IMG/VR virus record: IMGVR_UViG_3300046808_001241
Location: 124,001-188,000 of that record
Direction: 5' to 3' (one strand)
Length of the DNA: 64,000 nt
Shown here piece by piece: positions 1-64,000 of this stretch. The position numbers and the translations under genes were made by a program. Within the stretch, counting starts at the first letter, position 1, and the number at the start of each line of letters is the position of its first letter. The notes under the pieces were generated by a model that did no database searches, was not told the DNA's origin, and saw only the letters and a program-made list of their open reading frames with translations.

Positions 1-67
1 TGATTCCTTACATTGGAGCCCTTGCTGATATAGTAGGAGAATAAACAAATTCTATAAGTATTGAAGT

Positions 68-898
68 ATGATTTTTACTTTAATCCTTGGTTTTTGTGCT
101 CTTTTTGTTGCAGGCTGTGCTGCGTACTTTTCTGTATTGGGCATTGCAATGCTTTTTTCAGGAAGCTTTTTACAAGTAGCAATAATGGCTAGCTCTTTGG
201 AATTAGGAAAGCTTGTTGCTACTTCATACCTTTACCGTTATTGGAACAATACCACGTGGTGGCTTAAAGCATATTTGTGTATTGCTGTATTGATTTTAAT
301 GGGAATAACATCAATTGGTGTATTTGGTTATCTTTCTTCAGCTTATCAAGTAAACTCTGGAAAGTTCGAACAAATTGATACAAAAATGCAATTAATCGAA
401 ACACAGAAAGCAGCTTTAGATACGGAGATAGAACAATTAAACAAACGCACTGAAACTCTTAATGAAATTAGAATAACACAAGAACAAAGAGTTCAACAAG
501 CCGGAAACTATAAAGCTCCAAGAGAACAAGCATATGCTGCAATTGAAAAAGCAAACGAAGAAGTCAAAACAATATCTGACAAACTACAAAATCTAAGAGA
601 ACAAAGATTTCAAAAAGATAATGAAGTAATTTTATTAAAACAAGAAGTGAGTAAAGCAAAAGATATCGGAACGTTCATGTTTGTAGCAAGTGCTCTTAAT
701 AAACCTGTAGACACGATTGTAATGGTGTTTATAGCAATATTAATTTGTGTATTCGATCCTTTAGCCGTTTCTTTGGTTTTAGCATTCAATGTAGCTACAA
801 AAGGTTCTATATTAAAAGAAGAGATACAAGAACCATCAGAAGAAACTGATCCAAAATCTATAAAGATTTCTACAAAAGGAAGATTGAAGGCTCGTTAG
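68..898 (+). CDS. Membrane-anchored coiled-coil protein of a type common in T4-like phages
   Basis: Three N-terminal hydrophobic segments, a long Q/E/K-rich coiled coil and a C-terminal TM helix ending DPLAVSLVLAFN; TATAAGTA box at 53-60. Confidence 0.6.
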   Translation: MIFTLILGFCALFVAGCAAYFSVLGIAMLFSGSFLQVAIMASSLELGKLVATSYLYRYWNNTTWWLKAYLCIAVLILMGITSIGVFGYLSSAYQVNSGKFEQIDTKMQLIETQKAALDTEIEQLNKRTETLNEIRITQEQRVQQAGNYKAPREQAYAAIEKANEEVKTISDKLQNLREQRFQKDNEVILLKQEVSKAKDIGTFMFVASALNKPVDTIVMVFIAILICVFDPLAVSLVLAFNVATKGSILKEEIQEPSEETDPKSIKISTKGRLKAR

Positions 899-2025
899 AA
901 AAAATCAGCAACGATAGCATTATTGCCACCAGCTTGATTGTTTTTTACTCCAACAAATCTGTTATTAGCAACAGTCACGTCGCTGATTGCTACAGTAGTA
1001 GGTACGTTTGCGAAAGCGACCCAGCTTATTCCATCTTTTGACATTGCTTGATAGTTTACATCTATAGCGACAAAATATCCATTGTTATACGTAACTGAAT
1101 TCCAATTGCGCTTTAGATTAGGGGAAGTATAAGAAACGCCATACCAACCAATTCCGTCATTAGAGTAAGCAAATTGAAATGTTGATGTTGAACCTGAACC
1201 ACAAACAGCAACATATCTGCCACTTAACGGCAAGTTGACACTTCCGTCATAACCGTAAGCAACTTGTGTCCATGCATGACCAGTTTGCAAATTTTGACCA
1301 AGAGGAGAATTACCTACTGCATAATTGCCTCTATTCCACAAACTTCCTCCATCGTTTGAATATCCAAACTTATGATCTCCTGCCGATCCACAAGCAACTA
1401 ATCTATGATTAGGCATTTGAGAACCTTCAGCGAGATTGCCTGTATATCCTTGATTATTTGAGTTAGGAACACTGTTTACCAAAAACCCAGCAGATAGCCA
1501 ATTAACGCCGTCAGCGGAGTACATACCACACAACTGATTTGTATATCTTCCATTTTTTGAACCAATGGCTATATATCTTCCGTGATATGAACTGTATTGA
1601 CAATCGCTTGTTTCTAAGGAAGTAACAGCGGGACTAATAGTGCCTACTGTCCATCCTGTTAAAATATCAACAGAAGTATAATAATTTATAGTGCCAGATA
1701 TTGAAGCAAATTGAGTTTCAAGCATAACCCATATGTTGTTACCCCATGCTATAGCATTGTAAAATTCTGAACCTACTGCTGGATTTATCGGATTTATAGG
1801 AGTCGCCCAAGTATTTCCGTTGTCAGTTGAGTAACTGTATCTGTTAAATCCAGCTACTACAAGAGTATTCGTTGGTCCATAAACGACTTCGCTCCAAGGC
1901 CCGGTTGCTAAGTTTTTTTCAATCCAACCATACGAGGATAGCTTCCAAACAAGCGTTCCATTAAGCCAGGCTTCTTTTGCTGGCGTTCCTCCATAGCTTA
2001 TATATGTAGAATCGTTAAGTTGCAT
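895..2025 (-). CDS. BNR/Asp-box beta-propeller virion protein (putative receptor-binding protein)
   Basis: Repeated Asp-box motifs YSTDNGNTW, YSADGVNW, YSNDGGSLW, YSNDGIGW, MSKDGISW. Confidence 0.7.
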   Translation of the reverse strand: MQLNDSTYISYGGTPAKEAWLNGTLVWKLSSYGWIEKNLATGPWSEVVYGPTNTLVVAGFNRYSYSTDNGNTWATPINPINPAVGSEFYNAIAWGNNIWVMLETQFASISGTINYYTSVDILTGWTVGTISPAVTSLETSDCQYSSYHGRYIAIGSKNGRYTNQLCGMYSADGVNWLSAGFLVNSVPNSNNQGYTGNLAEGSQMPNHRLVACGSAGDHKFGYSNDGGSLWNRGNYAVGNSPLGQNLQTGHAWTQVAYGYDGSVNLPLSGRYVAVCGSGSTSTFQFAYSNDGIGWYGVSYTSPNLKRNWNSVTYNNGYFVAIDVNYQAMSKDGISWVAFANVPTTVAISDVTVANNRFVGVKNNQAGGNNAIVADFF

Positions 2026-2036
2026 AATACATATAC

Positions 2037-2822
2037 TTAAACGTAAGGAACTGATGTTTTAAAGCGATGACCGACTGACAAGTTTTCTACCAAGTTCCAT
2101 TTCCATGCAAGATAACCTTCTACCATTTCTTGATCTATCGGATTAGAGAAAGCTATGAGTTCGGCAATAAATCCATCAAGCGATTGATCTTCGTTATAGT
2201 TGCCGCCGATATTTAATGAAGTAAACGAATTGTTTGCTATGCTTCCTGAAACTAGTTGCGTCCCATTAACACGAATCGTTGATGCTGTTGAATTAAAGTA
2301 AAACGAAGTAAGATAATTGTTATTTTCTACCGCTGTTCCGTCTGGTGTTTGAATGCTTGTCGTGTTAGTTAAAATCTGAAAAGTGTCTGATGTTAGAGTT
2401 CTCCTAACAGCAATTCGCGGACTCACTGTCTCTGTTCCAGAAAAAAAGAAATCTTGATCTTCCAACGCATCATCATCAAACCGCACTATTCCAGCAATAC
2501 AGAATGGTTGAGCTTGCGTGAATGTATTGTTTTCGAGAATTTGATTTGAGGATAATGTTGTCTTTGTCCACTCCAGAACATTCAACCCATTGAGTGTCCT
2601 TGTCCCTGTATTCGGGCCAATCTTACCAACGGTTAGTGGAGCCACCGTCCATCCATTCCCTGACTTATCAAGCATCTGGGTAACTTGGTTGCCTATAGCT
2701 GTGATTGTGGAAAGGTCAGAAGCATCATACCAAAAAACCGTTGACATATTGCTTGGAGTCCATGGTATGAGATTTCCAATTGATCTGGCAGCTAAATCTA
2801 ATCCTAGACTCAGTTTAGGCAT
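2037..2822 (-). CDS. LamG/concanavalin-A-like lectin-fold virion protein
   Basis: WYDASD start, VTQMLDKSGNG, C-terminal DGFIAELIAF...EMVEGYLAWKW pattern typical of phage ConA-like domains. Confidence 0.7.
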   Translation of the reverse strand: MPKLSLGLDLAARSIGNLIPWTPSNMSTVFWYDASDLSTITAIGNQVTQMLDKSGNGWTVAPLTVGKIGPNTGTRTLNGLNVLEWTKTTLSSNQILENNTFTQAQPFCIAGIVRFDDDALEDQDFFFSGTETVSPRIAVRRTLTSDTFQILTNTTSIQTPDGTAVENNNYLTSFYFNSTASTIRVNGTQLVSGSIANNSFTSLNIGGNYNEDQSLDGFIAELIAFSNPIDQEMVEGYLAWKWNLVENLSVGHRFKTSVPYV

Positions 2823-2825
2823 GGC

Positions 2826-3443
2826 TTAAAGTTTGTAAACTATGACTGCTCCATAGGTCAGACTCAAAGAAGTAATGGGACCATTAAACGTAAAGTTCAA
2901 AGGCAATTCATAATTCGTTAGTCCTGTCGTTGTAGAGTTTGTAGCAGAAAGAGTTGCTAGCCTACACGATGAAACAACTTGTATTGTAGTAAATTGTCCA
3001 TTAACAACTCCGTCTGTTGGTTGTACAAAGACAAATCCTGACTGACCTAATTGACTGTTTAATTTAGCCGACAAATCGTGAAGCAAACTTTCTACTCCAT
3101 CTACACTAACTTCTAATTGATCAGTGTTTAAATCTACTTCGATCGCAGAACTGGTAATTGAATGAAGAAGAGTAATGATTTGGTTTTGTTTATCAACTTG
3201 TATAGAAGTAAGCTCATCCAATAATGTATTTGTTCCTGTTGCTAAATTTTCTAAAGCAGAAGTATCAACAGTAACACTTCCAGCTGACAAAGAAATATCG
3301 CTAGCATTTGCTAAATATGTTGCTCTAGCATAAAGAGGTCGGTTGGCTCCTTCTACAGGAACCCAAGAAAAAGTTTCAGCCATTCCAACGTTGTATGTTG
3401 GAGGAGCAGTCGGTGTAGCAGTTAAAACAGGAGTTAAGGCCAT
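2826..3443 (-). CDS. Virion structural protein; N-terminal paralog of 48281..50095
   Basis: Shares P(T/S)YNVGMAETFSWVPVE..NRPL.AR..Y..N.SD with 48281..50095; TATAAATA at 3450-3457. Confidence 0.55.
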   Translation of the reverse strand: MALTPVLTATPTAPPTYNVGMAETFSWVPVEGANRPLYARATYLANASDISLSAGSVTVDTSALENLATGTNTLLDELTSIQVDKQNQIITLLHSITSSAIEVDLNTDQLEVSVDGVESLLHDLSAKLNSQLGQSGFVFVQPTDGVVNGQFTTIQVVSSCRLATLSATNSTTTGLTNYELPLNFTFNGPITSLSLTYGAVIVYKL

Positions 3444-3449
3444 ATAGCT

Positions 3450-3457
3450 TATTTATA
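3450..3457 (-). promoter_or_regulatory. T4-type late promoter TATAAATA (exemplar of many ATAA(A/G/T)TA boxes in the window)
   Basis: Exact TATAAATA 6 nt before the ATG at 3443; the related box recurs upstream of most late genes. Confidence 0.7.
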
Positions 3458-3466
3458 TAAAATTCC

Positions 3467-3494
3467 TTGATTTTCATCAAATGAAGTGTAATAT
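3467..3494 (+). promoter_or_regulatory. Possible sigma70-type early/middle promoter
   Basis: TTGATT-16nt-TAATAT just upstream of the ATG at 3501. Confidence 0.4.
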
Positions 3495-3500
3495 TTACTC

Positions 3501-3767
3501 ATGCCTACAAACAAAGACACACTAAAAGACCTCCTTAAGCGCAAAGTTGTTCAAATTACCTTTAAAAAGAAAGACGGAACAGAACGAGTAATGAAATGCA
3601 CCCTTCAAGAAGACCTTGTTCCAATTTATGAGAAAAAGACAGAGCGTGTTAAAAAACAGAATGATGAAACGCTAGCCGTTTGGGATCTAGAGAAAGATTC
3701 GTTCCGATCTTTTAAGGTTGATTCCGTAATCGATTATCAATCAATAGAAGAAGGTTACGAACTTTAA
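3501..3767 (+). CDS. WYL_2/DUF2693-like Sm/SH3 beta-barrel protein
   Basis: VVQITFKKKDGTERVMKCTL...LAVWDLEKDSFRSFK matches the family pattern. Confidence 0.75.
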   Translation: MPTNKDTLKDLLKRKVVQITFKKKDGTERVMKCTLQEDLVPIYEKKTERVKKQNDETLAVWDLEKDSFRSFKVDSVIDYQSIEEGYEL

Positions 3768-5659
3768 GACAGCTCTGTAAGCTGAGCTCCTACGGACGCT
3801 ACTGTCGAACAATTTTTAAGTCTCTTCCAAATAGAATTCGAACCAATTTCTGTAACATCGAAGTTAAGAAGACTATCAATACTTAAAATAGCTTGACCTG
3901 TAGTATTATCTACAGGGATGTTATAACTAACAGAACTTGCAGAAGGAACATAACAACTTCCAGTTAAATTTCCTCCAGCATATGAAATTCCATATCTTAC
4001 ATCTCCAGAAAGAGGGTATAGATTGGTCGCAGATGTGGCATCAATTAAAGTTCTAGTTGTGTTGTAGTCGTCTGGATCTTTCAATGTAATTTGAACGTTA
4101 TTAATATTTTTGTTTAAAAACAAAGGACCGGATATTGGAAAGTTTCCTTGCGATCCAACTTCGATCTCTTCGACAATAAATTTTGCAGTTATACCTGCAG
4201 CTAGTCCAGCAAAAGCATCTCGTTGTGCTCCAGCGACTGCCGTTATGCCATAATCATTGCCGATGACTTTTTTAATATAAACTGATCCAGCAGCGGCTCG
4301 AATTCCACAGCCTGTGATTCCACCATAAACGTTTCCTACAACTGTTGTAGTTGATGTCGTTCCTGTTTGGTTTACTGAGTAGTTAGTCTCAGCTGTAGGG
4401 GAAGCGAAGTTCTGATCTTTGCCATAGACGTTTCCTGTAATATTTAAAGTTCCGGCTGAATTTGTAATGTTTGTAATATTTGATGCATTATTTGCTGGAT
4501 GAGTGTCATATATGTTTCCTGTAAAATTAAGAACAGCAGAAGCGTTGTTCAGGGCTATGTCTCCGTTACTAGGAGCATCTATAATATCCGTGTCTCCAGT
4601 TACATTTACTGTTGAAGCTCCAGTTATATTTAAACCATACGAAGTGCCAGCGAGTGTCCAATTGTTAATGCTTGTATTCGGACCGCCCTCAACATTTCCT
4701 GTAATGTTAACTGAGTTAGAACCTGTGACGTTTACTGCATGTTTTCCGGTGAGGTTGTTTGTCAAATATTTTGATCTTCCTCCAACGCAATTTCCAACGA
4801 TGTTTACATTCGCAGCAGAACTCCCAGCTAATACTACTCCAATTTGATTTGAGACAGTTCCAGATCCACCGTCAACGTTTCCGTAAATGTTTACGTCTCC
4901 AGTTACATTGTTTAAATTCAATGCTGCACTAGCTCCTCCATCAGATGCTCCATAACAATTGCCGTTGATTGTTAAATTACCTTGTGTATTTGAAGGAAAA
5001 GATACTCCAATTCCATAAGAACCATACACATTACCATCGATCGTTATTGTTCCATAAGTAGATGAAGTATTGTTGTGTCTTATACTATAAGCAGTAGCAC
5101 TAGTTCCGCTACCACTGACATTTCCTGTAATAGTTAAATTGCCATCAGATACATTCACTATGCTAGCACAATAAGCTTGAATTCCTCCATTAACGTTTCC
5201 TGTTAAACTGATTGTTCCAGAGGAAGAATTTCTGATTGCTTCGGCGTGTTGTCCGTTTGTATTGTTTGTAGTGTTAAGTGTTACATTTCCGCCAGTAACG
5301 GTTCCTGATACAGATACGGTTCCATTACCAAGATTGTCCAATGCTCTGCCCAACGCTGCTGTCCCACCTATGACGTTTCCATTAATGGTAGGACTGGCAT
5401 CATTTGATACTTCCAAACAAACGGTAGTACCTGTTTGAACGTTTGCTTTTATTATTACATTGCTATCAACCACAAACTTTCCACCAGCAGAGGCTCCATT
5501 TTCTGCAATATTAGAAATTTTAGCTACGGTAATATTGGTATCGATAGTAACAGTATATGTGTTACTATAAACATTATCAACAGAAGTAGGAACAACTCCC
5601 CCAACCCAAGTTGTTGTATTCGAAAAAATTCCAGTTTGTGCTGCTCTTATATTAGCCAT
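3764..5659 (-). CDS. Right-handed beta-helix fibre/spike protein
   Basis: N-terminal TW.GGVVP...D.V motif, G/N/T-rich ITGNV.GG repeats, C-terminal DVRYG.SY.G..LTG...VP motif. Confidence 0.7.
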   Translation of the reverse strand: MANIRAAQTGIFSNTTTWVGGVVPTSVDNVYSNTYTVTIDTNITVAKISNIAENGASAGGKFVVDSNVIIKANVQTGTTVCLEVSNDASPTINGNVIGGTAALGRALDNLGNGTVSVSGTVTGGNVTLNTTNNTNGQHAEAIRNSSSGTISLTGNVNGGIQAYCASIVNVSDGNLTITGNVSGSGTSATAYSIRHNNTSSTYGTITIDGNVYGSYGIGVSFPSNTQGNLTINGNCYGASDGGASAALNLNNVTGDVNIYGNVDGGSGTVSNQIGVVLAGSSAANVNIVGNCVGGRSKYLTNNLTGKHAVNVTGSNSVNITGNVEGGPNTSINNWTLAGTSYGLNITGASTVNVTGDTDIIDAPSNGDIALNNASAVLNFTGNIYDTHPANNASNITNITNSAGTLNITGNVYGKDQNFASPTAETNYSVNQTGTTSTTTVVGNVYGGITGCGIRAAAGSVYIKKVIGNDYGITAVAGAQRDAFAGLAAGITAKFIVEEIEVGSQGNFPISGPLFLNKNINNVQITLKDPDDYNTTRTLIDATSATNLYPLSGDVRYGISYAGGNLTGSCYVPSASSVSYNIPVDNTTGQAILSIDSLLNFDVTEIGSNSIWKRLKNCSTVASVGAQLTELS

Positions 5660-5662
5660 GTA

Positions 5663-5947
5663 TTAGAGTCCCTTTACGTTGATGTAGTTTTGAATAGCAT
5701 TATAAATTTGTGAAACGGCTTGCTGTTCTTCTAAACTAGCTGTATTTAAACTTCCTAACAAAATGCTCTTGTAATCAGAATCCTTCTTAACTACATTTCC
5801 TTCTTCGTCGATCCTTGTGGGAATTAGCCTTAAAGCAGCATTGGCTTCAAAATTGCCTCCCTTTTTATAAAAAGAAGTAATAGATAAATTTGCGCAATAT
5901 TTTGGATATTCAACTCCGTCTATAATGGTTGGTGTAGATGCATTCAT
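5663..5947 (-). CDS. Hypothetical protein
   Basis: 94-aa ORF packed between fibre genes with a TAAATA-like box upstream. Confidence 0.55.
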   Translation of the reverse strand: MNASTPTIIDGVEYPKYCANLSITSFYKKGGNFEANAALRLIPTRIDEEGNVVKKDSDYKSILLGSLNTASLEEQQAVSQIYNAIQNYINVKGL

Positions 5948-5966
5948 ATTGATATTTAATTTTTTA

Positions 5967-6815
5967 TTAAGAATAAATGGCAGTTAACCTGCCTGTCCAG
6001 TTTGCGTTGTTTACAGTTTGTGTAGAAGAAACAGTTCCTACATCTGTATATGTTAGTTTAGAAATATTCCAAGCTGGTTCGTTTTCTAAAGATCCTACGG
6101 GGGCATTTCCGCAATAAGAAACACTATAAGAACTGTATTCGACGTAGTCGTGTTTTTTTAAAGTTTGTTGAGAACTTCCCCAATTTGAGGAGTTTGTTTG
6201 AACAATAGTATAAGTGTCTTGCCAAACAGACGTAAGAGCTCTGACTTCAGTGTCTTGGCCTGCAATTCCTTCAGCAATAATTCCAGTTAACCCTGAACCG
6301 TCTCCATAAATCTTTCCAGCAGCTGTTAAGTTATTAACATATGTGAACCCGGAAAGATGAGATGTAATATTAGAACCCAGAATAAACGACTCGGAATGGT
6401 TTAATGTGTTATTGACGCCTCCTAAAATTGCTCCAAAGTCCCCTCCGGTCAATATTGTGTTATTAGAACCATTTCCTATTAATGCATAGTCTGCTTCAAT
6501 ATCATTATCCGATCCATTGATGACTGTTGAACCGGCTCCAGAGACGTCGTTGTTTACTCCTCCCAGAACTCCTGCTAAAAGTCCTGTAACTGTATTCGAC
6601 CCATATTGATAATTTGAAGAGCTTAGGCTTACATCAAGAGTATAAGGTTGTTGCTCAGCGTTTAAAAACGTTTTAACCGTGTTATTAGTAGCTTTAGTAA
6701 ACAGTTTTCCGTCTGCTGTATTGACTGCAATTTCCCCAGCCGACAACGAAGCAGTAGCAGGAACCACCCCACTGTTGGAATTTCGTTTATGAAGAATCGT
6801 CGACGGAGCAGACAT
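5967..6815 (-). CDS. Fibre protein with Mtd_N-like N-terminal domain
   Basis: TILHKRNSNSGVVPATASLSAGEIAVNTADGKLF; short GG..N beta-repeats; AATAAATA at 6822-6829. Confidence 0.7.
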   Translation of the reverse strand: MSAPSTILHKRNSNSGVVPATASLSAGEIAVNTADGKLFTKATNNTVKTFLNAEQQPYTLDVSLSSSNYQYGSNTVTGLLAGVLGGVNNDVSGAGSTVINGSDNDIEADYALIGNGSNNTILTGGDFGAILGGVNNTLNHSESFILGSNITSHLSGFTYVNNLTAAGKIYGDGSGLTGIIAEGIAGQDTEVRALTSVWQDTYTIVQTNSSNWGSSQQTLKKHDYVEYSSYSVSYCGNAPVGSLENEPAWNISKLTYTDVGTVSSTQTVNNANWTGRLTAIYS

Positions 6816-6820
6816 CTGAG

Positions 6821-6964
6821 TTATTTATTACTTTTTAATTCAGATTTACACAGAAGTTCTTGTTTGATCTGCTTAATCTTTGGCTTAACAGTGGTTACTT
6901 TTTGCAACTCCGCAGATTGAGTTGTAATAGATTTAATAAAAATGTTTTTAAAAATTTCAAACAT
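6821..6964 (-). CDS. Small 47-aa basic ORF missing from the supplied track
   Basis: MFEIFKNIFIKSITTQSAELQKVTTVKPKIKQIKQELLCKSELKSNK fills the gap exactly; AATAAGTA box at 6970-6977. Confidence 0.55.
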   Translation of the reverse strand: MFEIFKNIFIKSITTQSAELQKVTTVKPKIKQIKQELLCKSELKSNK

Positions 6965-6975
6965 AGGAATACTTA

Positions 6976-7161
6976 TTAAAAGGTACCCATGTCTGTTATG
7001 GTGTTTCCTGAAAGATTTTGAGATTCTGAAGAGCCAATATAAAGAGTTCCTCCTACCTCATTGACTGCCAACTCCCCAGGACGCAGCATTGGAGGAGGTC
7101 CTGGAGCTCCACTTACTCGTCTTTTGATTAAAATTGTGCAATACTTTCTTTGTTCTTCCAT
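6976..7161 (-). CDS. Stand-alone Mtd_N-like mini-protein
   Basis: TILIKRRVSGAPGPPPMLRPGELAVNEVGGTLYIG, close to the N-terminus of 12800..15451; ends TDMGTF. Confidence 0.7.
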   Translation of the reverse strand: MEEQRKYCTILIKRRVSGAPGPPPMLRPGELAVNEVGGTLYIGSSESQNLSGNTITDMGTF

Positions 7162-7413
7162 CTAACTACTTAAGTTTTGACTCTGGAGAGACATCATATG
7201 TTCATCTTGAAACATACTTTTGTACGGTTCATCACAATCTTCTGAGATAATCCAACCGAGTTCATTCAGAGCTTCTTCCAATGCAAGTTCGTAAGAAAGA
7301 GAGTTCAGCACAATAGTTTTAGGTGACTCGTCTTTCGAAGTTATTGTAAAAATTTTTCTTGGCATAATTGTTTTAGCTTTTTTTTGATAAGCTCTATTAA
7401 TTGTTCGTCCCAA
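7162..7413 (-). CDS. Hypothetical protein
   Basis: ORF abuts the next gene; real start may be the internal MPRKIF. Confidence 0.45.
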   Translation of the reverse strand: MGRTINRAYQKKAKTIMPRKIFTITSKDESPKTIVLNSLSYELALEEALNELGWIISEDCDEPYKSMFQDEHMMSLQSQNLSS

Positions 7414-7450
7414 AATTTAAAAATTTCTCATGAAATATTTAAGCTAATTA

Positions 7451-7730
7451 ATGTGAGACAGAAAATGTAAATACTTTAATGACGGGATTGATTACGAAGT
7501 CAAATATAAAAAAGGCATTGAACTCGAAAAAAATTGAAAAGACGAACACGAAATCGCCAAAAACCTCAATCGAGTATCGAGATTGCTTTTGTACTTAAAT
7601 ACCAGACATGTTTGATGTTCTTGTATATTGTTTAGAAGAATACGAAAAACGCTTGGATTCTAGAGACTCAATGTGTGATCTCGTAGACGATAAAAATCAA
7701 AAAGATATTAATAATATATATATGCAATAA
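7451..7730 (+). pseudogene. Probable decayed gene
   Basis: One frame reads M*DRKCKYFNDGIDYEVKYKKGIELEKN*KDEHEIAKNLNRVSRLLLYL with TGA stops; a shifted frame continues PDMFDVLVYCLEEYEKRLDSRD to TAA at 7728-7730. Confidence 0.35.
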
Positions 7731-7768
7731 AACAGCTTTCTCAAAATATTATAAAACGTTTTGATGCT

Positions 7769-7957
7769 CTAGTGAAAATCCCTTAGGTAGCTTTTAGGTT
7801 CGTCTGCAGAACCTTCAGAATCTGCAACGTCGCTTGTGCTTTCATAATCATCCTCTGCATAATGTCCATAATGTTGTTTGTATAATTCAGGAAAAAGAGT
7901 ATAGATTTCAACTCTCATGCAATATTCAGCGTCATCTTCCCATTCAAACTGTTTCAT
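7769..7957 (-). CDS. Small acidic hypothetical protein
   Basis: 62-aa ORF following the glycan operon. Confidence 0.5.
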   Translation of the reverse strand: MKQFEWEDDAEYCMRVEIYTLFPELYKQHYGHYAEDDYESTSDVADSEGSADEPKSYLRDFH

Positions 7958-7969
7958 AAATTCTATTAT

Positions 7970-8801
7970 TCACACTATATCTTCAACCTTCAAATCCCTT
8001 CCTTTAAAGTTTCTGTAGTCTAAATTAGGAAACGTTTTTGTGAAAAAATTAAACTGTCTTGGGTCTACGCTATCGAACCCTGGATACTCTAAATTCGCAA
8101 TAGGATAAACAGACCTGTCTATGTCCAATATTTTGTATAACCTGTTTATCGTCTCTGTAAAATAACATTCATTCATATGATTATGAGAAACACATAATAA
8201 TTTGTTTTGAAATTCTTTTTCTATATAATCACACATATTAATCCGATTATCATATAAATCAGATTCTTCTTTATATCTTTGCCTGTTTTCGTTTCTATAT
8301 TTTTGATAATTTAGATTAAATGGATATTCATTTTTCAATATTGCAGCAAGAGCAGGATCCTCGGATTTTTGGAGATAGTTTATTATTTCTTCGGCATTAT
8401 TTGCTTTAGTTTTAACGTATTCTATGTACGGAGAAAATCGCCTTGCATCTGTTAAATGAGCAAAAAACCGAGTATCCGGAATACAAATTTTTAAACCGGT
8501 TGCTATTGTATCATGTAAGTAGGTTGTTTTGAGTTCATCTATTACTGATGTTCCAGAGTGATCTTGAAATACAAAAATCTCAGCCTCTCTAATTTTAGAA
8601 TGAATACAGTCCTTATAGATTTCTTGAGCTTCTCTGTTTTCAGGAGACCACACAGCAAAGACACCATGTTCGTTCCAAAAAGGTTTCAAACCACAGTCCT
8701 TGCAAAGTTGAACGTCAAATTTATCCGACAATTTTAATCTAAAATGTTTGGCGACAACTCCAATTTGGCAGTTGCCATAAAATAATATCTTTTTTTTTCA
8801 T
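7970..8801 (-). CDS. WcbI-like polysaccharide biosynthesis protein, frameshifted at an A9 tract after its ATG
   Basis: ATG at 8801-8799 then 9 A (8798-8790); with 8 A it reads MKKKILFYGNCQIGVVAKHF and joins ORF 7970..8731. GNCQ, FVFQ, I.IP...F and HNH resemble WcbI-family motifs. Confidence 0.65.
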
Positions 8802-8804
8802 TGG

Positions 8805-8990
8805 TTAATTATAATTTGCCAGCTTGCTGATTTGACTTTCCAAAAAAATTATATGCTGGATAAAATCATATTTTTCGCATATAATTGCTTCGAGTTCTTG
8901 TCTTAATTTTATATTTTGATTTTCAATAGACAAACTGTCTATTTCCTCAAATAGTAATTTATCGATTACTGGTGAATCTCCAAAGGTCAT
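8805..8990 (-). CDS. Small coiled-coil hypothetical protein
   Basis: 61-aa ORF overlapping the upstream stop by 4 nt. Confidence 0.5.
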   Translation of the reverse strand: MTFGDSPVIDKLLFEEIDSLSIENQNIKLRQELEAIICEKYDFIQHIIFLESQISKLANYN

Positions 8991-9727
8991 TTCGTATATT
9001 GTTTGATGATGTCACATCTTGCTACATCATCAAATTTTATATCGGTTTTGTTGCAAAATTCCTTGCAAGCGTAGTGGGAATAGTGAACAAGCGGTTTGTT
9101 CCAAAAATCATGTCTAGGAGGATCGGAAATAAAATTTCTATCTCTTGTCATTTTAATATCTTCGTCTTTGTCTATTATTTTGTCGTGATAATACAAACAG
9201 AAGAACTCTTGATCATGAAAATGTCTGAATTTTCGTTCTTTATACATTTCAATATATTTTTTTATGTTTTGTTCCGTAACACTAATAAATTTTTTGCACA
9301 AGGTTAAAAACTGCGATGGGGTTCCGCTAGCGAAACACGGACAACAATTATCCATTAGATGCAATGTGTTTTCTGGTTCGATTGGATTAAAATTGTGATT
9401 TATCACATCATAATCGCTTACATAAAATTTTTCCTCAATCTGAGTAGAATAAGCTAACCATCGAAGCCAGCAACTTAAACCATATTTTTTTAAAGGCATT
9501 CCTGCAATTTCTTGATGAAGTCTGGTTGTTTCTGCAACAAATTCTTTATAAAAATCTGCTTTCTCAGCATCCTTCCTTGTTAGTACAATTGGCTCAAACC
9601 CGTGATCTTTCCAAGAATTCTCCCAAAGAGCAACCAACTCATCTTGATTTTGGAAATTAATGTTTTCGTAATATGTATAGATTTTCATTTCAGTATGTGT
9701 ATTTAAACGTTTTAATGTCCCATTCAA
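8987..9727 (-). CDS. Putative GT-A fold glycosyltransferase (real start probably MKIY at 9688)
   Basis: W..SW..HG..P.VL, CWLRWLAY, DxD motif YVSDYDVIN, later HDQE. Confidence 0.6.
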   Translation of the reverse strand: MNGTLKRLNTHTEMKIYTYYENINFQNQDELVALWENSWKDHGFEPIVLTRKDAEKADFYKEFVAETTRLHQEIAGMPLKKYGLSCWLRWLAYSTQIEEKFYVSDYDVINHNFNPIEPENTLHLMDNCCPCFASGTPSQFLTLCKKFISVTEQNIKKYIEMYKERKFRHFHDQEFFCLYYHDKIIDKDEDIKMTRDRNFISDPPRHDFWNKPLVHYSHYACKEFCNKTDIKFDDVARCDIIKQYTK

Positions 9728-10325
9728 AAAGATTATAAATTAAATTTTTTGTTTCTTCGTCGTAAAAATCCTTGTAGTCTTTTCTAACTATATATTTCTC
9801 CGAATTGTTTAAGTGTGGAACATCTATCTCTGAAGTAAATTGTAGCTTGTCTTTAATCAAAGAAAATTCTTCTTTTAAGTTTTCTAACTTGATGACACAA
9901 TCCAAAGAAAACGTGTCTTCTAATACCATGTAGGGGTTGGTCGTTAGCTCAGAATTAAAATTTTTCTTAAAATATTTAAAAGCAAATTCTTTAAACGTCA
10001 TTTGTTTAGAATCTTTGACGTATTTGGGCATTTTAAATTGATCTGCTCTTTTAAGAAAATATTCATATTCTTTGTGCCTAGTATGATTGTAAAAAGAGAC
10101 GGCTCGATCCCAAGGATTACGTATTACAGAAAACTTAAAAAACTCGCCTGGATCAAGTCCAAACGTTTTGATCTTGTCTACATGCATTTTTAAAGATCCA
10201 TGTTTAAACTTATGAACTTGTGGATATTTTTCCCTCAATTTTAAAAACCCTAACATCTCTTCAATGGATGTACCTCCGCATTTAGGAGGGTGAGTAAAAA
10301 TAATCTTTTTGTTTAAGTCGTACAT
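9690..10325 (-). CDS. Sulfotransferase (Sulfotransfer_2/carbohydrate sulfotransferase-like)
   Basis: 5'-PSB motif IFTHPPKCGGTSIE and 3'-PB motif FSVIRNPWDRAVSFY. Confidence 0.85.
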   Translation of the reverse strand: MYDLNKKIIFTHPPKCGGTSIEEMLGFLKLREKYPQVHKFKHGSLKMHVDKIKTFGLDPGEFFKFSVIRNPWDRAVSFYNHTRHKEYEYFLKRADQFKMPKYVKDSKQMTFKEFAFKYFKKNFNSELTTNPYMVLEDTFSLDCVIKLENLKEEFSLIKDKLQFTSEIDVPHLNNSEKYIVRKDYKDFYDEETKNLIYNLFEWDIKTFKYTY

Positions 10326-11195
10326 TTATCTTATAAATGTTTTAAACAAAAGCTCGTCCCAATACGTTCTGTTTTTAAATGTTGTCTGTGCTTCTAATGA
10401 GAGTTGTTCGAAATTTATTTTCTTGTTTGATGTTTCGTTTTTTGTTAAAGTATCCCAAGCGCGTCTTTCAATTTGAGCAATATCAAAGCCGTAGCATACT
10501 AAAAACGTTTCTTGAAGTGCTTTGTCCGTTTCCTTAATATGAAACACGTGAAATTGTTTTAACATTTCCACTGTTTGTTGATATAAATCTTCGTTTATAG
10601 GAGTTGAATTGTTAGTGTTATTTAGATTACGAATCAACCAACTGTCTTCCAGTTCTTCTGATAACACATAATCCTCAAACGTGAGCGATTTAATCTTTCC
10701 GTGAGTTCGTTCATGAGCCGACAGATCAGACGTAATGTAGTTGTAAAATGACTGTGCTCTTAAAAACGGTTCTCTTAAAATTATAAACTGATGTAAATCA
10801 TAATTTTTTGCTAGCTTTGTTATTTCATCTCTACAACTAAAACCACGAGCTTCGATAATAATTCCAAACAAAAAAACATTTGCTAGCAGATTTTCGTTTA
10901 AATTATTAATATCAATATCCCATTCTGTATTAGAATGTTTTTTGTCAAAAACATTAAGAGTTTCACAAAAATAATTTGGATCCCCAATTAAAAATTTTGC
11001 AACTATAAATTCGTTGCTTTTAATCTGTAAACACTTGATAGAATCTTGATTAAGAGAGAAATTTTTTAGCCAATCTGTATAAATTCTTCTATAATACCTA
11101 AAGGACATTAACATCCAATCAGAAACATATGTTCCTGCATTTTTTGGTATATGATAAAAGACTGGTATTTTACGCTTTTGGATTGCAAGTTTCAT
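10326..11195 (-). CDS. Second sulfotransferase
   Basis: VFYHIPKNAGTYV and IILREPFLRAQSFYNY. Confidence 0.8.
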   Translation of the reverse strand: MKLAIQKRKIPVFYHIPKNAGTYVSDWMLMSFRYYRRIYTDWLKNFSLNQDSIKCLQIKSNEFIVAKFLIGDPNYFCETLNVFDKKHSNTEWDIDINNLNENLLANVFLFGIIIEARGFSCRDEITKLAKNYDLHQFIILREPFLRAQSFYNYITSDLSAHERTHGKIKSLTFEDYVLSEELEDSWLIRNLNNTNNSTPINEDLYQQTVEMLKQFHVFHIKETDKALQETFLVCYGFDIAQIERRAWDTLTKNETSNKKINFEQLSLEAQTTFKNRTYWDELLFKTFIR

Positions 11196-11982
11196 TTAAC
11201 CAGTAGTTGTATTCTGGGCACGTGACAATATCTGCTAAAGAAGTATCTTTACAACCGTGATGAACTACTGCCTCTGGATAGATCGGTTCATCATATGTTA
11301 CTACTCCATTCAAATCTCCATTATCCTCGCCTTTAATCATATAAGGATTTGTGTGAATTTTATAATTTAATGTTCTGAATCCTTGCTGAATAAGTTTTGT
11401 ATCAGCAGTATGCGGCATTATTTCCCATTGTGTAACGACATCAAAAGCAGTTGGGAGCTGATCAACATATTGCCAGATAGTGCAAATTTCATCGACTCTT
11501 GGAGGATATACGGCAGTTCCTTGCAAGTGTTCTGCAATATTAATTATATATTCATCTTTTGTTACAGTAGTTGTATTTTGAATAGTACCAAAACATGGTT
11601 TGCCACATTTGTGATATGCTTCTTCTAAAACATCTGCCCATTTTGGTTTTAATGCTATACAATCAAGCTCCATCCAAAACCATGGCTGCTTGTTATCGAT
11701 TTCTTTTAAATATTCGATTGTATATTTCCAATAACAATTTGGACCTTGTGGCCAGCCACTTGTCCCATCTCCTTGTTTAAACAAATGCAGATTTGCTTTA
11801 TTAGGAAATTGATCTTTGATTAGATCAAAAACAGAACGAGCAAAGTGCTTGTCAGAAGGACGAGACACGACAAGCAATTCGTGATTCGTATATAAACCGA
11901 AGTGTCTTAGGCTCTTTATGAAACCTAAGACACTTAAAGGTTTTTGAAATTCGTAAGATGAAACAGGAACAATTATAAGCAT
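11170..11982 (-). CDS. Putative glycosyltransferase-like protein
   Basis: GWPQGPN..W and WFWMELDC (DxD-like) motifs; heads the operon with AATAAATA at 11988-11995. Confidence 0.5.
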   Translation of the reverse strand: MLIIVPVSSYEFQKPLSVLGFIKSLRHFGLYTNHELLVVSRPSDKHFARSVFDLIKDQFPNKANLHLFKQGDGTSGWPQGPNCYWKYTIEYLKEIDNKQPWFWMELDCIALKPKWADVLEEAYHKCGKPCFGTIQNTTTVTKDEYIINIAEHLQGTAVYPPRVDEICTIWQYVDQLPTAFDVVTQWEIMPHTADTKLIQQGFRTLNYKIHTNPYMIKGEDNGDLNGVVTYDEPIYPEAVVHHGCKDTSLADIVTCPEYNYWLNETCNPKA

Positions 11983-12009
11983 GGGCTTATTTATTTTCCT
12001 TGTTTTAAA

Positions 12010-12711
12010 TTACAATTCGATTCCTGCTCCAGAATTATAAAGAGAAGAAACTTCTCCTAATGTAAGAGCCCTATTCCAGATACCAACTGCGTCAACCAAT
12101 CCTTTTCCATTTTGGCCGTCTCCTGCTCCTAAAACGAAGCTCGAGTCTTGAAATGCGTCCCCTGTGTTTTCCGTATGAAAGAGCTGTCCGTCTACATATA
12201 TTTTAACTTCCCCGATTGTGGAATCATGAGAAAGAACAGCATGCACCCAAACGTTCGAAGCTAAACTTCTCGAAGGTTCATTTCCTGTGGAAGGAAGATA
12301 AAAAGCCAAACGTCCGCCAGTATAACTATCAGCATAAACAGACGTTCCGAATGCTTTTACTACACACAAAGGAAACTCTTCAATTCCGTTTCTATTAATC
12401 CAGCAAGAATATGAGCCAGATGAGCCTGTTACAATAGAGGCAATTTGAGCTTCTAGTGTTTGATTTCCTTGTAGATTTGCTGCATTTCCGATCTTTCCAG
12501 AAGAGAAAGTTACTCCACCATTATTGGTAAGAGTATTTCCGTTTCCAGAAGAATCTGAAGTGTCGCTGAGTCTATAAAAAGCCTGAAGACCGCTCGATAA
12601 GCCGCCTCCTCCACCGCCTCCACCATAGCCATAGCTAGAGGAAACTACTCGCATTTTGCCAGTAGATGTAAATTTAACTTTTGCTGCAGATCGTATATTT
12701 AAAAGTGCCAT
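12010..12711 (-). CDS. LamG/ConA-like domain protein
   Basis: LQAFYRLSDTSDSSGNGNTLTN, WVHAVL, IYVDG, GLVDAVGIWNRALT.EV..LYN. Confidence 0.85.
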   Translation of the reverse strand: MALLNIRSAAKVKFTSTGKMRVVSSSYGYGGGGGGGGLSSGLQAFYRLSDTSDSSGNGNTLTNNGGVTFSSGKIGNAANLQGNQTLEAQIASIVTGSSGSYSCWINRNGIEEFPLCVVKAFGTSVYADSYTGGRLAFYLPSTGNEPSRSLASNVWVHAVLSHDSTIGEVKIYVDGQLFHTENTGDAFQDSSFVLGAGDGQNGKGLVDAVGIWNRALTLGEVSSLYNSGAGIEL

Positions 12712-12745
12712 AATGTTTATTTAATGTTTAAGTTTTGTTTTAAAA

Positions 12746-12774
12746 CCCCATACTGGGTTTGGACCAGTATGGGG
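12746..12774 (-). terminator. Rho-independent terminator
   Basis: Perfect 11-bp stem CCCCATACTGG/CCAGTATGGGG with 7-nt loop, then TTTT on the minus strand, downstream of 12800..15451. Confidence 0.8.
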
Positions 12775-12799
12775 AATTAGTTTAATTTTTTTCTACAGG

Positions 12800-15451
12800 T
12801 TAGAAGCTTCCGCCATCGAGGACGAATCCAAAAATGGTTGAAGATGTTCCGTTACCAGAAAGATCTGAGGTAAATGTAACACCGTTAGAAACATTCAATG
12901 TTCCTGTGAATGTGCCATTACGAGCAAAGATGTCTTCTGTTGCAGAGATTGAACCAACAACTGTTAACTCTTCGTTAGGAGTTTCAGTGCCGATACCAAC
13001 CAATCCGCCATCAACAAACAACGTAGCATCACCGGTACCGCCGCCAATTTCTAAACCACCAGCAGCAGTAATTGTGCCGGAAGCAGAAATGTTGCTAGCT
13101 ACGGTAAGTTCGCCAGTAAGATCCCCACCCGAAAGAGGAAGGAAATTAGCGTGAACGTAGTTGGTTGCACTTGCTGCGTTTGAATCGATTGCAGCTGAAA
13201 GAGCAGCAACGTCAGAAACGCGAGCAGACTCTTCGGCGTCAATAGCAGCATCAAGGGTTGCAGATACTGAAGCAACTGTTGAGTTTAAGGTAGCAACTTC
13301 TGAAGCAATTGAGCTTTCAAGAGCAGCAACTTCTGAGTCAACAGATGCTGACAATGAATCGATTTTCGAATCAAGGGTAGCTGAAACAGATGCTAATTCT
13401 GTAGTGGCAGCATTCGCAAGGTTGGTGATGGCGTTGTTTAAATCGCCGTCAGCAGCTTGGAAGGCACTTACAATTTCAGTTAAGGAATCAAGGGCAGCAG
13501 GGTCAACATTGCTAAGAATGCTGTTGATTTGACCTTGGAGATCACCAGAAACTGCAACTACTGTTGAGTTAAGGGTGCTTACTTCTGAATCAATCTTTGA
13601 GTCAAGAGCAGCAGAAACAGATTGAACTGTTGAGTTCAATGTAGCAACTTCTGAAGCAATTGAGCTTTCAAGAGCAGTAACTTCTGAGTCAACAGAAGCT
13701 GAAAGGCTTGAAACTCGACCATCAACGTAGCTCTTGGTTGTAGCAGCATTAGCAGCAACAGGCTCAGCAACAAAGACTTGGCCAGTAGCAGAGATGTCAC
13801 CGACAACTGTTAACTCTTCATTAGGAGTTTCAGTGCCAATACCAACCATACCACCACCAACATACAATGTAGCGTCACCAGCACCACCAGCACCAATTTC
13901 CAACCCACCAGCAGCAGTAATTGTGCCGGAAGCTGAGACGTTGCCTGTTACAGTAACTCCGCCAGTAAGATCTCCACCCGAAAGAGGGAGGAAATTAGCA
14001 TGGCTGTAGTCTTTACCAGCTTGGTCACCAGCAGCGAGATCGCTTGCGAGTGTAGCTGAAACAGAGGCCAATGTGGTTTCAATAGCAGAGTCTGCAGCAA
14101 TACGTGCAGCTTCTTCAGTTGAAATATCACCTTTGAGCTCAGCTGAGAGAGCTTCGATTGCAGCAGTTGAGTTAGTGTCAATAGCGTCAATCTGGGATTG
14201 GAGATCGCTAGAAACGGAAACAACTGTTGATTCGAGAGCAGAGTCAGCAGCAATTCTTGCAGCCTCTTCAGCGGCAATAGCAGCTTCGAGAGTTGAAGAA
14301 ACAGAAACAACTGTTGAATTTAGAGTTGAAACTTCTGAATCAATTTTTGAATCAAGACTAGCTGAAACAGATGCTAAGTTTGTTGAAGCACTGTTAGCTA
14401 ATGAAGTGATAGCACCATTAAGGTCGCTGTCAGCAGCTTGGAAAGCTGAGACGATTTCAGTCAATGAATCAAGAGCAGCAGGATCAACGTTCGAAAGAAC
14501 ATTGTCAATTTGGCCTTGAAGATTGCTTGAAACTGAAGCAACTGTTGTGTTTAATATAGCAACTTCTGAAGCAATTGTGCCTTCAAGAGTTGTAACTTCT
14601 GAGTCAATCTTGGAATCAAGAGTTGCTGAAACAGAAGCCATTGTGGACTCGATAGCAGAATCAGCAGCAATACGAGCAGCCTCTTCAGCAGCAATTGCTG
14701 CTTCGAGAGTCGATGAAACTGAAACGACTGTTGAGTTTAATGTCGAAACTTCTGAATCAATTTTTGAATCAAGACTAGCTGAAACCGAAGCCATGGTGGT
14801 TTCGATTGCAGAGTCAGCAGCAATACGAGCAGCTTCTTCAGAGTCGATGGCTGAATCAAGAGTAGCTGAAACTGAAGCCAGAGTTGTTTCAATGGCTGAG
14901 TCGGCAGCAATACGAGCAGCTTCTTCTGCGTCGATAGCAGCAGAGAGAGCAGCAACGTCAGCGTTGGCTCCTGATTCTAAGTTGTCGATCTGAGTTTGAA
15001 GATCGCTTGAAACTGAAACAACTGTGCTATTAATGCTAGCTAAGGTGTTTGTGAGGTTCGAAGCAAAGTTTTCATCATCACCAAGGGCAGAAGCCAACTC
15101 GTTAAGAGTATTAAGGGCTTCTGGAGCCATGTCGATAACTGCAGCAATTTCGCTAGTAATTCTAGCATCCAAAGTGGAAGAAACTGACTGAATAGTTGTA
15201 TTCAGAGTTTCAACTTCAGATGTAACTCTTGAATCAAGAGTAGAAATTTGTGATTGGAGATCACCAGTAAGCGAAGCAACCGATGAGATTGTCGCAAAAT
15301 GGCCTTCACCACCGATAGGTATTACACCGGCTTGTGAGCCGTAGTATAATACTGAATCAACTTCGTTGAATGCAAGTTCACCGCCTGATAGGGCACCGGG
15401 AGCACCAGCAGCACCAGTCAAACGACGTTTAATAAGGATTGTGTTGTACAT
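12800..15451 (-). CDS. Long fibre protein: Mtd_N-like N-terminus, A/S-rich coiled-coil repeats, two VGIGTETP modules, C-terminal DGGSF
   Basis: TILIKRRLTG.AGAP..LSGGELAFNEVD; APEALNTL.ELA.ALGDD.NF; repeated AEEAARIAADSAIE; two copies of HANFLPLSGGDLTG...VGIGTETPNEELTVVG. Confidence 0.8.
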   Translation of the reverse strand: MYNTILIKRRLTGAAGAPGALSGGELAFNEVDSVLYYGSQAGVIPIGGEGHFATISSVASLTGDLQSQISTLDSRVTSEVETLNTTIQSVSSTLDARITSEIAAVIDMAPEALNTLNELASALGDDENFASNLTNTLASINSTVVSVSSDLQTQIDNLESGANADVAALSAAIDAEEAARIAADSAIETTLASVSATLDSAIDSEEAARIAADSAIETTMASVSASLDSKIDSEVSTLNSTVVSVSSTLEAAIAAEEAARIAADSAIESTMASVSATLDSKIDSEVTTLEGTIASEVAILNTTVASVSSNLQGQIDNVLSNVDPAALDSLTEIVSAFQAADSDLNGAITSLANSASTNLASVSASLDSKIDSEVSTLNSTVVSVSSTLEAAIAAEEAARIAADSALESTVVSVSSDLQSQIDAIDTNSTAAIEALSAELKGDISTEEAARIAADSAIETTLASVSATLASDLAAGDQAGKDYSHANFLPLSGGDLTGGVTVTGNVSASGTITAAGGLEIGAGGAGDATLYVGGGMVGIGTETPNEELTVVGDISATGQVFVAEPVAANAATTKSYVDGRVSSLSASVDSEVTALESSIASEVATLNSTVQSVSAALDSKIDSEVSTLNSTVVAVSGDLQGQINSILSNVDPAALDSLTEIVSAFQAADGDLNNAITNLANAATTELASVSATLDSKIDSLSASVDSEVAALESSIASEVATLNSTVASVSATLDAAIDAEESARVSDVAALSAAIDSNAASATNYVHANFLPLSGGDLTGELTVASNISASGTITAAGGLEIGGGTGDATLFVDGGLVGIGTETPNEELTVVGSISATEDIFARNGTFTGTLNVSNGVTFTSDLSGNGTSSTIFGFVLDGGSF

Positions 15452-15577
15452 ATGTTTATTTTATTTTGTCTAAGATGTTGACTTCCAAAGCCAACTAAAT
15501 TACTTATCTAGTTTGTGTTATTTTTTTAAGCCCAGATCCCGTGAAACCCCGCTTTTTATCAGGCTTGAGAAAGATTT

Positions 15578-15859
15578 TTAAAAATAACCGCCATCTCGAA
15601 CATTCAAATTAACAAGATTTTTTGGAGACAAATATCCAATAACATCTGCTGGCTGAGCTGATGTAGCCATAATAAACGTGTCTTTATCGTCGTGTTTAAA
15701 GTATTCTGGTTCGCTCAAGTCTTTAGGAGCGTTATCTATATTGAGTCTTATTAAAATTTGAGGTGCATTAGCGTTCAATGCAGACAAGTTTTGCAAAGTT
15801 GTCAAGGCTTCGTGTCGCTGTTGCGTATACTGTCTACGATTAAAAATGTCTTGACTCAT
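15578..15859 (-). CDS. Small virion protein ending in DGGYF
   Basis: C-terminus NVRDGGYF; coupled to the upstream ORF. Confidence 0.6.
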   Translation of the reverse strand: MSQDIFNRRQYTQQRHEALTTLQNLSALNANAPQILIRLNIDNAPKDLSEPEYFKHDDKDTFIMATSAQPADVIGYLSPKNLVNLNVRDGGYF

Positions 15860-16206
15860 TAGAAGTATCCTCCATCCATCATATTTACCTCTAGCAAGTT
15901 AACAGAGGAAACTGGTGTAGTATAGATAATCAAATCGTTTGGGTGATCGTCAGTATTAATTTCGTATACTTCTAGACCATCAACAATACCAACAAACGTT
16001 CTTCGCATAATAGATCCTTTGTTTTGCTCAAAGAATTCCCTTGTTTCTTTTGCGGAAGTTAATAATACTGTAGCTACAGAAGCTTGGTTTTCGTAAAATG
16101 GAATAGAAGCTGGTTGAGGAGTAAATGGAACACTTGGTGGAGGAACATAGTGATTTGCGTTCGTAACTCCTCCATAATAGCCATAAATTGCTGATTTATT
16201 TTTCAT
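15859..16206 (-). CDS. Small virion protein ending in DGGYF
   Basis: C-terminus DLIIYTT...NMMDGGYF; coupled to neighbours. Confidence 0.6.
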   Translation of the reverse strand: MKNKSAIYGYYGGVTNANHYVPPPSVPFTPQPASIPFYENQASVATVLLTSAKETREFFEQNKGSIMRRTFVGIVDGLEVYEINTDDHPNDLIIYTTPVSSVNLLEVNMMDGGYF

Positions 16207-17252
16207 TAGACGAATCCTCCTTCGTATACATCAGTCAAGTTAATAAATGGTTGGTTTGTAGTATAGATGATATCATCTTCTTCCTTACCACTGGTTTGAA
16301 TCATGAATGTTTTTGTGCCGCTTACATCAGATATTAAAGTACGCAACATAACATTATTCTTTTGATCAAGCATGTAAATTTGCTCAAGCTGTGTTGCATT
16401 CAAGTCCGGAATTCCTGCAGTCAGCGAAGCAAATTGTGTTAATATATCAAGTTCGTTCTGAGTAAATAAAGCTTGTTTTGCATACGGTCCTGGAACAGCA
16501 CTCAAACTAGTCACAGTCAAGCCTTCTGGGCATGTTGGAGGCTCTGGTGGAACAAAATGGTTTGGATTGGCGTTTAAACCTGCAGGATCCTCTGAATAAT
16601 AATCGTATATACACTTTGCAGAGTTTTGTACAGAGTCTGGATATGGTTGGAAGAGCTCTTCTGGGTTTTCACCTCCTGCAAAACGTCCATAATCCCCTCC
16701 GTCAGAAATTTGCTTGTTGTTCGGACCAGTTTCAACACCGGGCTCAAACGAATACTCATAACGTTTGCACTTCATGTACCATACATAGTGGCCCATCAAA
16801 GCATTAGTCATCGGAAGGTATTCATCATCCCTTTCAGTTATTTCATAAATCGGTGCTGATCTTCCTCCGGGCCTGTCAGCAGCATATTCCGTTAATTGAA
16901 TGAGATCTCCAGCTTTTGGTTCAAAACCACAGCCAATCTTTTCATAAAATGAAGAAATATGAACAACTGCTGTCATATCACAATCAGCCATAATGCCGAA
17001 CTTAGAAAGCATTAATGAATCGTTTGTAATATCGGTCATTATGATCAAATTTTCTACTTTTCCGAATCTGGAAGTAGGATCTTCCCCATAAAGAAAATTG
17101 TGAGAACTTATTGTATAACCGTTTGTATAGTAGGTAACAGACGTTCCATACTGCTCAATTTGTTCCTTCCACCATTTTGAGTAGTTTTCCCGCTCATTAG
17201 CGTTGTTCCGTTTGTTTAAGAAACGGATCTTGTCTGTTGAAGTTGTTAGCAT
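16206..17252 (-). CDS. gp14: Neck (head-tail adaptor) protein, T4 gp14-like, with C-terminal extension
   Basis: EQIEQYG..V.YY, LYGEDPTSRF, LSKFGIMADCD, EPKAGDLIQL, YVW.MKCKRYEYS. Confidence 0.7.
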   Translation of the reverse strand: MLTTSTDKIRFLNKRNNANERENYSKWWKEQIEQYGTSVTYYTNGYTISSHNFLYGEDPTSRFGKVENLIIMTDITNDSLMLSKFGIMADCDMTAVVHISSFYEKIGCGFEPKAGDLIQLTEYAADRPGGRSAPIYEITERDDEYLPMTNALMGHYVWYMKCKRYEYSFEPGVETGPNNKQISDGGDYGRFAGGENPEELFQPYPDSVQNSAKCIYDYYSEDPAGLNANPNHFVPPEPPTCPEGLTVTSLSAVPGPYAKQALFTQNELDILTQFASLTAGIPDLNATQLEQIYMLDQKNNVMLRTLISDVSGTKTFMIQTSGKEEDDIIYTTNQPFINLTDVYEGGFV

Positions 17253-17734
17253 CTTAATCCGTTAGGTGTCTTTAGCCATTGAAATCTAGGAATTTCATAA
17301 ATTCCTTCGTACCTGTCTTTGTCAATCGGACGAACAGTTGGCATATAAACAATCTTTCTTACTGTTCCTACAGCAAGTCTATTACTCAAAGCCTTTGCAA
17401 GCTTCATAATTTCTTCTGCAAGGAGTCCATCAACATCAACGTCCATTAAGTTCTTGTTTAATTCAATGAGAACGATTAGTTCTGACTTTTTACTTTTAGA
17501 ACCAGGATTACAAGCATTTCCTACCAAATAATAATTTTTTACTCTTTGGGGTTGGCCGCTAGTAAATTGTTCCAAGTCCGAAGTAATTTGTGCATGGATT
17601 GCTGGTAAAAGCATTGGCGGTTCCCCAGTTTCTGAAAAATAAAAGACGGTAGGATCTAATTGATTCGGTCCAATGGGAATTTTGTATACTGTTAGATAGT
17701 CAGCATATTTTTTTTCAAACAAAGGAAATGACAT
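17246..17734 (-). CDS. Nucleotidyltransferase-fold protein with degenerate active site
   Basis: LDPTVF...LLP.I..QI, LVGN...SELIV in place of GS...DxD, C-terminal EGIYEI...QWLKTP. Confidence 0.5.
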   Translation of the reverse strand: MSFPLFEKKYADYLTVYKIPIGPNQLDPTVFYFSETGEPPMLLPAIHAQITSDLEQFTSGQPQRVKNYYLVGNACNPGSKSKKSELIVLIELNKNLMDVDVDGLLAEEIMKLAKALSNRLAVGTVRKIVYMPTVRPIDKDRYEGIYEIPRFQWLKTPNGLRC

Positions 17735-17762
17735 AAAACTACTTATTAAAATTTTGCAAGAA

Positions 17763-17786
17763 AAAAGGCTCCCGAAGGAGCCTTTT
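17763..17786. terminator. Rho-independent terminator (bidirectional shape)
   Basis: AAAAGGCTCC-CGAA-GGAGCCTTTT. Confidence 0.85.
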
Positions 17787-17808
17787 CTTTAGTTATGAAA
17801 TCTTAGAC

Positions 17809-18708
17809 TTATTTGATAAAGTCGCCTTTTTTGACAGTTGATTTGACTTCAGGCTTGCCTTTTTGGAGGTGGGCTTTCTTGTCACCGAGAGCTTTTGGTT
17901 CAGGGGACGATGAAACTTTGCCGGTGTGGGCCTTGCCACCTTTAGGATGGAGACGACCGATTTTGTTAGCCTTTGCCATTAGCTTCTTTTTCTTGTCGCC
18001 AAGAGCTTTGGGCTTATCTATTGATTCTTTCATCGGAGACTCTTCTTCGCCTTCTTCCTCAGAAAATTCTTCGTCGAAGTCTTCTTCTGAGTACTCTTCG
18101 TCACCTTCTTCCATGTTTTCTTCACCAGCGTCTTCGAGCTTGGAGAGAATTGATGAGAGTTTGTCTTGAAGTTCTTTGAGATCGGAGAGGAGATCGCCTT
18201 CCTCTTCTTCGGTTTCTTCCATTTCGTCTTCCATTTCGTCACCGAGCTCGAGTTCTTCGTCACCAGCTTCCATTTCTGGAGTAGCGGCCATTTCTTCTTC
18301 GAGTTCTTCGTTAAGGGTTTTTTTGAATAATGTTTCGAATGCGCTCATAGTAAAACTTTCTTTTTTAACTTTTTCTTCTTTTTCCTCTTCTTCATCCTTA
18401 GTTGGATCTACTTCAGTATCTTTCATTTCTTTGCCTTCTTCTGCTTTTGTTTCTTTAGCAGGAGCTGAATGTGGCATTGAGGATTTTGTAGCAGTTGGTT
18501 TTGAAGCAGAACCTGTGGTTTCTTCGTAAGCAGGACCTTGCTTCATTTTTGCTTTTTCAGGACCTTCTACTACCTTTGGCTTAGTACCAAAGAGATCTTG
18601 CTTGGCTTTGAGAGTGCCAACTTCATCATGAGAAGGATTTTGTAAAGCGTGTTTTTCAGCTTCGTTGAGAAGGATTTGATCGTAGATATCAGAAAGAGGA
18701 TTTTTCAT
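17809..18708 (-). CDS. Highly acidic/basic prohead core- or internal-protein-like protein
   Basis: E/D-rich centre, K-rich ends, several (I/L)xE sites (ILLNE|A, TLNE|E). Confidence 0.5.
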   Translation of the reverse strand: MKNPLSDIYDQILLNEAEKHALQNPSHDEVGTLKAKQDLFGTKPKVVEGPEKAKMKQGPAYEETTGSASKPTATKSSMPHSAPAKETKAEEGKEMKDTEVDPTKDEEEEKEEKVKKESFTMSAFETLFKKTLNEELEEEMAATPEMEAGDEELELGDEMEDEMEETEEEEGDLLSDLKELQDKLSSILSKLEDAGEENMEEGDEEYSEEDFDEEFSEEEGEEESPMKESIDKPKALGDKKKKLMAKANKIGRLHPKGGKAHTGKVSSSPEPKALGDKKAHLQKGKPEVKSTVKKGDFIK

Positions 18709-18751
18709 GTCTTATTTTATTTATCTAATTTGAATTATTTTTTAAGAGTTA

Positions 18752-19138
18752 TTATGGTTTATTTGGCCAGACTACTTCTCCAGGAGTTTTAAATTTATTA
18801 GGAATGTCTCGAAGAGCTTGACGATAGGTTAGCCAGGCTTCTTTAGATGGCTTTGGTGAGGCGTCTTCAAACATAACCCAATCAGATTGAGAAATTAATG
18901 CATTTCTTTTCATTCTAATTTGATCCCAAGTAATTTTAGGAGCTTCTTGTTTAGGGACATCTTTGATTTCCCATTGAGATCCATTCCAAAAAGCAACTTG
19001 TTCAGAAGATACTTTTGGTGGCTCAACTTCTGTTGCAAATGCTGGAACCAAAAAAGAACCTTGAACAAGAGGATCTGGATCAGCTTTTCCTTCTGCTACA
19101 AAAAATTTGGTTGAAGAATCATAATGATAAATTTTCAT
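18752..19138 (-). CDS. Tail fibre assembly chaperone
   Basis: IYHYD..T..F...G.ADPDPL..GSFLVPAFAT.VEPP N-terminus and W.QIR..RNAL...SDW...DA...W..YRQALRDIP C-terminus. Confidence 0.8.
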   Translation of the reverse strand: MKIYHYDSSTKFFVAEGKADPDPLVQGSFLVPAFATEVEPPKVSSEQVAFWNGSQWEIKDVPKQEAPKITWDQIRMKRNALISQSDWVMFEDASPKPSKEAWLTYRQALRDIPNKFKTPGEVVWPNKP

Positions 19139-19142
19139 ATTT

Positions 19143-19925
19143 TTAGAATTTTATGCAGTAAAGAAGAGGAATGTTTCTAGGGCGACTAGTTCCTGATGTC
19201 CCTTCCGAATTGCCTTTTAAAGCAACCCCAGCAGTTCTAGGAACAGCGGACATTGATGCTCCGCTGTAATCAGATATGGAATAATCATCTACTCCCAATG
19301 TATTTCTGCTAGCAACTTCTGAAGTGCCTGTAACCGATGTTGACCACACCGCAAAATTATTGTTGTCTACGGCCATTAACGATCCTTTTTGCCAAACACC
19401 TATTCCTCTTCCGCTATCAATTCCTCTGGAATCATCCCATGCTCTTACAAACTCTCCTCTAAAATCAGGAAGTCTAAAAGTAGTAGAACCATCTCCTTGG
19501 CTAAAAGATCCTGTAGCACTAGTCGAATACCATGCTGTATCTGTGACTAAATTTCCACTTGCTTGTGCAAAAGTCCACAAATTTGAATAGGTAGATCTGG
19601 ATAAAGATGCTCCGTTTAGTTTAATCCAACCACTGGGAGCAGTTGTTGAAGGAAAAGCCATCACAGAACCAACAGGTACAACAGAGGTAGTAGCAGAAAG
19701 AGTCCTCGTAGAGGCATTCCAATCTAAATCAATAGTTGGACTATCAAAAACGTTTACGGAAGCATCAGGAACACTTGCACTTAATTCACAAACAGCTGCA
19801 GAAAGAGCTGCAAAGTTTCCATTAATCTTTGGAAGAGAAGCTCCAATACATTCATCGCCGTCTATATACTGTACATTGACACAAGACATACTTTTAATTA
19901 TTACAACTAACCATTTTCTGAACAA
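19143..19925 (-). CDS. Short fibre: CIGDSL-type anchor plus phage tail-collar domain (likely start MSCVNV)
   Basis: ECIGASLPKINGNF; PVGSV.AF....AP.GW.KLNG...SR..Y..LW...FRLPDFRGEFVRAWD..RG.D.GR; ends RPRNIPLLYCIK. Confidence 0.85.
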   Translation of the reverse strand: MFRKWLVVIIKSMSCVNVQYIDGDECIGASLPKINGNFAALSAAVCELSASVPDASVNVFDSPTIDLDWNASTRTLSATTSVVPVGSVMAFPSTTAPSGWIKLNGASLSRSTYSNLWTFAQASGNLVTDTAWYSTSATGSFSQGDGSTTFRLPDFRGEFVRAWDDSRGIDSGRGIGVWQKGSLMAVDNNNFAVWSTSVTGTSEVASRNTLGVDDYSISDYSGASMSAVPRTAGVALKGNSEGTSGTSRPRNIPLLYCIKF

Positions 19926-22900
19926 GTTGGATCAAAATAATCAAATAATAATTCTAAATTTGTCCAAAGTTGGTTCGACAACCGATTTATAACAGCATTG
20001 GTTACGATTTCGTTTTGACCAAGTATTAGGTCGTCTTTCGAATATACAGGAGCTCTATATGACTTGCAACCAGTTTCAGAATAAAATAATGAAGTTCTAA
20101 ACAGTTCGATGTTATCCCACAACCGATGGAATGATTTCAAATAAACCCAAGGTTGAATATATTCTTCTTTATGAACAAGAATTTCATGTAAGTCCCAATA
20201 AAGTTTTTCTGAAATTACTGCTTTTACGTCAGTAATTTTCATTAGATCTGGAATTTTTAAAATCTTATCCCCAATTGTTACATAAATGTTTCTGAACTTA
20301 TCTTGCATGATAGAATTGTACCCTTGCAAGATAGCTCCTGAACCACACTTATATTCATTTAATAAGAGCTCAAATAAGGTTCCAGTTCTAAAAAACTTTG
20401 TAATTCCAAAGTCATGAGTAATGTAAATTACTTCCCTATTAAAACTTGTATTAATCTTTTTAGGATTTATTACTTCAGCTGGCCAACTATACTCAAACAA
20501 ATACACTCCTTCTGAATCGAAAACATATATAGCTTTAGGAGTCAAGCAATGAGTATTTTGCTGAGAGTCAACACAAACTGATATTGGTGCGTTGTCTAAA
20601 AATTTATCGCTTGTTATTACTTTTTGGCTTTTACCATTGAATGTAAATTTTTTGACACACTCATTTCCTGTATCAGCAATCCAAACATCATGATCTTGAT
20701 CTATATGAATATCGCTTGGGTTATTCAATCCTTGAGGAGTTGTTGCTAAGCCAAAAGTACCCCATGATGTAAACAACTTAAAGGAATCTTCCTTAATAGA
20801 AAATACACTCACTTTAGATAAGACATTATCTAATACAAACACTTTATTTTCATCGGATGCAACGCCTACGATATTTTGGAACGAGAACAGCTCATCAGCA
20901 GCTCCTCTTCTTGCAAGATAGGTTGCAACATAATCAGTTTTAATTAAATGAATTTCTGTTGGATATGCAACTACTAAACGATCTAAAGTACTAATATGTT
21001 CTGCGTCAACTAAGCTACATCTTTGAGTAAACGAACAAGACGGAATCTGAAAATATTGACTATCAATTGTAGAAATCTTCCAGTTGTCCCTGTCACAGTT
21101 CAGAGACTCAGAGTCAGATTCACATTTTTCAAACTTCCATTTTTTAGCAAGATCGGAAGCACATTTTGTATCTTTCCACTTAACGTTTAATTCAGAAACA
21201 TTACAGCGTCTTGATTTCCACTTCCATTCGATACAATATTTTCCTAAGCACGTCGGATCGGTTTGAGAACCTTCACATTCGTGATATTCCCATGTTAATG
21301 GAAAGTTTGTTCCTTCACATTCCAAAGCTGCCCAATTTGCTTCTAATTCAACGTTCGTGGGACATTCAAGATCCTGCCAAACGTAAACCGGAGTAGTGGT
21401 TTCAATTGTTGTAGAAGCAGCTCCTCTGGGTCCAAGCCATCCGTAAAATTTATTTTTTGATTTGTAAAGCCTTGTATATTTGTTGAGATCTTCTAAAGCA
21501 TTATAAATTTTTTCCAAAACACTGTTAACATTGTCTGCAACTGCCCATTCATTAGGAGTCATTCTTGGAGTTTGATTGTAAGGCAACTCAACAGGAGTAA
21601 ACTCTGTTTGAAAATAATCTTCATTTACTTCATCATATTGCTGAACAATTTCAACCATTCCCGGAAACACCACAGTTGTTGGTTGAGAAATATTCGTATT
21701 GGTATTCTTAAGCAAGGCAGTAGCAGATAGATCAGCTACTCCAATCTGATCGAATATCATCGTTCCTGATAAACTAGATCCAGATAAAGTCAAAGTAGTA
21801 GGAGATAGTTCTGATTGCAAAACTATATTTTCAAGTTGATAAGGAGCACTCGGAGTTCCAACAGAGAAAATTTCTACAGGATTGTTTTTGATATTAAAAT
21901 AGTTTTTAACAAACAATTTTGCAAAAGGAACTGGAGATACCGTAGCGCTTACATCAAATGTTTGAGTAGTTTGTTTTGGAATCCAATCAAAGGGAGTTGC
22001 AGAAATTACAATAGTCTTTGTTGCTGAAGTATATACGGCAACTGTAGTATTAAACGTCGAGGCGCATTTAAAATAATCTAAGTTGAGATCTTTATCATAG
22101 CTTAAACCGAATTGATAAGCATAAATGCTAGGCAGAAAGCTTGTTCCTGAGAACGAATCGTATTCCCCACCCCACTCCCCAATATCAGATGTGGCTTCAA
22201 CTCCCCACTTTGATCCATTATATGTTTCTGTTAAAACTCCGGAAGCAGAAGGAACGGTTATAATTCCCAAAAATTTTTGAGAAGAATAATCAAATGGCAA
22301 CGAGAACGAAGGTTGAGAAAACGGAGAATCGAACGAAACTGGAGTAGAGCTTGGATACGACCTTATTTCGATGTCTTCTTTTAAATAGCTATTTGAAGAA
22401 CTTGTTCCTCCCGTAAGGTTCTGAGTCGAGGTGAAGTACGGATAAAACTCTAAATTGCCTGTATTATCTTTATACGTTAAAAGAGGAGCTGTGGAAGGAA
22501 TTGCATTAGTTGTTACAAAAAGACTAACAGGATAAGATTGTTCTAAATCCGGTTCTGATGTAATTGTAGTTGTTGCTGTAGCAGTATTGACCAAAACAAC
22601 ATCTAATAAAGAGGTTGCATCTGAAGTATTCAATATTTCTGTTACACTATTGCCAACAAACCAATTTGCAGTTGCTCCATTGGTTGTCGTTGAAGAAAGT
22701 CTAACAACTTCTGTGTGGCCTTCCCCATAGAAAAATGCTCCTTCTGATTGCGTATAGTTTGAGGAATTTAAATTGATCTGTTGAACTGTTCCTCCTACAT
22801 TTTTAATAACAGAGCTGGGATAGACGATAAACTCTGCTGTCGGAATTGTTGCAACAAACACAGAAGAGAGTTGAAACTCTGCTACAGGTTCAAAATCAGG

Positions 22901-23182
22901 ACTTGCAGTAGAAACAGATACAGTAATAGAACAGACGCAAGGAGTGGTGCAACTAAAGTTGCGAGATGTTTGAAAGGTAAAATCGACATTATTCGAAACA
23001 AATTGAGCAGGAGTTCCGTTATTAAGAGCTGAAGTTACATAGTATTGTGTTCCAAGTTCTTCATCAGGTAAAAGCAAATCGCTTAATTTGATCGAAACTG
23101 TATATGGACTTGCAGAAGTAAGTCTATAAAACAACGAGCTATTAGAAGTTCGTTCAAAATTTGCAAACAAATCAAGAGCCAT
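19907..23182 (-). CDS. Large baseplate/tail protein with Cys/Trp-rich segment and NHL beta-propeller
   Basis: NHL repeat GLNNPSDIHIDQDHDVWIADTGNECVKKF; W..xxC repeats; AATAAATA at 23192-23199. Confidence 0.65.
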   Translation of the reverse strand: MALDLFANFERTSNSSLFYRLTSASPYTVSIKLSDLLLPDEELGTQYYVTSALNNGTPAQFVSNNVDFTFQTSRNFSCTTPCVCSITVSVSTASPDFEPVAEFQLSSVFVATIPTAEFIVYPSSVIKNVGGTVQQINLNSSNYTQSEGAFFYGEGHTEVVRLSSTTTNGATANWFVGNSVTEILNTSDATSLLDVVLVNTATATTTITSEPDLEQSYPVSLFVTTNAIPSTAPLLTYKDNTGNLEFYPYFTSTQNLTGGTSSSNSYLKEDIEIRSYPSSTPVSFDSPFSQPSFSLPFDYSSQKFLGIITVPSASGVLTETYNGSKWGVEATSDIGEWGGEYDSFSGTSFLPSIYAYQFGLSYDKDLNLDYFKCASTFNTTVAVYTSATKTIVISATPFDWIPKQTTQTFDVSATVSPVPFAKLFVKNYFNIKNNPVEIFSVGTPSAPYQLENIVLQSELSPTTLTLSGSSLSGTMIFDQIGVADLSATALLKNTNTNISQPTTVVFPGMVEIVQQYDEVNEDYFQTEFTPVELPYNQTPRMTPNEWAVADNVNSVLEKIYNALEDLNKYTRLYKSKNKFYGWLGPRGAASTTIETTTPVYVWQDLECPTNVELEANWAALECEGTNFPLTWEYHECEGSQTDPTCLGKYCIEWKWKSRRCNVSELNVKWKDTKCASDLAKKWKFEKCESDSESLNCDRDNWKISTIDSQYFQIPSCSFTQRCSLVDAEHISTLDRLVVAYPTEIHLIKTDYVATYLARRGAADELFSFQNIVGVASDENKVFVLDNVLSKVSVFSIKEDSFKLFTSWGTFGLATTPQGLNNPSDIHIDQDHDVWIADTGNECVKKFTFNGKSQKVITSDKFLDNAPISVCVDSQQNTHCLTPKAIYVFDSEGVYLFEYSWPAEVINPKKINTSFNREVIYITHDFGITKFFRTGTLFELLLNEYKCGSGAILQGYNSIMQDKFRNIYVTIGDKILKIPDLMKITDVKAVISEKLYWDLHEILVHKEEYIQPWVYLKSFHRLWDNIELFRTSLFYSETGCKSYRAPVYSKDDLILGQNEIVTNAVINRLSNQLWTNLELLFDYFDPTCSENG

Positions 23183-23203
23183 TATGCTTATTATTTATTG
23201 CTG

Positions 23204-25687
23204 TCAGTCGACCCAAAGCACCTCAATTAGATCAACATACATTGGCTGAAGTTGAGTAACCATTTGTTTAATTTGATCTTCAATGATTTGTCTTGTTTTT
23301 GTGTCTTGTATTGCTGTTCCTTTAAGTTTAATTTTATAAAAAGGAGCTTTTGAGCCTGGAAGTTTGTTTTTAAACATCCTTTCAACCGTTTCGATATATT
23401 GAATATTTGGAACAGGAAGCGTCCAATAGATATCATCAGCAGGAATGGATGATCTTAAGAAAAACTGAAACTTGTTATTTTCTAAACAATAGTTATAAAT
23501 CTTGATGTCTTCGAATTCTCCGTTGAAAATGGAAGATACGTATCCAATTTCATCATTGAATCCTGTTTGAGAACCTGCAGAAGATCCAATAAAAAACAAA
23601 GGCTGGTTGTCGTACGACAATTCATATTGGGCGGAATATGGCAGTTCCATTAACAATTGCTCGCCAACATACACAGAAAACTTTTTGTTTCTAAGAGTAA
23701 CGATTATATGCTGCCAGCTATCATTGTCCCAGTTGCTAATAGAAGCTTGTGAACTAAATTGCGTAAAAGTCAATTCTTCTTGAGTTTTGTCTTTTAGCGA
23801 AGCTCTTAAAACAAGCTGAGTTTGATTGTTGTAAGGAGATAAATTTTTAAAAATTCTTCTATGCTCGTATCCAGTAAAGTCTCCTTTAGCTAAAAACTTA
23901 AATTGATTTGCATCTTGATTTAAAACAGAAAGAGTTGTTGAATTGAATAGAGCTAGAATGCTAATTGTATTAATCAACTGACCAGACATGTCGTGTATAT
24001 ACAAATACGGCTCATCAGAATAATAAATTACACAATTCCATTGTCTTGTTTGAGACTCCCTATCATACACGCAGAAAAAGCTAATGTTCTTTTGTTCGTG
24101 ATTAATATCTAGACCAACATCTGTTGTTAGTACAGGATCAGAAAGAGGTTCTGATTTTGAATCTATTACTGTTAAACTATTCCTACCATGCAATACCCAA
24201 AGCCTATCGTACGGATCAATTGCTACATTGGTAGCTTTGTCTGAAAATACGTGATACAGAGTCTCATTACCGTTTTGTTTTTTGTATAAGTTTTGATCAG
24301 AGCGAGGAATAAACCATTGCGTAGTTTCTATAAATTTAGAATCAAAAACATCATTCGAAATATCAAGCTCAAAAAAATCTGCTTCGCTGTTATATCTATA
24401 CGAAGATACTGCAGACAAAGATGTTTGTTGAATAAGAGTGTTAACTAATTCCAATTTAAAATTAAAAGTATATAGAGCGATGTTAGTACGAATTATTACC
24501 GAATTATTTTTTCCGATCAGCATTTCAACTGGAAGTTCGTCAACACCACTGAACGTAAATGGAGTTTTAAGCTTTTTAGTTGAAGCTATTATCTTGCCTG
24601 TGTTGTCTATTTTATAAATTGTTCCAGAATTATCAGAATTACAAACAACTACGTTTTGATCAAAATCGATTGCAATTAGCTTTGGGGAAGCAAATATTTG
24701 TTGAGTGATTTGCACTGACTTATCCAAGTATCCAATAAGTCCTTCGTTAACGTAAAGTACGTGTCCGTAGTTTGTTTCTGGAATTACAAAGAACGGATAA
24801 CTACTCAGCGTTTGAACAAAAACTCCATAACCTCCTCCACTAGAAAAATTGCCAACTAGCTGAGTGGTTTGCGCATCATTCCAATTTGGACTTTGAGCCC
24901 AAAAAGCTAAAGTAAATTCATTTGTCGGACAGTAAGAGGAATTATATGTTAAAATAACCTCTGTATTTTTGTTATTATCGAATCTTATTACAGGATTGGT
25001 AACTCTTCCTGGATCTTCGTCTATTGTATATAGTTCAGATGTAGTTGCGGTCGTTGCAATTGCTGGTTCAATTCCAGAAACGCTATTAACTTGATTCGTA
25101 TTCCAATTTTTGAGATCTAGCTTAATATATTCCCCACTGAGACCTCCCAGTGTGCTGACAATATTGTTTGCAGTAGATTCCCCAACATGAAAGTATTTGT
25201 ACATTACTCCAGGCTCAAACATCATCTTTGACGGAACATCCCTAAAAATTGGATCATTGGGCGTATAAACTGGTCCTTCTGATAGCTGAGCAATTGCGAT
25301 AGAAAATTTAAACGAACCTGGATTATACATCCTATCCATCCATCTTAAAACTCCTTGAGGATCTTTGTATAGCCAACTGCAAAACCAAACGCCATCAGCA
25401 ACATCAGAAATTGGATCACCGTTCGGAGTAACATTTCCAAAGTTTTTTCTATTCTTAAAAATACGATCAGAAGCAGCAGGAAAAGGTCCTCCAGTTGCTC
25501 CATCAACGATCAACGAACTGTCTTTTAGTGAAATCGGCTTAGTATAAAACGGAATGTGAAAATATGTTTCTTTGTCAGCTTTTAGAATGAGTTCTTTTCC
25601 ATCATGCTGATAACCTAGTAAAATCTTTTCAGATCCTTCATCCCTATTTCTGTTTACGTAGAGTTTGTTATAAATTCGATCGCTCAT
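23204..25687 (-). CDS. Large virion protein with split LamG domain around a beta-propeller
   Basis: FTLAFWA, DSWQHIIVTL..KKFSVYVG, FNGEFEDIKIYNYCL. Confidence 0.65.
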   Translation of the reverse strand: MSDRIYNKLYVNRNRDEGSEKILLGYQHDGKELILKADKETYFHIPFYTKPISLKDSSLIVDGATGGPFPAASDRIFKNRKNFGNVTPNGDPISDVADGVWFCSWLYKDPQGVLRWMDRMYNPGSFKFSIAIAQLSEGPVYTPNDPIFRDVPSKMMFEPGVMYKYFHVGESTANNIVSTLGGLSGEYIKLDLKNWNTNQVNSVSGIEPAIATTATTSELYTIDEDPGRVTNPVIRFDNNKNTEVILTYNSSYCPTNEFTLAFWAQSPNWNDAQTTQLVGNFSSGGGYGVFVQTLSSYPFFVIPETNYGHVLYVNEGLIGYLDKSVQITQQIFASPKLIAIDFDQNVVVCNSDNSGTIYKIDNTGKIIASTKKLKTPFTFSGVDELPVEMLIGKNNSVIIRTNIALYTFNFKLELVNTLIQQTSLSAVSSYRYNSEADFFELDISNDVFDSKFIETTQWFIPRSDQNLYKKQNGNETLYHVFSDKATNVAIDPYDRLWVLHGRNSLTVIDSKSEPLSDPVLTTDVGLDINHEQKNISFFCVYDRESQTRQWNCVIYYSDEPYLYIHDMSGQLINTISILALFNSTTLSVLNQDANQFKFLAKGDFTGYEHRRIFKNLSPYNNQTQLVLRASLKDKTQEELTFTQFSSQASISNWDNDSWQHIIVTLRNKKFSVYVGEQLLMELPYSAQYELSYDNQPLFFIGSSAGSQTGFNDEIGYVSSIFNGEFEDIKIYNYCLENNKFQFFLRSSIPADDIYWTLPVPNIQYIETVERMFKNKLPGSKAPFYKIKLKGTAIQDTKTRQIIEDQIKQMVTQLQPMYVDLIEVLWVD

Positions 25688-26571
25688 AATTTAGGAGAAT
25701 ATGTACCAGATGAAGAGAAATTCGTTTTCATCAAAGCAACGTTGAGATTTACCGTTTCTGATTCAGTCAGATCTGTTGTTGGACATGAAACCAACAAGTT
25801 TGTATTTTTTTCTGTGTTTGTTTTGATATCGACGGTTTGTCGAGTATTGTAACCAAGAAGTTCGTTAAAGTATTTAATTTCAGAAGTAGTTGGATCGAAG
25901 TTATATTCCAGAGAAGTATCTGTAACAGGAACTACAGAAAACCGATACGGATTTACCAAAGTATCATTTAATTCAACACCAACTGCTCTAAGCACTTTGT
26001 CGACTCCATAAGACAAAAATCTATAGCCTTCCGGAGTTTTTACTTTAAAAGATATTTGACCGTCTTTAAAGTCTACTTCAAAACGTCTAACAAAGATTTG
26101 TGACTCGTCTAATATTGTTTCTGATAGTCTTACTGTGTAAGGATATTGCTCATCGATTTGAAGATAGTTTGATTTGTCAGCTTTTAATTCAACTACATTT
26201 GATGTTATAGGAATTATGTTTACAAACAAATTTTGACCATTACCTCCGACATAAACTTGCTTTCCTGTTACTGTTAAAAATTCGTTATTCTTAGCTTTTA
26301 AAAAAGTAGTACCAGCAATTGTTCCTAAAGATAGAGTAGATTTTTGCGTTTCAAAAACCGATTGCAGGTCTTTCACGTCAGTTAAAACCAAACAATTCTT
26401 TTTGCTCAGAGCAGCATCTTTAAAATTTCTAAACAGAGTATAATCATAATACCCAAAGCTTCCTCTGTAGGCATTATATACGTTGTGGAGCTTTTCTTCT
26501 GAATTATAGTTATATGTAAACTTTACAGAAGAAATAGCTGATAATGGTCTAGTGTTAACAACAAATGCCAT
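25684..26571 (-). CDS. Virion structural protein, possibly beta-trefoil
   Basis: LKAKNNEFLTV, LKADKSNYLQID, FKVKTPEGYRFL repeats. Confidence 0.5.
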   Translation of the reverse strand: MAFVVNTRPLSAISSVKFTYNYNSEEKLHNVYNAYRGSFGYYDYTLFRNFKDAALSKKNCLVLTDVKDLQSVFETQKSTLSLGTIAGTTFLKAKNNEFLTVTGKQVYVGGNGQNLFVNIIPITSNVVELKADKSNYLQIDEQYPYTVRLSETILDESQIFVRRFEVDFKDGQISFKVKTPEGYRFLSYGVDKVLRAVGVELNDTLVNPYRFSVVPVTDTSLEYNFDPTTSEIKYFNELLGYNTRQTVDIKTNTEKNTNLLVSCPTTDLTESETVNLNVALMKTNFSSSGTYSPKL

Positions 26572-26575
26572 GTTG

Positions 26576-28006
26576 TTAATTATCTATTCTCCAAACGGCA
26601 ACTCCGTCGTTTATTTCCCCAACAATTACTTTTCCGTTGTCTGTTAATTCATTCTGAAGGAGAGTTATAGAACTTCCATCGAAAGTTTGAAGCTTTAGTG
26701 GACCGACGATGGTAGAAGCGCAATCAGCAGTTCCTGTTGAGCTTGAATATGCAGTAATGGACGGATAATAAGAAAAGCCAGAATTTGGTAGTTTTCTGTA
26801 CGTATAAATTATATCAAAATTTCTTGGATCTTGCCAGTCCAAATTAAAGATGTCAGAAAACACAAATGGTGAATTTGAATCAGGAGACCATCTCCTTTGA
26901 GTCAGAAGTGGGCTACCATCTCCAAGATCCCAAACAATTTTTTCTACAGGAAAGCTTCCGCACTTAACAAATCTGGGAGTCAATCTTACAGTTAACGGAG
27001 AAATTTTTCCTGGAGTCAAATCGATTGCTGAAAGATAAGCAACTGGAGGAATTTCAAGAACACGCAAGAATGCTTCTTTAACGATCGTGACCTCTTTTGC
27101 AGAAAGCGTTAGTGGTTTCTGAGAGCAGTTTGCTCCTCCCATTCCATCCCATGTTTTGTTTAACGAAGAGTCACATTTTGTTTCATCCCAAGTTAAAACT
27201 TTTGCTAAAGGATTTGCTGACAAGTCACAAGAAACATTATTCCATAGCCAACTAACGCTTTCTGTAGCATATTCGAGACACGGACCAGATATTCCTGACC
27301 ATATCAATTGATTAGAATCTTGGAATCCAGATTGATTCCACGTTATTGGATTGTTTCTGGGATTGGTTGGAGAAGAGCACAGAAAATTGTACCACTGCCA
27401 GTTGAACGGCAATTGTTGTAATTCTTGCTCTGGTTGCACATACAAACCTCCGGAATTTGCCCAAGCAGCGTCGCAACGTTCTTCTGGGCGGTCATTCCAG
27501 CGCTTTTCATATTGTTGACTGGATAGAGTATTGTTCCATGTTATTGTAGGTTCTAGAGTGTCCGTACAATCCCGTTTATTCCAAGTCCATTCTAAGCAGT
27601 ATCTTTCAATACACGAAAATGCTTGATATTCTACAGTTCCAACGTTAACGTATTCTGTTTTTGTAAACTTTATTGTATATAAACCAGGCATTATATAGTT
27701 GTGACAATAAACTTCATTAGACAAAGTAGGGGATGAAGTAATATTAGAGTCAGTATTATAATAATCCCCAAAGTCTGCAACTCTTTGTATAGCTATAGAT
27801 GATAAACTAGGAGTTCCTGCAAAAGAAGATAAGGAAACAGAAGTATAAGGAGCGTATCCGATGTATGTAGAATCTGTTCCAGTTAACAAAGACGAGTCAG
27901 TAATCAAACGACTATTAGGAAACTCAACACGAGGAGTTCCATCGTCCCAACTATAATCAGGAGGAACTGAATTAATACTAAAAAAATCAAAAGTTACGTT
28001 GCTCAT
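26576..28006 (-). CDS. Virion protein with PKD-like segments and Cys/Trp-rich repeats
   Basis: DFGDYYN...HNYIMPGLYTIK; IVWDLGDGSP; repeated W..TxC units. Confidence 0.6.
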   Translation of the reverse strand: MSNVTFDFFSINSVPPDYSWDDGTPRVEFPNSRLITDSSLLTGTDSTYIGYAPYTSVSLSSFAGTPSLSSIAIQRVADFGDYYNTDSNITSSPTLSNEVYCHNYIMPGLYTIKFTKTEYVNVGTVEYQAFSCIERYCLEWTWNKRDCTDTLEPTITWNNTLSSQQYEKRWNDRPEERCDAAWANSGGLYVQPEQELQQLPFNWQWYNFLCSSPTNPRNNPITWNQSGFQDSNQLIWSGISGPCLEYATESVSWLWNNVSCDLSANPLAKVLTWDETKCDSSLNKTWDGMGGANCSQKPLTLSAKEVTIVKEAFLRVLEIPPVAYLSAIDLTPGKISPLTVRLTPRFVKCGSFPVEKIVWDLGDGSPLLTQRRWSPDSNSPFVFSDIFNLDWQDPRNFDIIYTYRKLPNSGFSYYPSITAYSSSTGTADCASTIVGPLKLQTFDGSSITLLQNELTDNGKVIVGEINDGVAVWRIDN

Positions 28007-31000
28007 GTTGCACTAATTGTTAAACAGAATGTGTTAAATCCTATCTGGTTACTTACATTATAATTTATATGATATAAACCAGGAGATGGTAACAAACCTG
28101 TAAATACTCCACTATTTGTTGCTGAGATACTAGAAACTCCGCTTGTTATAGAATAACCGGTTGGGTTGTTTGTTGCAGAGACTTGAATTGTTGGAGTCAA
28201 ATTTGTGTTGTATACATTTAAGTATTGATTCAAAACTACAGGAGGCTCTAACACCGTATCAGAGGATATGTTATCAATATACCGATTAATCGTCTTGAGA
28301 GTCATTACTTCAGTTTGATCAATTACATAATCTACAACAAATAACTTTCCGTCTGTTTTTACTCCTTTATAAGTTAGCAAGTATGATTGTTTCGTGTTGT
28401 TAAAATGAAGAGCTGCCTTCGAAAGACTTTGTAAAGGAATGTCACTAACACTATTCCAAACATCATAACTATTACTAACATTATTTGGAAACTTAGTTGT
28501 ATACAATTTTGTACTTAAATCAAACTCAGTCAGCTCTGGATAAAATCCGGATCCAGAAATTACCGTATAAAGAGTGATGAGTTTTTTACTATCGGTTAAG
28601 AACCATGTTTGTTCAAACTTTCTGTTTTCGTTGAGAGGCTCTTTAATGATGTTATCAAATACTGCTGAAATTTTAGCTTCATCATAATCATAATCGATCT
28701 GAATATAAATTGCTGATAATGAAGTTTCTATTAATAAAGTATCAAAAAAGCAATCAACTGATCTAATTCCCTTACCTGTCAGTTGAGAGTAAAATGTTTC
28801 ATCAGATTGAAACAAATCAAATATTGCAGATAATGATTTATAAGCTGGGTTGACCAATTGTTCATTTGTTCTTGTCCACAACTCGCCAAGAACAGCTGGT
28901 CTTTGAGACACCTTTACTCCGCTCAGATCTTTGAACAATCCGTATTGATTGCCAAAAATGTCAGAAGACCAGTAATCAATAACTTGCTCGTTTTGTTTAA
29001 GAATTTGAGTGTCTGCCCAAGCCGATACGTTTCTGACTCCTGTAAAGCTTTTTGGTTCGTTTTTTGTATCCGTCCATTGGTCTGCTTCTGGTCCTCCCCA
29101 TGGAGACACTCTGCTTGAAGGAGTAACTAACCCAAGAAACGTTTGATCGGAATTTGTTTGATAAGGAACAAACGTTTGAAGGGATTTAGTTAAGCTTTTT
29201 TTAACTGCTCCAGCTAGTTGGCCAGCAACAGGAGGCTCCTTTAACCATTGGTTTTTTTCTTGCCAGTCATAAAGAGAATCTTGATCCTGTTTTGATAATC
29301 CTCTTCCTCCGATATGTACTTTTTCGTTTTCTGTTAAAAACTCCCCAGATAAATTCAAAGTCTTAAGAGATGTAGTAAATTCTTTGTTGATGAATTGAGA
29401 AGCTCCAAGATTTTGTGGCAAGAAGTATCCGCCTACATCATCCCTTGTATAGATGTCTTCTAAAACAGGAACCGTTGCAACAGTGGGATAAAATCTATTA
29501 GGTAAATTTGCCCAAGGCTTTGGAGAACTAAAAAATAATTCAGGAGTAGGAGTTTCAAGATCTTGAGTAACATCTGTAGATACAGTCCAAACGAAGCTGC
29601 TCAAAGCATAATATAAAATTTCTACAGGCAATCCGTTTTTAGTATTTGTTAGAGTAATCGGAGTAGCAGAGGTATTATAATATACCGACAAGTCTTCCTG
29701 ACGTTTAGATCTAAAGATTGAAGAAAGATTTGAAAATTGTGAAGTAGTTGCGGACAGATAACACCATTGTGTATCATCAACGAACGTTTTATAGTTAATT
29801 GGCTGTTTCCACTCTAGAGTATAACTTTTTCTATTATAGTCTATAACGCTTCCATAAGATATTTCGAATGGAGAAATTATTGGACTGTGGTTGGGCAAAT
29901 AGCTATCAATGTAGTTATTTGGATATCCCCAAGAATAAATTCCCTTGAATCTTGTTGATGAAGATTTGTCTAAATAAAGCTCAGCCCAGTATGGTCTTGC
30001 TCCTGGAGCATTTTGTTGAGCTTTGTTTGTGTTATAGTTCCAACCAAATAAATCATGTTCGATTAAGAAACCGTTCGTAGATGTTGTAAAATCCAATAAA
30101 ACTTCTTCATCAGAAAATTCAGGAACAACTGATATTAAAGGAATATTTGTCGACTCAAAAACTCTTGCTCCTCCAACTTTTGTTGCAGTGACAGCAATTG
30201 AATACGTTCCAGTAATAGGAGGAGTAAATGTTGGGGCGAAGGTGTTTAAAATCCATTGTTGCTCGCCGTCTTCTAATCTTTCGATTCTCCACGCATTAAT
30301 TGCAGTAATTTCAGTAAATTGAGTAGAAGGATATTGAGGATCTGTAGATCCAAAAGGCTTTTGTTGGAATGGCCAATTAATTGCTGTGTAGTTAACATCC
30401 GAATTTATTGCAATCTTGTCAAAAGATGACCAAACCGTATTAATGTTTTCTGAAGTATTTTCGACCTCGACAGTTGAAAGCAAGTACGAAGTTGTAGTAG
30501 GCCGTCTTTCATATCTAATAAAGTCTCCGGCATTTAGCTTCATCTGAGAAGACTTTTCAGTAGGAGCCCATGTTCCGTCTGCTTGCAATTTAGCTTCAGC
30601 CCAAACTGTTGCAGGAGTTAAAAATTTATAATTTACGGAATATGGAGGAAATTGTTCTTCTTGGGTTTTTGATGTAGCTCTGTAATAAAAATATACTTTT
30701 CCTGGTTTAAGAGTAAGAGGAGTAGTTGAAAGTAGGTTATTCGAAGTCCAAGCTCCATCACCCCAACTGTGTTTTGTTTTAGTTTTATACCAAGCAATTT
30801 CAGTAGAAGATTCAAACGTACCGCTTAAAGAATCCCTCCATGAACCAAAATCAAATTCATCTAGTTTGTTTGTTGTGTCTTCGATAACACAATCAGCAAA
30901 CATATTATTGTCTTGCAATTGTCTTCCGGTATGTCCAAAAGGACTATAATAGACTTGTTTGCAAGTGCACTTTTGCCATTCAAAGCTAGAGACAGAAGGA

Positions 31001-32880
31001 GTGTTTGTAGTAAAAGGACAATCAGCACTATGTGGAATAGTAGCAAAAACGTCATTTACACTTGTTTCGGGGCCCTGCCATAAAAATCTTGTAAAAACTC
31101 CAGGAGCAAATAAAGCACTGAATCCGTCTTGTTTGTGAGTTTTATAACCACTTAACTGAACCATTGCTGCAGAAAGCCAAGCACATTCAAGAGCGGCATC
31201 TGACTCATCTTTATAGTTATTAACTTTGTAAATTTTGTCTGCTAGCTCAAAAGAAGAAGCAGCAATAGATAAAGATGTTGATATGTCTTGAATAGAAACA
31301 GCATTGCAAGCTCCTGCAAATGAAATCTTTTCTAAATACGAATTGAATTCAGATTCCTCATTTACCGTTCCATATGGCCACAAAAGAACGTTTGTGGAGT
31401 TAGGAGAAACAGGCAATGAAGTTCTTTCAAAGCGATATAACCAAGCTCCACTTAATTCCCCGTAAGGGATTGTTGTGTCTTCGGTACGATCTGTTCTAAT
31501 ATAGACTTGATCAGCAAAATTTGGGTTTTTATTAGGAATTGCACCAGAGCTAATCAAAGTTGTGTTATTCAGTAATATAACATCATGAGTGTCAGCTGGT
31601 AAGGTTTGAGACCAATAAGCTTGATTAACTTGAGCTTTTAAATCTTTTGATAGAAAATCAAACCCTTGTGTAAATTCTAAGCTCGAACCAGTCCATGGAA
31701 TATTGATTCCAGATAAACCATATCCCGGAAACGGAAATATAAAAGATGTGGTGGAATTTTGCTTGAGAGAAGACTTAACTGTTTTCGGTTCTTGTTCAAA
31801 GTCTTTATAATAAAGCCAAGCACTTTCAACTCGTTCTCCATTTTTGACAAAGACGACATCTGAATCTTCAATTGTTGCTCCAGCAGTAGCTCCTTCAATT
31901 TTTAGTGAACTCAGAGCTACGGGAGTCAGCTTTCCTTTTATAGCTACACTGTTGTCCAGAGTGCCATACGGATAATAAAAATAATTGTTTCCTGCTTGAA
32001 GAGGAACGTCTGTTGTTTCTGTTACCGAAGAAGCAGCAGTAAATGTTACTGTATACTTGTCTTCTGAAAGATAATTTTGTAAAAAACTTCCGTATAAGTC
32101 TGCATCAGATGTTTCAAGAATATTAGAAGTAAGTTCAGAAACAAATGATTCAACATCCGAACTTAATGGAAGACTCAATGAACTAAACAACCATTCAGAA
32201 GAGGAAAGCACGATTCCTTTTGTGAGGAAGAATTGTTCTGTTGCATCATGAAACAAATTATAGTATCCTGATACAGGAAGGCTGGTAGATTGATCAAAAT
32301 AAACGTGATCATCATAAACTTCTTCTACTTGAATTACTAACGAATCTTGAAGAGCAGAAAATTGAGGAACGACAGTTTGTAAGGATGGGTCTAGTTCGTT
32401 GTTTAATGAAGAAAAAGTTTCGAACAAATAGCGGTAAATTTCTTGCTCGATTGATGTAGGAGTTCCAACTGTATTATACTTTACTTTGGTGTTTTTAAGT
32501 TTATTGCGAAGCTTTAGATAATACAGAGAAATATCTTTAAGCTTTTTAGCAAAGTAAGGAATAGCTAAAAGAAGTTCTTTTTCGTCAGCTAAATTTACCT
32601 TGTTGTACCAAAGGTTTTTTTCTTCTTCAGAAAAGAACAATTGGAGTTGGTCTAGAAGATAAAGATACTTTTGCCTTAAAACAAATTTTTGAGAAAGCTG
32701 CTTTTCTTTATTGTTAGCAAACCACTCTAAAACATATCTTTGATAGTGGTACGGAGCATCCTTTTCAGCAAGACTAGGTCTGCGCTGCTTCCATTCAAGA
32801 TACGAGAACGGAGCATTTAAGTCAGTCTTTGTACCCTGGGGCTCGTTACTAACAATCTGTTTAAGATATTTCGGTTCCAC
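28003..32880 (-). CDS. Very large (1625 aa) baseplate/tail structural protein
   Basis: Uninterrupted ORF in the baseplate cluster, S/T/P-rich, C-terminal Ig-like segment. Confidence 0.6.
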   Translation of the reverse strand: MEPKYLKQIVSNEPQGTKTDLNAPFSYLEWKQRRPSLAEKDAPYHYQRYVLEWFANNKEKQLSQKFVLRQKYLYLLDQLQLFFSEEEKNLWYNKVNLADEKELLLAIPYFAKKLKDISLYYLKLRNKLKNTKVKYNTVGTPTSIEQEIYRYLFETFSSLNNELDPSLQTVVPQFSALQDSLVIQVEEVYDDHVYFDQSTSLPVSGYYNLFHDATEQFFLTKGIVLSSSEWLFSSLSLPLSSDVESFVSELTSNILETSDADLYGSFLQNYLSEDKYTVTFTAASSVTETTDVPLQAGNNYFYYPYGTLDNSVAIKGKLTPVALSSLKIEGATAGATIEDSDVVFVKNGERVESAWLYYKDFEQEPKTVKSSLKQNSTTSFIFPFPGYGLSGINIPWTGSSLEFTQGFDFLSKDLKAQVNQAYWSQTLPADTHDVILLNNTTLISSGAIPNKNPNFADQVYIRTDRTEDTTIPYGELSGAWLYRFERTSLPVSPNSTNVLLWPYGTVNEESEFNSYLEKISFAGACNAVSIQDISTSLSIAASSFELADKIYKVNNYKDESDAALECAWLSAAMVQLSGYKTHKQDGFSALFAPGVFTRFLWQGPETSVNDVFATIPHSADCPFTTNTPSVSSFEWQKCTCKQVYYSPFGHTGRQLQDNNMFADCVIEDTTNKLDEFDFGSWRDSLSGTFESSTEIAWYKTKTKHSWGDGAWTSNNLLSTTPLTLKPGKVYFYYRATSKTQEEQFPPYSVNYKFLTPATVWAEAKLQADGTWAPTEKSSQMKLNAGDFIRYERRPTTTSYLLSTVEVENTSENINTVWSSFDKIAINSDVNYTAINWPFQQKPFGSTDPQYPSTQFTEITAINAWRIERLEDGEQQWILNTFAPTFTPPITGTYSIAVTATKVGGARVFESTNIPLISVVPEFSDEEVLLDFTTSTNGFLIEHDLFGWNYNTNKAQQNAPGARPYWAELYLDKSSSTRFKGIYSWGYPNNYIDSYLPNHSPIISPFEISYGSVIDYNRKSYTLEWKQPINYKTFVDDTQWCYLSATTSQFSNLSSIFRSKRQEDLSVYYNTSATPITLTNTKNGLPVEILYYALSSFVWTVSTDVTQDLETPTPELFFSSPKPWANLPNRFYPTVATVPVLEDIYTRDDVGGYFLPQNLGASQFINKEFTTSLKTLNLSGEFLTENEKVHIGGRGLSKQDQDSLYDWQEKNQWLKEPPVAGQLAGAVKKSLTKSLQTFVPYQTNSDQTFLGLVTPSSRVSPWGGPEADQWTDTKNEPKSFTGVRNVSAWADTQILKQNEQVIDYWSSDIFGNQYGLFKDLSGVKVSQRPAVLGELWTRTNEQLVNPAYKSLSAIFDLFQSDETFYSQLTGKGIRSVDCFFDTLLIETSLSAIYIQIDYDYDEAKISAVFDNIIKEPLNENRKFEQTWFLTDSKKLITLYTVISGSGFYPELTEFDLSTKLYTTKFPNNVSNSYDVWNSVSDIPLQSLSKAALHFNNTKQSYLLTYKGVKTDGKLFVVDYVIDQTEVMTLKTINRYIDNISSDTVLEPPVVLNQYLNVYNTNLTPTIQVSATNNPTGYSITSGVSSISATNSGVFTGLLPSPGLYHINYNVSNQIGFNTFCLTISAT

Positions 32881-32896
32881 TAATAGTAATTATTCG

Positions 32897-33715
32897 TCAA
32901 ATTGCTAAAAGAGGCACCTTAAATTGCTGTCCGTTAATAGTAATAACCAAGCTAGAAATACATTCTGTAATTGTTTGGCCGGGTTCTATAGAAACATTGC
33001 TCAAAGAGACCGCACCCGTCAAATCCCCTCCGGAAAGAGGCAAAAAGTTTGAGTGAGAATATTGTAAAGAAATTGAGTTGTCCCAATTTGTTGCAGAATT
33101 TGTTTGAACTGTTGAGAATGCGCTATCCCAATTTGCAGAGAGATCCCTTAATTCTGCATCAAATGTATTGTCAATTTCCCATGTTGCGGAATTGGTTTGG
33201 ACGACGGTATAAACCTCATTCCAAGCTCCTGAATTTGACTCTACGAGGGTATATGCAGTTTGCCAGTTTGCTGACAAATCCCGTAATTCCGTATCAATGG
33301 AGTTGTCAGTTTCCCAAGTAGCAGAATTAGCTTGAATCAGAGTATAGCTTTCAATCCACGATGCAGAATTTGATTCAACCGTTGAAAACGTACTATCCCA
33401 ATTTGCAGACAAATCCCTTAATTCCGTATCAATGGAGTTGTTAGTTTCCCAAGTAGCAGAATTTGTTTGAATTAACGTATAAGCTTCTTCCCAAAATGCA
33501 GAGTTTGAACTAACAAGAGTATAAACAGATTCCCAATTGCCTGACAAATCTTTTAAATCAGTTCCTTGATATTTAAACAAATCAGGAAGACTATCTTGAA
33601 CTGTTTGAAAAGTTGTTCTTAGTTCCCCTGTAGCACTTGCTTTATATCCTACAAGATAATCCCCACTTTCGAGTGATGTAGAAAGATCAAAATCTGTTAG
33701 CTTCTTGTTTGCCAT
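32897..33715 (-). CDS. Fibre protein with 45-aa Trp-periodic repeats
   Basis: About 3.5 copies of ETxNSIDTELRDLSANW...SNS..W...YT..Q.NSATW; SNFLPLSGGDLTG shared with 12800..15451. Confidence 0.7.
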   Translation of the reverse strand: MANKKLTDFDLSTSLESGDYLVGYKASATGELRTTFQTVQDSLPDLFKYQGTDLKDLSGNWESVYTLVSSNSAFWEEAYTLIQTNSATWETNNSIDTELRDLSANWDSTFSTVESNSASWIESYTLIQANSATWETDNSIDTELRDLSANWQTAYTLVESNSGAWNEVYTVVQTNSATWEIDNTFDAELRDLSANWDSAFSTVQTNSATNWDNSISLQYSHSNFLPLSGGDLTGAVSLSNVSIEPGQTITECISSLVITINGQQFKVPLLAI

Positions 33716-33719
33716 AATG

Positions 33720-36700
33720 TTAATTATCGCTTATTAAGCGTTTTGTTAAAATGTTGTTGAACATAGTTTCTACCAAACCATTGTCACCATACCACTCTTC
33801 ATAGGAGGAAAGTGTATAATCAACGGTTGTGAAATCAGAGTCCCAATTGATTATATTGCCTTTATAACCAATCTGCTCTTCGTTGTACTCAAAGAAGTAA
33901 TAATTGTCAAAAATCGGTTCCCTTAATCCTTCAACTTGTATAGCAGAAAGTTGATATTTTAGATTCGGAGAAGGAAGCTCGATCGACATATTGTTGATGG
34001 TTAAAATGTCTCGTTCGTTTTGAATATCGATTAAGATATTTCCAGCACTTAAAGGAGCAACGTAAACCAGTTGATATTTGTCGCTGTAAATACGATCTTT
34101 TGCAAAAATATACTGACCTGCAGAAACAAATGATGCTTCAGACAACACAGGACCTATGTTTTTGTTTAAATCTGTTTCATAAACAACCTGGCCTCTTAAT
34201 CTGTGTTTTGGTACTGAAAATAGATTTATTAATCTGCTTACTTCTACAGGAAAGTCTGTTCCGTAAATGTTAGCTGGTACAGATAATTGTTCTGCAAACG
34301 ATAATAACTGTGTTATTTCAGCCGTTTCGAAGTCTCCATGAGTCTGTACGAAGTTTGCAATTCTTTCATAGGCCACTCTTCCGATATCTTCTTTTGTAAG
34401 AATTCCGTCTCCAGCAACAGCTGACAAAAATTCATCAAATAAGATAGGATTTTCTTTTAGAATTTCCGGAAGAGCAAGAGATTTAAAATACCCAGCACAA
34501 TCAAACTCTTCATTAACTTTTGCTATATTGAATGAATTGTTTAGATCATACACATTAAACGGGGTAGAAGATCCTCTTACAGGTAATGAACTATAAGAAC
34601 CACTATATTTTTGATACCATCTGTTTCCACTCCAATCTCCACCTGCTTGAGCCGACCTTACCTTTTCTTCAGGCAGAGCGCTTATATAATTTGTTCCACC
34701 TATTACTACATAATTTGTGTTTGCAGTAGGAATTAATTCAAATGTGTTCAAACTGCCAAATGGATCAGAAGTTTTAAATACAAACAACACGTTTTCTTCC
34801 GAATCCACAACCCAAACGCGATCAAAAACATCTACTGTCAACCCTCCCCAAATTTCGTTTTCATAATAGGCTTTATGAATATCTTCCGGAGTATATCCAG
34901 AAACTTCTTCAAACGATTTTGTTGCTCCGTAAAATTTGTAGTGAGTAAATGTTTCGGTTGTATTATTATATTTGCTTAAGAAATTGTAGCCGTGGGTAAC
35001 CCATAGATTGTTGCTACGATCCAACATTATATAGCTTGGTCTGATAGCTCCCTCTATTGTCTTCAGGAGCGTTCCGTCAGTTCCTGAATGAAGTTGAATT
35101 TTATTTGAGTCCCGACAAGCAACCCAAACATTGTTTTCCGGATTTATTGTTAATGAAATAGGAACACTTGTTAAAGGAAGAGAAGTAGCTCTAAACAACT
35201 CTGCTCCAGTGTCTCCATCAAACTTGATCAAAGCAGAGCTGATTGTATGGGAATAACAAGCCCATGCATCGTTGTTGGAGTCAGTTTCAACTATTGGAGG
35301 AGAAACTAGCATCGAACCTTCTGCAGATAAACCAAGTGTTGTGTTTGGGGTGGCTGATAAAACTAAGTTCAATGAAGAATCTAGCTTTAACAAAACTTCC
35401 CTGCTATATAAAGAAATCCAGATATTACTAAAACGGTCAATTGAAATATGAGAAGGGACGTTGTAATCATCTCCAGTATAGCTAGAAATTGGAATCGTTT
35501 GATTAATTCCTAGTCCTCCATTCAAAACATAAAGAACGTCTTGATCCGCGTCTGTTGCATATAGCTTGTTTTGAATTGGATCAAAAGCCATTCCATAAAC
35601 GTTCGAAGTACCAGACAATTGATAGTTTGCCAAATTTGCTGCAGTTAAAACAGGAACGCTAACATAAGAAGCAGAGCCCTCTACAAGAATTCCCAAATCT
35701 TTATAGTATTGAATGTTTCCGCAAATTGTTGAAGAATATGTAACGATATCAATTCTGTTTATTGTGCTAACATTTGGATGGGAAACATAAACATTCGCAT
35801 AAATTGGATATCCATCCGGAAAAGAAAAAGCTAAAGTAGAGCTTCCGGTTTCTTGGTTTGCAGCAATTGTGCTTACTGCAACTACCACAGAAGAACTAAG
35901 AGGAGATAAAGGTGTAATTGTAGTAAAAAGATAACCGCTGGTAGTATTATCTTGTTCGTCAAATGCTTTGAAATACAAAGGGGCTTCAGAAGAGTTATAA
36001 GAAGTACCGTCGACTTCTACTGTATAATAATCTTCAGGAATTAGAGAACCTCCTTCTGCAGACAATACGAGTTTGACTTTGTTTACACCTCCAAGTTCGT
36101 TTGTTCTTGGATACGAAAGAACTTTTGACGGTTGAGTTGATGCATTACCGAACTCGTCAAGCAACGTAGGGTCAAATTCGCATGTAATCATCACAGGAAT
36201 TGGTACGTTTGACCATTTGATTGGATGAATGTCGCTGAGATAGTTTTCTGTGACTTTTAGTCTTGTTGGAATAGCATCATTGATCTGCCAAGAAATTACA
36301 GCACGAGCAACTTCTGAATTGCTATAACTATAATACGGATATCTTAAAGACTCCGGAGGATATGTAAATCTTTCCGTGCTTAGCGTTGCAGCTAATAAAA
36401 GAGGACAGCCGCCTCCGGAGGCTAAGTCATCAACATAATAAAATGAAGCACTACCAGAAACAGCAACGACTTTATTATTTCTATAAATTGGATTGGTTTT
36501 TAATACAATAGGACCATCTAAGTCTTGATCAGTTTCGGCATCGACAAACCTCCAACGAGGAACCAAAAATTCCCATTTTTCTGGAACAGCATAGCTGGGT
36601 ACTGAGTTTGTGTTAAATGCTTGCAAGACGATTGATAAAGGCTGATCAATTTTTGATGACGTCAATTCAATAGTAAAGGGAGAATCAGATTTAACGCTTG

Positions 36701-37004
36701 GAGTTCCATAAGCACTCGGAAGCTGAGTAAAAATCAAAACATCTCGAAAGATGTAATCAACATCAACATCCGTTTGATCGGTTAATAAAAACCCTTCGTC
36801 CGTCCAAGCTGATAAACCAACTCTATAAACTCCAGGAAATCCATATGTAGCTGTGACAGAAGGAGTGTTATATTCAAATAATCCATTTCCTAGATCCCAT
36901 GAAAATTGAGTATATTCGGCTGGAAATTCTGCTGTGTATATGAAATCTGTTGCATATACATTGCCTTTTTGAGATTCCGGAGTAACTGTGAAATAGTTAG
37001 GCAT
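33720..37004 (-). CDS. Baseplate-associated protein with PKD domain and beta-propeller
   Basis: FSWDLGNG...TYGFPGVYRVGL; repeated ISIDRFSNIWISL, INPENNVWVA, LDRSNNLWVTH. Confidence 0.65.
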   Translation of the reverse strand: MPNYFTVTPESQKGNVYATDFIYTAEFPAEYTQFSWDLGNGLFEYNTPSVTATYGFPGVYRVGLSAWTDEGFLLTDQTDVDVDYIFRDVLIFTQLPSAYGTPSVKSDSPFTIELTSSKIDQPLSIVLQAFNTNSVPSYAVPEKWEFLVPRWRFVDAETDQDLDGPIVLKTNPIYRNNKVVAVSGSASFYYVDDLASGGGCPLLLAATLSTERFTYPPESLRYPYYSYSNSEVARAVISWQINDAIPTRLKVTENYLSDIHPIKWSNVPIPVMITCEFDPTLLDEFGNASTQPSKVLSYPRTNELGGVNKVKLVLSAEGGSLIPEDYYTVEVDGTSYNSSEAPLYFKAFDEQDNTTSGYLFTTITPLSPLSSSVVVAVSTIAANQETGSSTLAFSFPDGYPIYANVYVSHPNVSTINRIDIVTYSSTICGNIQYYKDLGILVEGSASYVSVPVLTAANLANYQLSGTSNVYGMAFDPIQNKLYATDADQDVLYVLNGGLGINQTIPISSYTGDDYNVPSHISIDRFSNIWISLYSREVLLKLDSSLNLVLSATPNTTLGLSAEGSMLVSPPIVETDSNNDAWACYSHTISSALIKFDGDTGAELFRATSLPLTSVPISLTINPENNVWVACRDSNKIQLHSGTDGTLLKTIEGAIRPSYIMLDRSNNLWVTHGYNFLSKYNNTTETFTHYKFYGATKSFEEVSGYTPEDIHKAYYENEIWGGLTVDVFDRVWVVDSEENVLFVFKTSDPFGSLNTFELIPTANTNYVVIGGTNYISALPEEKVRSAQAGGDWSGNRWYQKYSGSYSSLPVRGSSTPFNVYDLNNSFNIAKVNEEFDCAGYFKSLALPEILKENPILFDEFLSAVAGDGILTKEDIGRVAYERIANFVQTHGDFETAEITQLLSFAEQLSVPANIYGTDFPVEVSRLINLFSVPKHRLRGQVVYETDLNKNIGPVLSEASFVSAGQYIFAKDRIYSDKYQLVYVAPLSAGNILIDIQNERDILTINNMSIELPSPNLKYQLSAIQVEGLREPIFDNYYFFEYNEEQIGYKGNIINWDSDFTTVDYTLSSYEEWYGDNGLVETMFNNILTKRLISDN

Positions 37005-38815
37005 TAAATGACTTTATCTGTTTCTTGTTCCAAGACTTCGATTTGCGAAAAAACACTCTGTAAGTTATCGTAATACACAAATTCAAAATCTTTCATTTCT
37101 ATATCATTGACAATCGATTGTTTGTCTAAATCCGGATACGAAGGATTCCACATAAACAAAGAAAGTCCATTGAACGTTTCGTCTGTATCCAACCTTCTTG
37201 TAATAATTTTCGAAACTCCATCAACTGCTAGAATACTTTTAGCTAAAGAGCTGTATTCAAAAAGACCTCCAAGAGTCGCATTTGTAGGATTGAAGAAGTC
37301 TTTAAAGATCGTTTCTACTTCTGATGCAATAGATCTAGTGGATCTTTTATTGTTCGTTGAACGGATAATTTCCAATCTACAAAAATCTTTATCAGAAACA
37401 ACTACTTCGTCATTAGTTTTAACACCAATGGATACTGCTTTAAACACTGGATCTAAAAACGTAATTTCAGAAGTAAGAGTCTTGAGCGAATCAATGTTTG
37501 ATTTAATGATTTCTTTTTGAGCAGGCAAAAGGTACTTTAATGTTGATTGCTGACTAACTTTTGGAACACAGCAAATATAAACGTTATTGAAATTACAGCT
37601 ATCTGCATAAGCAATTTGATTCAACAAAATCTGCCTAAATGAAGTTGGAGAAACTTGTATGTCATTAAAATATTTTAAATAATCGCTGGTATAATCCCAG
37701 TTTGAAAACACTCTTACGTCGTTAATAAAGTTGGAGAAGTTTGTTCTAATGAAGGTTTCGTAGTCTTCTTTTGTTACTAAGCGATATTGGCTCTTGAAGT
37801 TTGCAGGAGCATTTTTTCTAATATCATCTGCTGTTTCAATATCTTTTGGAACGGTTGAGCCCACAACATTATTGAAAAACAAATTGTTTAATTGGTTTGT
37901 GTTTAAGTATGTGAACTGTTCGTTGTTTACTTCAGTCAGTAACGGTCCAAATGTTGAAGTATTAAAGATTGACTTCGTTCCAGTAGAAATTTCCCCAGGT
38001 CCGATAATTCCTTGCTGGCCAGAGCTTTGCAAATAATAAATTGCTACTTGATCGTTTTCTTCAAGCTTTCTTCCATTAATACCATCCCCGAAAGTAACTT
38101 CATAAAGAAGATCAGAATTTAATCGTTTTTCGAACGATCTGGAAAAAGCTTGTTCCGTATAAAGTGTTGGAACGTTTGCATATTGCACCCAACGATTTTG
38201 ACGAGACTCATACACATATACATCGATGTTAAAGTGATCCACAAAAATGTTTGAAACGTTAATTGTAACAACTTCATTAGGATCTCCGCTAGCTCTATAT
38301 AATGGATTTTCACGATAAATTCCTTGGTATAAAAGTTTTTTGTTTGTTAAGTCTGTAAGTTCTACTGCTTGCGGGTCTGTTGATATTGCAAACGAGACGT
38401 CTTCGTTAAACGAAAATGGAACTCCAGCAACAGTCAAATAGGTATAACGAGGTATTGTATAAAATCCTGCATTAAGATTTTGTGCCGAACATTGAAAAGC
38501 AAGAGTCGAAGTCTGATAGCCAATTGGTTTGTAGTCAAGAAGCTTTACAATTCTGCTAATGTTTTCATATAACTGAGCTTCAGTAAAGATCGACTCCGTA
38601 CTAGTTCTGTTAAGATAGAACATCAAAGTGTTAAAAGAATATGAAATAATATCAATAATAGCAGCTAGATTTGAACCAATATAGTTTTGATCGGTATAGA
38701 TGCCCTGATCATTCATTCTTTGAATAATCAAATTACGAAGCGATATAGCATCAAATGCTGCGTAGCTATCTTTAGGTAGCGGATATTCGTTTGTTGGTAC
38801 TATTTCGTTGGCCAT
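37004..38815 (-). CDS. gp6: Baseplate wedge subunit, T4 gp6-like
   Basis: FD..SLRNLI...TD.NY.GSNL...IDI.SY....MFYLN...ES....AQL.ENI....KLL.YKP; YEVTFGDGI.GRKL; ETADDIRKNAP..F..Q.R.VT.EDYE. Confidence 0.92.
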   Translation of the reverse strand: MANEIVPTNEYPLPKDSYAAFDAISLRNLIIQRMNDQGIYTDQNYIGSNLAAIIDIISYSFNTLMFYLNRTSTESIFTEAQLYENISRIVKLLDYKPIGYQTSTLAFQCSAQNLNAGFYTIPRYTYLTVAGVPFSFNEDVSFAISTDPQAVELTDLTNKKLLYQGIYRENPLYRASGDPNEVVTINVSNIFVDHFNIDVYVYESRQNRWVQYANVPTLYTEQAFSRSFEKRLNSDLLYEVTFGDGINGRKLEENDQVAIYYLQSSGQQGIIGPGEISTGTKSIFNTSTFGPLLTEVNNEQFTYLNTNQLNNLFFNNVVGSTVPKDIETADDIRKNAPANFKSQYRLVTKEDYETFIRTNFSNFINDVRVFSNWDYTSDYLKYFNDIQVSPTSFRQILLNQIAYADSCNFNNVYICCVPKVSQQSTLKYLLPAQKEIIKSNIDSLKTLTSEITFLDPVFKAVSIGVKTNDEVVVSDKDFCRLEIIRSTNNKRSTRSIASEVETIFKDFFNPTNATLGGLFEYSSLAKSILAVDGVSKIITRRLDTDETFNGLSLFMWNPSYPDLDKQSIVNDIEMKDFEFVYYDNLQSVFSQIEVLEQETDKVI

Positions 38816-38816
38816 A

Positions 38817-39317
38817 TTATCTGTTTCTGGATGTTTCTACAAAAATAAATGATTGTTGTTTGACGTCCAAAATAGTATTTATAGACGTTGTTGTATTTAA
38901 AATAGGGATTGAAACAATAATTGTTATTTCATATTCATTGTCGTCTGGCTTTGCTACTACATTACAACGTTCCAGCTTGACTCTCGGTTCATACTTGTCA
39001 ATAGCTGTTACAATCCTTTCCCCAATCATCTGACCGTTTATTTCAGTTATTGGTTCAAAAAGCCATTGATAGATGTCTAAGCCATACAAAGGAAATAAAA
39101 ACCTTTGGCCAGGCAGAGTGTTAAAAAGATTTCTTAAAGAATTTCTGATTGCTCTTTCATCAAAATCTACTTGGGTATCGTTTCCTTCAATTTTTCTTTG
39201 TTGAGACGTGCTAAATTCACTAGACTTAGCAAAATCCAAATGCAGATCTTTAAACACATATTGCTTCTGCTTGAATTGCTCTGCTATTTGTTCCAGATTA
39301 GCGATCTTGATTGCCAT
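38817..39317 (-). CDS. gp25: Baseplate wedge subunit, T4 gp25-like
   Basis: DERAIRNSLRNLFNTLPGQRFLFP.YG......LFEP...I...I..YEPRV. Confidence 0.92.
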   Translation of the reverse strand: MAIKIANLEQIAEQFKQKQYVFKDLHLDFAKSSEFSTSQQRKIEGNDTQVDFDERAIRNSLRNLFNTLPGQRFLFPLYGLDIYQWLFEPITEINGQMIGERIVTAIDKYEPRVKLERCNVVAKPDDNEYEITIIVSIPILNTTTSINTILDVKQQSFIFVETSRNR

Positions 39318-39381
39318 TAAAATTACTTATTCAAAGAAAATTTGAATGAGATTTTTGAAATAAAATTGATAAATAAGATTC

Positions 39382-39912
39382 ATGAGCAAATTTGATACGT
39401 TACTTGAAGCTGAAGCAGAGAAGTTTCAGTCTGGAGGATATATGGTAGGACAGAGAATCCGCTTTAAGAAAGACGCTTTACAAAGCGAATATGTTAAAAC
39501 ACGTGCTCAATCCTTTCAAGATATTATTAAAGCTTGTATGGATCCTGGTTTTGATTTGAACCTTCGCATTGGAGCAACTAAATCAATTTATCCAACAACA
39601 ACACAAAATTACGGTAACGGAACTCAACAATCAGCCGGTGTATTTTTTGACATATATATTGAATATGCCCCTGGTTTGTTTAGAAATCCAATGACAGTAC
39701 CACTGGAAATTGTTGAAGAAATCCCAGGAGATGAAGGAAGAGGCCCAATTCCCGACAGTCTCCGTCGTAAAAATAAGATTCATGGTCCAGAAGAACAAAA
39801 AGCTGAATCAGATATTAAGGCAAACGTGAATTTAACAACTCAGAATGTTAAATTGCCTGGCTCCAATAAATGGGATGACACCAAACCAGGTGGGGGAAAT
39901 TTCAAACCGTAA
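39382..39912 (+). CDS. Hypothetical late protein with MSKFDTLLE|AE N-terminus
   Basis: GATAAATA box at 39368-39375; N-terminus resembles T4-type capsid-targeted proteins. Confidence 0.55.
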   Translation: MSKFDTLLEAEAEKFQSGGYMVGQRIRFKKDALQSEYVKTRAQSFQDIIKACMDPGFDLNLRIGATKSIYPTTTQNYGNGTQQSAGVFFDIYIEYAPGLFRNPMTVPLEIVEEIPGDEGRGPIPDSLRRKNKIHGPEEQKAESDIKANVNLTTQNVKLPGSNKWDDTKPGGGNFKP

Positions 39913-39955
39913 GTAGAAATTTCAAAAAAACCAATTAACCTAATACGCACGACCT

Positions 39956-40153
39956 ATGTTCAAAAATATTTACTACAAAACCTTAGTTTGGACTTCTTAT
40001 CAAATTGGAGATATTTTGAGTAATTTTGAATATGAATGGAGTTATAACCTCTATCAAAAATGCATGAGCTTTTCTTTAGATTGCGATGAGCATATTGATT
40101 TTTGGTTTTGGAAAGAACCTCCTTTGAACGACGATGAGGATGACAATTTATGA
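39956..40153 (+). CDS. Hypothetical protein
   Basis: 65 aa; stop overlaps the nrdB start (ATGA). Confidence 0.55.
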   Translation: MFKNIYYKTLVWTSYQIGDILSNFEYEWSYNLYQKCMSFSLDCDEHIDFWFWKEPPLNDDEDDNL

Positions 40154-41142
40154 AAACACAAAACAGACCTAAAATATTTGAAGAACAGATAGCAAGAAAG
40201 CCAAATCATTTTTCTTGGACGGACTCGTTCGTCGAGAGTATTCAAAACGGATTTTGGACGCATCGGGAATTTAACTTCAAATCAGACATTCAGCAATTTA
40301 AAGTTAATTTGACCGATCAAGAAAGAGATATTATTATCCGCACGCTTTCTGCTATTGGACAAATTGAAATTGCTGTAAAAACATTCTGGGGAAAGCTCGG
40401 AGAGAATTTGAGATTTCCAAATTTTTCTGACCTAGGTTATACTATGGCCCACACAGAAGTCATTCACAATAATGCTTATGAGCGTCTTATTGACGTATTA
40501 GGCTTAAGTGAAGTGTTTGAAGAAAACTTAAAACTTGATTGGATTCAAGGACGGGTTAACTATCTTCGTAAATACACTCACAAGTTTTATAAAGATTCAA
40601 AGAAACAATATCTTTATGCTATTATCTTGTTCACGTTGTTTGTTGAGAACGTTTCGTTGTTTAGTCAGTTCTATATCATTAACTGGTTTGCAAGGTTCAA
40701 AAACGTTCTTAAAGATACAGACCAACAAGTCAAATACACACGCAATGAAGAAAACCTCCATGCTTTGATTGGCATTAAAATTATCAACACTATTAGAGAA
40801 GATTATCCAGAAATGTTCGATGAAGAGCTGGAACAAAAGATTCTTCACGAGGCAGAAGAGGCTTATAAGTCAGAAGCAAAGATTGTGGATTGGATGATTA
40901 ACGGCATTCAAGAAGAAGGATTGACTGCTCCAATCCTCAAAGAATTCATTAAGAACAGAATTAATGAATCGTTAACTCAAATTGGTTTTAAAACAGCATT
41001 TGAAGTTGATAAAGATCTTTTAAAGACTACAATGTGGTTTAATGAAGAATTGCTTGGAGAGAACGCGACAGATTTTTTTCATAGTCGGCCCACTTCATAT
41101 GCAAAGAACAATCAATCATTTTCTGAAGATGACTTGTTTTAA
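40150..41142 (+). CDS. nrdB: Ribonucleotide reductase beta subunit, class Id-like
   Basis: FW...E, QIEIAVKTFW, EVIH..AY, FVENVSLFSQF, EENLHA, DFF.SRP.SY. Confidence 0.95.
   Translation: MKTQNRPKIFEEQIARKPNHFSWTDSFVESIQNGFWTHREFNFKSDIQQFKVNLTDQERDIIIRTLSAIGQIEIAVKTFWGKLGENLRFPNFSDLGYTMAHTEVIHNNAYERLIDVLGLSEVFEENLKLDWIQGRVNYLRKYTHKFYKDSKKQYLYAIILFTLFVENVSLFSQFYIINWFARFKNVLKDTDQQVKYTRNEENLHALIGIKIINTIREDYPEMFDEELEQKILHEAEEAYKSEAKIVDWMINGIQEEGLTAPILKEFIKNRINESLTQIGFKTAFEVDKDLLKTTMWFNEELLGENATDFFHSRPTSYAKNNQSFSEDDLF
41107..41142 (+). repeat. 36-nt direct repeat, copy 1 (3' end of nrdB)
   Basis: aacaatcaatcattttctgaagatgacttgttttaa; copy 2 at 42865-42900 differs at 2 synonymous positions. Confidence 0.95.
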
Positions 41143-41196
41143 GTTATAAGCTGACTTTACTCGAAAAAGTACACGACTTAGATTAAGTAATCTTGT

Positions 41197-42900
41197 ATGT
41201 TTACACGCGTATTTGATACAAAGTCTTTTATCGATAAATCCAAACAGAAATTTAGTTCCAAATTTAGTTACGAGGATACGGTATATACAAAATCAACAAA
41301 TAGACTTAACGTAATTTGCAGCATTCACGGCAAAGTCGAAATTCTTCCAGGAGTGCACTTGTCTGGAGCGGGATGCCCGAGCTGTTCGAGGGCGTTAAAT
41401 GGCTTGAGTCATAGAATGGACACTGAAACGTTTATTAAAAGAGCTCAAGCTAAACATAATAATTTTTACAATTACGACAAAGCAACATTTCAAGGTAGTT
41501 TAAAAAACCTAATAGTCACTTGTCCTGTGCACGGAGATTTCGCAATTCAAGCAAGTCGACATATAAATAACGGAGCTGGTTGCTCAAAGTGTGGTTTTAT
41601 TCGTCGTGTAAAAAAATGCACTACCCCACTCGATGTGTTTTTAGAAAAGACATCCAAAAAACCAAATTTCGAAAATTATGATTTCAGTTTAGTTAACTTT
41701 AAAAATAAAAAAGAATGGGTTACCGTTATTTGTAAAAAGCACGGAGAGTATAAAACTAAACCTAGATATATTGATAATAGTGCGTTTTTCGGTTGTAGTC
41801 AGTGCAAATGCGAAAGCAGAACTTTCACTACTGATACTTTTATCGAAAAAGCTAAACAAATACATGCCGAAAGATATCTTTATGATAGAGTCGAATATAA
41901 AGATTCACACACAGAGGTGACACTAATCTGTAAAACTCACGGAGATTATATTTGCAAACCTTATGTACACTTGGCGGGAGGAGGCTTTTGTCCAAGCTGC
42001 ACTAACAATGGTGTAAGTTCTTATGAGAGAGAAATAAAATTATTTTTGCAACAAAACGGCATCAGCATAGAATCTTCTTTTAGAGGATTTGACGGATTGA
42101 AGGAAATAGATTTAATTTGTCACAACAAAAAAATAGGAATTGAAGTTAATGGGTTATATTGGCACTGTGACTTATACAAAGAAAAAAACTTTCATAAACA
42201 CAAAACGGAAACTTTGTTAAAGCAGGGATATCGACTAATTCATATATTTGAAGACAGCTGGCTTCTCAAAAAAGACGTTTGTTTGTCAATTTTATTGAAT
42301 GCGTTTAATAAAACTCCCAATAAAATTTACGCAAGAAAGTGTGAACTAAAACTAATTTCAGATAAAGAGTCAAAACATTTTTTAAATGCAAACCACGTAC
42401 AAGGTTCTTGCGTTTCTAAAATAAGATATGGTTTATTCTATAATAACGAGCTTGTATCGGTTATGACCTTCGGCTCTAACAGAAAAAATTTGGGCAATAA
42501 ATCAAAACCAAATGAATACGAACTACTAAGGTTTTGTAACAAAACCTACACCAATGTCGTTGGAGGAGCTTCTAAACTGTTTGCTTCTTTCATCAAACAA
42601 CACAACCCTCGGAAAATAACAAGCTATTGCAATAGAAGTATCGGAACGGGAAATCTATACAAGCAGCTTGGATTTCAGTTTTTATACAATACGCCTCCAA
42701 ACTATTTTTATGTCAGAGGAAGTACAAGATTGCCGAGATTTAAATTTCGAAAAGATGTGTTAATTAAACAAGGACATGATAAAAACAAAACAGAAGCTTG
42801 CATTATGAAGGAATTAGGGTATAATAGAATTTATGACTGTGGAAGCATGAAATTTGAATGGACAAATAATCAATCATTTTCCGAAGATGACTTGTTTTAA
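41197..42900 (+). mobile_element. Free-standing homing endonuclease (C-x2-HG...C-x2-C zinc repeats, PD-(D/E)XK/Vsr-like core, Hef-like C-terminal domain)
   Basis: Four C..HG repeats with GCxxC; EIDL...KIGIEVNGLYWH; ARKC...FLN.NH.QG...YELLRFC...GGASKL...LY..LGF. Confidence 0.8.
42865..42900 (+). repeat. 36-nt direct repeat, copy 2 (end of endonuclease ORF)
   Basis: aataatcaatcattttccgaagatgacttgttttaa, encoding the same NNQSFSEDDLF*. Confidence 0.95.
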
Positions 42901-42903
42901 AGT

Positions 42904-43671
42904 ATGAGTAAAAGTCATTCTTGGCTTTCAGACCAACTTAAAGGTTTTCCTAACTTTGCAAAAATGTTTCGAGATGTTCTTGCAGAGGAATTGCAGCAAA
43001 CCTATTTGGAAGAAGGTTTGATTGCGTCTTGGGATATTGAAAAATTAATCAAAAGAATATCAAACATTATTGGAGACAAAATTTTAGAAGTACAAAAAAC
43101 TACTCTTCCAGACTTTTTAAAAAATACCAACTACGGAGAAGTCTTTACTGTTAATATATTTTTAAAAGAAAAACTAACAAAAGAAGAAACAAATCAAGTA
43201 GACCAACTTTTGGATTTGTTTGGGTATACTAATGCTTTGTGGATTGAACCAGACGGACTTCAGTTGCAGCTAGAACCAAGGTATCCAGTCAAACTTAACG
43301 AACTTATAAAACAAACTTCTGACAACTATCTTTTCCATATAACTCAAAAGAAATCGCTAGACAAGATTAAAGAAATAGGATTAGCTCCAAGACCTTCAGA
43401 AACTAAATTTGAACATCCGGGAAATAGAATTTATTTGTTGTGGCTGCCAGCAGTACAAAATAAAGGGTTGATTGTGAACGCTCTTGTTAAACAGTTAGCA
43501 AACAACAAAAAGCTGGAAGAAAAAGATTTTGCTGTTATGATGCTAAAATATAACCCTAAATACGACTACTACCTAGATGATACTACAACATTGCTCGATC
43601 AAAAAATTATAGCAATGTTCACCACAAATAATATCAACCCAAAAGAAATTGTTAAAATTATAAATTTATGA
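42904..43671 (+). CDS. Tpt1/KptA-like NAD-dependent ADP-ribosyltransferase-fold protein (paralog 1)
   Basis: FHITQKKSLDKIKEIGLAP...HPGNRIYLL...YYLD...TTNNINPKEI; N-terminal LEE|GLI. Confidence 0.65.
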   Translation: MSKSHSWLSDQLKGFPNFAKMFRDVLAEELQQTYLEEGLIASWDIEKLIKRISNIIGDKILEVQKTTLPDFLKNTNYGEVFTVNIFLKEKLTKEETNQVDQLLDLFGYTNALWIEPDGLQLQLEPRYPVKLNELIKQTSDNYLFHITQKKSLDKIKEIGLAPRPSETKFEHPGNRIYLLWLPAVQNKGLIVNALVKQLANNKKLEEKDFAVMMLKYNPKYDYYLDDTTTLLDQKIIAMFTTNNINPKEIVKIINL

Positions 43672-43913
43672 AACGAATATACAAACATTATCCGAATATA
43701 TTCAATTTCAAAATTGGTAAAAAACTAAATATCGGACTTTGGAAGTATCAATCTAGTATAGTTTTTAGATGGATAAATCTCCATCCAAAAATTTGGAAGT
43801 TTTGGAGATTAAATTACTTAAAGGGTAAGTTTGTATACTTTGAGTGCACAATATATAAAAAAATAGAAATTTGGTGGGACGGATTTTTATTTCAAATAGT
43901 GCTAGATAAATGA
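43668..43913 (+). CDS. Aromatic/basic hypothetical protein
   Basis: 81-aa ORF coupled to the upstream stop. Confidence 0.45.
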   Translation: MKRIYKHYPNIFNFKIGKKLNIGLWKYQSSIVFRWINLHPKIWKFWRLNYLKGKFVYFECTIYKKIEIWWDGFLFQIVLDK

Positions 43914-43936
43914 GAAATTTTTTATAAGATTAACAT

Positions 43937-45586
43937 ATGACTGAAAAATACTATTGGCTTAACAATGACTCGCGAAAATTTCTTGAGCGTGGATATCTTC
44001 TTGAAGAAGAAACTCCGGAACAACGAATTCGAGACATTGCAGAAGCTGCTGAAAAATATCTTGGTATAAAAGGGTTTGCTGATAAATTCGAAGAATACGT
44101 TGCAAAAGGTTTCTACAGCTTAAGCTCGCCTGTATGGTCCAACTTTGGAAGAAAACGTGGTCTTCCTATAAGTTGTTTTGGATCTTACATATCCGATACA
44201 ATGGAATCGATTTTGCATAAAGTTTCAGAAGTAGGTATTATGACAAAACACGGAGGAGGAACTTCTGCATACTTTGGAGCAATTCGAGGAAGAGGAACTA
44301 CAATCTCTTGTGGAGGAGAATCTACAGGATCTGTACATTTTATGGAGCTTTACAACAAGCTAATGAATGTCGTTTCGCAAGGTAATGTTCGTAGAGGCTC
44401 ATTTGCTGCATATCTTCCCATCGATCACAAAGATATTGAAGAGTTTCTTGAGATTCGTTCAGAAGGACATGACATCCAAGAAATGTCGTTTGGTGTATGT
44501 GTTTCTGATCAATGGATGAAAGACATGGTTGATGGAGACAAAGACAAACGCAAGATTTGGTCCAAAGTCATTAAAAAGCGGTTCGAATCTGGTTATCCTT
44601 ATATCTTTTTTTCTGATACAGCCAATAATAACGCTCCACAAGTTTATAAAGACAAAGGACTAAAGATTCACAATTCCAATCTTTGCACGGAGATTTTTTT
44701 ATCCAACTCAGAAGAGGAATCTTTTGTTTGTGATCTATCGTCACTTAATCTCGAAAAGTGGGATGAAATCAAAAATACAGATGCTGTTCAAACATTAGTG
44801 TACTTCCTCGACGCTGTGATGTCAGAGTTTATTGACAAAACAGAAGGCATGCAATTCATGGAAGCTCCAAGAAAGTTTGCGATTAACCAAAGAGCTCTTG
44901 GTGTAGGTGTTCTTGGATGGCATTCGCTGCTCCAAACTAAGATGATTGCTTTTGAGTCATTTGATGCGAAGATACTTAATGTGGATGTTTGGAAGACAAT
45001 ACGGGAACGAGCTGACAAAGCCACAGAAGAACTTGCTGGTCTTTTTGGAGAACCAGAATTGCTTAAGGGCTATGGAAGAAGGAATACAACAACTCTTGCC
45101 ATTGCACCCACAACCAGCTCAGCGTTTATCTTGGGCCAAGTATCCCAGTCAATTGAGCCCTATAATTCAAACTATTATGTTCGCGACTTGGCTAAAGGTA
45201 AGTTTTCATACAAAAATCCATACCTTAAATCACTGCTAAAACAAAAGGACAAAGATAATGATGAAACATGGTCTTCGATTCTTGCTCATGGTGGTTCTGT
45301 TCAGCATCTTGATTTCTTATCAGATAATGAAAAAGACGTATTCAAAACTTTTGGAGAGCTTTCCCAAAAAGAAATCGTCATCCAAGCGGCGCAAAGGCAA
45401 AAATACATTGATCAAGGTCAATCCTTAAACGTAATGATTCCTCATGATGCTAAACCAAAAGACGTTAATGAGCTTTTGATATTTGGTTGGGAACAGGGAA
45501 TCAAGAGTTTCTACTACCAAAAATCTACCTCGCCCTCACAAAAGCTAGCTAGATCGATTCTTACCTGCAAATCTTGTGAAGGGTAA
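43937..45586 (+). CDS. nrdA: Ribonucleotide reductase alpha subunit (no ATP cone)
   Basis: SSPVWSNFG...LPISCF, KHGGGTS, QG.VRRGS.A.YL, SNLCTEI, VCDLSSLNL, AIAPTTSS, C-terminal CKSCEG. Confidence 0.97.
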   Translation: MTEKYYWLNNDSRKFLERGYLLEEETPEQRIRDIAEAAEKYLGIKGFADKFEEYVAKGFYSLSSPVWSNFGRKRGLPISCFGSYISDTMESILHKVSEVGIMTKHGGGTSAYFGAIRGRGTTISCGGESTGSVHFMELYNKLMNVVSQGNVRRGSFAAYLPIDHKDIEEFLEIRSEGHDIQEMSFGVCVSDQWMKDMVDGDKDKRKIWSKVIKKRFESGYPYIFFSDTANNNAPQVYKDKGLKIHNSNLCTEIFLSNSEEESFVCDLSSLNLEKWDEIKNTDAVQTLVYFLDAVMSEFIDKTEGMQFMEAPRKFAINQRALGVGVLGWHSLLQTKMIAFESFDAKILNVDVWKTIRERADKATEELAGLFGEPELLKGYGRRNTTTLAIAPTTSSAFILGQVSQSIEPYNSNYYVRDLAKGKFSYKNPYLKSLLKQKDKDNDETWSSILAHGGSVQHLDFLSDNEKDVFKTFGELSQKEIVIQAAQRQKYIDQGQSLNVMIPHDAKPKDVNELLIFGWEQGIKSFYYQKSTSPSQKLARSILTCKSCEG

Positions 45587-46038
45587 TGCAAGGGATTAGT
45601 CATAGAGTTTTCAATAGCGTTTTAGCAAGCGACTTGTTGATTTTATTTTATAAACAACAGCCCTTGCTGACATCTATTGTTGCTGGAGGCATGATTCTGT
45701 TTAGCAGTTTTCCTGATAAAGTAGAAGAATTTAATCTTAAACACAGAGGCATAAGCCATTCAATAATATTATATCTTTTACTTGGAGTATTATATTATTG
45801 GTTTTCAATTCATCTTCATAACTATTTTGATTGGATTGTGTATATTGGATATGGTTTAGTAGCAGGATCAATAGGACACATCCTTGCAGATATGTTTAGT
45901 AAAAGAGGAGTAAGAATTCTTGGAGCTAAGTTTAATTACGGTCTATATACTACAGGAAAAGTTTCTGAGCAGATCTTTTTATTTGGATTTGCTTTAGTGA
46001 ATTACCTGTTGATATACTGGTTCGTGTTTTGTAAATAG
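45586..46038 (+). CDS. YdjM-like membrane metal-dependent hydrolase
   Basis: SH start, FPD..E..KHRG.SHS, GHILADMFSK.GV; hydrophobic helices. Confidence 0.75.
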   Translation: MQGISHRVFNSVLASDLLILFYKQQPLLTSIVAGGMILFSSFPDKVEEFNLKHRGISHSIILYLLLGVLYYWFSIHLHNYFDWIVYIGYGLVAGSIGHILADMFSKRGVRILGAKFNYGLYTTGKVSEQIFLFGFALVNYLLIYWFVFCK

Positions 46039-46078
46039 TCTTTGGCAACACACTGCTTTAGAAAGGACACATATACAC

Positions 46079-46291
46079 ATGACAAAAAACGCTTACGAAA
46101 TCCGTTTGGATGTTCTTCAAATGGCTCATGCAGATGCTCAAATGCGTTATCTTGAAAAACTTAACACAGTTAGAGATAACACAGGAAAAGTTACTGACGG
46201 AAAACACATTGACGAACTCTTTCCAAAGACCTCAGACATCATTGACAGAGCAGAAGAACTCTATGCTTTTGTTGAAGACAAAGGTCTTTAA
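46079..46291 (+). CDS. Conserved small T4-like phage protein
   Basis: KNAYEIRLDVLQMA...P...DII..AEELYAFV. Confidence 0.7.
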   Translation: MTKNAYEIRLDVLQMAHADAQMRYLEKLNTVRDNTGKVTDGKHIDELFPKTSDIIDRAEELYAFVEDKGL

Positions 46292-46307
46292 TTAGGAGTC
46301 GAACCCA

Positions 46308-46348
46308 AGCCCTTCTGAGCTACCAACTTGGAAGGGCTCTTTTTTTTT
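46308..46348 (+). terminator. Rho-independent terminator
   Basis: AGCCCTTC...GAAGGGCT stem followed by a T9 run. Confidence 0.8.
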
Positions 46349-46371
46349 GTTGAGAAATAATTCTTTTGAAG

Positions 46372-46445
46372 GATAAATAAATTTGCTCAGTGCTCCAAAG
46401 GGCTGAACAACAAACATAACTCGCTTAATAAAGGAGATATTAAAA
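46372..46445 (+). promoter_or_regulatory. hsp20 leader: late-type promoter box, hairpin and ROSE-like SD-sequestering hairpin
   Basis: GATAAATA 46372-46379; TTGCTCAG/CTGAACAA stem 46383-46410; CTC(G)CTT-AATA-AAGGAG 46420-46436. Confidence 0.65.
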
Positions 46446-46940
46446 ATGACAAATAAACTAACTACATACGTACCTGGACACTATGCGTCCACAGAGCGTC
46501 ACTTCAGCCAGCTGCCCGCTCTGTTTTCATCCCGCTGGTTCAACTCAATCTTTGACGATACTTTCCCAGAGAAAGTTCTTGAAGATCAAAATGCCTTCTA
46601 CCCTTATAACATTTCCGTTGTAAAAGAAGGAGAAGATACCCAAAAATACATCCTCGAAGTAGCTCTTGCTGGTGTTGGTAAAAACAACATCTCGATTGAC
46701 GTCAAAGATGATGTGTTGACAATTGGAGTATTGAAAGAAGATAAGGAACCCGAACAAGGTCAATCTTATCTGAAGCGTGGAATTAGTCGTCGAAAGTCGA
46801 CTTTTTCATACAAGCTTGATACAAACCAAGTAGATGTGAAGAAAATTCAATCTGCTTACATCGATGGTCTTCTAACAGTAACAATTCCTGTTAAGAAGAA
46901 AGAAACCCATAAAGTTGATATTAAGGTTAATATTGACTAA
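46446..46940 (+). CDS. hsp20: Small heat-shock protein (Hsp20/alpha-crystallin domain)
   Basis: FYPYNI...Y.LEVALAG.....I.I......L.I...YLKRGISRR...F...A.Y.DGLL.V.IP; strong AAGGAG SD. Confidence 0.92.
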   Translation: MTNKLTTYVPGHYASTERHFSQLPALFSSRWFNSIFDDTFPEKVLEDQNAFYPYNISVVKEGEDTQKYILEVALAGVGKNNISIDVKDDVLTIGVLKEDKEPEQGQSYLKRGISRRKSTFSYKLDTNQVDVKKIQSAYIDGLLTVTIPVKKKETHKVDIKVNID

Positions 46941-46950
46941 TAACTAAAAA

Positions 46951-46972
46951 AGCCCTTTTGGAGCACTGGAGC
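46951..46972. repeat. Inverted repeat of hsp20 5'UTR (46385-46404), followed by T7; probably also a terminator between convergent genes
   Basis: agcccttttggagcactggagc reverse-complements to gctccagtgctccaaaagggct, versus gctcagtgctccaaagggct upstream. Confidence 0.85.
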
Positions 46973-46986
46973 TTTTTTTAAAAAAC

Positions 46987-47373
46987 CTATTTAGGCTTAG
47001 TTGGCCAGACTACTTCTTCAGGGGTTTTAAATGTAGTTGGAACGTCTCTTAGAGTCTGACGATAAGCTAGCCATGCTTCTTTGGAAGGCTTTGGATTAGC
47101 ATCTGGAAAGACAGACCAATCAGAGTCTTTTAAAAGAGCATCGCGTTGGGATCTAATTTGTTCCCAAGTAAGAGGATCAACAGGTTCTGGTGTGTTACCT
47201 TTTTCGAGCCAAGCAAGATATGCTTGGTAATCGCTATTAGTAGGATCAAATGCGAAACTAACTTGCGGTGTCACCCCAACGCTCATAGCGTGATTTGGAA
47301 CAATTTGACTTGGTGAGGTTTTATAAAGTTTGTACATCATAAGGTTTAATATTATAATTCGCATCCAGTCCAC
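46987..47373 (-). CDS. Tail fibre assembly chaperone (paralog of 18752..19138)
   Basis: DPTNSDYQAYLAWL.KGNTPEP; W.QIR.QRDALL..SDW...KPSKEAWL.YRQ.LRD.P. Confidence 0.8.
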   Translation of the reverse strand: MDWMRIIILNLMMYKLYKTSPSQIVPNHAMSVGVTPQVSFAFDPTNSDYQAYLAWLEKGNTPEPVDPLTWEQIRSQRDALLKDSDWSVFPDANPKPSKEAWLAYRQTLRDVPTTFKTPEEVVWPTKPK

Positions 47374-48254
47374 AAGATTCTACTGCCAGCAGTTTGACAT
47401 TGCAAATCATATACAGCAGAACTTATAACTCCGCTTCCGCCACCAAGTTGTGCATGGCCAACAGTTAGACTAGCCCATAAAAATTGAAATGTTGCTGTCG
47501 AAAATGGTACCCCGCTAACAAGAAAAGTGCCTGACACACTTACTCCTGTTGGAGGAATTCGTGGAGTGGTGATAAATTGAAACAAAACACTTACATAGCT
47601 GGGTGTAGAGTGTCCACGACCCAAACAAATTGTTTCATACCCTGATGTGTAATTATATGCTGGTAAATACCTCTGACACAAAGCGAGTTCAGTTCCAATA
47701 GGTCTGTGCTCAAAAACAGTAGGAACGTTTCCTTTTTCAAGCTGAGGTAATGAAAAAGTTCCTCCAACGAAACTTACTGTAACATTTGATCCTCCTGTTA
47801 AAGTAAACGTTTCGCCTTTTGTTCTTGCTGTTCCATTTACTGTAGCAGTGGCTGTTCCGGTCCAATTTAAAACATAAGTTCCAGATTCAACGTTCAGTCC
47901 TTCTACTACCTGCTCTACTCCTCCTGCAGGAGCCGTAAAAGTAGCTATGTTCTGGGATGTCAAAAAGGATAAATTCTGACCAGAAGTAACAACTCTCCAT
48001 CTATCTACCGTGTATTGATTTGCTTGAGTCGTTGTTGCTCCAGAGATGTAGCCTCTTTGATTAATAAGACCTTGAGCGTTGATGAGTTTGTTTCTAAAGC
48101 AAAAGTTCAAGCTTGGGATTGAGCTTCTATTTTCAAGCTCACAAACAGCAACATCCAAATTCTTAAAATTATTATTAATTTTTACGAGAGAATTGCCAAT
48201 ACATTCTGTTCTTTCAATGTTTTGAACATATTGATCACCAGTGCAAGTAGCCAT
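47352..48254 (-). CDS. Fibre/receptor-binding protein with CIGDSL-type anchor
   Basis: ECIGNSLVKINNNF..LDVAVC; FRNKLIN....INQRG, YTVDRW, QLEKG.V.T.FE.RP.G.EL.LCQRY. Confidence 0.75.
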   Translation of the reverse strand: MATCTGDQYVQNIERTECIGNSLVKINNNFKNLDVAVCELENRSSIPSLNFCFRNKLINAQGLINQRGYISGATTTQANQYTVDRWRVVTSGQNLSFLTSQNIATFTAPAGGVEQVVEGLNVESGTYVLNWTGTATATVNGTARTKGETFTLTGGSNVTVSFVGGTFSLPQLEKGNVPTVFEHRPIGTELALCQRYLPAYNYTSGYETICLGRGHSTPSYVSVLFQFITTPRIPPTGVSVSGTFLVSGVPFSTATFQFLWASLTVGHAQLGGGSGVISSAVYDLQCQTAGSRILWTGCEL

Positions 48255-48280
48255 ATCTTTAATTATTCAAAAGAACTCAA

Positions 48281-50095
48281 TTAACGACTAACTTCTTCCC
48301 AATCCATAGAAGCAAGCATTCCCGAACCATTAACAGTATCCGTAGAAGCAACTAAAGTAATTTCATATGGAGTCTTTGTTAAATTGTTTCGTTCTAATTG
48401 GAATTTGAATAAAGCCTCTTTAAGAATATCTAAGTTTGGAGAGCCTTGGTTAGAAGCATTCAAGAAGCCACTTGCAAGGATTCTTCCTCCTGCATAGCTT
48501 GTTCCGGTTATATTATACTCAACAGCGCTGTCATCCCCAGCATCAACCCAACTTCCTCCGCTTGTAGCACCGCTAGCTTTTATTTGCCAATTATAGTTAA
48601 TGCCATTTCCTGTTCCAAGAATTGACAGAGCGGTAAGAATAACAATGGCATCTAACCTATCAGGAGTTGTTTTTAACTTAATTGAAATAATTGGATAATA
48701 CGTATTTGTTGCTGCAAATGTTCTTGGTGTAGTAATTGGAATGCTGACTGCTTGTTGCAGACCTCTTAGTTCGTAACCGCCTTCAGAAATTACTGTGGAG
48801 CAGACTTGTTTTAGAGTGCGAGAACCAGACGTTGCACCTTTATTAGTAATTTCATATCTTAAAGGTAAGGAAGCAGTTGTAATGTATGTAGAAGCAATTA
48901 AATTTGCGTGATGGAATGAATGACAGACAACGAATTGACCATTAATAACAAGGCCACATCTTACCGTTCCGACCCCAAGCCATTCAATATCCATCCAAAA
49001 GATTTGAGCTTTTGTAATGTCAAGCGTGAGACCAGAAGGGCCGTTTCCGTCAAGTTTGTCCCCATTCCATGCAGAAAGAGGAACAATTGTTTCAGAGGAA
49101 GGAGAGCCATTAACAAGACTTCTTTCAACAAAGCTAATTGTTCCATCATCCAGCTGAATATAAATTCCATTATCTTGGCCAAAGTAACCAACTCTTTGTC
49201 GAAGATTGGTTGCAGAAGGAGCCATGATAAACGTGTTCATGACTTGTAAAGATTTCCCAGCTTGATAGCTAAAGACTTTTGTTGTTTCCCGGATGACAGA
49301 AGAACCAGACAAGTTACTGACTGTCATGTCAATCAATCCTTGATTTTGGTTGAATGAGGTAGAACCCCCGACTGCAGTTAAAGAAGACCAAAGATTGTTG
49401 TCTCGATACCTGTGAGAAGAATCAAACAAGGTTAGAGGACTGGATGTTCTTAGACGACCAAATGCATCAAAGGTTGGAGAGTGCGCAAAAGTAACAGGAA
49501 ACCCAACAGAAGGATCAACGGTTGCAGTAATTGGATTTGTTACATTAACATTTAAAGATGACGTTGCAGAAACAACAGTTACATTATTATTGTTGAGATC
49601 TTTTAAAGCAATTGAGTTAAGAACATTAACTCCAGTCGTTGGATTAGTAACGGTAATAGAACCAGAGACTCCAACAGTATTAGAAATATTAACAGCAGTT
49701 ACTGGAGCAACTTCAAAGACTCTTAGAGCACTCAGAGTTTTATTGACTGCTGCAAAGTTCCCAGCTTTGTCCCCAATTGTTATGTCATCAACAGAAGATT
49801 CTAAGTCCTGAGTAAGAACCTTGAGAGCATTTCCTTCTGAACCTCCTAATTGAACGATGGTAGCTCGAATTGTATGATTGACTCCATCTGTTAGTTCTAC
49901 TGCTCCAATGTTAATATCCGAAGCACTTAAAGAGATTGAAAGATCGCTTAAGTTTGTAATATAACCAGCACGAGCAAATAAAGGTCTATTGGCATCGTTT
50001 TCAACAGGAACCCAAGAAAATGTTTCGGCCATTCCAACATTATATGAAGGAGGTTGACCAGGAGTGCCAGTAAGTTTTGGAGTAAGAGTAGCCAT
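48281..50095 (-). CDS. Virion structural protein
   Basis: N-terminus shared with 2826..3443; DAFGRLR.S.P.TLFDS, RET..VF.YQ.GKS, WLGVG.VR.G domain seen in phage structural proteins; GATAAGTA at 50103-50110. Confidence 0.65.
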   Translation of the reverse strand: MATLTPKLTGTPGQPPSYNVGMAETFSWVPVENDANRPLFARAGYITNLSDLSISLSASDINIGAVELTDGVNHTIRATIVQLGGSEGNALKVLTQDLESSVDDITIGDKAGNFAAVNKTLSALRVFEVAPVTAVNISNTVGVSGSITVTNPTTGVNVLNSIALKDLNNNNVTVVSATSSLNVNVTNPITATVDPSVGFPVTFAHSPTFDAFGRLRTSSPLTLFDSSHRYRDNNLWSSLTAVGGSTSFNQNQGLIDMTVSNLSGSSVIRETTKVFSYQAGKSLQVMNTFIMAPSATNLRQRVGYFGQDNGIYIQLDDGTISFVERSLVNGSPSSETIVPLSAWNGDKLDGNGPSGLTLDITKAQIFWMDIEWLGVGTVRCGLVINGQFVVCHSFHHANLIASTYITTASLPLRYEITNKGATSGSRTLKQVCSTVISEGGYELRGLQQAVSIPITTPRTFAATNTYYPIISIKLKTTPDRLDAIVILTALSILGTGNGINYNWQIKASGATSGGSWVDAGDDSAVEYNITGTSYAGGRILASGFLNASNQGSPNLDILKEALFKFQLERNNLTKTPYEITLVASTDTVNGSGMLASMDWEEVSR

Positions 50096-50112
50096 TTAGG
50101 CTTACTTATCGC

Positions 50113-50319
50113 TTAAACTTCTTTTGCCCAACTGCGCGGAGTCATTTCAAATCCAAGATCTTTAATGGTTTTGTTGGTATTTCCGCTCAATTCAATTTGA
50201 TATGTTTCAACTGGAGCTTGGCAAGTGTTTGCAGCAGTTTCGTCAGTATAGACATTGCAAATAGCAAAGTCAAAACCTTTTTCAGGATCAATATTAATTA
50301 TGTCGATTCGATGTAGCAT
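50113..50319 (-). CDS. Hypothetical protein
   Basis: 68 aa with a TAAATA box upstream. Confidence 0.55.
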   Translation of the reverse strand: MLHRIDIINIDPEKGFDFAICNVYTDETAANTCQAPVETYQIELSGNTNKTIKDLGFEMTPRSWAKEV

Positions 50320-50334
50320 AATGTTATTTAGTAT

Positions 50335-51711
50335 TTAAAATTTATTATTAAACGGAGAAGTAACAAAATTCATATCAAGAGAAACCGTGTCATATGTATT
50401 TGTTGGATCGTAGATGCGGGCGGTTGTGCTGTCATGTGGAACGCAAAATACTTTTCCGTTTTGCATGAGTACTGCACCAAATCCTGACCCTCCTCCAGTA
50501 AAAACTGCACTTGAAGTGATTAAAGTATCCGATACAGGATCGTATATCTTGGCATTTGTTGTAGATGCGTAGGATAAAGGTGGAATGAACACTTTTCCAT
50601 TAGGAAGAATAACTCCACCAGCAGCAAACAAACCTCCTGGATATGTTCCGCTTGGTACAGTAGTTGTATCCGTTATAGGATCATAAATCCTAGCAGTAGT
50701 GTTAGAAGCAGGAACGCAAAAAACTTTTCCGTTAGGTAATAGAACTGCTCCTAGAGAAGAACTGCTTGATGCAAATGTTCCGCTTGGAGTAGTTAAGGTG
50801 TCTGTAACAGGATCATAAATTCTTGCAGTAGGACCATCTTCAGGATTGCAAAATACTCTACCGTCTGAAAGAAGTACTGCTCCCGAAAAAGAATATGCTG
50901 GAAACGTTCCACCCGCAATAGTTGATGAATTTGTTGACGGATTATAAATTACAGATGGTCCAGAAGTACCCATGTGTCTTAGACAATAAACTCTACCGTC
51001 TGGAAGTAATACTCCTCCATAATAATTATCAGGAAAACTTCCACCAGCAATACTTACGGTATCTGTAGTGGGATTGTATATTCTAGGACTATTACCTTGA
51101 TTTGGGATACAAAATACTCTTCCATCTGGAAGCAAAACTCCCCCATTCGAAAAATAACCTCCTGGATACGTTCCGTTCGGAACGGTTGTAGTATTGGTTA
51201 TTGGATCATATATTCTAGCTGTAGTGCTAAAGCAAGGAACACAAAACACTCTTCCGTCTCGCATTAGAACTCCTCCAATAAAAGCGGACCCACCCGGAAA
51301 GGTCCCATTTGGAGTAGTCAATCGATCCCCAACAATCACATCGTTATTCCTAATAGTATCTAACAAGGCAGCTCTATAATTGACCCATCCAGACCCAATT
51401 TGATTATTTGTAGCGCTTGTTTGAGGAGTTGAGTTCCAAGTTGGAAATGGTCTTGCTCCTCCCCATTGCGTCCCATTGAATGTCATCATCTGACCAGAAG
51501 AAGCTCCAGAAACGCTAACAACTGCTGATAAGACTTTTGAAGTGCTTTGATAAGTCAAATCAATATTAGCAGAATCAACAATATTTAAACTTCCTCCAGT
51601 AGCAGATAAGCTTAAAAGGTTTGCAGAAAGTGTTTGGAAAGCTCCATTGAGATATTCAAGAGAGTCCCCAATACATTGATCTTCAGAAATTGGAATGCCA
51701 GCGAGTGTCAT
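50335..51711 (-). CDS. CIGDSL anchor plus 7-bladed kelch-like beta-propeller (paralog A)
   Basis: Seven G(G/A)VL..(D/N)G(R/K)V...RIY(D/N)P blades. Confidence 0.8.
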   Translation of the reverse strand: MTLAGIPISEDQCIGDSLEYLNGAFQTLSANLLSLSATGGSLNIVDSANIDLTYQSTSKVLSAVVSVSGASSGQMMTFNGTQWGGARPFPTWNSTPQTSATNNQIGSGWVNYRAALLDTIRNNDVIVGDRLTTPNGTFPGGSAFIGGVLMRDGRVFCVPCFSTTARIYDPITNTTTVPNGTYPGGYFSNGGVLLPDGRVFCIPNQGNSPRIYNPTTDTVSIAGGSFPDNYYGGVLLPDGRVYCLRHMGTSGPSVIYNPSTNSSTIAGGTFPAYSFSGAVLLSDGRVFCNPEDGPTARIYDPVTDTLTTPSGTFASSSSSLGAVLLPNGKVFCVPASNTTARIYDPITDTTTVPSGTYPGGLFAAGGVILPNGKVFIPPLSYASTTNAKIYDPVSDTLITSSAVFTGGGSGFGAVLMQNGKVFCVPHDSTTARIYDPTNTYDTVSLDMNFVTSPFNNKF

Positions 51712-51719
51712 GTTAGTAT

Positions 51720-53099
51720 TTATGAGCCAAAGTTTACATATGGACTAGTAACAAAATTCATATCAAGAGAAACTGATTGATACGTCGAAGTTGGATCGTA
51801 AATTCTTGCTGTAGTACCGTTGTGCACAAACACTTTTCCGTTTTGCATTAAAGTTAATCCACCATATGATACAGAGCTCATTCCTATATCTACTGAGCGA
51901 CTCGTATCTGTCAATGGATCGTAAATGTGAGCGCCACCACCAAATCCAACTATTAATACTTTTCCGTTTGGAAGAACACAGGCATCTCCAGAACCAAAAT
52001 TAGAGCCCCCACTTGGTGTAGATACTGTATTGGTTATTGGATCATATATTCTTGCTGGAGCTGGGCTTGTATCACTCGCTGTAGTATAACTAGTGCAAAA
52101 AACTTTTCCGTTTGGAAGTAAAACCACCTTTGACGTAAATTGAGGCAGCCCTCCAACGGTTGTAGTCGTTAATGTAGTGACAGGGTCATATATTCTTGCT
52201 GTACCGTCACCTGCAAAAATAGGCACAAATATTTTTCCGTCAGGAAGAAGTGTAGCTGATTGAGCATATGCTCCTCCGGAAACGTAGGCATAAATTGGCG
52301 TAGCAGGCACGAAAACAGTTCCTGTAACAGGATCCCAAATATGTGCATAGCCACTATAACCCGGAATAGTAAATATTTTTCCACTAGGTAAAACTATAGC
52401 AACTACTCCTTGACTCGTTAACCCAGACCAAGATCCAGAATTTGTAACTGTTTCGGTTACATAATCCCAAATAGCTGCTTGAGGAGCTGTATGTGGATTT
52501 ACAAATACTCTTCCGTCTGGAAGCAAACAAGCTCCAATATATTCCGGACCTCCAAACGTTCCACCTGGAACTGTAATGGCATTTGTAGAAGGATTATAAA
52601 TACGAGCTGTAGTTGTATTTACTGGAGGTAAAAATACTCTTCCGTCTTTAAGTAGAATTCCTCTAGACCATAATCCATTTATTGTTCCGCTTGGAGTAGT
52701 CAATCTATCCCCAACAATGTCCCTATTATTCCTAATAACATCAGTCAGAGCTCTTTGATAATTTAAAAATCCGCTATTGCCAATTTGGTTATTAACAGCG
52801 CTTGTTTGAGGAGTTGAGTTCCATGTCGGAAATGATCTTGCTCCAACAAATGCTGACAAAGTGCTGCTATAAGTCATTCTTTGACCGTCTTGAGCAGTCA
52901 GTGCTAAAGTTGCTGTCAAGGTCTTTGTTGAAGAATTATAATCCAAATCAATAGTTGAAGAATCTTTGGCAGACAACGCATTAAAGCTTGCAGAAACGCT
53001 ATAAACGTTTGTAGAAAGAGTTTGAAAAGCGCTATTAATATATTGAAGAGAATCGCTTATGCACTGATCTTCTGAAATTGGAATGCCATTAAGAACCAT
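51720..53099 (-). CDS. CIGDSL anchor plus 7-bladed kelch-like beta-propeller (paralog B, diverged blades)
   Basis: Seven LL..G(R/K)(V/I)F blades; same linker and C-terminus as A and C. Confidence 0.8.
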   Translation of the reverse strand: MVLNGIPISEDQCISDSLQYINSAFQTLSTNVYSVSASFNALSAKDSSTIDLDYNSSTKTLTATLALTAQDGQRMTYSSTLSAFVGARSFPTWNSTPQTSAVNNQIGNSGFLNYQRALTDVIRNNRDIVGDRLTTPSGTINGLWSRGILLKDGRVFLPPVNTTTARIYNPSTNAITVPGGTFGGPEYIGACLLPDGRVFVNPHTAPQAAIWDYVTETVTNSGSWSGLTSQGVVAIVLPSGKIFTIPGYSGYAHIWDPVTGTVFVPATPIYAYVSGGAYAQSATLLPDGKIFVPIFAGDGTARIYDPVTTLTTTTVGGLPQFTSKVVLLPNGKVFCTSYTTASDTSPAPARIYDPITNTVSTPSGGSNFGSGDACVLPNGKVLIVGFGGGAHIYDPLTDTSRSVDIGMSSVSYGGLTLMQNGKVFVHNGTTARIYDPTSTYQSVSLDMNFVTSPYVNFGS

Positions 53100-53103
53100 A
53101 ATG

Positions 53104-54492
53104 TTAGTATTTATTTACGAATGGGCTTGTTACAAAATTCGTATCAAGAGTAATTGGTTGATAAGAATCTGTTGGATCATAGATGCGGGCGGTTGTGCTG
53201 TCGCAAGGCACTAAAAACACTTTTCCGTTAGGAAGGAGAACACCTCCAAAAAAAGGAAAACCAAGAGGATAATTCCCACTCGGCGTAGTCAATGTATCGG
53301 TAACAGGATCATATATTTTCGCTGTTGTGTTATTATTATTCGGAATACAAAATACTTTTCCGTTTGGAAGAAGAACTCCTCCAAAAAAAGATCCAGAATA
53401 CGTTCCAGCAGGTATTGTCAATGTGTCTGTTACTGGATCATAAATACGAGCGGTTGTAGAGGTATTTGGAACACAAAATACTTTTCCGTTTGGAAGAAGA
53501 ACGCCTCCTGCAAAAGCTCCTGCTGTAGGATACGTTCCTGTAGGGGTCGTTAATGTGTCTGTTGCTGGATTGTAAATACGAGCAGTTGCAGAGTTGTGTG
53601 GAACAGAAAAAACTCTACCGTCACCAAGAAGAACGCCTCCTATAAAAGCAAAAGTTCCTGTAGGATATGTTACTGTAGGGATCGTTAATGTGTCTGTTGC
53701 TGGATTGTAAATACGGGCAGTTGTGGATTGATTAGCTGGAAGACAAAATACTCTACCGTCACCAAGAAGAACACCACCCCTAAAGGCTCCACCTCCAGGA
53801 TATGATCCTGTTGGAGTTGATACAGTATTTGTTATTGGATCATAAATACGAGCGGTAGTGCTATAATATGGTACACAAAAAACTTTTCCGTTTGGAAGAA
53901 GAACGCCTCCTGCAAAGGCATAATTTCCAGGATATGATCCTAATGGAGTTGATACAGTATCTGTTATTGGATCATAAATGCGAGCGGTTGTAGAGTTGCT
54001 CGGTACACAAAATACTTTTCCGTCTGGAAGAATAACTCCTCCTTCAAACGCCTCGCTTCCCGTGTAAGTCCCATTTGGAGTAGTCAACCTATCTCCACTA
54101 ATGTCCCTATTATTCCTAATAACATCAGTAAGTGCTCTTTGCCAGTTTGCAAAGCCATTAATAGATGTTCCACTTAATTGCAAATTTTGAGCACTTGTTG
54201 CGGGAGTCGAGTTCCATGTTGGAAAAGGTCTTTGATCAACCCACTTTTGCTGGACTGCATCATAAGTCAAAGTTTCACCAGCAGAAGCAGGTACAGAAAT
54301 TGTTGCAGAAAGAACTTTCGATGAGCTGTTATAAAATAGAGCAACTTGGTCATTGCTTAGCACATTTAAATTTGCAGCTCCTAATGAAATTCCTTTAACA
54401 TTTGCCGAGAGGGACAAAAAAGCATTGTTGATTGTGTCTAATGAATCTCCAATACAATCATTTTCGGAGATAGGAATGCCGGACAAAACCAT
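53104..54492 (-). CDS. CIGDSL anchor plus 7-bladed kelch-like beta-propeller (paralog C, near-identical blades)
   Basis: Seven GGV(L/I)L(P/G)(N/D)G(K/R)VF..P...TARIY(D/N)P.T.T blades of about 43 aa, with visible DNA repeats. Confidence 0.8.
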   Translation of the reverse strand: MVLSGIPISENDCIGDSLDTINNAFLSLSANVKGISLGAANLNVLSNDQVALFYNSSSKVLSATISVPASAGETLTYDAVQQKWVDQRPFPTWNSTPATSAQNLQLSGTSINGFANWQRALTDVIRNNRDISGDRLTTPNGTYTGSEAFEGGVILPDGKVFCVPSNSTTARIYDPITDTVSTPLGSYPGNYAFAGGVLLPNGKVFCVPYYSTTARIYDPITNTVSTPTGSYPGGGAFRGGVLLGDGRVFCLPANQSTTARIYNPATDTLTIPTVTYPTGTFAFIGGVLLGDGRVFSVPHNSATARIYNPATDTLTTPTGTYPTAGAFAGGVLLPNGKVFCVPNTSTTARIYDPVTDTLTIPAGTYSGSFFGGVLLPNGKVFCIPNNNNTTAKIYDPVTDTLTTPSGNYPLGFPFFGGVLLPNGKVFLVPCDSTTARIYDPTDSYQPITLDTNFVTSPFVNKY

Positions 54493-54500
54493 GTGTATAT

Positions 54501-56489
54501 TTATTGGTTAAAATCCGTTTTCCAACCAAGTACATGAATTGGAATTAACATTTCGTCATTTGTTGCAGCTAGTGAACCTTCTGCTAAACTATTTCCTGGA
54601 CGCTTAACAAAGAATCTTACTATTTGACCTTCTTTGTTTCCTTTAAAATCTGTAGAAAGAGATGCAAAAGTTGTATAATTTATAATTCCATACTGAGCTG
54701 GATAAGCCGAAACTCTAACAACTTCGGTATTTGCAAAATCAAAATTATAATCAGTTCCTTGAGAAACTAATTTACCACCAAAATCCCATGAAACACTAGA
54801 AAGAGGAACTGTAGAAATACCACCTTCAACATCGCTGATCATTGCAAGATTGTATCTAAAATTGTTATTAACTTTTGAGAAATTACCTCCAACAAGAACT
54901 GAATTTTGATACTTCGTCAATGAACTATTGATTAAAGAAGGACCGTTCTGAATAGTTGGCTTCCAGTAAACATATTCCCCAGTTGATGTATCAGAAGTAA
55001 AGCTAGTCTTTTTAACAGAGCAGAGATAACTTTGGTGCTCGTCATTAATTCTTGTGAATCTTCCGTAGCAATAGATTTCAGAATTCGTGTCTTGATCTTG
55101 AGTTACGAAAGAAGTTACAGGACCATTAAACTTTGGTTTCCAAACTGGTTGAATTAACAATGAATTAGTTTGAATCTTATAAGAGACTGCATTGTAGTAA
55201 ACTGTCTGTGCTCCATTATCCCTTGGATTTGAGTTAAATTCAGAATCTGTAAAGCATCTGGAAAATTCACCACCAACATAAAGATAGATTGAACCACCAT
55301 CAGACGTTGTATCATCCACAGTTAGAGTGTAAACTGGACCATTAATAATTGGCTTCCAAGCAGCAAGTCTAACACCATTTTCGTCAATACAGCAAAGATT
55401 TTGACATGTTAGTGTTGTATTGGTGTTAATTTTAAACTGACCTCCGACAAAAATCTTTGTTCCAGAGTATGCAATAGAATTGATCGTACAAGGACCAGAG
55501 AAAATTGAAGAAATGTCAGATAACGAAGCTATTGGGTTTGATACAACAGTTGTTAAATCAATTCTGAATAACCCATTGGAAGTTAATCTAAGTCCAGAAA
55601 CAACAGAAGCACTTTGTGTTCCATAGTTAACATAGTCAAAAGCTCCTCCAACAAACAAGTAATTTCCAATAATTTGTACAGAGTTTACAGAGCCGTTAAC
55701 ATAAAATGGATAAGAGACTCCTGTGCTCTTATTATAGAGACAAAGACCTCTTCCTTTAAAGCCTCCTTGGAATGAACCGCCAACGATTAAGAAAGTAGAA
55801 TTAGAAGCAATTGTATCAACAGAACCCAGAGGACCTAAGTCACCTCCAGTTGAGAATGGATTAGAAATATACGAACCAGTAGCTGATAAAAGAGGCTCCA
55901 CTGCTCCAGCACTCAAGCTGATGACGCCAAATTTTCTTGAAACCGTTCCTCCAATTTCTAAAAATTCCCCACCAACATAAAGATCTGTTCCATCAACAAG
56001 TAAACTATTAACTGTATTATCAAACCAGATTGGACCTCTGGAAGAAACGGAAGAAGCACTATTCAAAGCATAGACTGTCATTCCATCAACTCCGGAAGCA
56101 GTCCACAGAAGGGTTACTTGAGGAATTCGATCGGTCAAGCAAATTGTAGAAAATGTTGCAAGAGGCTTTGGATCGGATGTTGAACTAACATATGGGAACG
56201 TCGTAACTTTTACAGAAGTTCCGTCAAGAAGAGAAATTGTAGAAGGAGAAGCAATAGAGGTTGATTCAAAATCCGTTTGCCAAGTAAAAGAATTCTTAGT
56301 AGAGATTTGAACTTCGTGTCTTTGTTGTTCCGTAATAGACTCTTCGATCATCGTTCCCAATCCAGCAATAACAGAAGGAACTTCACACAAGCCTTGATCA
56401 AGAGCAGAAAAATTAGTATTAAATGTTACTAAAGAATCTCCAATGCATTGATTGGCTCCAACTTGTTGTGTAAAATTACAAACTGACAT
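54501..56489 (-). CDS. CIGDSL anchor plus beta-propeller fibre protein
   Basis: QCIGDSLVTFNTNFSALDQGLC; repeated LYVGGEF/IVGGSF/FVGGAF/VGGNF blades. Confidence 0.75.
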   Translation of the reverse strand: MSVCNFTQQVGANQCIGDSLVTFNTNFSALDQGLCEVPSVIAGLGTMIEESITEQQRHEVQISTKNSFTWQTDFESTSIASPSTISLLDGTSVKVTTFPYVSSTSDPKPLATFSTICLTDRIPQVTLLWTASGVDGMTVYALNSASSVSSRGPIWFDNTVNSLLVDGTDLYVGGEFLEIGGTVSRKFGVISLSAGAVEPLLSATGSYISNPFSTGGDLGPLGSVDTIASNSTFLIVGGSFQGGFKGRGLCLYNKSTGVSYPFYVNGSVNSVQIIGNYLFVGGAFDYVNYGTQSASVVSGLRLTSNGLFRIDLTTVVSNPIASLSDISSIFSGPCTINSIAYSGTKIFVGGQFKINTNTTLTCQNLCCIDENGVRLAAWKPIINGPVYTLTVDDTTSDGGSIYLYVGGEFSRCFTDSEFNSNPRDNGAQTVYYNAVSYKIQTNSLLIQPVWKPKFNGPVTSFVTQDQDTNSEIYCYGRFTRINDEHQSYLCSVKKTSFTSDTSTGEYVYWKPTIQNGPSLINSSLTKYQNSVLVGGNFSKVNNNFRYNLAMISDVEGGISTVPLSSVSWDFGGKLVSQGTDYNFDFANTEVVRVSAYPAQYGIINYTTFASLSTDFKGNKEGQIVRFFVKRPGNSLAEGSLAATNDEMLIPIHVLGWKTDFNQ

Positions 56490-56497
56490 GATGTTAT

Positions 56498-56704
56498 TTA
56501 TTCAACCACTTCTACAACAGAAGCAGGAATCCCTACAAACAACCCACCATATACTGGAAAGTTTGCATTATAGTAAGTGTCTCCGTCTTGTAAAAAAGTG
56601 GCTTTAACTTCTCCAGCTTCTCCGTTTAATGCATCACTAATGTCATCCCATTTTGCGCCAAATTCTGAGACCAGTCCCGTTTTTTTTATTTTAATTTTAG
56701 ACAT
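56498..56704 (-). CDS. Hypothetical protein
   Basis: 68 aa, overlapping the upstream stop. Confidence 0.5.
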   Translation of the reverse strand: MSKIKIKKTGLVSEFGAKWDDISDALNGEAGEVKATFLQDGDTYYNANFPVYGGLFVGIPASVVEVVE

Positions 56705-57371
56705 AAAATATATTCATTACCATGCTATTTGCTGCTTGAGCGTTAGTATTGTTGTTGTCAGCAATTCCCGCTACTATTCTAAATGAAATTCCATTCTGGA
56801 ATTTAAAACCAGATGTTGGCCACCTAAGTCCTCCTCCACCTGCAAAGGTTTGGTACCAAAGCGACCAAGCAATTACAAAAATAGGAATGTCTGCAGAAGT
56901 TGGAGTAGTGGCTTTATCATAAAGTTTCAAATACATCATGGTTCCGTCATTTGAGGGCCATGAATTATAAGTTCCAGCTGAAAATGACATTTCCCCTATA
57001 ATTCCAGGCGAAGCTTTAACTACTGTAGCGTTTGTGGTAGCAGCATTAGTGTATCTAAAAATACTTGAATAACCTTCGACAGCAGGAGAAGAATCTATAA
57101 CTAATTGCGGAGTATCATAGATTACTTGTAGTTGATCTCCAGAAGAATGAGTGGATGTATCAACTTTAAGAGTTAAGACTTTTGTTCCGCTGTTCCAACT
57201 AAAGTAACCTGTACTAGATTGACCGGTTGCATAAAGAAGCGTTCCTCTTGTTTGATTAAGAACAGCAAGAAGACCAGCTATGTTAAATCCATTAACAGCG
57301 GAAAAGTCAAGAGTTCCAGCGTTTGCTGCACCTGGCGTAAAAGTGGGATTGGTTGATAGTATAGATTTCAT
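56697..57371 (-). CDS. Virion structural protein
   Basis: Y/FTF.P....G.L.F....LL.V.N.T....LY...D N-terminal pattern; C-terminal YLKLYDKAT.PT...P...F..GI module. Confidence 0.6.
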   Translation of the reverse strand: MKSILSTNPTFTPGAANAGTLDFSAVNGFNIAGLLAVLNQTRGTLLYATGQSSTGYFSWNSGTKVLTLKVDTSTHSSGDQLQVIYDTPQLVIDSSPAVEGYSSIFRYTNAATTNATVVKASPGIIGEMSFSAGTYNSWPSNDGTMMYLKLYDKATTPTSADIPIFVIAWSLWYQTFAGGGGLRWPTSGFKFQNGISFRIVAGIADNNNTNAQAANSMVMNIFYV

Positions 57372-57379
57372 ATATTAAT

Positions 57380-57616
57380 TTATCCAAAAATTAAAGCATA
57401 AGGAATGAGAGGAGCTTCTGCAGAAAGAGTCCTTGTGTAAGAATCAAAAGTTAGATCAACTGTTGGACTGTCGACAACATTAAAAGAATCTACAGCAGTT
57501 AATAGCTGACAAACATTATTCCCAAGCACGGAAAAATTCGAGTTGATCTTGGGAAGAGAGTCACCAATACACTCAGTACCTAAAATTGTTTGAATGGGAT
57601 TCTGTACACAAGACAT
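57380..57616 (-). CDS. Stand-alone CIGDSL anchor protein (78 aa)
   Basis: ECIGDSLPKINSNFSVLGNNVC...VVDSPTVDLTFDSYTRTLSA then LIPYALIFG*; GATAAATA at 57626-57633. Confidence 0.75.
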   Translation of the reverse strand: MSCVQNPIQTILGTECIGDSLPKINSNFSVLGNNVCQLLTAVDSFNVVDSPTVDLTFDSYTRTLSAEAPLIPYALIFG

Positions 57617-57624
57617 AATAACAA

Positions 57625-58095
57625 TTATTTATCGTCGATTTTCAGAATTTCTTCATTTTCCGGCATTATTAGCTTCTTCATAATTTCTTCGCGAGAAGCT
57701 ACGAGAATGTTGTTGTTAGTGACTTGCTTTGGAGCTTGATTAAGTTGAGCAATTTCTTTTCTTCCTTCAATCCTTACTCGTTCTAGTTGTTCGTCCCTAT
57801 CTGCTTTTTTGTCAATTAAATTTGTTTTATTCAAAGCATCTAACATTTGAGCAGTAGAAGCAATGAGTTTGGCTAATGCTTCAACGTCTTTTGCATCCCC
57901 GGAACTTGTTGTAGCTTGAGTCAAATCTTGCACAGCTCCAACACTTGCTTCAATAACAGCTTTGGTCTTGTTTAAAAAATATTGTTCCGTATCTTCTTTA
58001 TTAAGCACTGGATCTGTTTCGAATGCCTTTTTTGTATTTGGTGCAGGCATTTCGAATGAACTTAATTCATCGAGAAGTGTTTGGATATCGTCCAC
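57625..58095 (-). CDS. Probable terminase small subunit, T4 gp16-like
   Basis: Helical core (A..D....G.AK.VEALAKLI) and C-terminal VTNNNILVASREEIMKKL, resembling gp16 TNN..F.GST.EL. Confidence 0.6.
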   Translation of the reverse strand: MDDIQTLLDELSSFEMPAPNTKKAFETDPVLNKEDTEQYFLNKTKAVIEASVGAVQDLTQATTSSGDAKDVEALAKLIASTAQMLDALNKTNLIDKKADRDEQLERVRIEGRKEIAQLNQAPKQVTNNNILVASREEIMKKLIMPENEEILKIDDK

Positions 58096-58113
58096 GAATA
58101 TTATTTAGCACAG

Positions 58114-58142
58114 TTGACTTGTTTTGAAAAGGTTTTATATTA
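58114..58142 (+). promoter_or_regulatory. Possible sigma70-type promoter
   Basis: TTGACT-16/17nt-TATATT/ATATTA before the ATG at 58149. Confidence 0.45.
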
Positions 58143-58148
58143 ATTCTG

Positions 58149-58340
58149 ATGCAAATTACTATTCAAACTCGTGCAGGACTATTCATTGTCCCAGAACACA
58201 AAGAAGCAGAGCTTATTATGTGGCTTCAAACCAACGCCATCAAAGCGGGTCAACAAACGGTATATGAGCAAGGCCAAACAATTAGCCAAGGATATACTGG
58301 CCGTCAGTTGATTTCGGAGGATCTTGGAAGGGAGTTTTGA
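58149..58340 (+). CDS. Hypothetical protein
   Basis: 63 aa; overlaps the dcd start. Confidence 0.55.
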   Translation: MQITIQTRAGLFIVPEHKEAELIMWLQTNAIKAGQQTVYEQGQTISQGYTGRQLISEDLGREF

Positions 58341-58852
58341 TTATGAAACACATTCTAGGACCCAATTCAAGAAGCACTCTTACAAACGTTCAAGAAGGAG
58401 ACAGCCAACCAAATGCTGTTGATCTTCGTTTGGATAAAGTTTTTAAGATTCTTCCAACTGTATTTGAGATTTCTGACACTCATAAGAAGTTGAGAGAAAC
58501 TCAAGAAGTGCTTCCTGATGAAGAAGGATATTTTAATCTTGAAGTAGGAGATTATGAGATAGTTATGAGTAATATTATTAGCGTAGGAAGTGGAGAATCT
58601 GGTTGGATTATTATAAGAAGTTCGTTAAATAGGTCTAACATCTTCACCACGTCGGGCTTGTTTGATAGCAAATACACTGGTTGCGCTGCGGCCTGTTTGC
58701 ATGTTGGTACAGGGCCTGCTCGAATCAAAAAAGGAACTCGCGTTGCTCAATATCTAAGTTTTGATGCTGAAATGCTCCATGGTTATAATGGAAGTTATGG
58801 ATTTGGAGCAGATGGAAAACCAAAAGCAGATGAAGCAAAATATCACGCGTAG
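58337..58852 (+). CDS. dcd: dCTP deaminase / trimeric dUTPase-family protein
   Basis: QPNAVDLRL, RSSLNR, SGLFDSKYTG, RVAQ, YNGSYG. Confidence 0.8.
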   Translation: MIMKHILGPNSRSTLTNVQEGDSQPNAVDLRLDKVFKILPTVFEISDTHKKLRETQEVLPDEEGYFNLEVGDYEIVMSNIISVGSGESGWIIIRSSLNRSNIFTTSGLFDSKYTGCAAACLHVGTGPARIKKGTRVAQYLSFDAEMLHGYNGSYGFGADGKPKADEAKYHA

Positions 58853-58858
58853 CGACTA

Positions 58859-59953
58859 TTAATAAAGCCGTTCGCATTGCTTTAAATGACTAGGCTTTCG
58901 TCTACCTCCAAAACACCATGCTAAGTCTAAATCTTTTTCTGCATAAGACCAAAGATACCCATGAGCTGATCTTGTTCCATTGCTTTTTCTGCAGCACTCT
59001 ATAATCGCAGACGTATGGTTCTTGCCAACTGCCTTGGCTGCGTCAAGAAAACTACGAAACGTTTGTATGTATTCCCCTGAAAAGTTATATTGAGTTACCG
59101 CTCTAACTGCTCTTCCTGTACTCTTTTTCATTTTGGGTCGAGGGTCAATGGGTAGGCCACATTTAAAGGCTGCGACCCTTTGAGAGCGATTAGTTGGTAT
59201 ATATGGTCCTGGGGACTTGAAAGTAAATGTCCATCTAAATCCCAAAGATATAGAACCTATTCTAGCGCTTTTGTATATATTTCCTGAACCTTCTTGTCTA
59301 TAACCTAGTATGCAATCCTTTGCAGTTTGGGCATTGGGATATCGGTTTATGTAGTTCCCGTGCAAATCCCATTGATATACAGGTCTTTTCTTCTCAAAAC
59401 ACCACTCCAAATCAAGCTGCTCGTTTTCATAAGACCAAAAATATCCTCCGGTAGATTTTTGACCGTCGCTTCTCATGCAACACGCACTTACTGCAGAAGA
59501 AGTGTTTTGTCCGCAATGTTGCGCAGCAGCCAAACAACTGGGAAACGAGCGAATATATTCTCCGAACAAGTTATATTGCTTGACTGGGGAACATAATTTA
59601 TGACTCGGTTCTTCTCCCAGCTTTATGTTGGTAAGAATACCGCCCTCATCGAGATTGGATCGTCCCCATTTTTGTATCAATCTTTTTTCTTCATCTAATG
59701 CAGTTTGCTCGTCAAAACTTTCAAATACTATTTCATATTTTGGTCCATAACCTAACTTTTTTAATTTTTCTATTTTATTAAATTTGTATGGATTGCTCAT
59801 TTTATCAGAAGACCAGTTGTGATAATGCGCTTCGACTCGCTTTCCTTTTCCCTTTCCAACATAAAAAGGTTGATCATTTCTTGGGTCTATGAGAACATAG
59901 ACGTAGTACATAGAATCTGCAGGTAGTTTTTGATTTTCGTTTGTCATAAGCAT
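58859..59953 (-). mobile_element. GIY-YIG homing endonuclease with NUMOD1 repeats, antisense to the operon
   Basis: YYVYVLIDPRNDQPFYVGKGKGKR...H; three PV.Q(Y/W)...G.YI..(F/Y).S...AA repeats; CATAAGTA at 59957-59964. Confidence 0.85.
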
Positions 59954-59963
59954 AATTACTTAT

Positions 59964-60029
59964 GCTCAAGCGCTTTATTTTTTGGTTCGTTTGACATAAG
60001 CACTCTTCCTACCATTAAAGCGCTTGAGC
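59964..60029. repeat. Perfect 14-bp inverted repeat with 38-nt spacer
   Basis: GCTCAAGCGCTTTA (59964-59977) / TAAAGCGCTTGAGC (60016-60029), followed by T6 on the plus strand. Confidence 0.9.
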
Positions 60030-60057
60030 TTTTTTAATTTCATAGTAAAGTGTCTTC

Positions 60058-60243
60058 ATGCATAAATTTAAAGTAGGGGACAGAATCTGTAAGCCAAAAG
60101 GCTATACATTTGATGGAGAAGTTCGTTCCGTCTTTGAGACAATTAATGGAGACGTGAGAGTTGTTGCTGAGTTGACTACTTCTAATGGTCTTGGAATGCT
60201 TCATATTTTTAGCGAATCTCAGTTAGAATTGAGAGCAGAATGA
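60058..60243 (+). CDS. DfrB/R67-DHFR-like SH3-fold mini-protein
   Basis: FKVGDRICKPKGYTFDGEV...AE...GMLHIFSESQLE aligns by eye with R67 FGMGDRVRKKSGAAWQGQI...VE...GSVQIYPVAALE. Confidence 0.6.
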   Translation: MHKFKVGDRICKPKGYTFDGEVRSVFETINGDVRVVAELTTSNGLGMLHIFSESQLELRAE

Positions 60244-60977
60244 ATCACCAGTCGTTTATAGATTACTTCAATAGAGAAGAACAACTCATCCTTCAAGAAG
60301 GTCTAATAACGACATATCCAGCATCTGCTTTTGAGCATGCTTTAAAAACAAACTTTAAAGAGCATATTAAAGAATTGTTTGTAGATAAAAACTTTCTTGG
60401 TTTCAAAACAAAGTTTGAGCTACATTTAAAAGATGTTTCTAAATTAAAAGAAATTGAAAAATTTGCAAATACTTACGGTTATCATTTTGGAGCTTTTAAA
60501 GACAATCCTCCAATGGTACAAATCGAACCAAAATATCCTTACAAAGTATTCAAAGATGATCTACCAGAAAAAGCATATCATATTACAAGAAACGAACATC
60601 TTCAAACAATTCTTAATAAAGGATTGACTCCAAAAGAATCAAAAACGTTTTTTAAACATCCAGGAAATAGAATTTATTTGTTTGTTACGAAGAATTTGCA
60701 AGACGTTTTAAAGCTAAAAGAGCTTCTCAAAAAAACTTTTTCTGCTAGAGAACAAAACGTTGGGTTATCGGTTCTAGAAATAGATTCGTGGTCAGAAGTT
60801 TATTACCTAGATCCTAACCTTGAACCAAAAGATATTTCCAATCATAGCTTAAGAATCTTTACTTTGAGAAACATACCTCCTCAAATGATAAAATTTTTGC
60901 CAGAACTTTCAGATAATAATGGAAAAATCACAAAATCAGTAGAAGATTTCAAGTATCGACAAAATTTAAAGAAATGA
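60240..60977 (+). CDS. Tpt1/KptA-like ADP-ribosyltransferase-fold protein (paralog 2)
   Basis: YHITRNEHLQTILNKGLTP...HPGNRIYLF...VLEID...YYLDP...TLRNIPPQMI; N-terminal LQE|GLI. Confidence 0.65.
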   Translation: MNHQSFIDYFNREEQLILQEGLITTYPASAFEHALKTNFKEHIKELFVDKNFLGFKTKFELHLKDVSKLKEIEKFANTYGYHFGAFKDNPPMVQIEPKYPYKVFKDDLPEKAYHITRNEHLQTILNKGLTPKESKTFFKHPGNRIYLFVTKNLQDVLKLKELLKKTFSAREQNVGLSVLEIDSWSEVYYLDPNLEPKDISNHSLRIFTLRNIPPQMIKFLPELSDNNGKITKSVEDFKYRQNLKK

Positions 60978-61756
60978 GTGACGATAAAATAGAAAAAATT
61001 ACTCATATGACTTTTTATGAGTTTTATAAGCAAGAAGAGCGATTAGTGCTTGCTGAAGGTCTTATAAAGTCCTACCCAATTTTAAATTTTAAATTGGCTG
61101 TTTTACATACTTTTAGAGAGCATCTTTTACATATTGGAATCGGCCAATCTTTTGGAATGGATATAAATCTTGTTATCGTTTTAGATGAAAGAGACGAAGT
61201 TGCTCTTAAAGAGATTGAAGAATTTGCTGACACGTATGGTTATCATCTAGGATTTACAAAAAAACTTTTATATAAAGGTAAAGCTTGTAAAAGCCACCAG
61301 TTTGATCCAAAATATCCAATTGTCATCTCCAAAGAATATATTCCAAAAGTAGGCTTTCATATTGCCAGAAACGAACATTTGAAAAGCATTTTTGAAATTG
61401 GGCTAACTCCTAAAACGAGTAAGAGTGATTTTAAACACCCGGGCAACAGAGTATACCTTCTGGTTGCAAACTCTGTTAATTCAATTCTAAAGACTAAAGA
61501 AGTTTTAAGAGGACATGCTAAACGAAAAAAGCCGAACGAGATTGTTGAGTTGTCTGTGCTAAAAGTCAATATTAATGAAGACTTGGTTTATTATTTTGAC
61601 CCCAATCTTGAGCCAGGAGCTATTGATCCGGAATGCTTTGGAATGTTTGTTCTCAGAAACATTCATCCAGCATATGTTGAACTTCTTCCGGAATTGTCGG
61701 ATAATAAAGGAGTTTCGTCGAAATATAAAGAGTACCACAAAAATTTAAAGAAATGA
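60974..61756 (+). CDS. Tpt1/KptA-like ADP-ribosyltransferase-fold protein (paralog 3)
   Basis: FHIARNEHLKSIFEIGLTP...HPGNRVYLL...VLKVN...YYFDP...VLRNIHPAYV; N-terminal LAE|GLI. Confidence 0.62.
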   Translation: MSDDKIEKITHMTFYEFYKQEERLVLAEGLIKSYPILNFKLAVLHTFREHLLHIGIGQSFGMDINLVIVLDERDEVALKEIEEFADTYGYHLGFTKKLLYKGKACKSHQFDPKYPIVISKEYIPKVGFHIARNEHLKSIFEIGLTPKTSKSDFKHPGNRVYLLVANSVNSILKTKEVLRGHAKRKKPNEIVELSVLKVNINEDLVYYFDPNLEPGAIDPECFGMFVLRNIHPAYVELLPELSDNKGVSSKYKEYHKNLKK

Positions 61757-62685
61757 CCAATCCACTTTCGTCGCTTTGGGTAGAAGCTTATAGACCAAAA
61801 ACTCTTGAAGATATAGTCTTATCAAAAGATGATAGAGAGTTTTTTGAATCGCTACTAACAAAAAAAGAGATTCCTCATCTACTATTTGCTGGCTCACAAG
61901 GTCTGGGAAAAACTTCTTTGAGTCTTATAATTGCAAAACAACTTGCTCCAGCCTCTTACATGATTCTTAATGCTTCCGACACAAACGGAATTGACACAGC
62001 AAGAGGAACTATTTCGAATTTTGCCAAAACAAAATCAATTGATGGTAATATGAAAATCATTATATGCGATGAGTTTTGCAATTTTTCGGTAGAAGGACAG
62101 AAATGTCTGCGCAATTTAATGGAGTCTTTTGCAGAAAATACTAGATTTATAATTACAGCAAATTACCTTCACAAAGTAATTGCTCCAATTCAAAGTCGTT
62201 GCCAAATTATAAATTTAAACCCGACTCTTGAATCAACTGTTGCACGAATTGTAGAAATCCTCAAGAAAGAAAACATAACAATTCCTCAAGATCAAAAGCC
62301 ATTGCTGCTTAACCATATTCGCAAGTATCTTCCTGATATCAGAAGAATTGTGAATGATATGCAGAAGTTTAGTGTTACAGGAACACTCAACATTAAAACT
62401 GATGTTGCTTTGGAATTTGTTGAAAAGATCTTTAAGAAGCTTTGCAATAAACCCAATCTTGTCAACATCCGAAAAGAGATTATCGAAAACGAGAGAGCAT
62501 TTTCTAATGACTATCACTCGTTGCTCAAGCAATTATTTGAAGTAGTTTTTGAGTCTGATCTTCCTTCCGAGAAAAAGACTGAAGCAATGCTAATCATTTC
62601 CAAATCAATGGAACAACAAAGCTTCGTCATTGATAAAGAGATTGGAGCTTTTTCAGCTCTTATAAGCCTTTCCAAAGTCTTTTAG
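61753..62685 (+). CDS. gp44: Clamp loader AAA+ subunit, T4 gp44/RFC-like
   Basis: LWVEAYRPKTLEDIVL, HLLFAGSQGLGKTS, LNASD..GID, IIICDEF, RFI.T.NY..KVI.PIQSRC. Confidence 0.95.
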   Translation: MTNPLSSLWVEAYRPKTLEDIVLSKDDREFFESLLTKKEIPHLLFAGSQGLGKTSLSLIIAKQLAPASYMILNASDTNGIDTARGTISNFAKTKSIDGNMKIIICDEFCNFSVEGQKCLRNLMESFAENTRFIITANYLHKVIAPIQSRCQIINLNPTLESTVARIVEILKKENITIPQDQKPLLLNHIRKYLPDIRRIVNDMQKFSVTGTLNIKTDVALEFVEKIFKKLCNKPNLVNIRKEIIENERAFSNDYHSLLKQLFEVVFESDLPSEKKTEAMLIISKSMEQQSFVIDKEIGAFSALISLSKVF

Positions 62686-62975
62686 CTTCTTCCACAGCAT
62701 CTTCTTGGAGCTTGGGATTGAGGAGCGGTTGCAGCAGTGTTTGAGATAGGACCTGCAGAAGGAGTTGAAGCTTTAAAGACAGAAGTGGGACGATTTGTGT
62801 GCTGAACGGTTGGCAGAGAAGGAGATTGGACTCTGCCAATAAGAATAGACAAATTTCTTGAAGCTATAACAGAATCTTTACAGGGAGCTGTTTTGGCTTT
62901 TACTTCATCGTTTTCCAAAGCATATCCAACATACATTCCGTCTTCTTGAACTATTTTAAGTTTGTATTTGTTCAT
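62682..62975 (-). CDS. Hypothetical protein ending RRCCGRS
   Basis: 97 aa, coupled to the upstream hub-like gene. Confidence 0.55.
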   Translation of the reverse strand: MNKYKLKIVQEDGMYVGYALENDEVKAKTAPCKDSVIASRNLSILIGRVQSPSLPTVQHTNRPTSVFKASTPSAGPISNTAATAPQSQAPRRCCGRS

Positions 62976-64000
62976 AAAACTTTATCAAATTGAGATTCCT
63001 TTTCTTTGAATCTGTGAAGTTTAACAGCATATATCACGTTCATGTAAGAACCAGCTTCAAATAAATGATCTACTTTTACAACAAACCACTGGCCGTATAA
63101 TTTATTATTATAATCATTATCTGCACAACCTGCAACTTTATCAATTCCAATGAATGTTCCAGATTCCCTCAATGTAAGGCCGTATGTTTTAAAACAAATA
63201 CAAGCATTTTGGAATAAACCTGTATAAAGCAAATTATGAAATCCGTTTTTTTGCCTGACTATTTCGTTGTCTCCATTCAAAGTAAACGTTGGAAATACAT
63301 TGCGGTCTTTTTTTGTTTGATGTAAAGTAGGAAGAAATAGTTGTTCTTCGTCAGTTCCTTTTTTGTATAGCTTTGAAATGTAAGATTTGCTGATTGCTTT
63401 TCTTGCAGATAACACATCGTTTCCTTGAAATTGTATATTGAATTGTCTTTTTCCTATGTCAACAGAATATACTGGCGTTGTATTAAACATTGTAGAATTT
63501 GTTTCCGGGGACATATCTACAAAACTGTAAGAAATTATTTGTCCATATTTAAAAGTTTTTAAATCAACATCTTTTCCGTTTCCTCCCATTGGAGCTCTAT
63601 GAATGACAGCAGCAGGAGTTTCTTCTTGATCAGTATGGGAGGTGACAAAAAAATGTTCCTTTTGCAGTTCGCCTGGACCACTATCAGTATTTCCTGCTTT
63701 TTCGAAAAAATCTGTTAGAGGAGTTAAAACTAAAGGTTCGATCAAACCATAAGACGTAGCTCGTTCTGTGTGCAATAAACATAAATCATTTAATTGAGCT
63801 CCTTCAACTCCCTCAATTGATTTAGAACTAACATGATGAGCATAAACGTATTCTAGATCATCAAACGCTGTATATTGTGCAGGAGATGTATAAAATATAC
63901 TACTCGATCCAGTGTCCCAACTAATTCCAGGAGATACCGAAAATTCATAACTTCCTCCATACTCTGGTTTTGATAAAGCTTCGTTTAATATTTCAAGCAT
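62972..64000 (-). CDS. Probable baseplate hub (gp27-like); probably truncated by the window edge
   Basis: C-terminal G.TLR.SGTFI.ID...KLYGQWFV.KV.H.F....Y.N.I.AVK is typical of hub proteins. Confidence 0.55.
   Translation of the reverse strand: MLEILNEALSKPEYGGSYEFSVSPGISWDTGSSSIFYTSPAQYTAFDDLEYVYAHHVSSKSIEGVEGAQLNDLCLLHTERATSYGLIEPLVLTPLTDFFEKAGNTDSGPGELQKEHFFVTSHTDQEETPAAVIHRAPMGGNGKDVDLKTFKYGQIISYSFVDMSPETNSTMFNTTPVYSVDIGKRQFNIQFQGNDVLSARKAISKSYISKLYKKGTDEEQLFLPTLHQTKKDRNVFPTFTLNGDNEIVRQKNGFHNLLYTGLFQNACICFKTYGLTLRESGTFIGIDKVAGCADNDYNNKLYGQWFVVKVDHLFEAGSYMNVIYAVKLHRFKEKESQFDKVL

Follow-up and report, generated by a model that had tools for sequence, protein, structure and literature searches.

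ADP-ribosylation is central to the conflict between phages and their hosts, as seen in Alt, ModA, and ModB of phage T4, in DarTG, CmdTAC, and AcrIF11, and in the depletion and reconstitution of NAD. DarT is an ADP-ribosyltransferase (ART) of thymidine or guanosine in single-stranded DNA, and Arr is a minimal single-domain bacterial enzyme with a small-molecule substrate and an H-Y-D pattern. In T4, Alt is packaged, and ModA and ModB are synthesized in the cell. The three T4 enzymes belong to the R-S-E class, and approximately 44% of phage ARTs have been reported in packaging contexts (PMC9503650). The capsid-targeting sequence of T4 is common to unrelated cargo proteins, and this leader is the only part conserved among the internal proteins (PMC3012670).

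In this study, a stretch of 64,000 nucleotides (the window; positions 124,001 to 188,000 of IMG/VR record IMGVR_UViG_3300046808_001241) was analysed from the 217-kb genome of a large freshwater T4-like phage, which encodes a two-domain protein, not annotated before, in three diverged copies, here termed A, B, and C (Table 1). The DNA runs came from freshwater metagenomes only. The preliminary description had proposed the three ORFs as paralogs, and this was confirmed by the ORF list and by tblastn of each protein against the whole genome, in which only these three loci were matched. Identity was 42% between B and C (E = 1.6e-56) and 27% over 228 aa between A and C (E = 1.7e-15), and A and B matched with an E-value of about 1e-10; these values indicate that the proteins are homologs and not chance motif matches. 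All the motifs described earlier, L-x-E-G-L-I, GY...Q.(E/D)P(K/R)YP, H-I-(T/A)...I...GL.P, HPGNR(I/V)YL, YY(L/F)D, and NI.P, were present in the three-way alignment, and the leaders FRDVLAEE, FIDYFNREE, and FYEFYKQEE occur as written in the three proteins. Homologs start where Met21 of A and Met12 of C fall in the alignment, and residues 1–20 of A have a pLDDT below 50 in the model; therefore, the leaders preceding the EGLI motif may all be approximately 17–20 aa long.

Table 1. Features around the three paralogs, numbered by position in the window
Feature	Position	Strand	Remarks
Late-type promoter-like box GATAAATAA	39369..39377	+	13 nt before the first ATG of the operon (39382)
nrdB (ribonucleotide reductase small chain)	40150..41142	+	PF00268, E 3.5e-44; upstream of A, same operon
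Late-type box TTAAGTAAT	41184		13 nt before the ATG of the 567-aa ORF
Homing-endonuclease-like ORF, 567 aa	41197..42900	+	PHROG HNH endonuclease; Pfam DUF723, REase_MTES_1575, Mom-like
Paralog A	42904..43671	+	255 aa; predicted ferredoxin-like domain ~aa 41-126, ART domain ~aa 127-255; AF2 model m232d5852db51
EGLI motif of A	43006-43023	+	After leader helix; L-x-E-G-L-I = aa 35-40
ORF of 81 aa	43668..43913	+	Between A and nrdA; function unassigned; present in L034, absent in L013
nrdA-like large chain, 549 aa	43937..45586	+	PHROG 84, E 6e-144; PF02867, E 7e-97; downstream of A
GIY-YIG/NUMOD1 homing-endonuclease-like gene	58859..59953	-	Divergent from the B/C operon; late-type box ATAAGTAAT
Sigma-70-like TTGACA-17 nt-ATTAAA	59991..60019	+	Upstream of the 61-aa ORF; read from sequence
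ORF of 61 aa	60058-60243	+	Leads into B
Paralog B	60240..60977	+	245 aa; predicted ferredoxin-like domain aa 26-100, ART domain aa 101-222; AF2 model mcea01d466b01
EGLI motif of B	60291-60308	+	L-x-E-G-L-I = aa 18-23
Paralog C	60974..61756	+	260 aa; tandem with B
EGLI motif of C	61049-61066	+	L-x-E-G-L-I = aa 26-31
gp44-type clamp loader	61753..62685	+	PHROG 168, E 4.5e-69; directly downstream of C, 4-nt overlap

The early and late-type boxes of this phage were derived by de novo k-mer enrichment; a generic sigma-70 and terminator scan and a search for the T4 sequence TATAAATA gave matches at chance level. Paralog A shares a plus-strand operon with nrdB, the endonuclease ORF, and nrdA; the operon ends at a terminator-like hairpin (46308–46338). 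The endonuclease ORF, which stops 4 nt short of A, is missing from the relatives L013 and L034. The box heading the operon, GATAAATAA, also precedes the protease and scaffold genes, and a variant, ATAAGTAA, precedes the capsid gene. ORFs B and C overlap by 4 nt. The sigma-70-like promoter ahead of them is flanked by a 10-bp inverted repeat (59966–59975 and 60020–60029), and sequence reading and motif scans found no late-type box upstream of B and C. The clamp loader that follows showed its best tblastn identity, approximately 37%, to cyanophage gp44.

AF2 models of A and B (pLDDT 86.6 and 88.9, respectively) displayed an N-terminal helix that ends in the invariant E-G-L, a ferredoxin-like domain of approximately 75 aa, and a C-terminal ART domain. 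In both models, the split beta-sheet fold of the ART superfamily was present, and the top PDB, AFDB, and BFVD matches were ARTs. Upon alignment of model A with PDB structures by VIA-align, all seven matches with Z of at least 8 were ART-superfamily proteins: KptA (Z 9.6), DarT1 (9.2), mouse Tpt1 (9.2), PltA (8.5), Thermus DarT (8.3), Mycobacterium tuberculosis DarT (8.1), and CC0527 (8.0). For model B, the top 15 Foldseek matches in PDB were all Tpt1/KptA (VIA-align Z 8.8 with KptA), and among AFDB clusters DUF4433/DarT was the best match (E = 9e-6), with Tpt1, DUF952, and RES also found. The named neighbours in the ESM Atlas were Arr, Tox-ART-HYD1, and PARP. The N-terminal domain resembled ACT/NIL-type ligand-binding folds by structure match.

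Similarity at the sequence level was low. Scans of A, B, and C against Pfam, PHROG, NCBIfam, and PADLOC gave no significant match; the best sub-threshold ones, PHROG Tpt1 (E = 0.17) and PADLOC AbiEii (E = 0.0024), were judged to be chance. A family profile searched against PDB matched Tpt1 (E = 0.0066) and DarT1 (E = 0.1), and other folds were absent from the top eight. In an hhalign comparison with Escherichia coli KptA (E = 2e-4, probability 46%), YHIT of the family paired with YHGT, GL with GL, and R144 (B numbering) with the NAD-lobe Arg, that of GERHYVHL. Because this sequence link is weak (probability 46%; 12 bits with the Pfam Tpt1 model), the ART assignment draws mainly on predicted structure. 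Foldseek, VIA-align, and the weak profile similarity thus bear out the earlier proposals that the C-terminal half has an ART fold with Tpt1/KptA nearest, and that the RNA lobe of Tpt1 is exchanged for a different domain, which is ferredoxin-like in the models.

In an alignment of 162 non-redundant members, conservation (B numbering) was 1.0 for H114 and G128, 0.99 for E20, G80, and D191, 0.97 for R144 and Y146, and 0.96 for E96. The key residues are E20, E96, H114, H140, R144, Y146, and D191 in B, corresponding to E37, E124, H145, H171, R175, Y177, and D225 in A and to E28, D111, H129, H155, R159, Y161, and D209 in C. The near-invariant polar residues are thus retained in all three copies, as had been claimed, the one exception being that C has Asp at position 96. 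The His lies on strand 1, Arg-x-Tyr on strand 2, and the Asp after strand 4, with two glutamates contributed by the N-terminal part. H114, Y146, and D191, which are 97–100% conserved and are located on or after the expected ART strands, look like an H-Y-D signature, the equivalence being drawn from strand positions. Neither the isoelectric point nor the charge of the domains was informative.

A, B, and C are anciently diverged members of one large unannotated family, which comprises 2,737 clusters at 50% identity (cluster representatives, E of 1e-3 or better). Members were seen only in phage and metagenome contigs, often in several copies per genome. Searches of 50,697 phage records by megablast and tblastn, from which close relatives may have been withheld, gave no match for A and a single one for B, in a 642-kb uncultured phage (26% identity, E = 0.04), and a narrow search pattern, a profile from the three-sequence alignment, found no relative in cellular genomes. 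Homologs lie directly beside ribonucleotide reductase (RNR) genes in four lineages (the window with L013 and L034, L001, L015, and L032) and directly after thyX in L003, L008, and L024; NUDIX and NAMPT genes are found near the homolog in L005 and a NUDIX gene near P0207. The position beside RNR and thyX may stem from inherited synteny or from hot spots of cassette insertion rather than from function. Related phages differ by entire copies: gene C as a whole is absent from contig L022, where blastn against the window showed 60983–61780 to be missing, and in L013 a fourth paralog is inserted between the 65-aa ORF and nrdB. Loci with two copies were found in L013, L014, L027, L028, and L032. The three genes look like swappable accessory genes beside genes for DNA precursors and replication.

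Two homologs are fusion proteins. In P0204 (445 aa), a 2H phosphoesterase is joined to the family domain; since this partner is equally close to the model of anti-CBASS Acb1 and to LigT-type models, the single fusion does not fix the chemistry. Language-model features of P0207 (892 aa) suggested a PcfJ-like N-terminus, which is a lead only. A recurrent 220-aa neighbour, c1, was considered as a partner and rejected; it had no Pfam or PHROG match, and the copy in this phage is 145 kb away (genome positions 21780–22418).

The reading that we favour, and hold to be fairly probable, is that the proteins form a phage and metagenome family of NAD+-using ARTs, carried in accessory cassettes and acting inside the cell, in which co-resident paralogs have different targets and the EGLI block is structural. 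The His/Tyr pair would bind NAD+, and ADP-ribose would be transferred to a substrate held between the two domains. This substrate would most likely be a nucleic acid, a nucleotide, or a phosphate group, since RNA or DNA is modified by the closest structural relatives, Tpt1/KptA and DarT, and a 2H phosphoesterase is fused to one member. Against this reading, the three conserved acidic residues are poorly suited to a Tpt1-type phosphate nucleophile. The proteins would be made in the infected cell from accessory genes, as single-gene cassettes gained and lost among related phages between conserved nucleotide-metabolism and replication genes, and co-resident paralogs could act on different targets in host takeover or counter-defence. 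More tentatively, it is possible that this is a phage-only ART family, distinct from Alt/ModA/ModB, DarT, and Tpt1, whose cassettes beside nucleotide-metabolism and replication genes modify nucleic acids, their ends, or nucleotides, each paralog having its own target, and form a toolkit with which T4-like phages of fresh and marine waters take over the host or counter its defences. In a more extreme version, by analogy with homing endonucleases, DNA-directed modification might help the cassettes to spread.

At least 2,700 clusters with a predicted ART fold, often as several diverged copies per genome, match no Pfam, PHROG, NCBIfam, or PADLOC model. Definition of the substrate would add a new branch to the ARTs directed at nucleic acids or nucleotides, and could also account for the accessory slot that recurs in T4-like phages from the environment beside the genes for RNR, thyX, and the clamp loader.

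Several other functions were considered. The proteins could consume or sense NAD+ without modifying a macromolecule, as an NADase, a RES-like NAD+ phosphorylase, an Arr-type small-molecule ART, or a non-catalytic blocker of a host NAD-dependent defence protein; we consider this unlikely. RES, Arr, Tne2, and MbcT are among the lower structural matches, the H-Y-D pattern is that of Arr, with Arr and Tox-ART-HYD1 clusters among the Atlas neighbours, and the ACT/NIL-like N-terminal domain would suit ligand binding. A Tad6 cluster was also found in the Atlas as a lead, at a TM of 0.43, which is below the usual same-fold level, and all of these matches are weaker than those to Tpt1 and DarT. Tad3, NUDIX, and NAMPT genes occur near one homolog; however, destruction of NAD+ would oppose the NAD salvage genes near homologs, and the near-invariant His, Arg, Tyr, and Asp favour catalysis over pure binding.

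The preliminary description had read the leaders as capsid-targeting helices cut by a gp21-type protease after L-x-E, so that the proteins would be packaged, injected with the DNA, and act as NAD-dependent effectors like T4 Alt. We judge this to be quite unlikely. The phage does encode a gp21-type prohead protease (Peptidase_S77, PF03420, E = 3.7e-26, genome positions 108877–109314), and its capsid protein has L-R-E-G near residue 56, plausibly a maturation site. As in the T4 internal proteins, each leader is a short helix, here acidic and aromatic, ending in (L/I)-x-E, and that of A is modelled with lower confidence (pLDDT 48–66). Late-type boxes precede A at 39369 and 41184, the homologs in L011 and L012 adjoin a T4-type portal gene, and the packaging contexts reported for many phage ARTs point in the same direction. 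On the other side, the conserved block is 9 residues, L-x-EGLI-x-SYP/D, in all 56 aligned homologs; it exceeds a cleavage site in length and continues on the C-terminal side of the putative cut. In P0204 (approximately residue 205 of 445) and P0207 (approximately residue 668 of 892), this block lies inside the protein, and the helix of model B is confidently placed (pLDDT 77–92). Although (L/I)-x-E lies near the N-terminus of all three paralogs, [LI]xE occurs 784 times in the 66,818 aa of the phage proteome, or once per 85 aa. In contrast to the T4 leader, which is shared by unrelated cargo, the motif here is confined to one family, and a search of the genome proteome found no unrelated protein with it. 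B and C have no late-type box, and most homologs lie amid nucleotide-metabolism or early-like genes. The genes for gp21 and gp23 were not found in five IMG/VR contigs with homologs, but these contigs are 11–49% complete and the absence is uninformative. A capsid-targeting or cleavage leader was therefore not borne out; we take the EGLI block to belong to the fold or to the active-site region and not to be a disposable leader. A, B, and C may be packaged, but none of the results shows packaging or injection, and an injected-effector system as first proposed is not the present finding unless virion data say so.

Among known ARTs, Tpt1/KptA (PF01885) is the best structural match (Z 8.8–9.6) and shares the two-lobe layout with a C-terminal NAD-binding ART lobe, the motifs YH(I/G)T and GL.P, and the strand-2 Arg, R144 (97%), which pairs with the NAD-lobe Arg of the Tpt1 tetrad in the alignment of 46% probability. 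The N-lobe of Tpt1, however, is a winged helix with the catalytic Arg-His-Arg, whereas the domain here is ferredoxin-like, with none of its Arg, His, or Lys residues conserved. In the H-H-h signature of Tpt1, the second His aligns with F148, with the conserved Y146 two positions before. PF01885 gave no hmmscan match, and its score of 12 bits (E = 0.02) in the genome search lies far below the cut-off of 26. This score, the absent Arg-His-Arg, and the Phe in place of the second His speak against membership in the Tpt1 family. That the proteins are nevertheless functional analogues of Tpt1/KptA, which would attach ADP-ribose to a terminal or 2'-phosphate of RNA, as in repair of cleaved tRNA, with ADP-ribose cyclic phosphate released for a 2H enzyme, is very unlikely. 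In its favour, Tpt1/KptA are the closest matches among solved structures and the sole significant ones by sequence, the fusion partner of one member is a 2H phosphoesterase, which is classically paired with KptA (PMC9503650), and the phage has 14 tRNA genes. On the other hand, the lobe and signature differ as above, the additional conserved residues are acidic (E20, E96, and D191), neither a 2H enzyme nor an RNA ligase was detected in the phage genome, and three or four diverged copies per genome are unexpected for a repair enzyme.

DarT (DUF4433, PF14487), the best AFDB cluster and a structural match with Z 7.4–9.2, shares the ART core, the strand-1 His, and the Arg/Tyr pair. It differs in that the proteins described here have an extra N-terminal domain and an Asp as the putative counterpart of the catalytic Glu of DarT. 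The DarT models of Pfam, NCBIfam, and PADLOC gave no match, and a DarG-like macro or NADAR partner was not seen beside the genes, which adjoin RNR, a homing endonuclease, and the clamp loader. Arr and Tox-ART-HYD1 share the His...Tyr...Asp pattern, the triads being equated by strand position, and are Atlas neighbours; Arr matched structurally with Z 6.0. The likeness to Alt, ModA, and ModB of T4 is that a T4-like phage has three paralogous ARTs, presumably serving host takeover; the signature here is of the His/Tyr/Asp type and the architecture is different. The Arg-Ser-Glu signature was not found in the 162-member alignment, in which strand 1 carries an invariant His and neither S-x-S nor E-x-E is conserved. 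By its models, the family has its predicted ART fold in a new domain architecture.

The window covers bases 124001-188000 of one 217,182-bp IMG/VR virus record, which carries direct terminal repeats, has a completeness rating of 100% and a G+C content of 36.7%; freshwater metagenome DNA runs contain sequence of this phage. Judged from its sequence, the phage is a distant T4-like myovirus. A Peptidase_S77 (gp21) prohead protease, a Gp23 capsid protein, Hsp20, tail-fibre and virion genes and 14 tRNA genes were identified in the genome, and the best match of its gp44 clamp loader (~37% identity) was among cyanophage homologs.

The three ORFs A, B and C were found with start and stop positions agreeing with the preliminary description, and translation and three-way alignment showed all the motifs it had listed: L-x-E-G-L-I behind an aromatic/acidic leader, GY...Q.(E/D)P(K/R)YP, H-I-(T/A)...I...GL.P, HPGNR(I/V)YL, YY(L/F)D and NI.P. 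When each protein was searched against the whole genome by tblastn, B and C were 42% identical (E 1.6e-56), A and C 27% identical (E 1.7e-15), and A matched B with E about 1e-10; no further family locus was detected. These significant matches indicate that the paralogy is real.

Searching a word index with the alignment of the three proteins gave 78 homologs, none of them with a Pfam domain. Exhaustive profile search, counting clusters at 50% identity, gave 2,737 cluster representatives at E <=1e-3 and 1,631 at <=1e-10, mostly of 220-270 aa, and this large size makes the family a worthwhile biochemical target. No matching family for A, B and C was found in Pfam, NCBIfam or PADLOC; PHROGs gave a faint Tpt1 match (E 0.17), and a search of 50,697 deposited phage genomes found no member save one weak match. 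ADP-ribosyltransferases (ARTs) of phages are known as a kind of protein; this family, with its architecture and residue set, is unrepresented in Pfam, PHROGs, NCBIfam and PADLOC. Two ORFs of 283-284 aa on contigs of other phages (L003 and L008) scored weakly with the family HMM (E about 1e-4) and could represent another class of very remote paralogs.

AlphaFold2 models of A (pLDDT 86.6) and B (pLDDT 88.9, pTM 0.82), made from family alignments, were of high confidence; in both, a helix at the N-terminus was followed by an alpha/beta domain and then by a beta-rich C-terminal domain. Structural comparison, including Foldseek, recovered an ART fold in the modelled C-terminal domain of each. The best 15 PDB matches of model B in Foldseek were all Tpt1/KptA (probability 0.82-0.99); in VIA-align it matched KptA (Z 8.8), mouse Tpt1 (7.9), PltA (7.8), pertussis toxin S1 (7.6) and DarT1 (7.4). 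With model A, all seven matches with Z >=8 belonged to the ART superfamily: KptA (9.6), DarT1 (9.2), mouse Tpt1 (9.2), PltA (8.5), two more DarTs and the DUF952-type CC0527. Matches among AlphaFold DB clusters were DUF4433/DarT (E 9e-6), Tpt1, DUF952 and RES, and those in BFVD were a protein of an uncultured marine phage (E 1e-10), Tpt1-like proteins of phages and a phage DarT. The family profile matched Tpt1 chains in the PDB with E 0.0066 and DarT1 with E 0.1. In hhalign against E. coli KptA, taken from the annotated K-12 record (E 2e-4, probability 46%), YHIT paired with YHGT, GL with GL, and R144 (B numbering throughout) with the NAD-lobe Arg of Tpt1/KptA, in GERHYVHL; sequence comparison thus agrees weakly with the ART assignment. 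The middle domain (B 26-100, A 41-126) matched generic ferredoxin-like folds exclusively (Z 5-7; EpsM/XcpY/PulM, HAD caps, S6 and ACT/NIL-type domains), in line with the earlier proposal that a different domain replaces the Tpt1 RNA lobe.

Three features define Tpt1: Arg-His-Arg on an RNA lobe of winged-helix type, a fourth Arg located in the NAD lobe, and the signature H-H-h (PMC6182162, PMC9503650). Among 162 non-redundant family members, E20, G21, G80, Y81, E96, H114, G128, R144, Y146 and D191 were near-invariant and H140 had a conservation of 0.88, and no conserved basic residue was found in the N-terminal part. F148 aligned with the second Tpt1 His, and the score with the Pfam Tpt1 model was 12 bits, below its cut-off of 26. 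Tpt1 membership was therefore rejected; of the Tpt1/KptA-like assignment, the ART fold and the nearest structures stand. The conserved His...Arg-x-Tyr...Asp bears a closer resemblance to the H-Y-[EDQ] class (Arr, Tox-ART-HYD1, DarT), the triad being assigned from strand positions in the model and not by superposition; Arr and Tox-ART-HYD1 were among the named neighbours in the ESM Atlas. The modelled ART-fold domain thus carries invariant His, Arg, Tyr and Asp, to which a novel N-terminal module adds two invariant Glu. A, B and C retain the conserved residues, with Asp at position 96 in C, so none looks degenerate.

A, B and C would transfer ADP-ribose from NAD+, a predicted enzyme class that we consider reasonably probable; any particular target is much less certain. 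The substrate would most likely be nucleic acid or nucleotide, since Tpt1 and DarT are the closest relatives and a 2H domain is fused to a family member. The proteins would be made and active inside the infected cell, where the paralogs may hit different targets in takeover or counter-defence. That they are instead NADases, small-molecule ARTs or non-catalytic binders appears unlikely.

The preliminary description took L-x-E-G-L-I as a capsid-targeting leader, cut after LxE, of packaged and injected effectors. The phage does encode a gp21-type protease, L-R-E-G occurs around residue 56 of its capsid protein, the leader of A was modelled with lower confidence, and late-type boxes lie 5' of A's operon. 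However, L-x-EGLI-x-SYP/D was kept in 56/56 aligned homologs, reaching six residues past the putative cut. Two natural fusion proteins have this block in their interior: it lies near residue 205 of the 445 aa of P0204 and near residue 668 of the 892 aa of P0207. The N-terminal helix of B was confidently packed in the model (pLDDT 77-92), and [LI]xE occurred 784 times in 66,818 proteome residues, so that a single occurrence in a leader of 40 residues is nothing unusual. In T4, mutually unrelated internal proteins have only the targeting sequence in common (PMC3012670), whereas the leader of A, B and C was found in no other protein of the window phage genome. Carriage in the virion is thus quite improbable; the targeting-leader reading is not supported, and no support was found for an injected-effector element. 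From the same observations, E20-G-L-I is taken as part of the enzyme, and it may, along with E96, belong to the active-site region. An ORF of 185 aa with a late-type box, lying ~3.4 kb away from the capsid gene, has a short leader ending in L-Y-E-G-I-T and several more [LI]xE sites; it may encode a scaffold protein or an internal head protein of this phage.

Generic promoter scans gave chance level only; the phage's own boxes were obtained by de novo k-mer enrichment 5' of ORFs and fell into two classes. The first, TTGACCTGTCC...TAnAAT, 35-39 nt before ATG and concentrated in genome 0-20 kb, is read as an early-type box. The second, GATAA(A/G)TAA, 12-16 nt before ATG, preceded protease, scaffold, capsid and virion genes and both homing-endonuclease genes (ATAAATA was 5' of 46 genes, against 4.1 expected), and is probably a late-type box by likeness to T4 TATAAATA. 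Boxes so close to start codons imply very short or absent mRNA leaders. The box at 39369 opens A's operon (176-aa ORF, 65-aa ORF, nrdB, endonuclease ORF, A, 81-aa ORF, nrdA, YdjM-like ORF, terminator 46308), and that at 41184 precedes the endonuclease ORF, which stops 4 nt 5' of A. No late-type box was found 5' of B/C, solely TTGACA-17-ATTAAA at 59991; the earlier statement that the genes are without late boxes thus holds for B and C and not for A. A perfect inverted repeat flanking TTGACA-17-ATTAAA could be a bidirectional terminator or regulatory hairpin. The GIY-YIG gene sits between a dCTP deaminase/dUTPase-like gene and the B/C operon. In the virion block, each of three tandem paralogous ORFs has its own late-type box, and a near-identical 18-mer, GGAT(C/T)ATAAATACGAGC(G/T), occurs three times on the opposite strand.

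Positions of features in the window, in the phage genome (g) and on contigs of other phages (L)
Feature	Position	Size	Remarks
Paralog A	42904-43671	255 aa	
Paralog B	60240-60977	245 aa	
Paralog C	60974-61756	260 aa	
Homing-endonuclease-like ORF	41197-42900	567 aa	PHROG HNH; Pfam DUF723, REase_MTES_1575, Mom-like; between nrdB and A
RNR large subunit	43937-45586	549 aa only	without ATP cone; weak N-terminal all-alpha domain
YdjM-like membrane protein gene	45586-46038		same operon, after RNR large subunit
Three tandem ORFs	50335-54492 (-)	~460 aa each	weak PHROG 16216/7207 matches
18-mer	52596, 53440, 53842		
dCTP deaminase/dUTPase-like gene	58343-58852		
GIY-YIG + NUMOD1 homing-endonuclease-like gene	58859-59953 (-)		late-type box
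Inverted repeat	59966-59975/60020-60029	10 bp	gctcaagcgc/gcgcttgagc
Late-type boxes (examples)	39369, 41184, 51723, 53114, 54504, 56501, 57632, 58114		
Candidate head protein ORF	g 102111-102668 (-)	185 aa	
~220-aa family, window phage	g 21780-22418		early region
~220-aa family, other phages	L005 6717-7361; L027 6305-6970; L001 11665-12351; L015 10822-11496; L041 3400-4062		
Possible distant paralogs	L003 11263-12117 (-); L008 9750-10601 (-)	283-284 aa	

Contigs encoding homologs, IMG/VR and metagenome scans were pooled into 28 non-redundant loci. A family gene directly adjoined a ribonucleotide reductase (RNR) gene in four lineages: the window phage with L013 and L034 (class I), L015 (class I, ATP cone), and L001 and L032 (class II). 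It directly followed thyX in L003/L008/L024, adjoined a T4-type portal gene in L011/L012, and in L005 lay amid small early-like ORFs, Tad3 and DUF4326, followed by GroEL, NUDIX and NAMPT. Two copies per locus were common (L013, L014, L027, L028; tandem in L032). DNA comparison showed that C (60983-61780) is missing from L022, where the clamp loader abuts B, and that L013 is without the 1.7-kb endonuclease ORF, also not in L034, and the 81-aa ORF; in L013 the 65-aa ORF and nrdB are precisely separated by an additional, fourth paralog that shares ~30% identity with A, B and C. Such whole-gene presence or absence among close relatives indicates accessory-cassette dynamics, not core metabolic genes. 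T4-like phages thus have multiple diverged, indel-polymorphic copies within their nucleotide and replication modules. In L001, L015 and L020, too, DUF723 genes lie close to family members. A ~220-aa family without Pfam or PHROG match recurs near ART-like genes of other phages and lies immediately 3' of them in L005 and L027; the window phage copy is far from A, B and C.

Residues 1-195 of P0204 contain two H-x-T-x motifs and had 85 homologs, many with PF13563 (2'-5' RNA ligase/2H), PF02834 (LigT) or PF23474 (Acb1). A true Tpt1-like repair function for A, B and C, which this 2H-ART fusion might favour, is very unlikely. No 2H enzyme or RNA ligase was detectable in the window phage genome, which weakens a tRNA-repair role for the three proteins. 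The 2H domain is equally near the anti-CBASS Acb1 model and LigT, so the fusion leaves RNA or nucleotide chemistry and counter-defence unseparated; it appears to point to one or the other, and it recalls the partnership of KptA with 2H enzymes in RNA end repair (PMC9503650).
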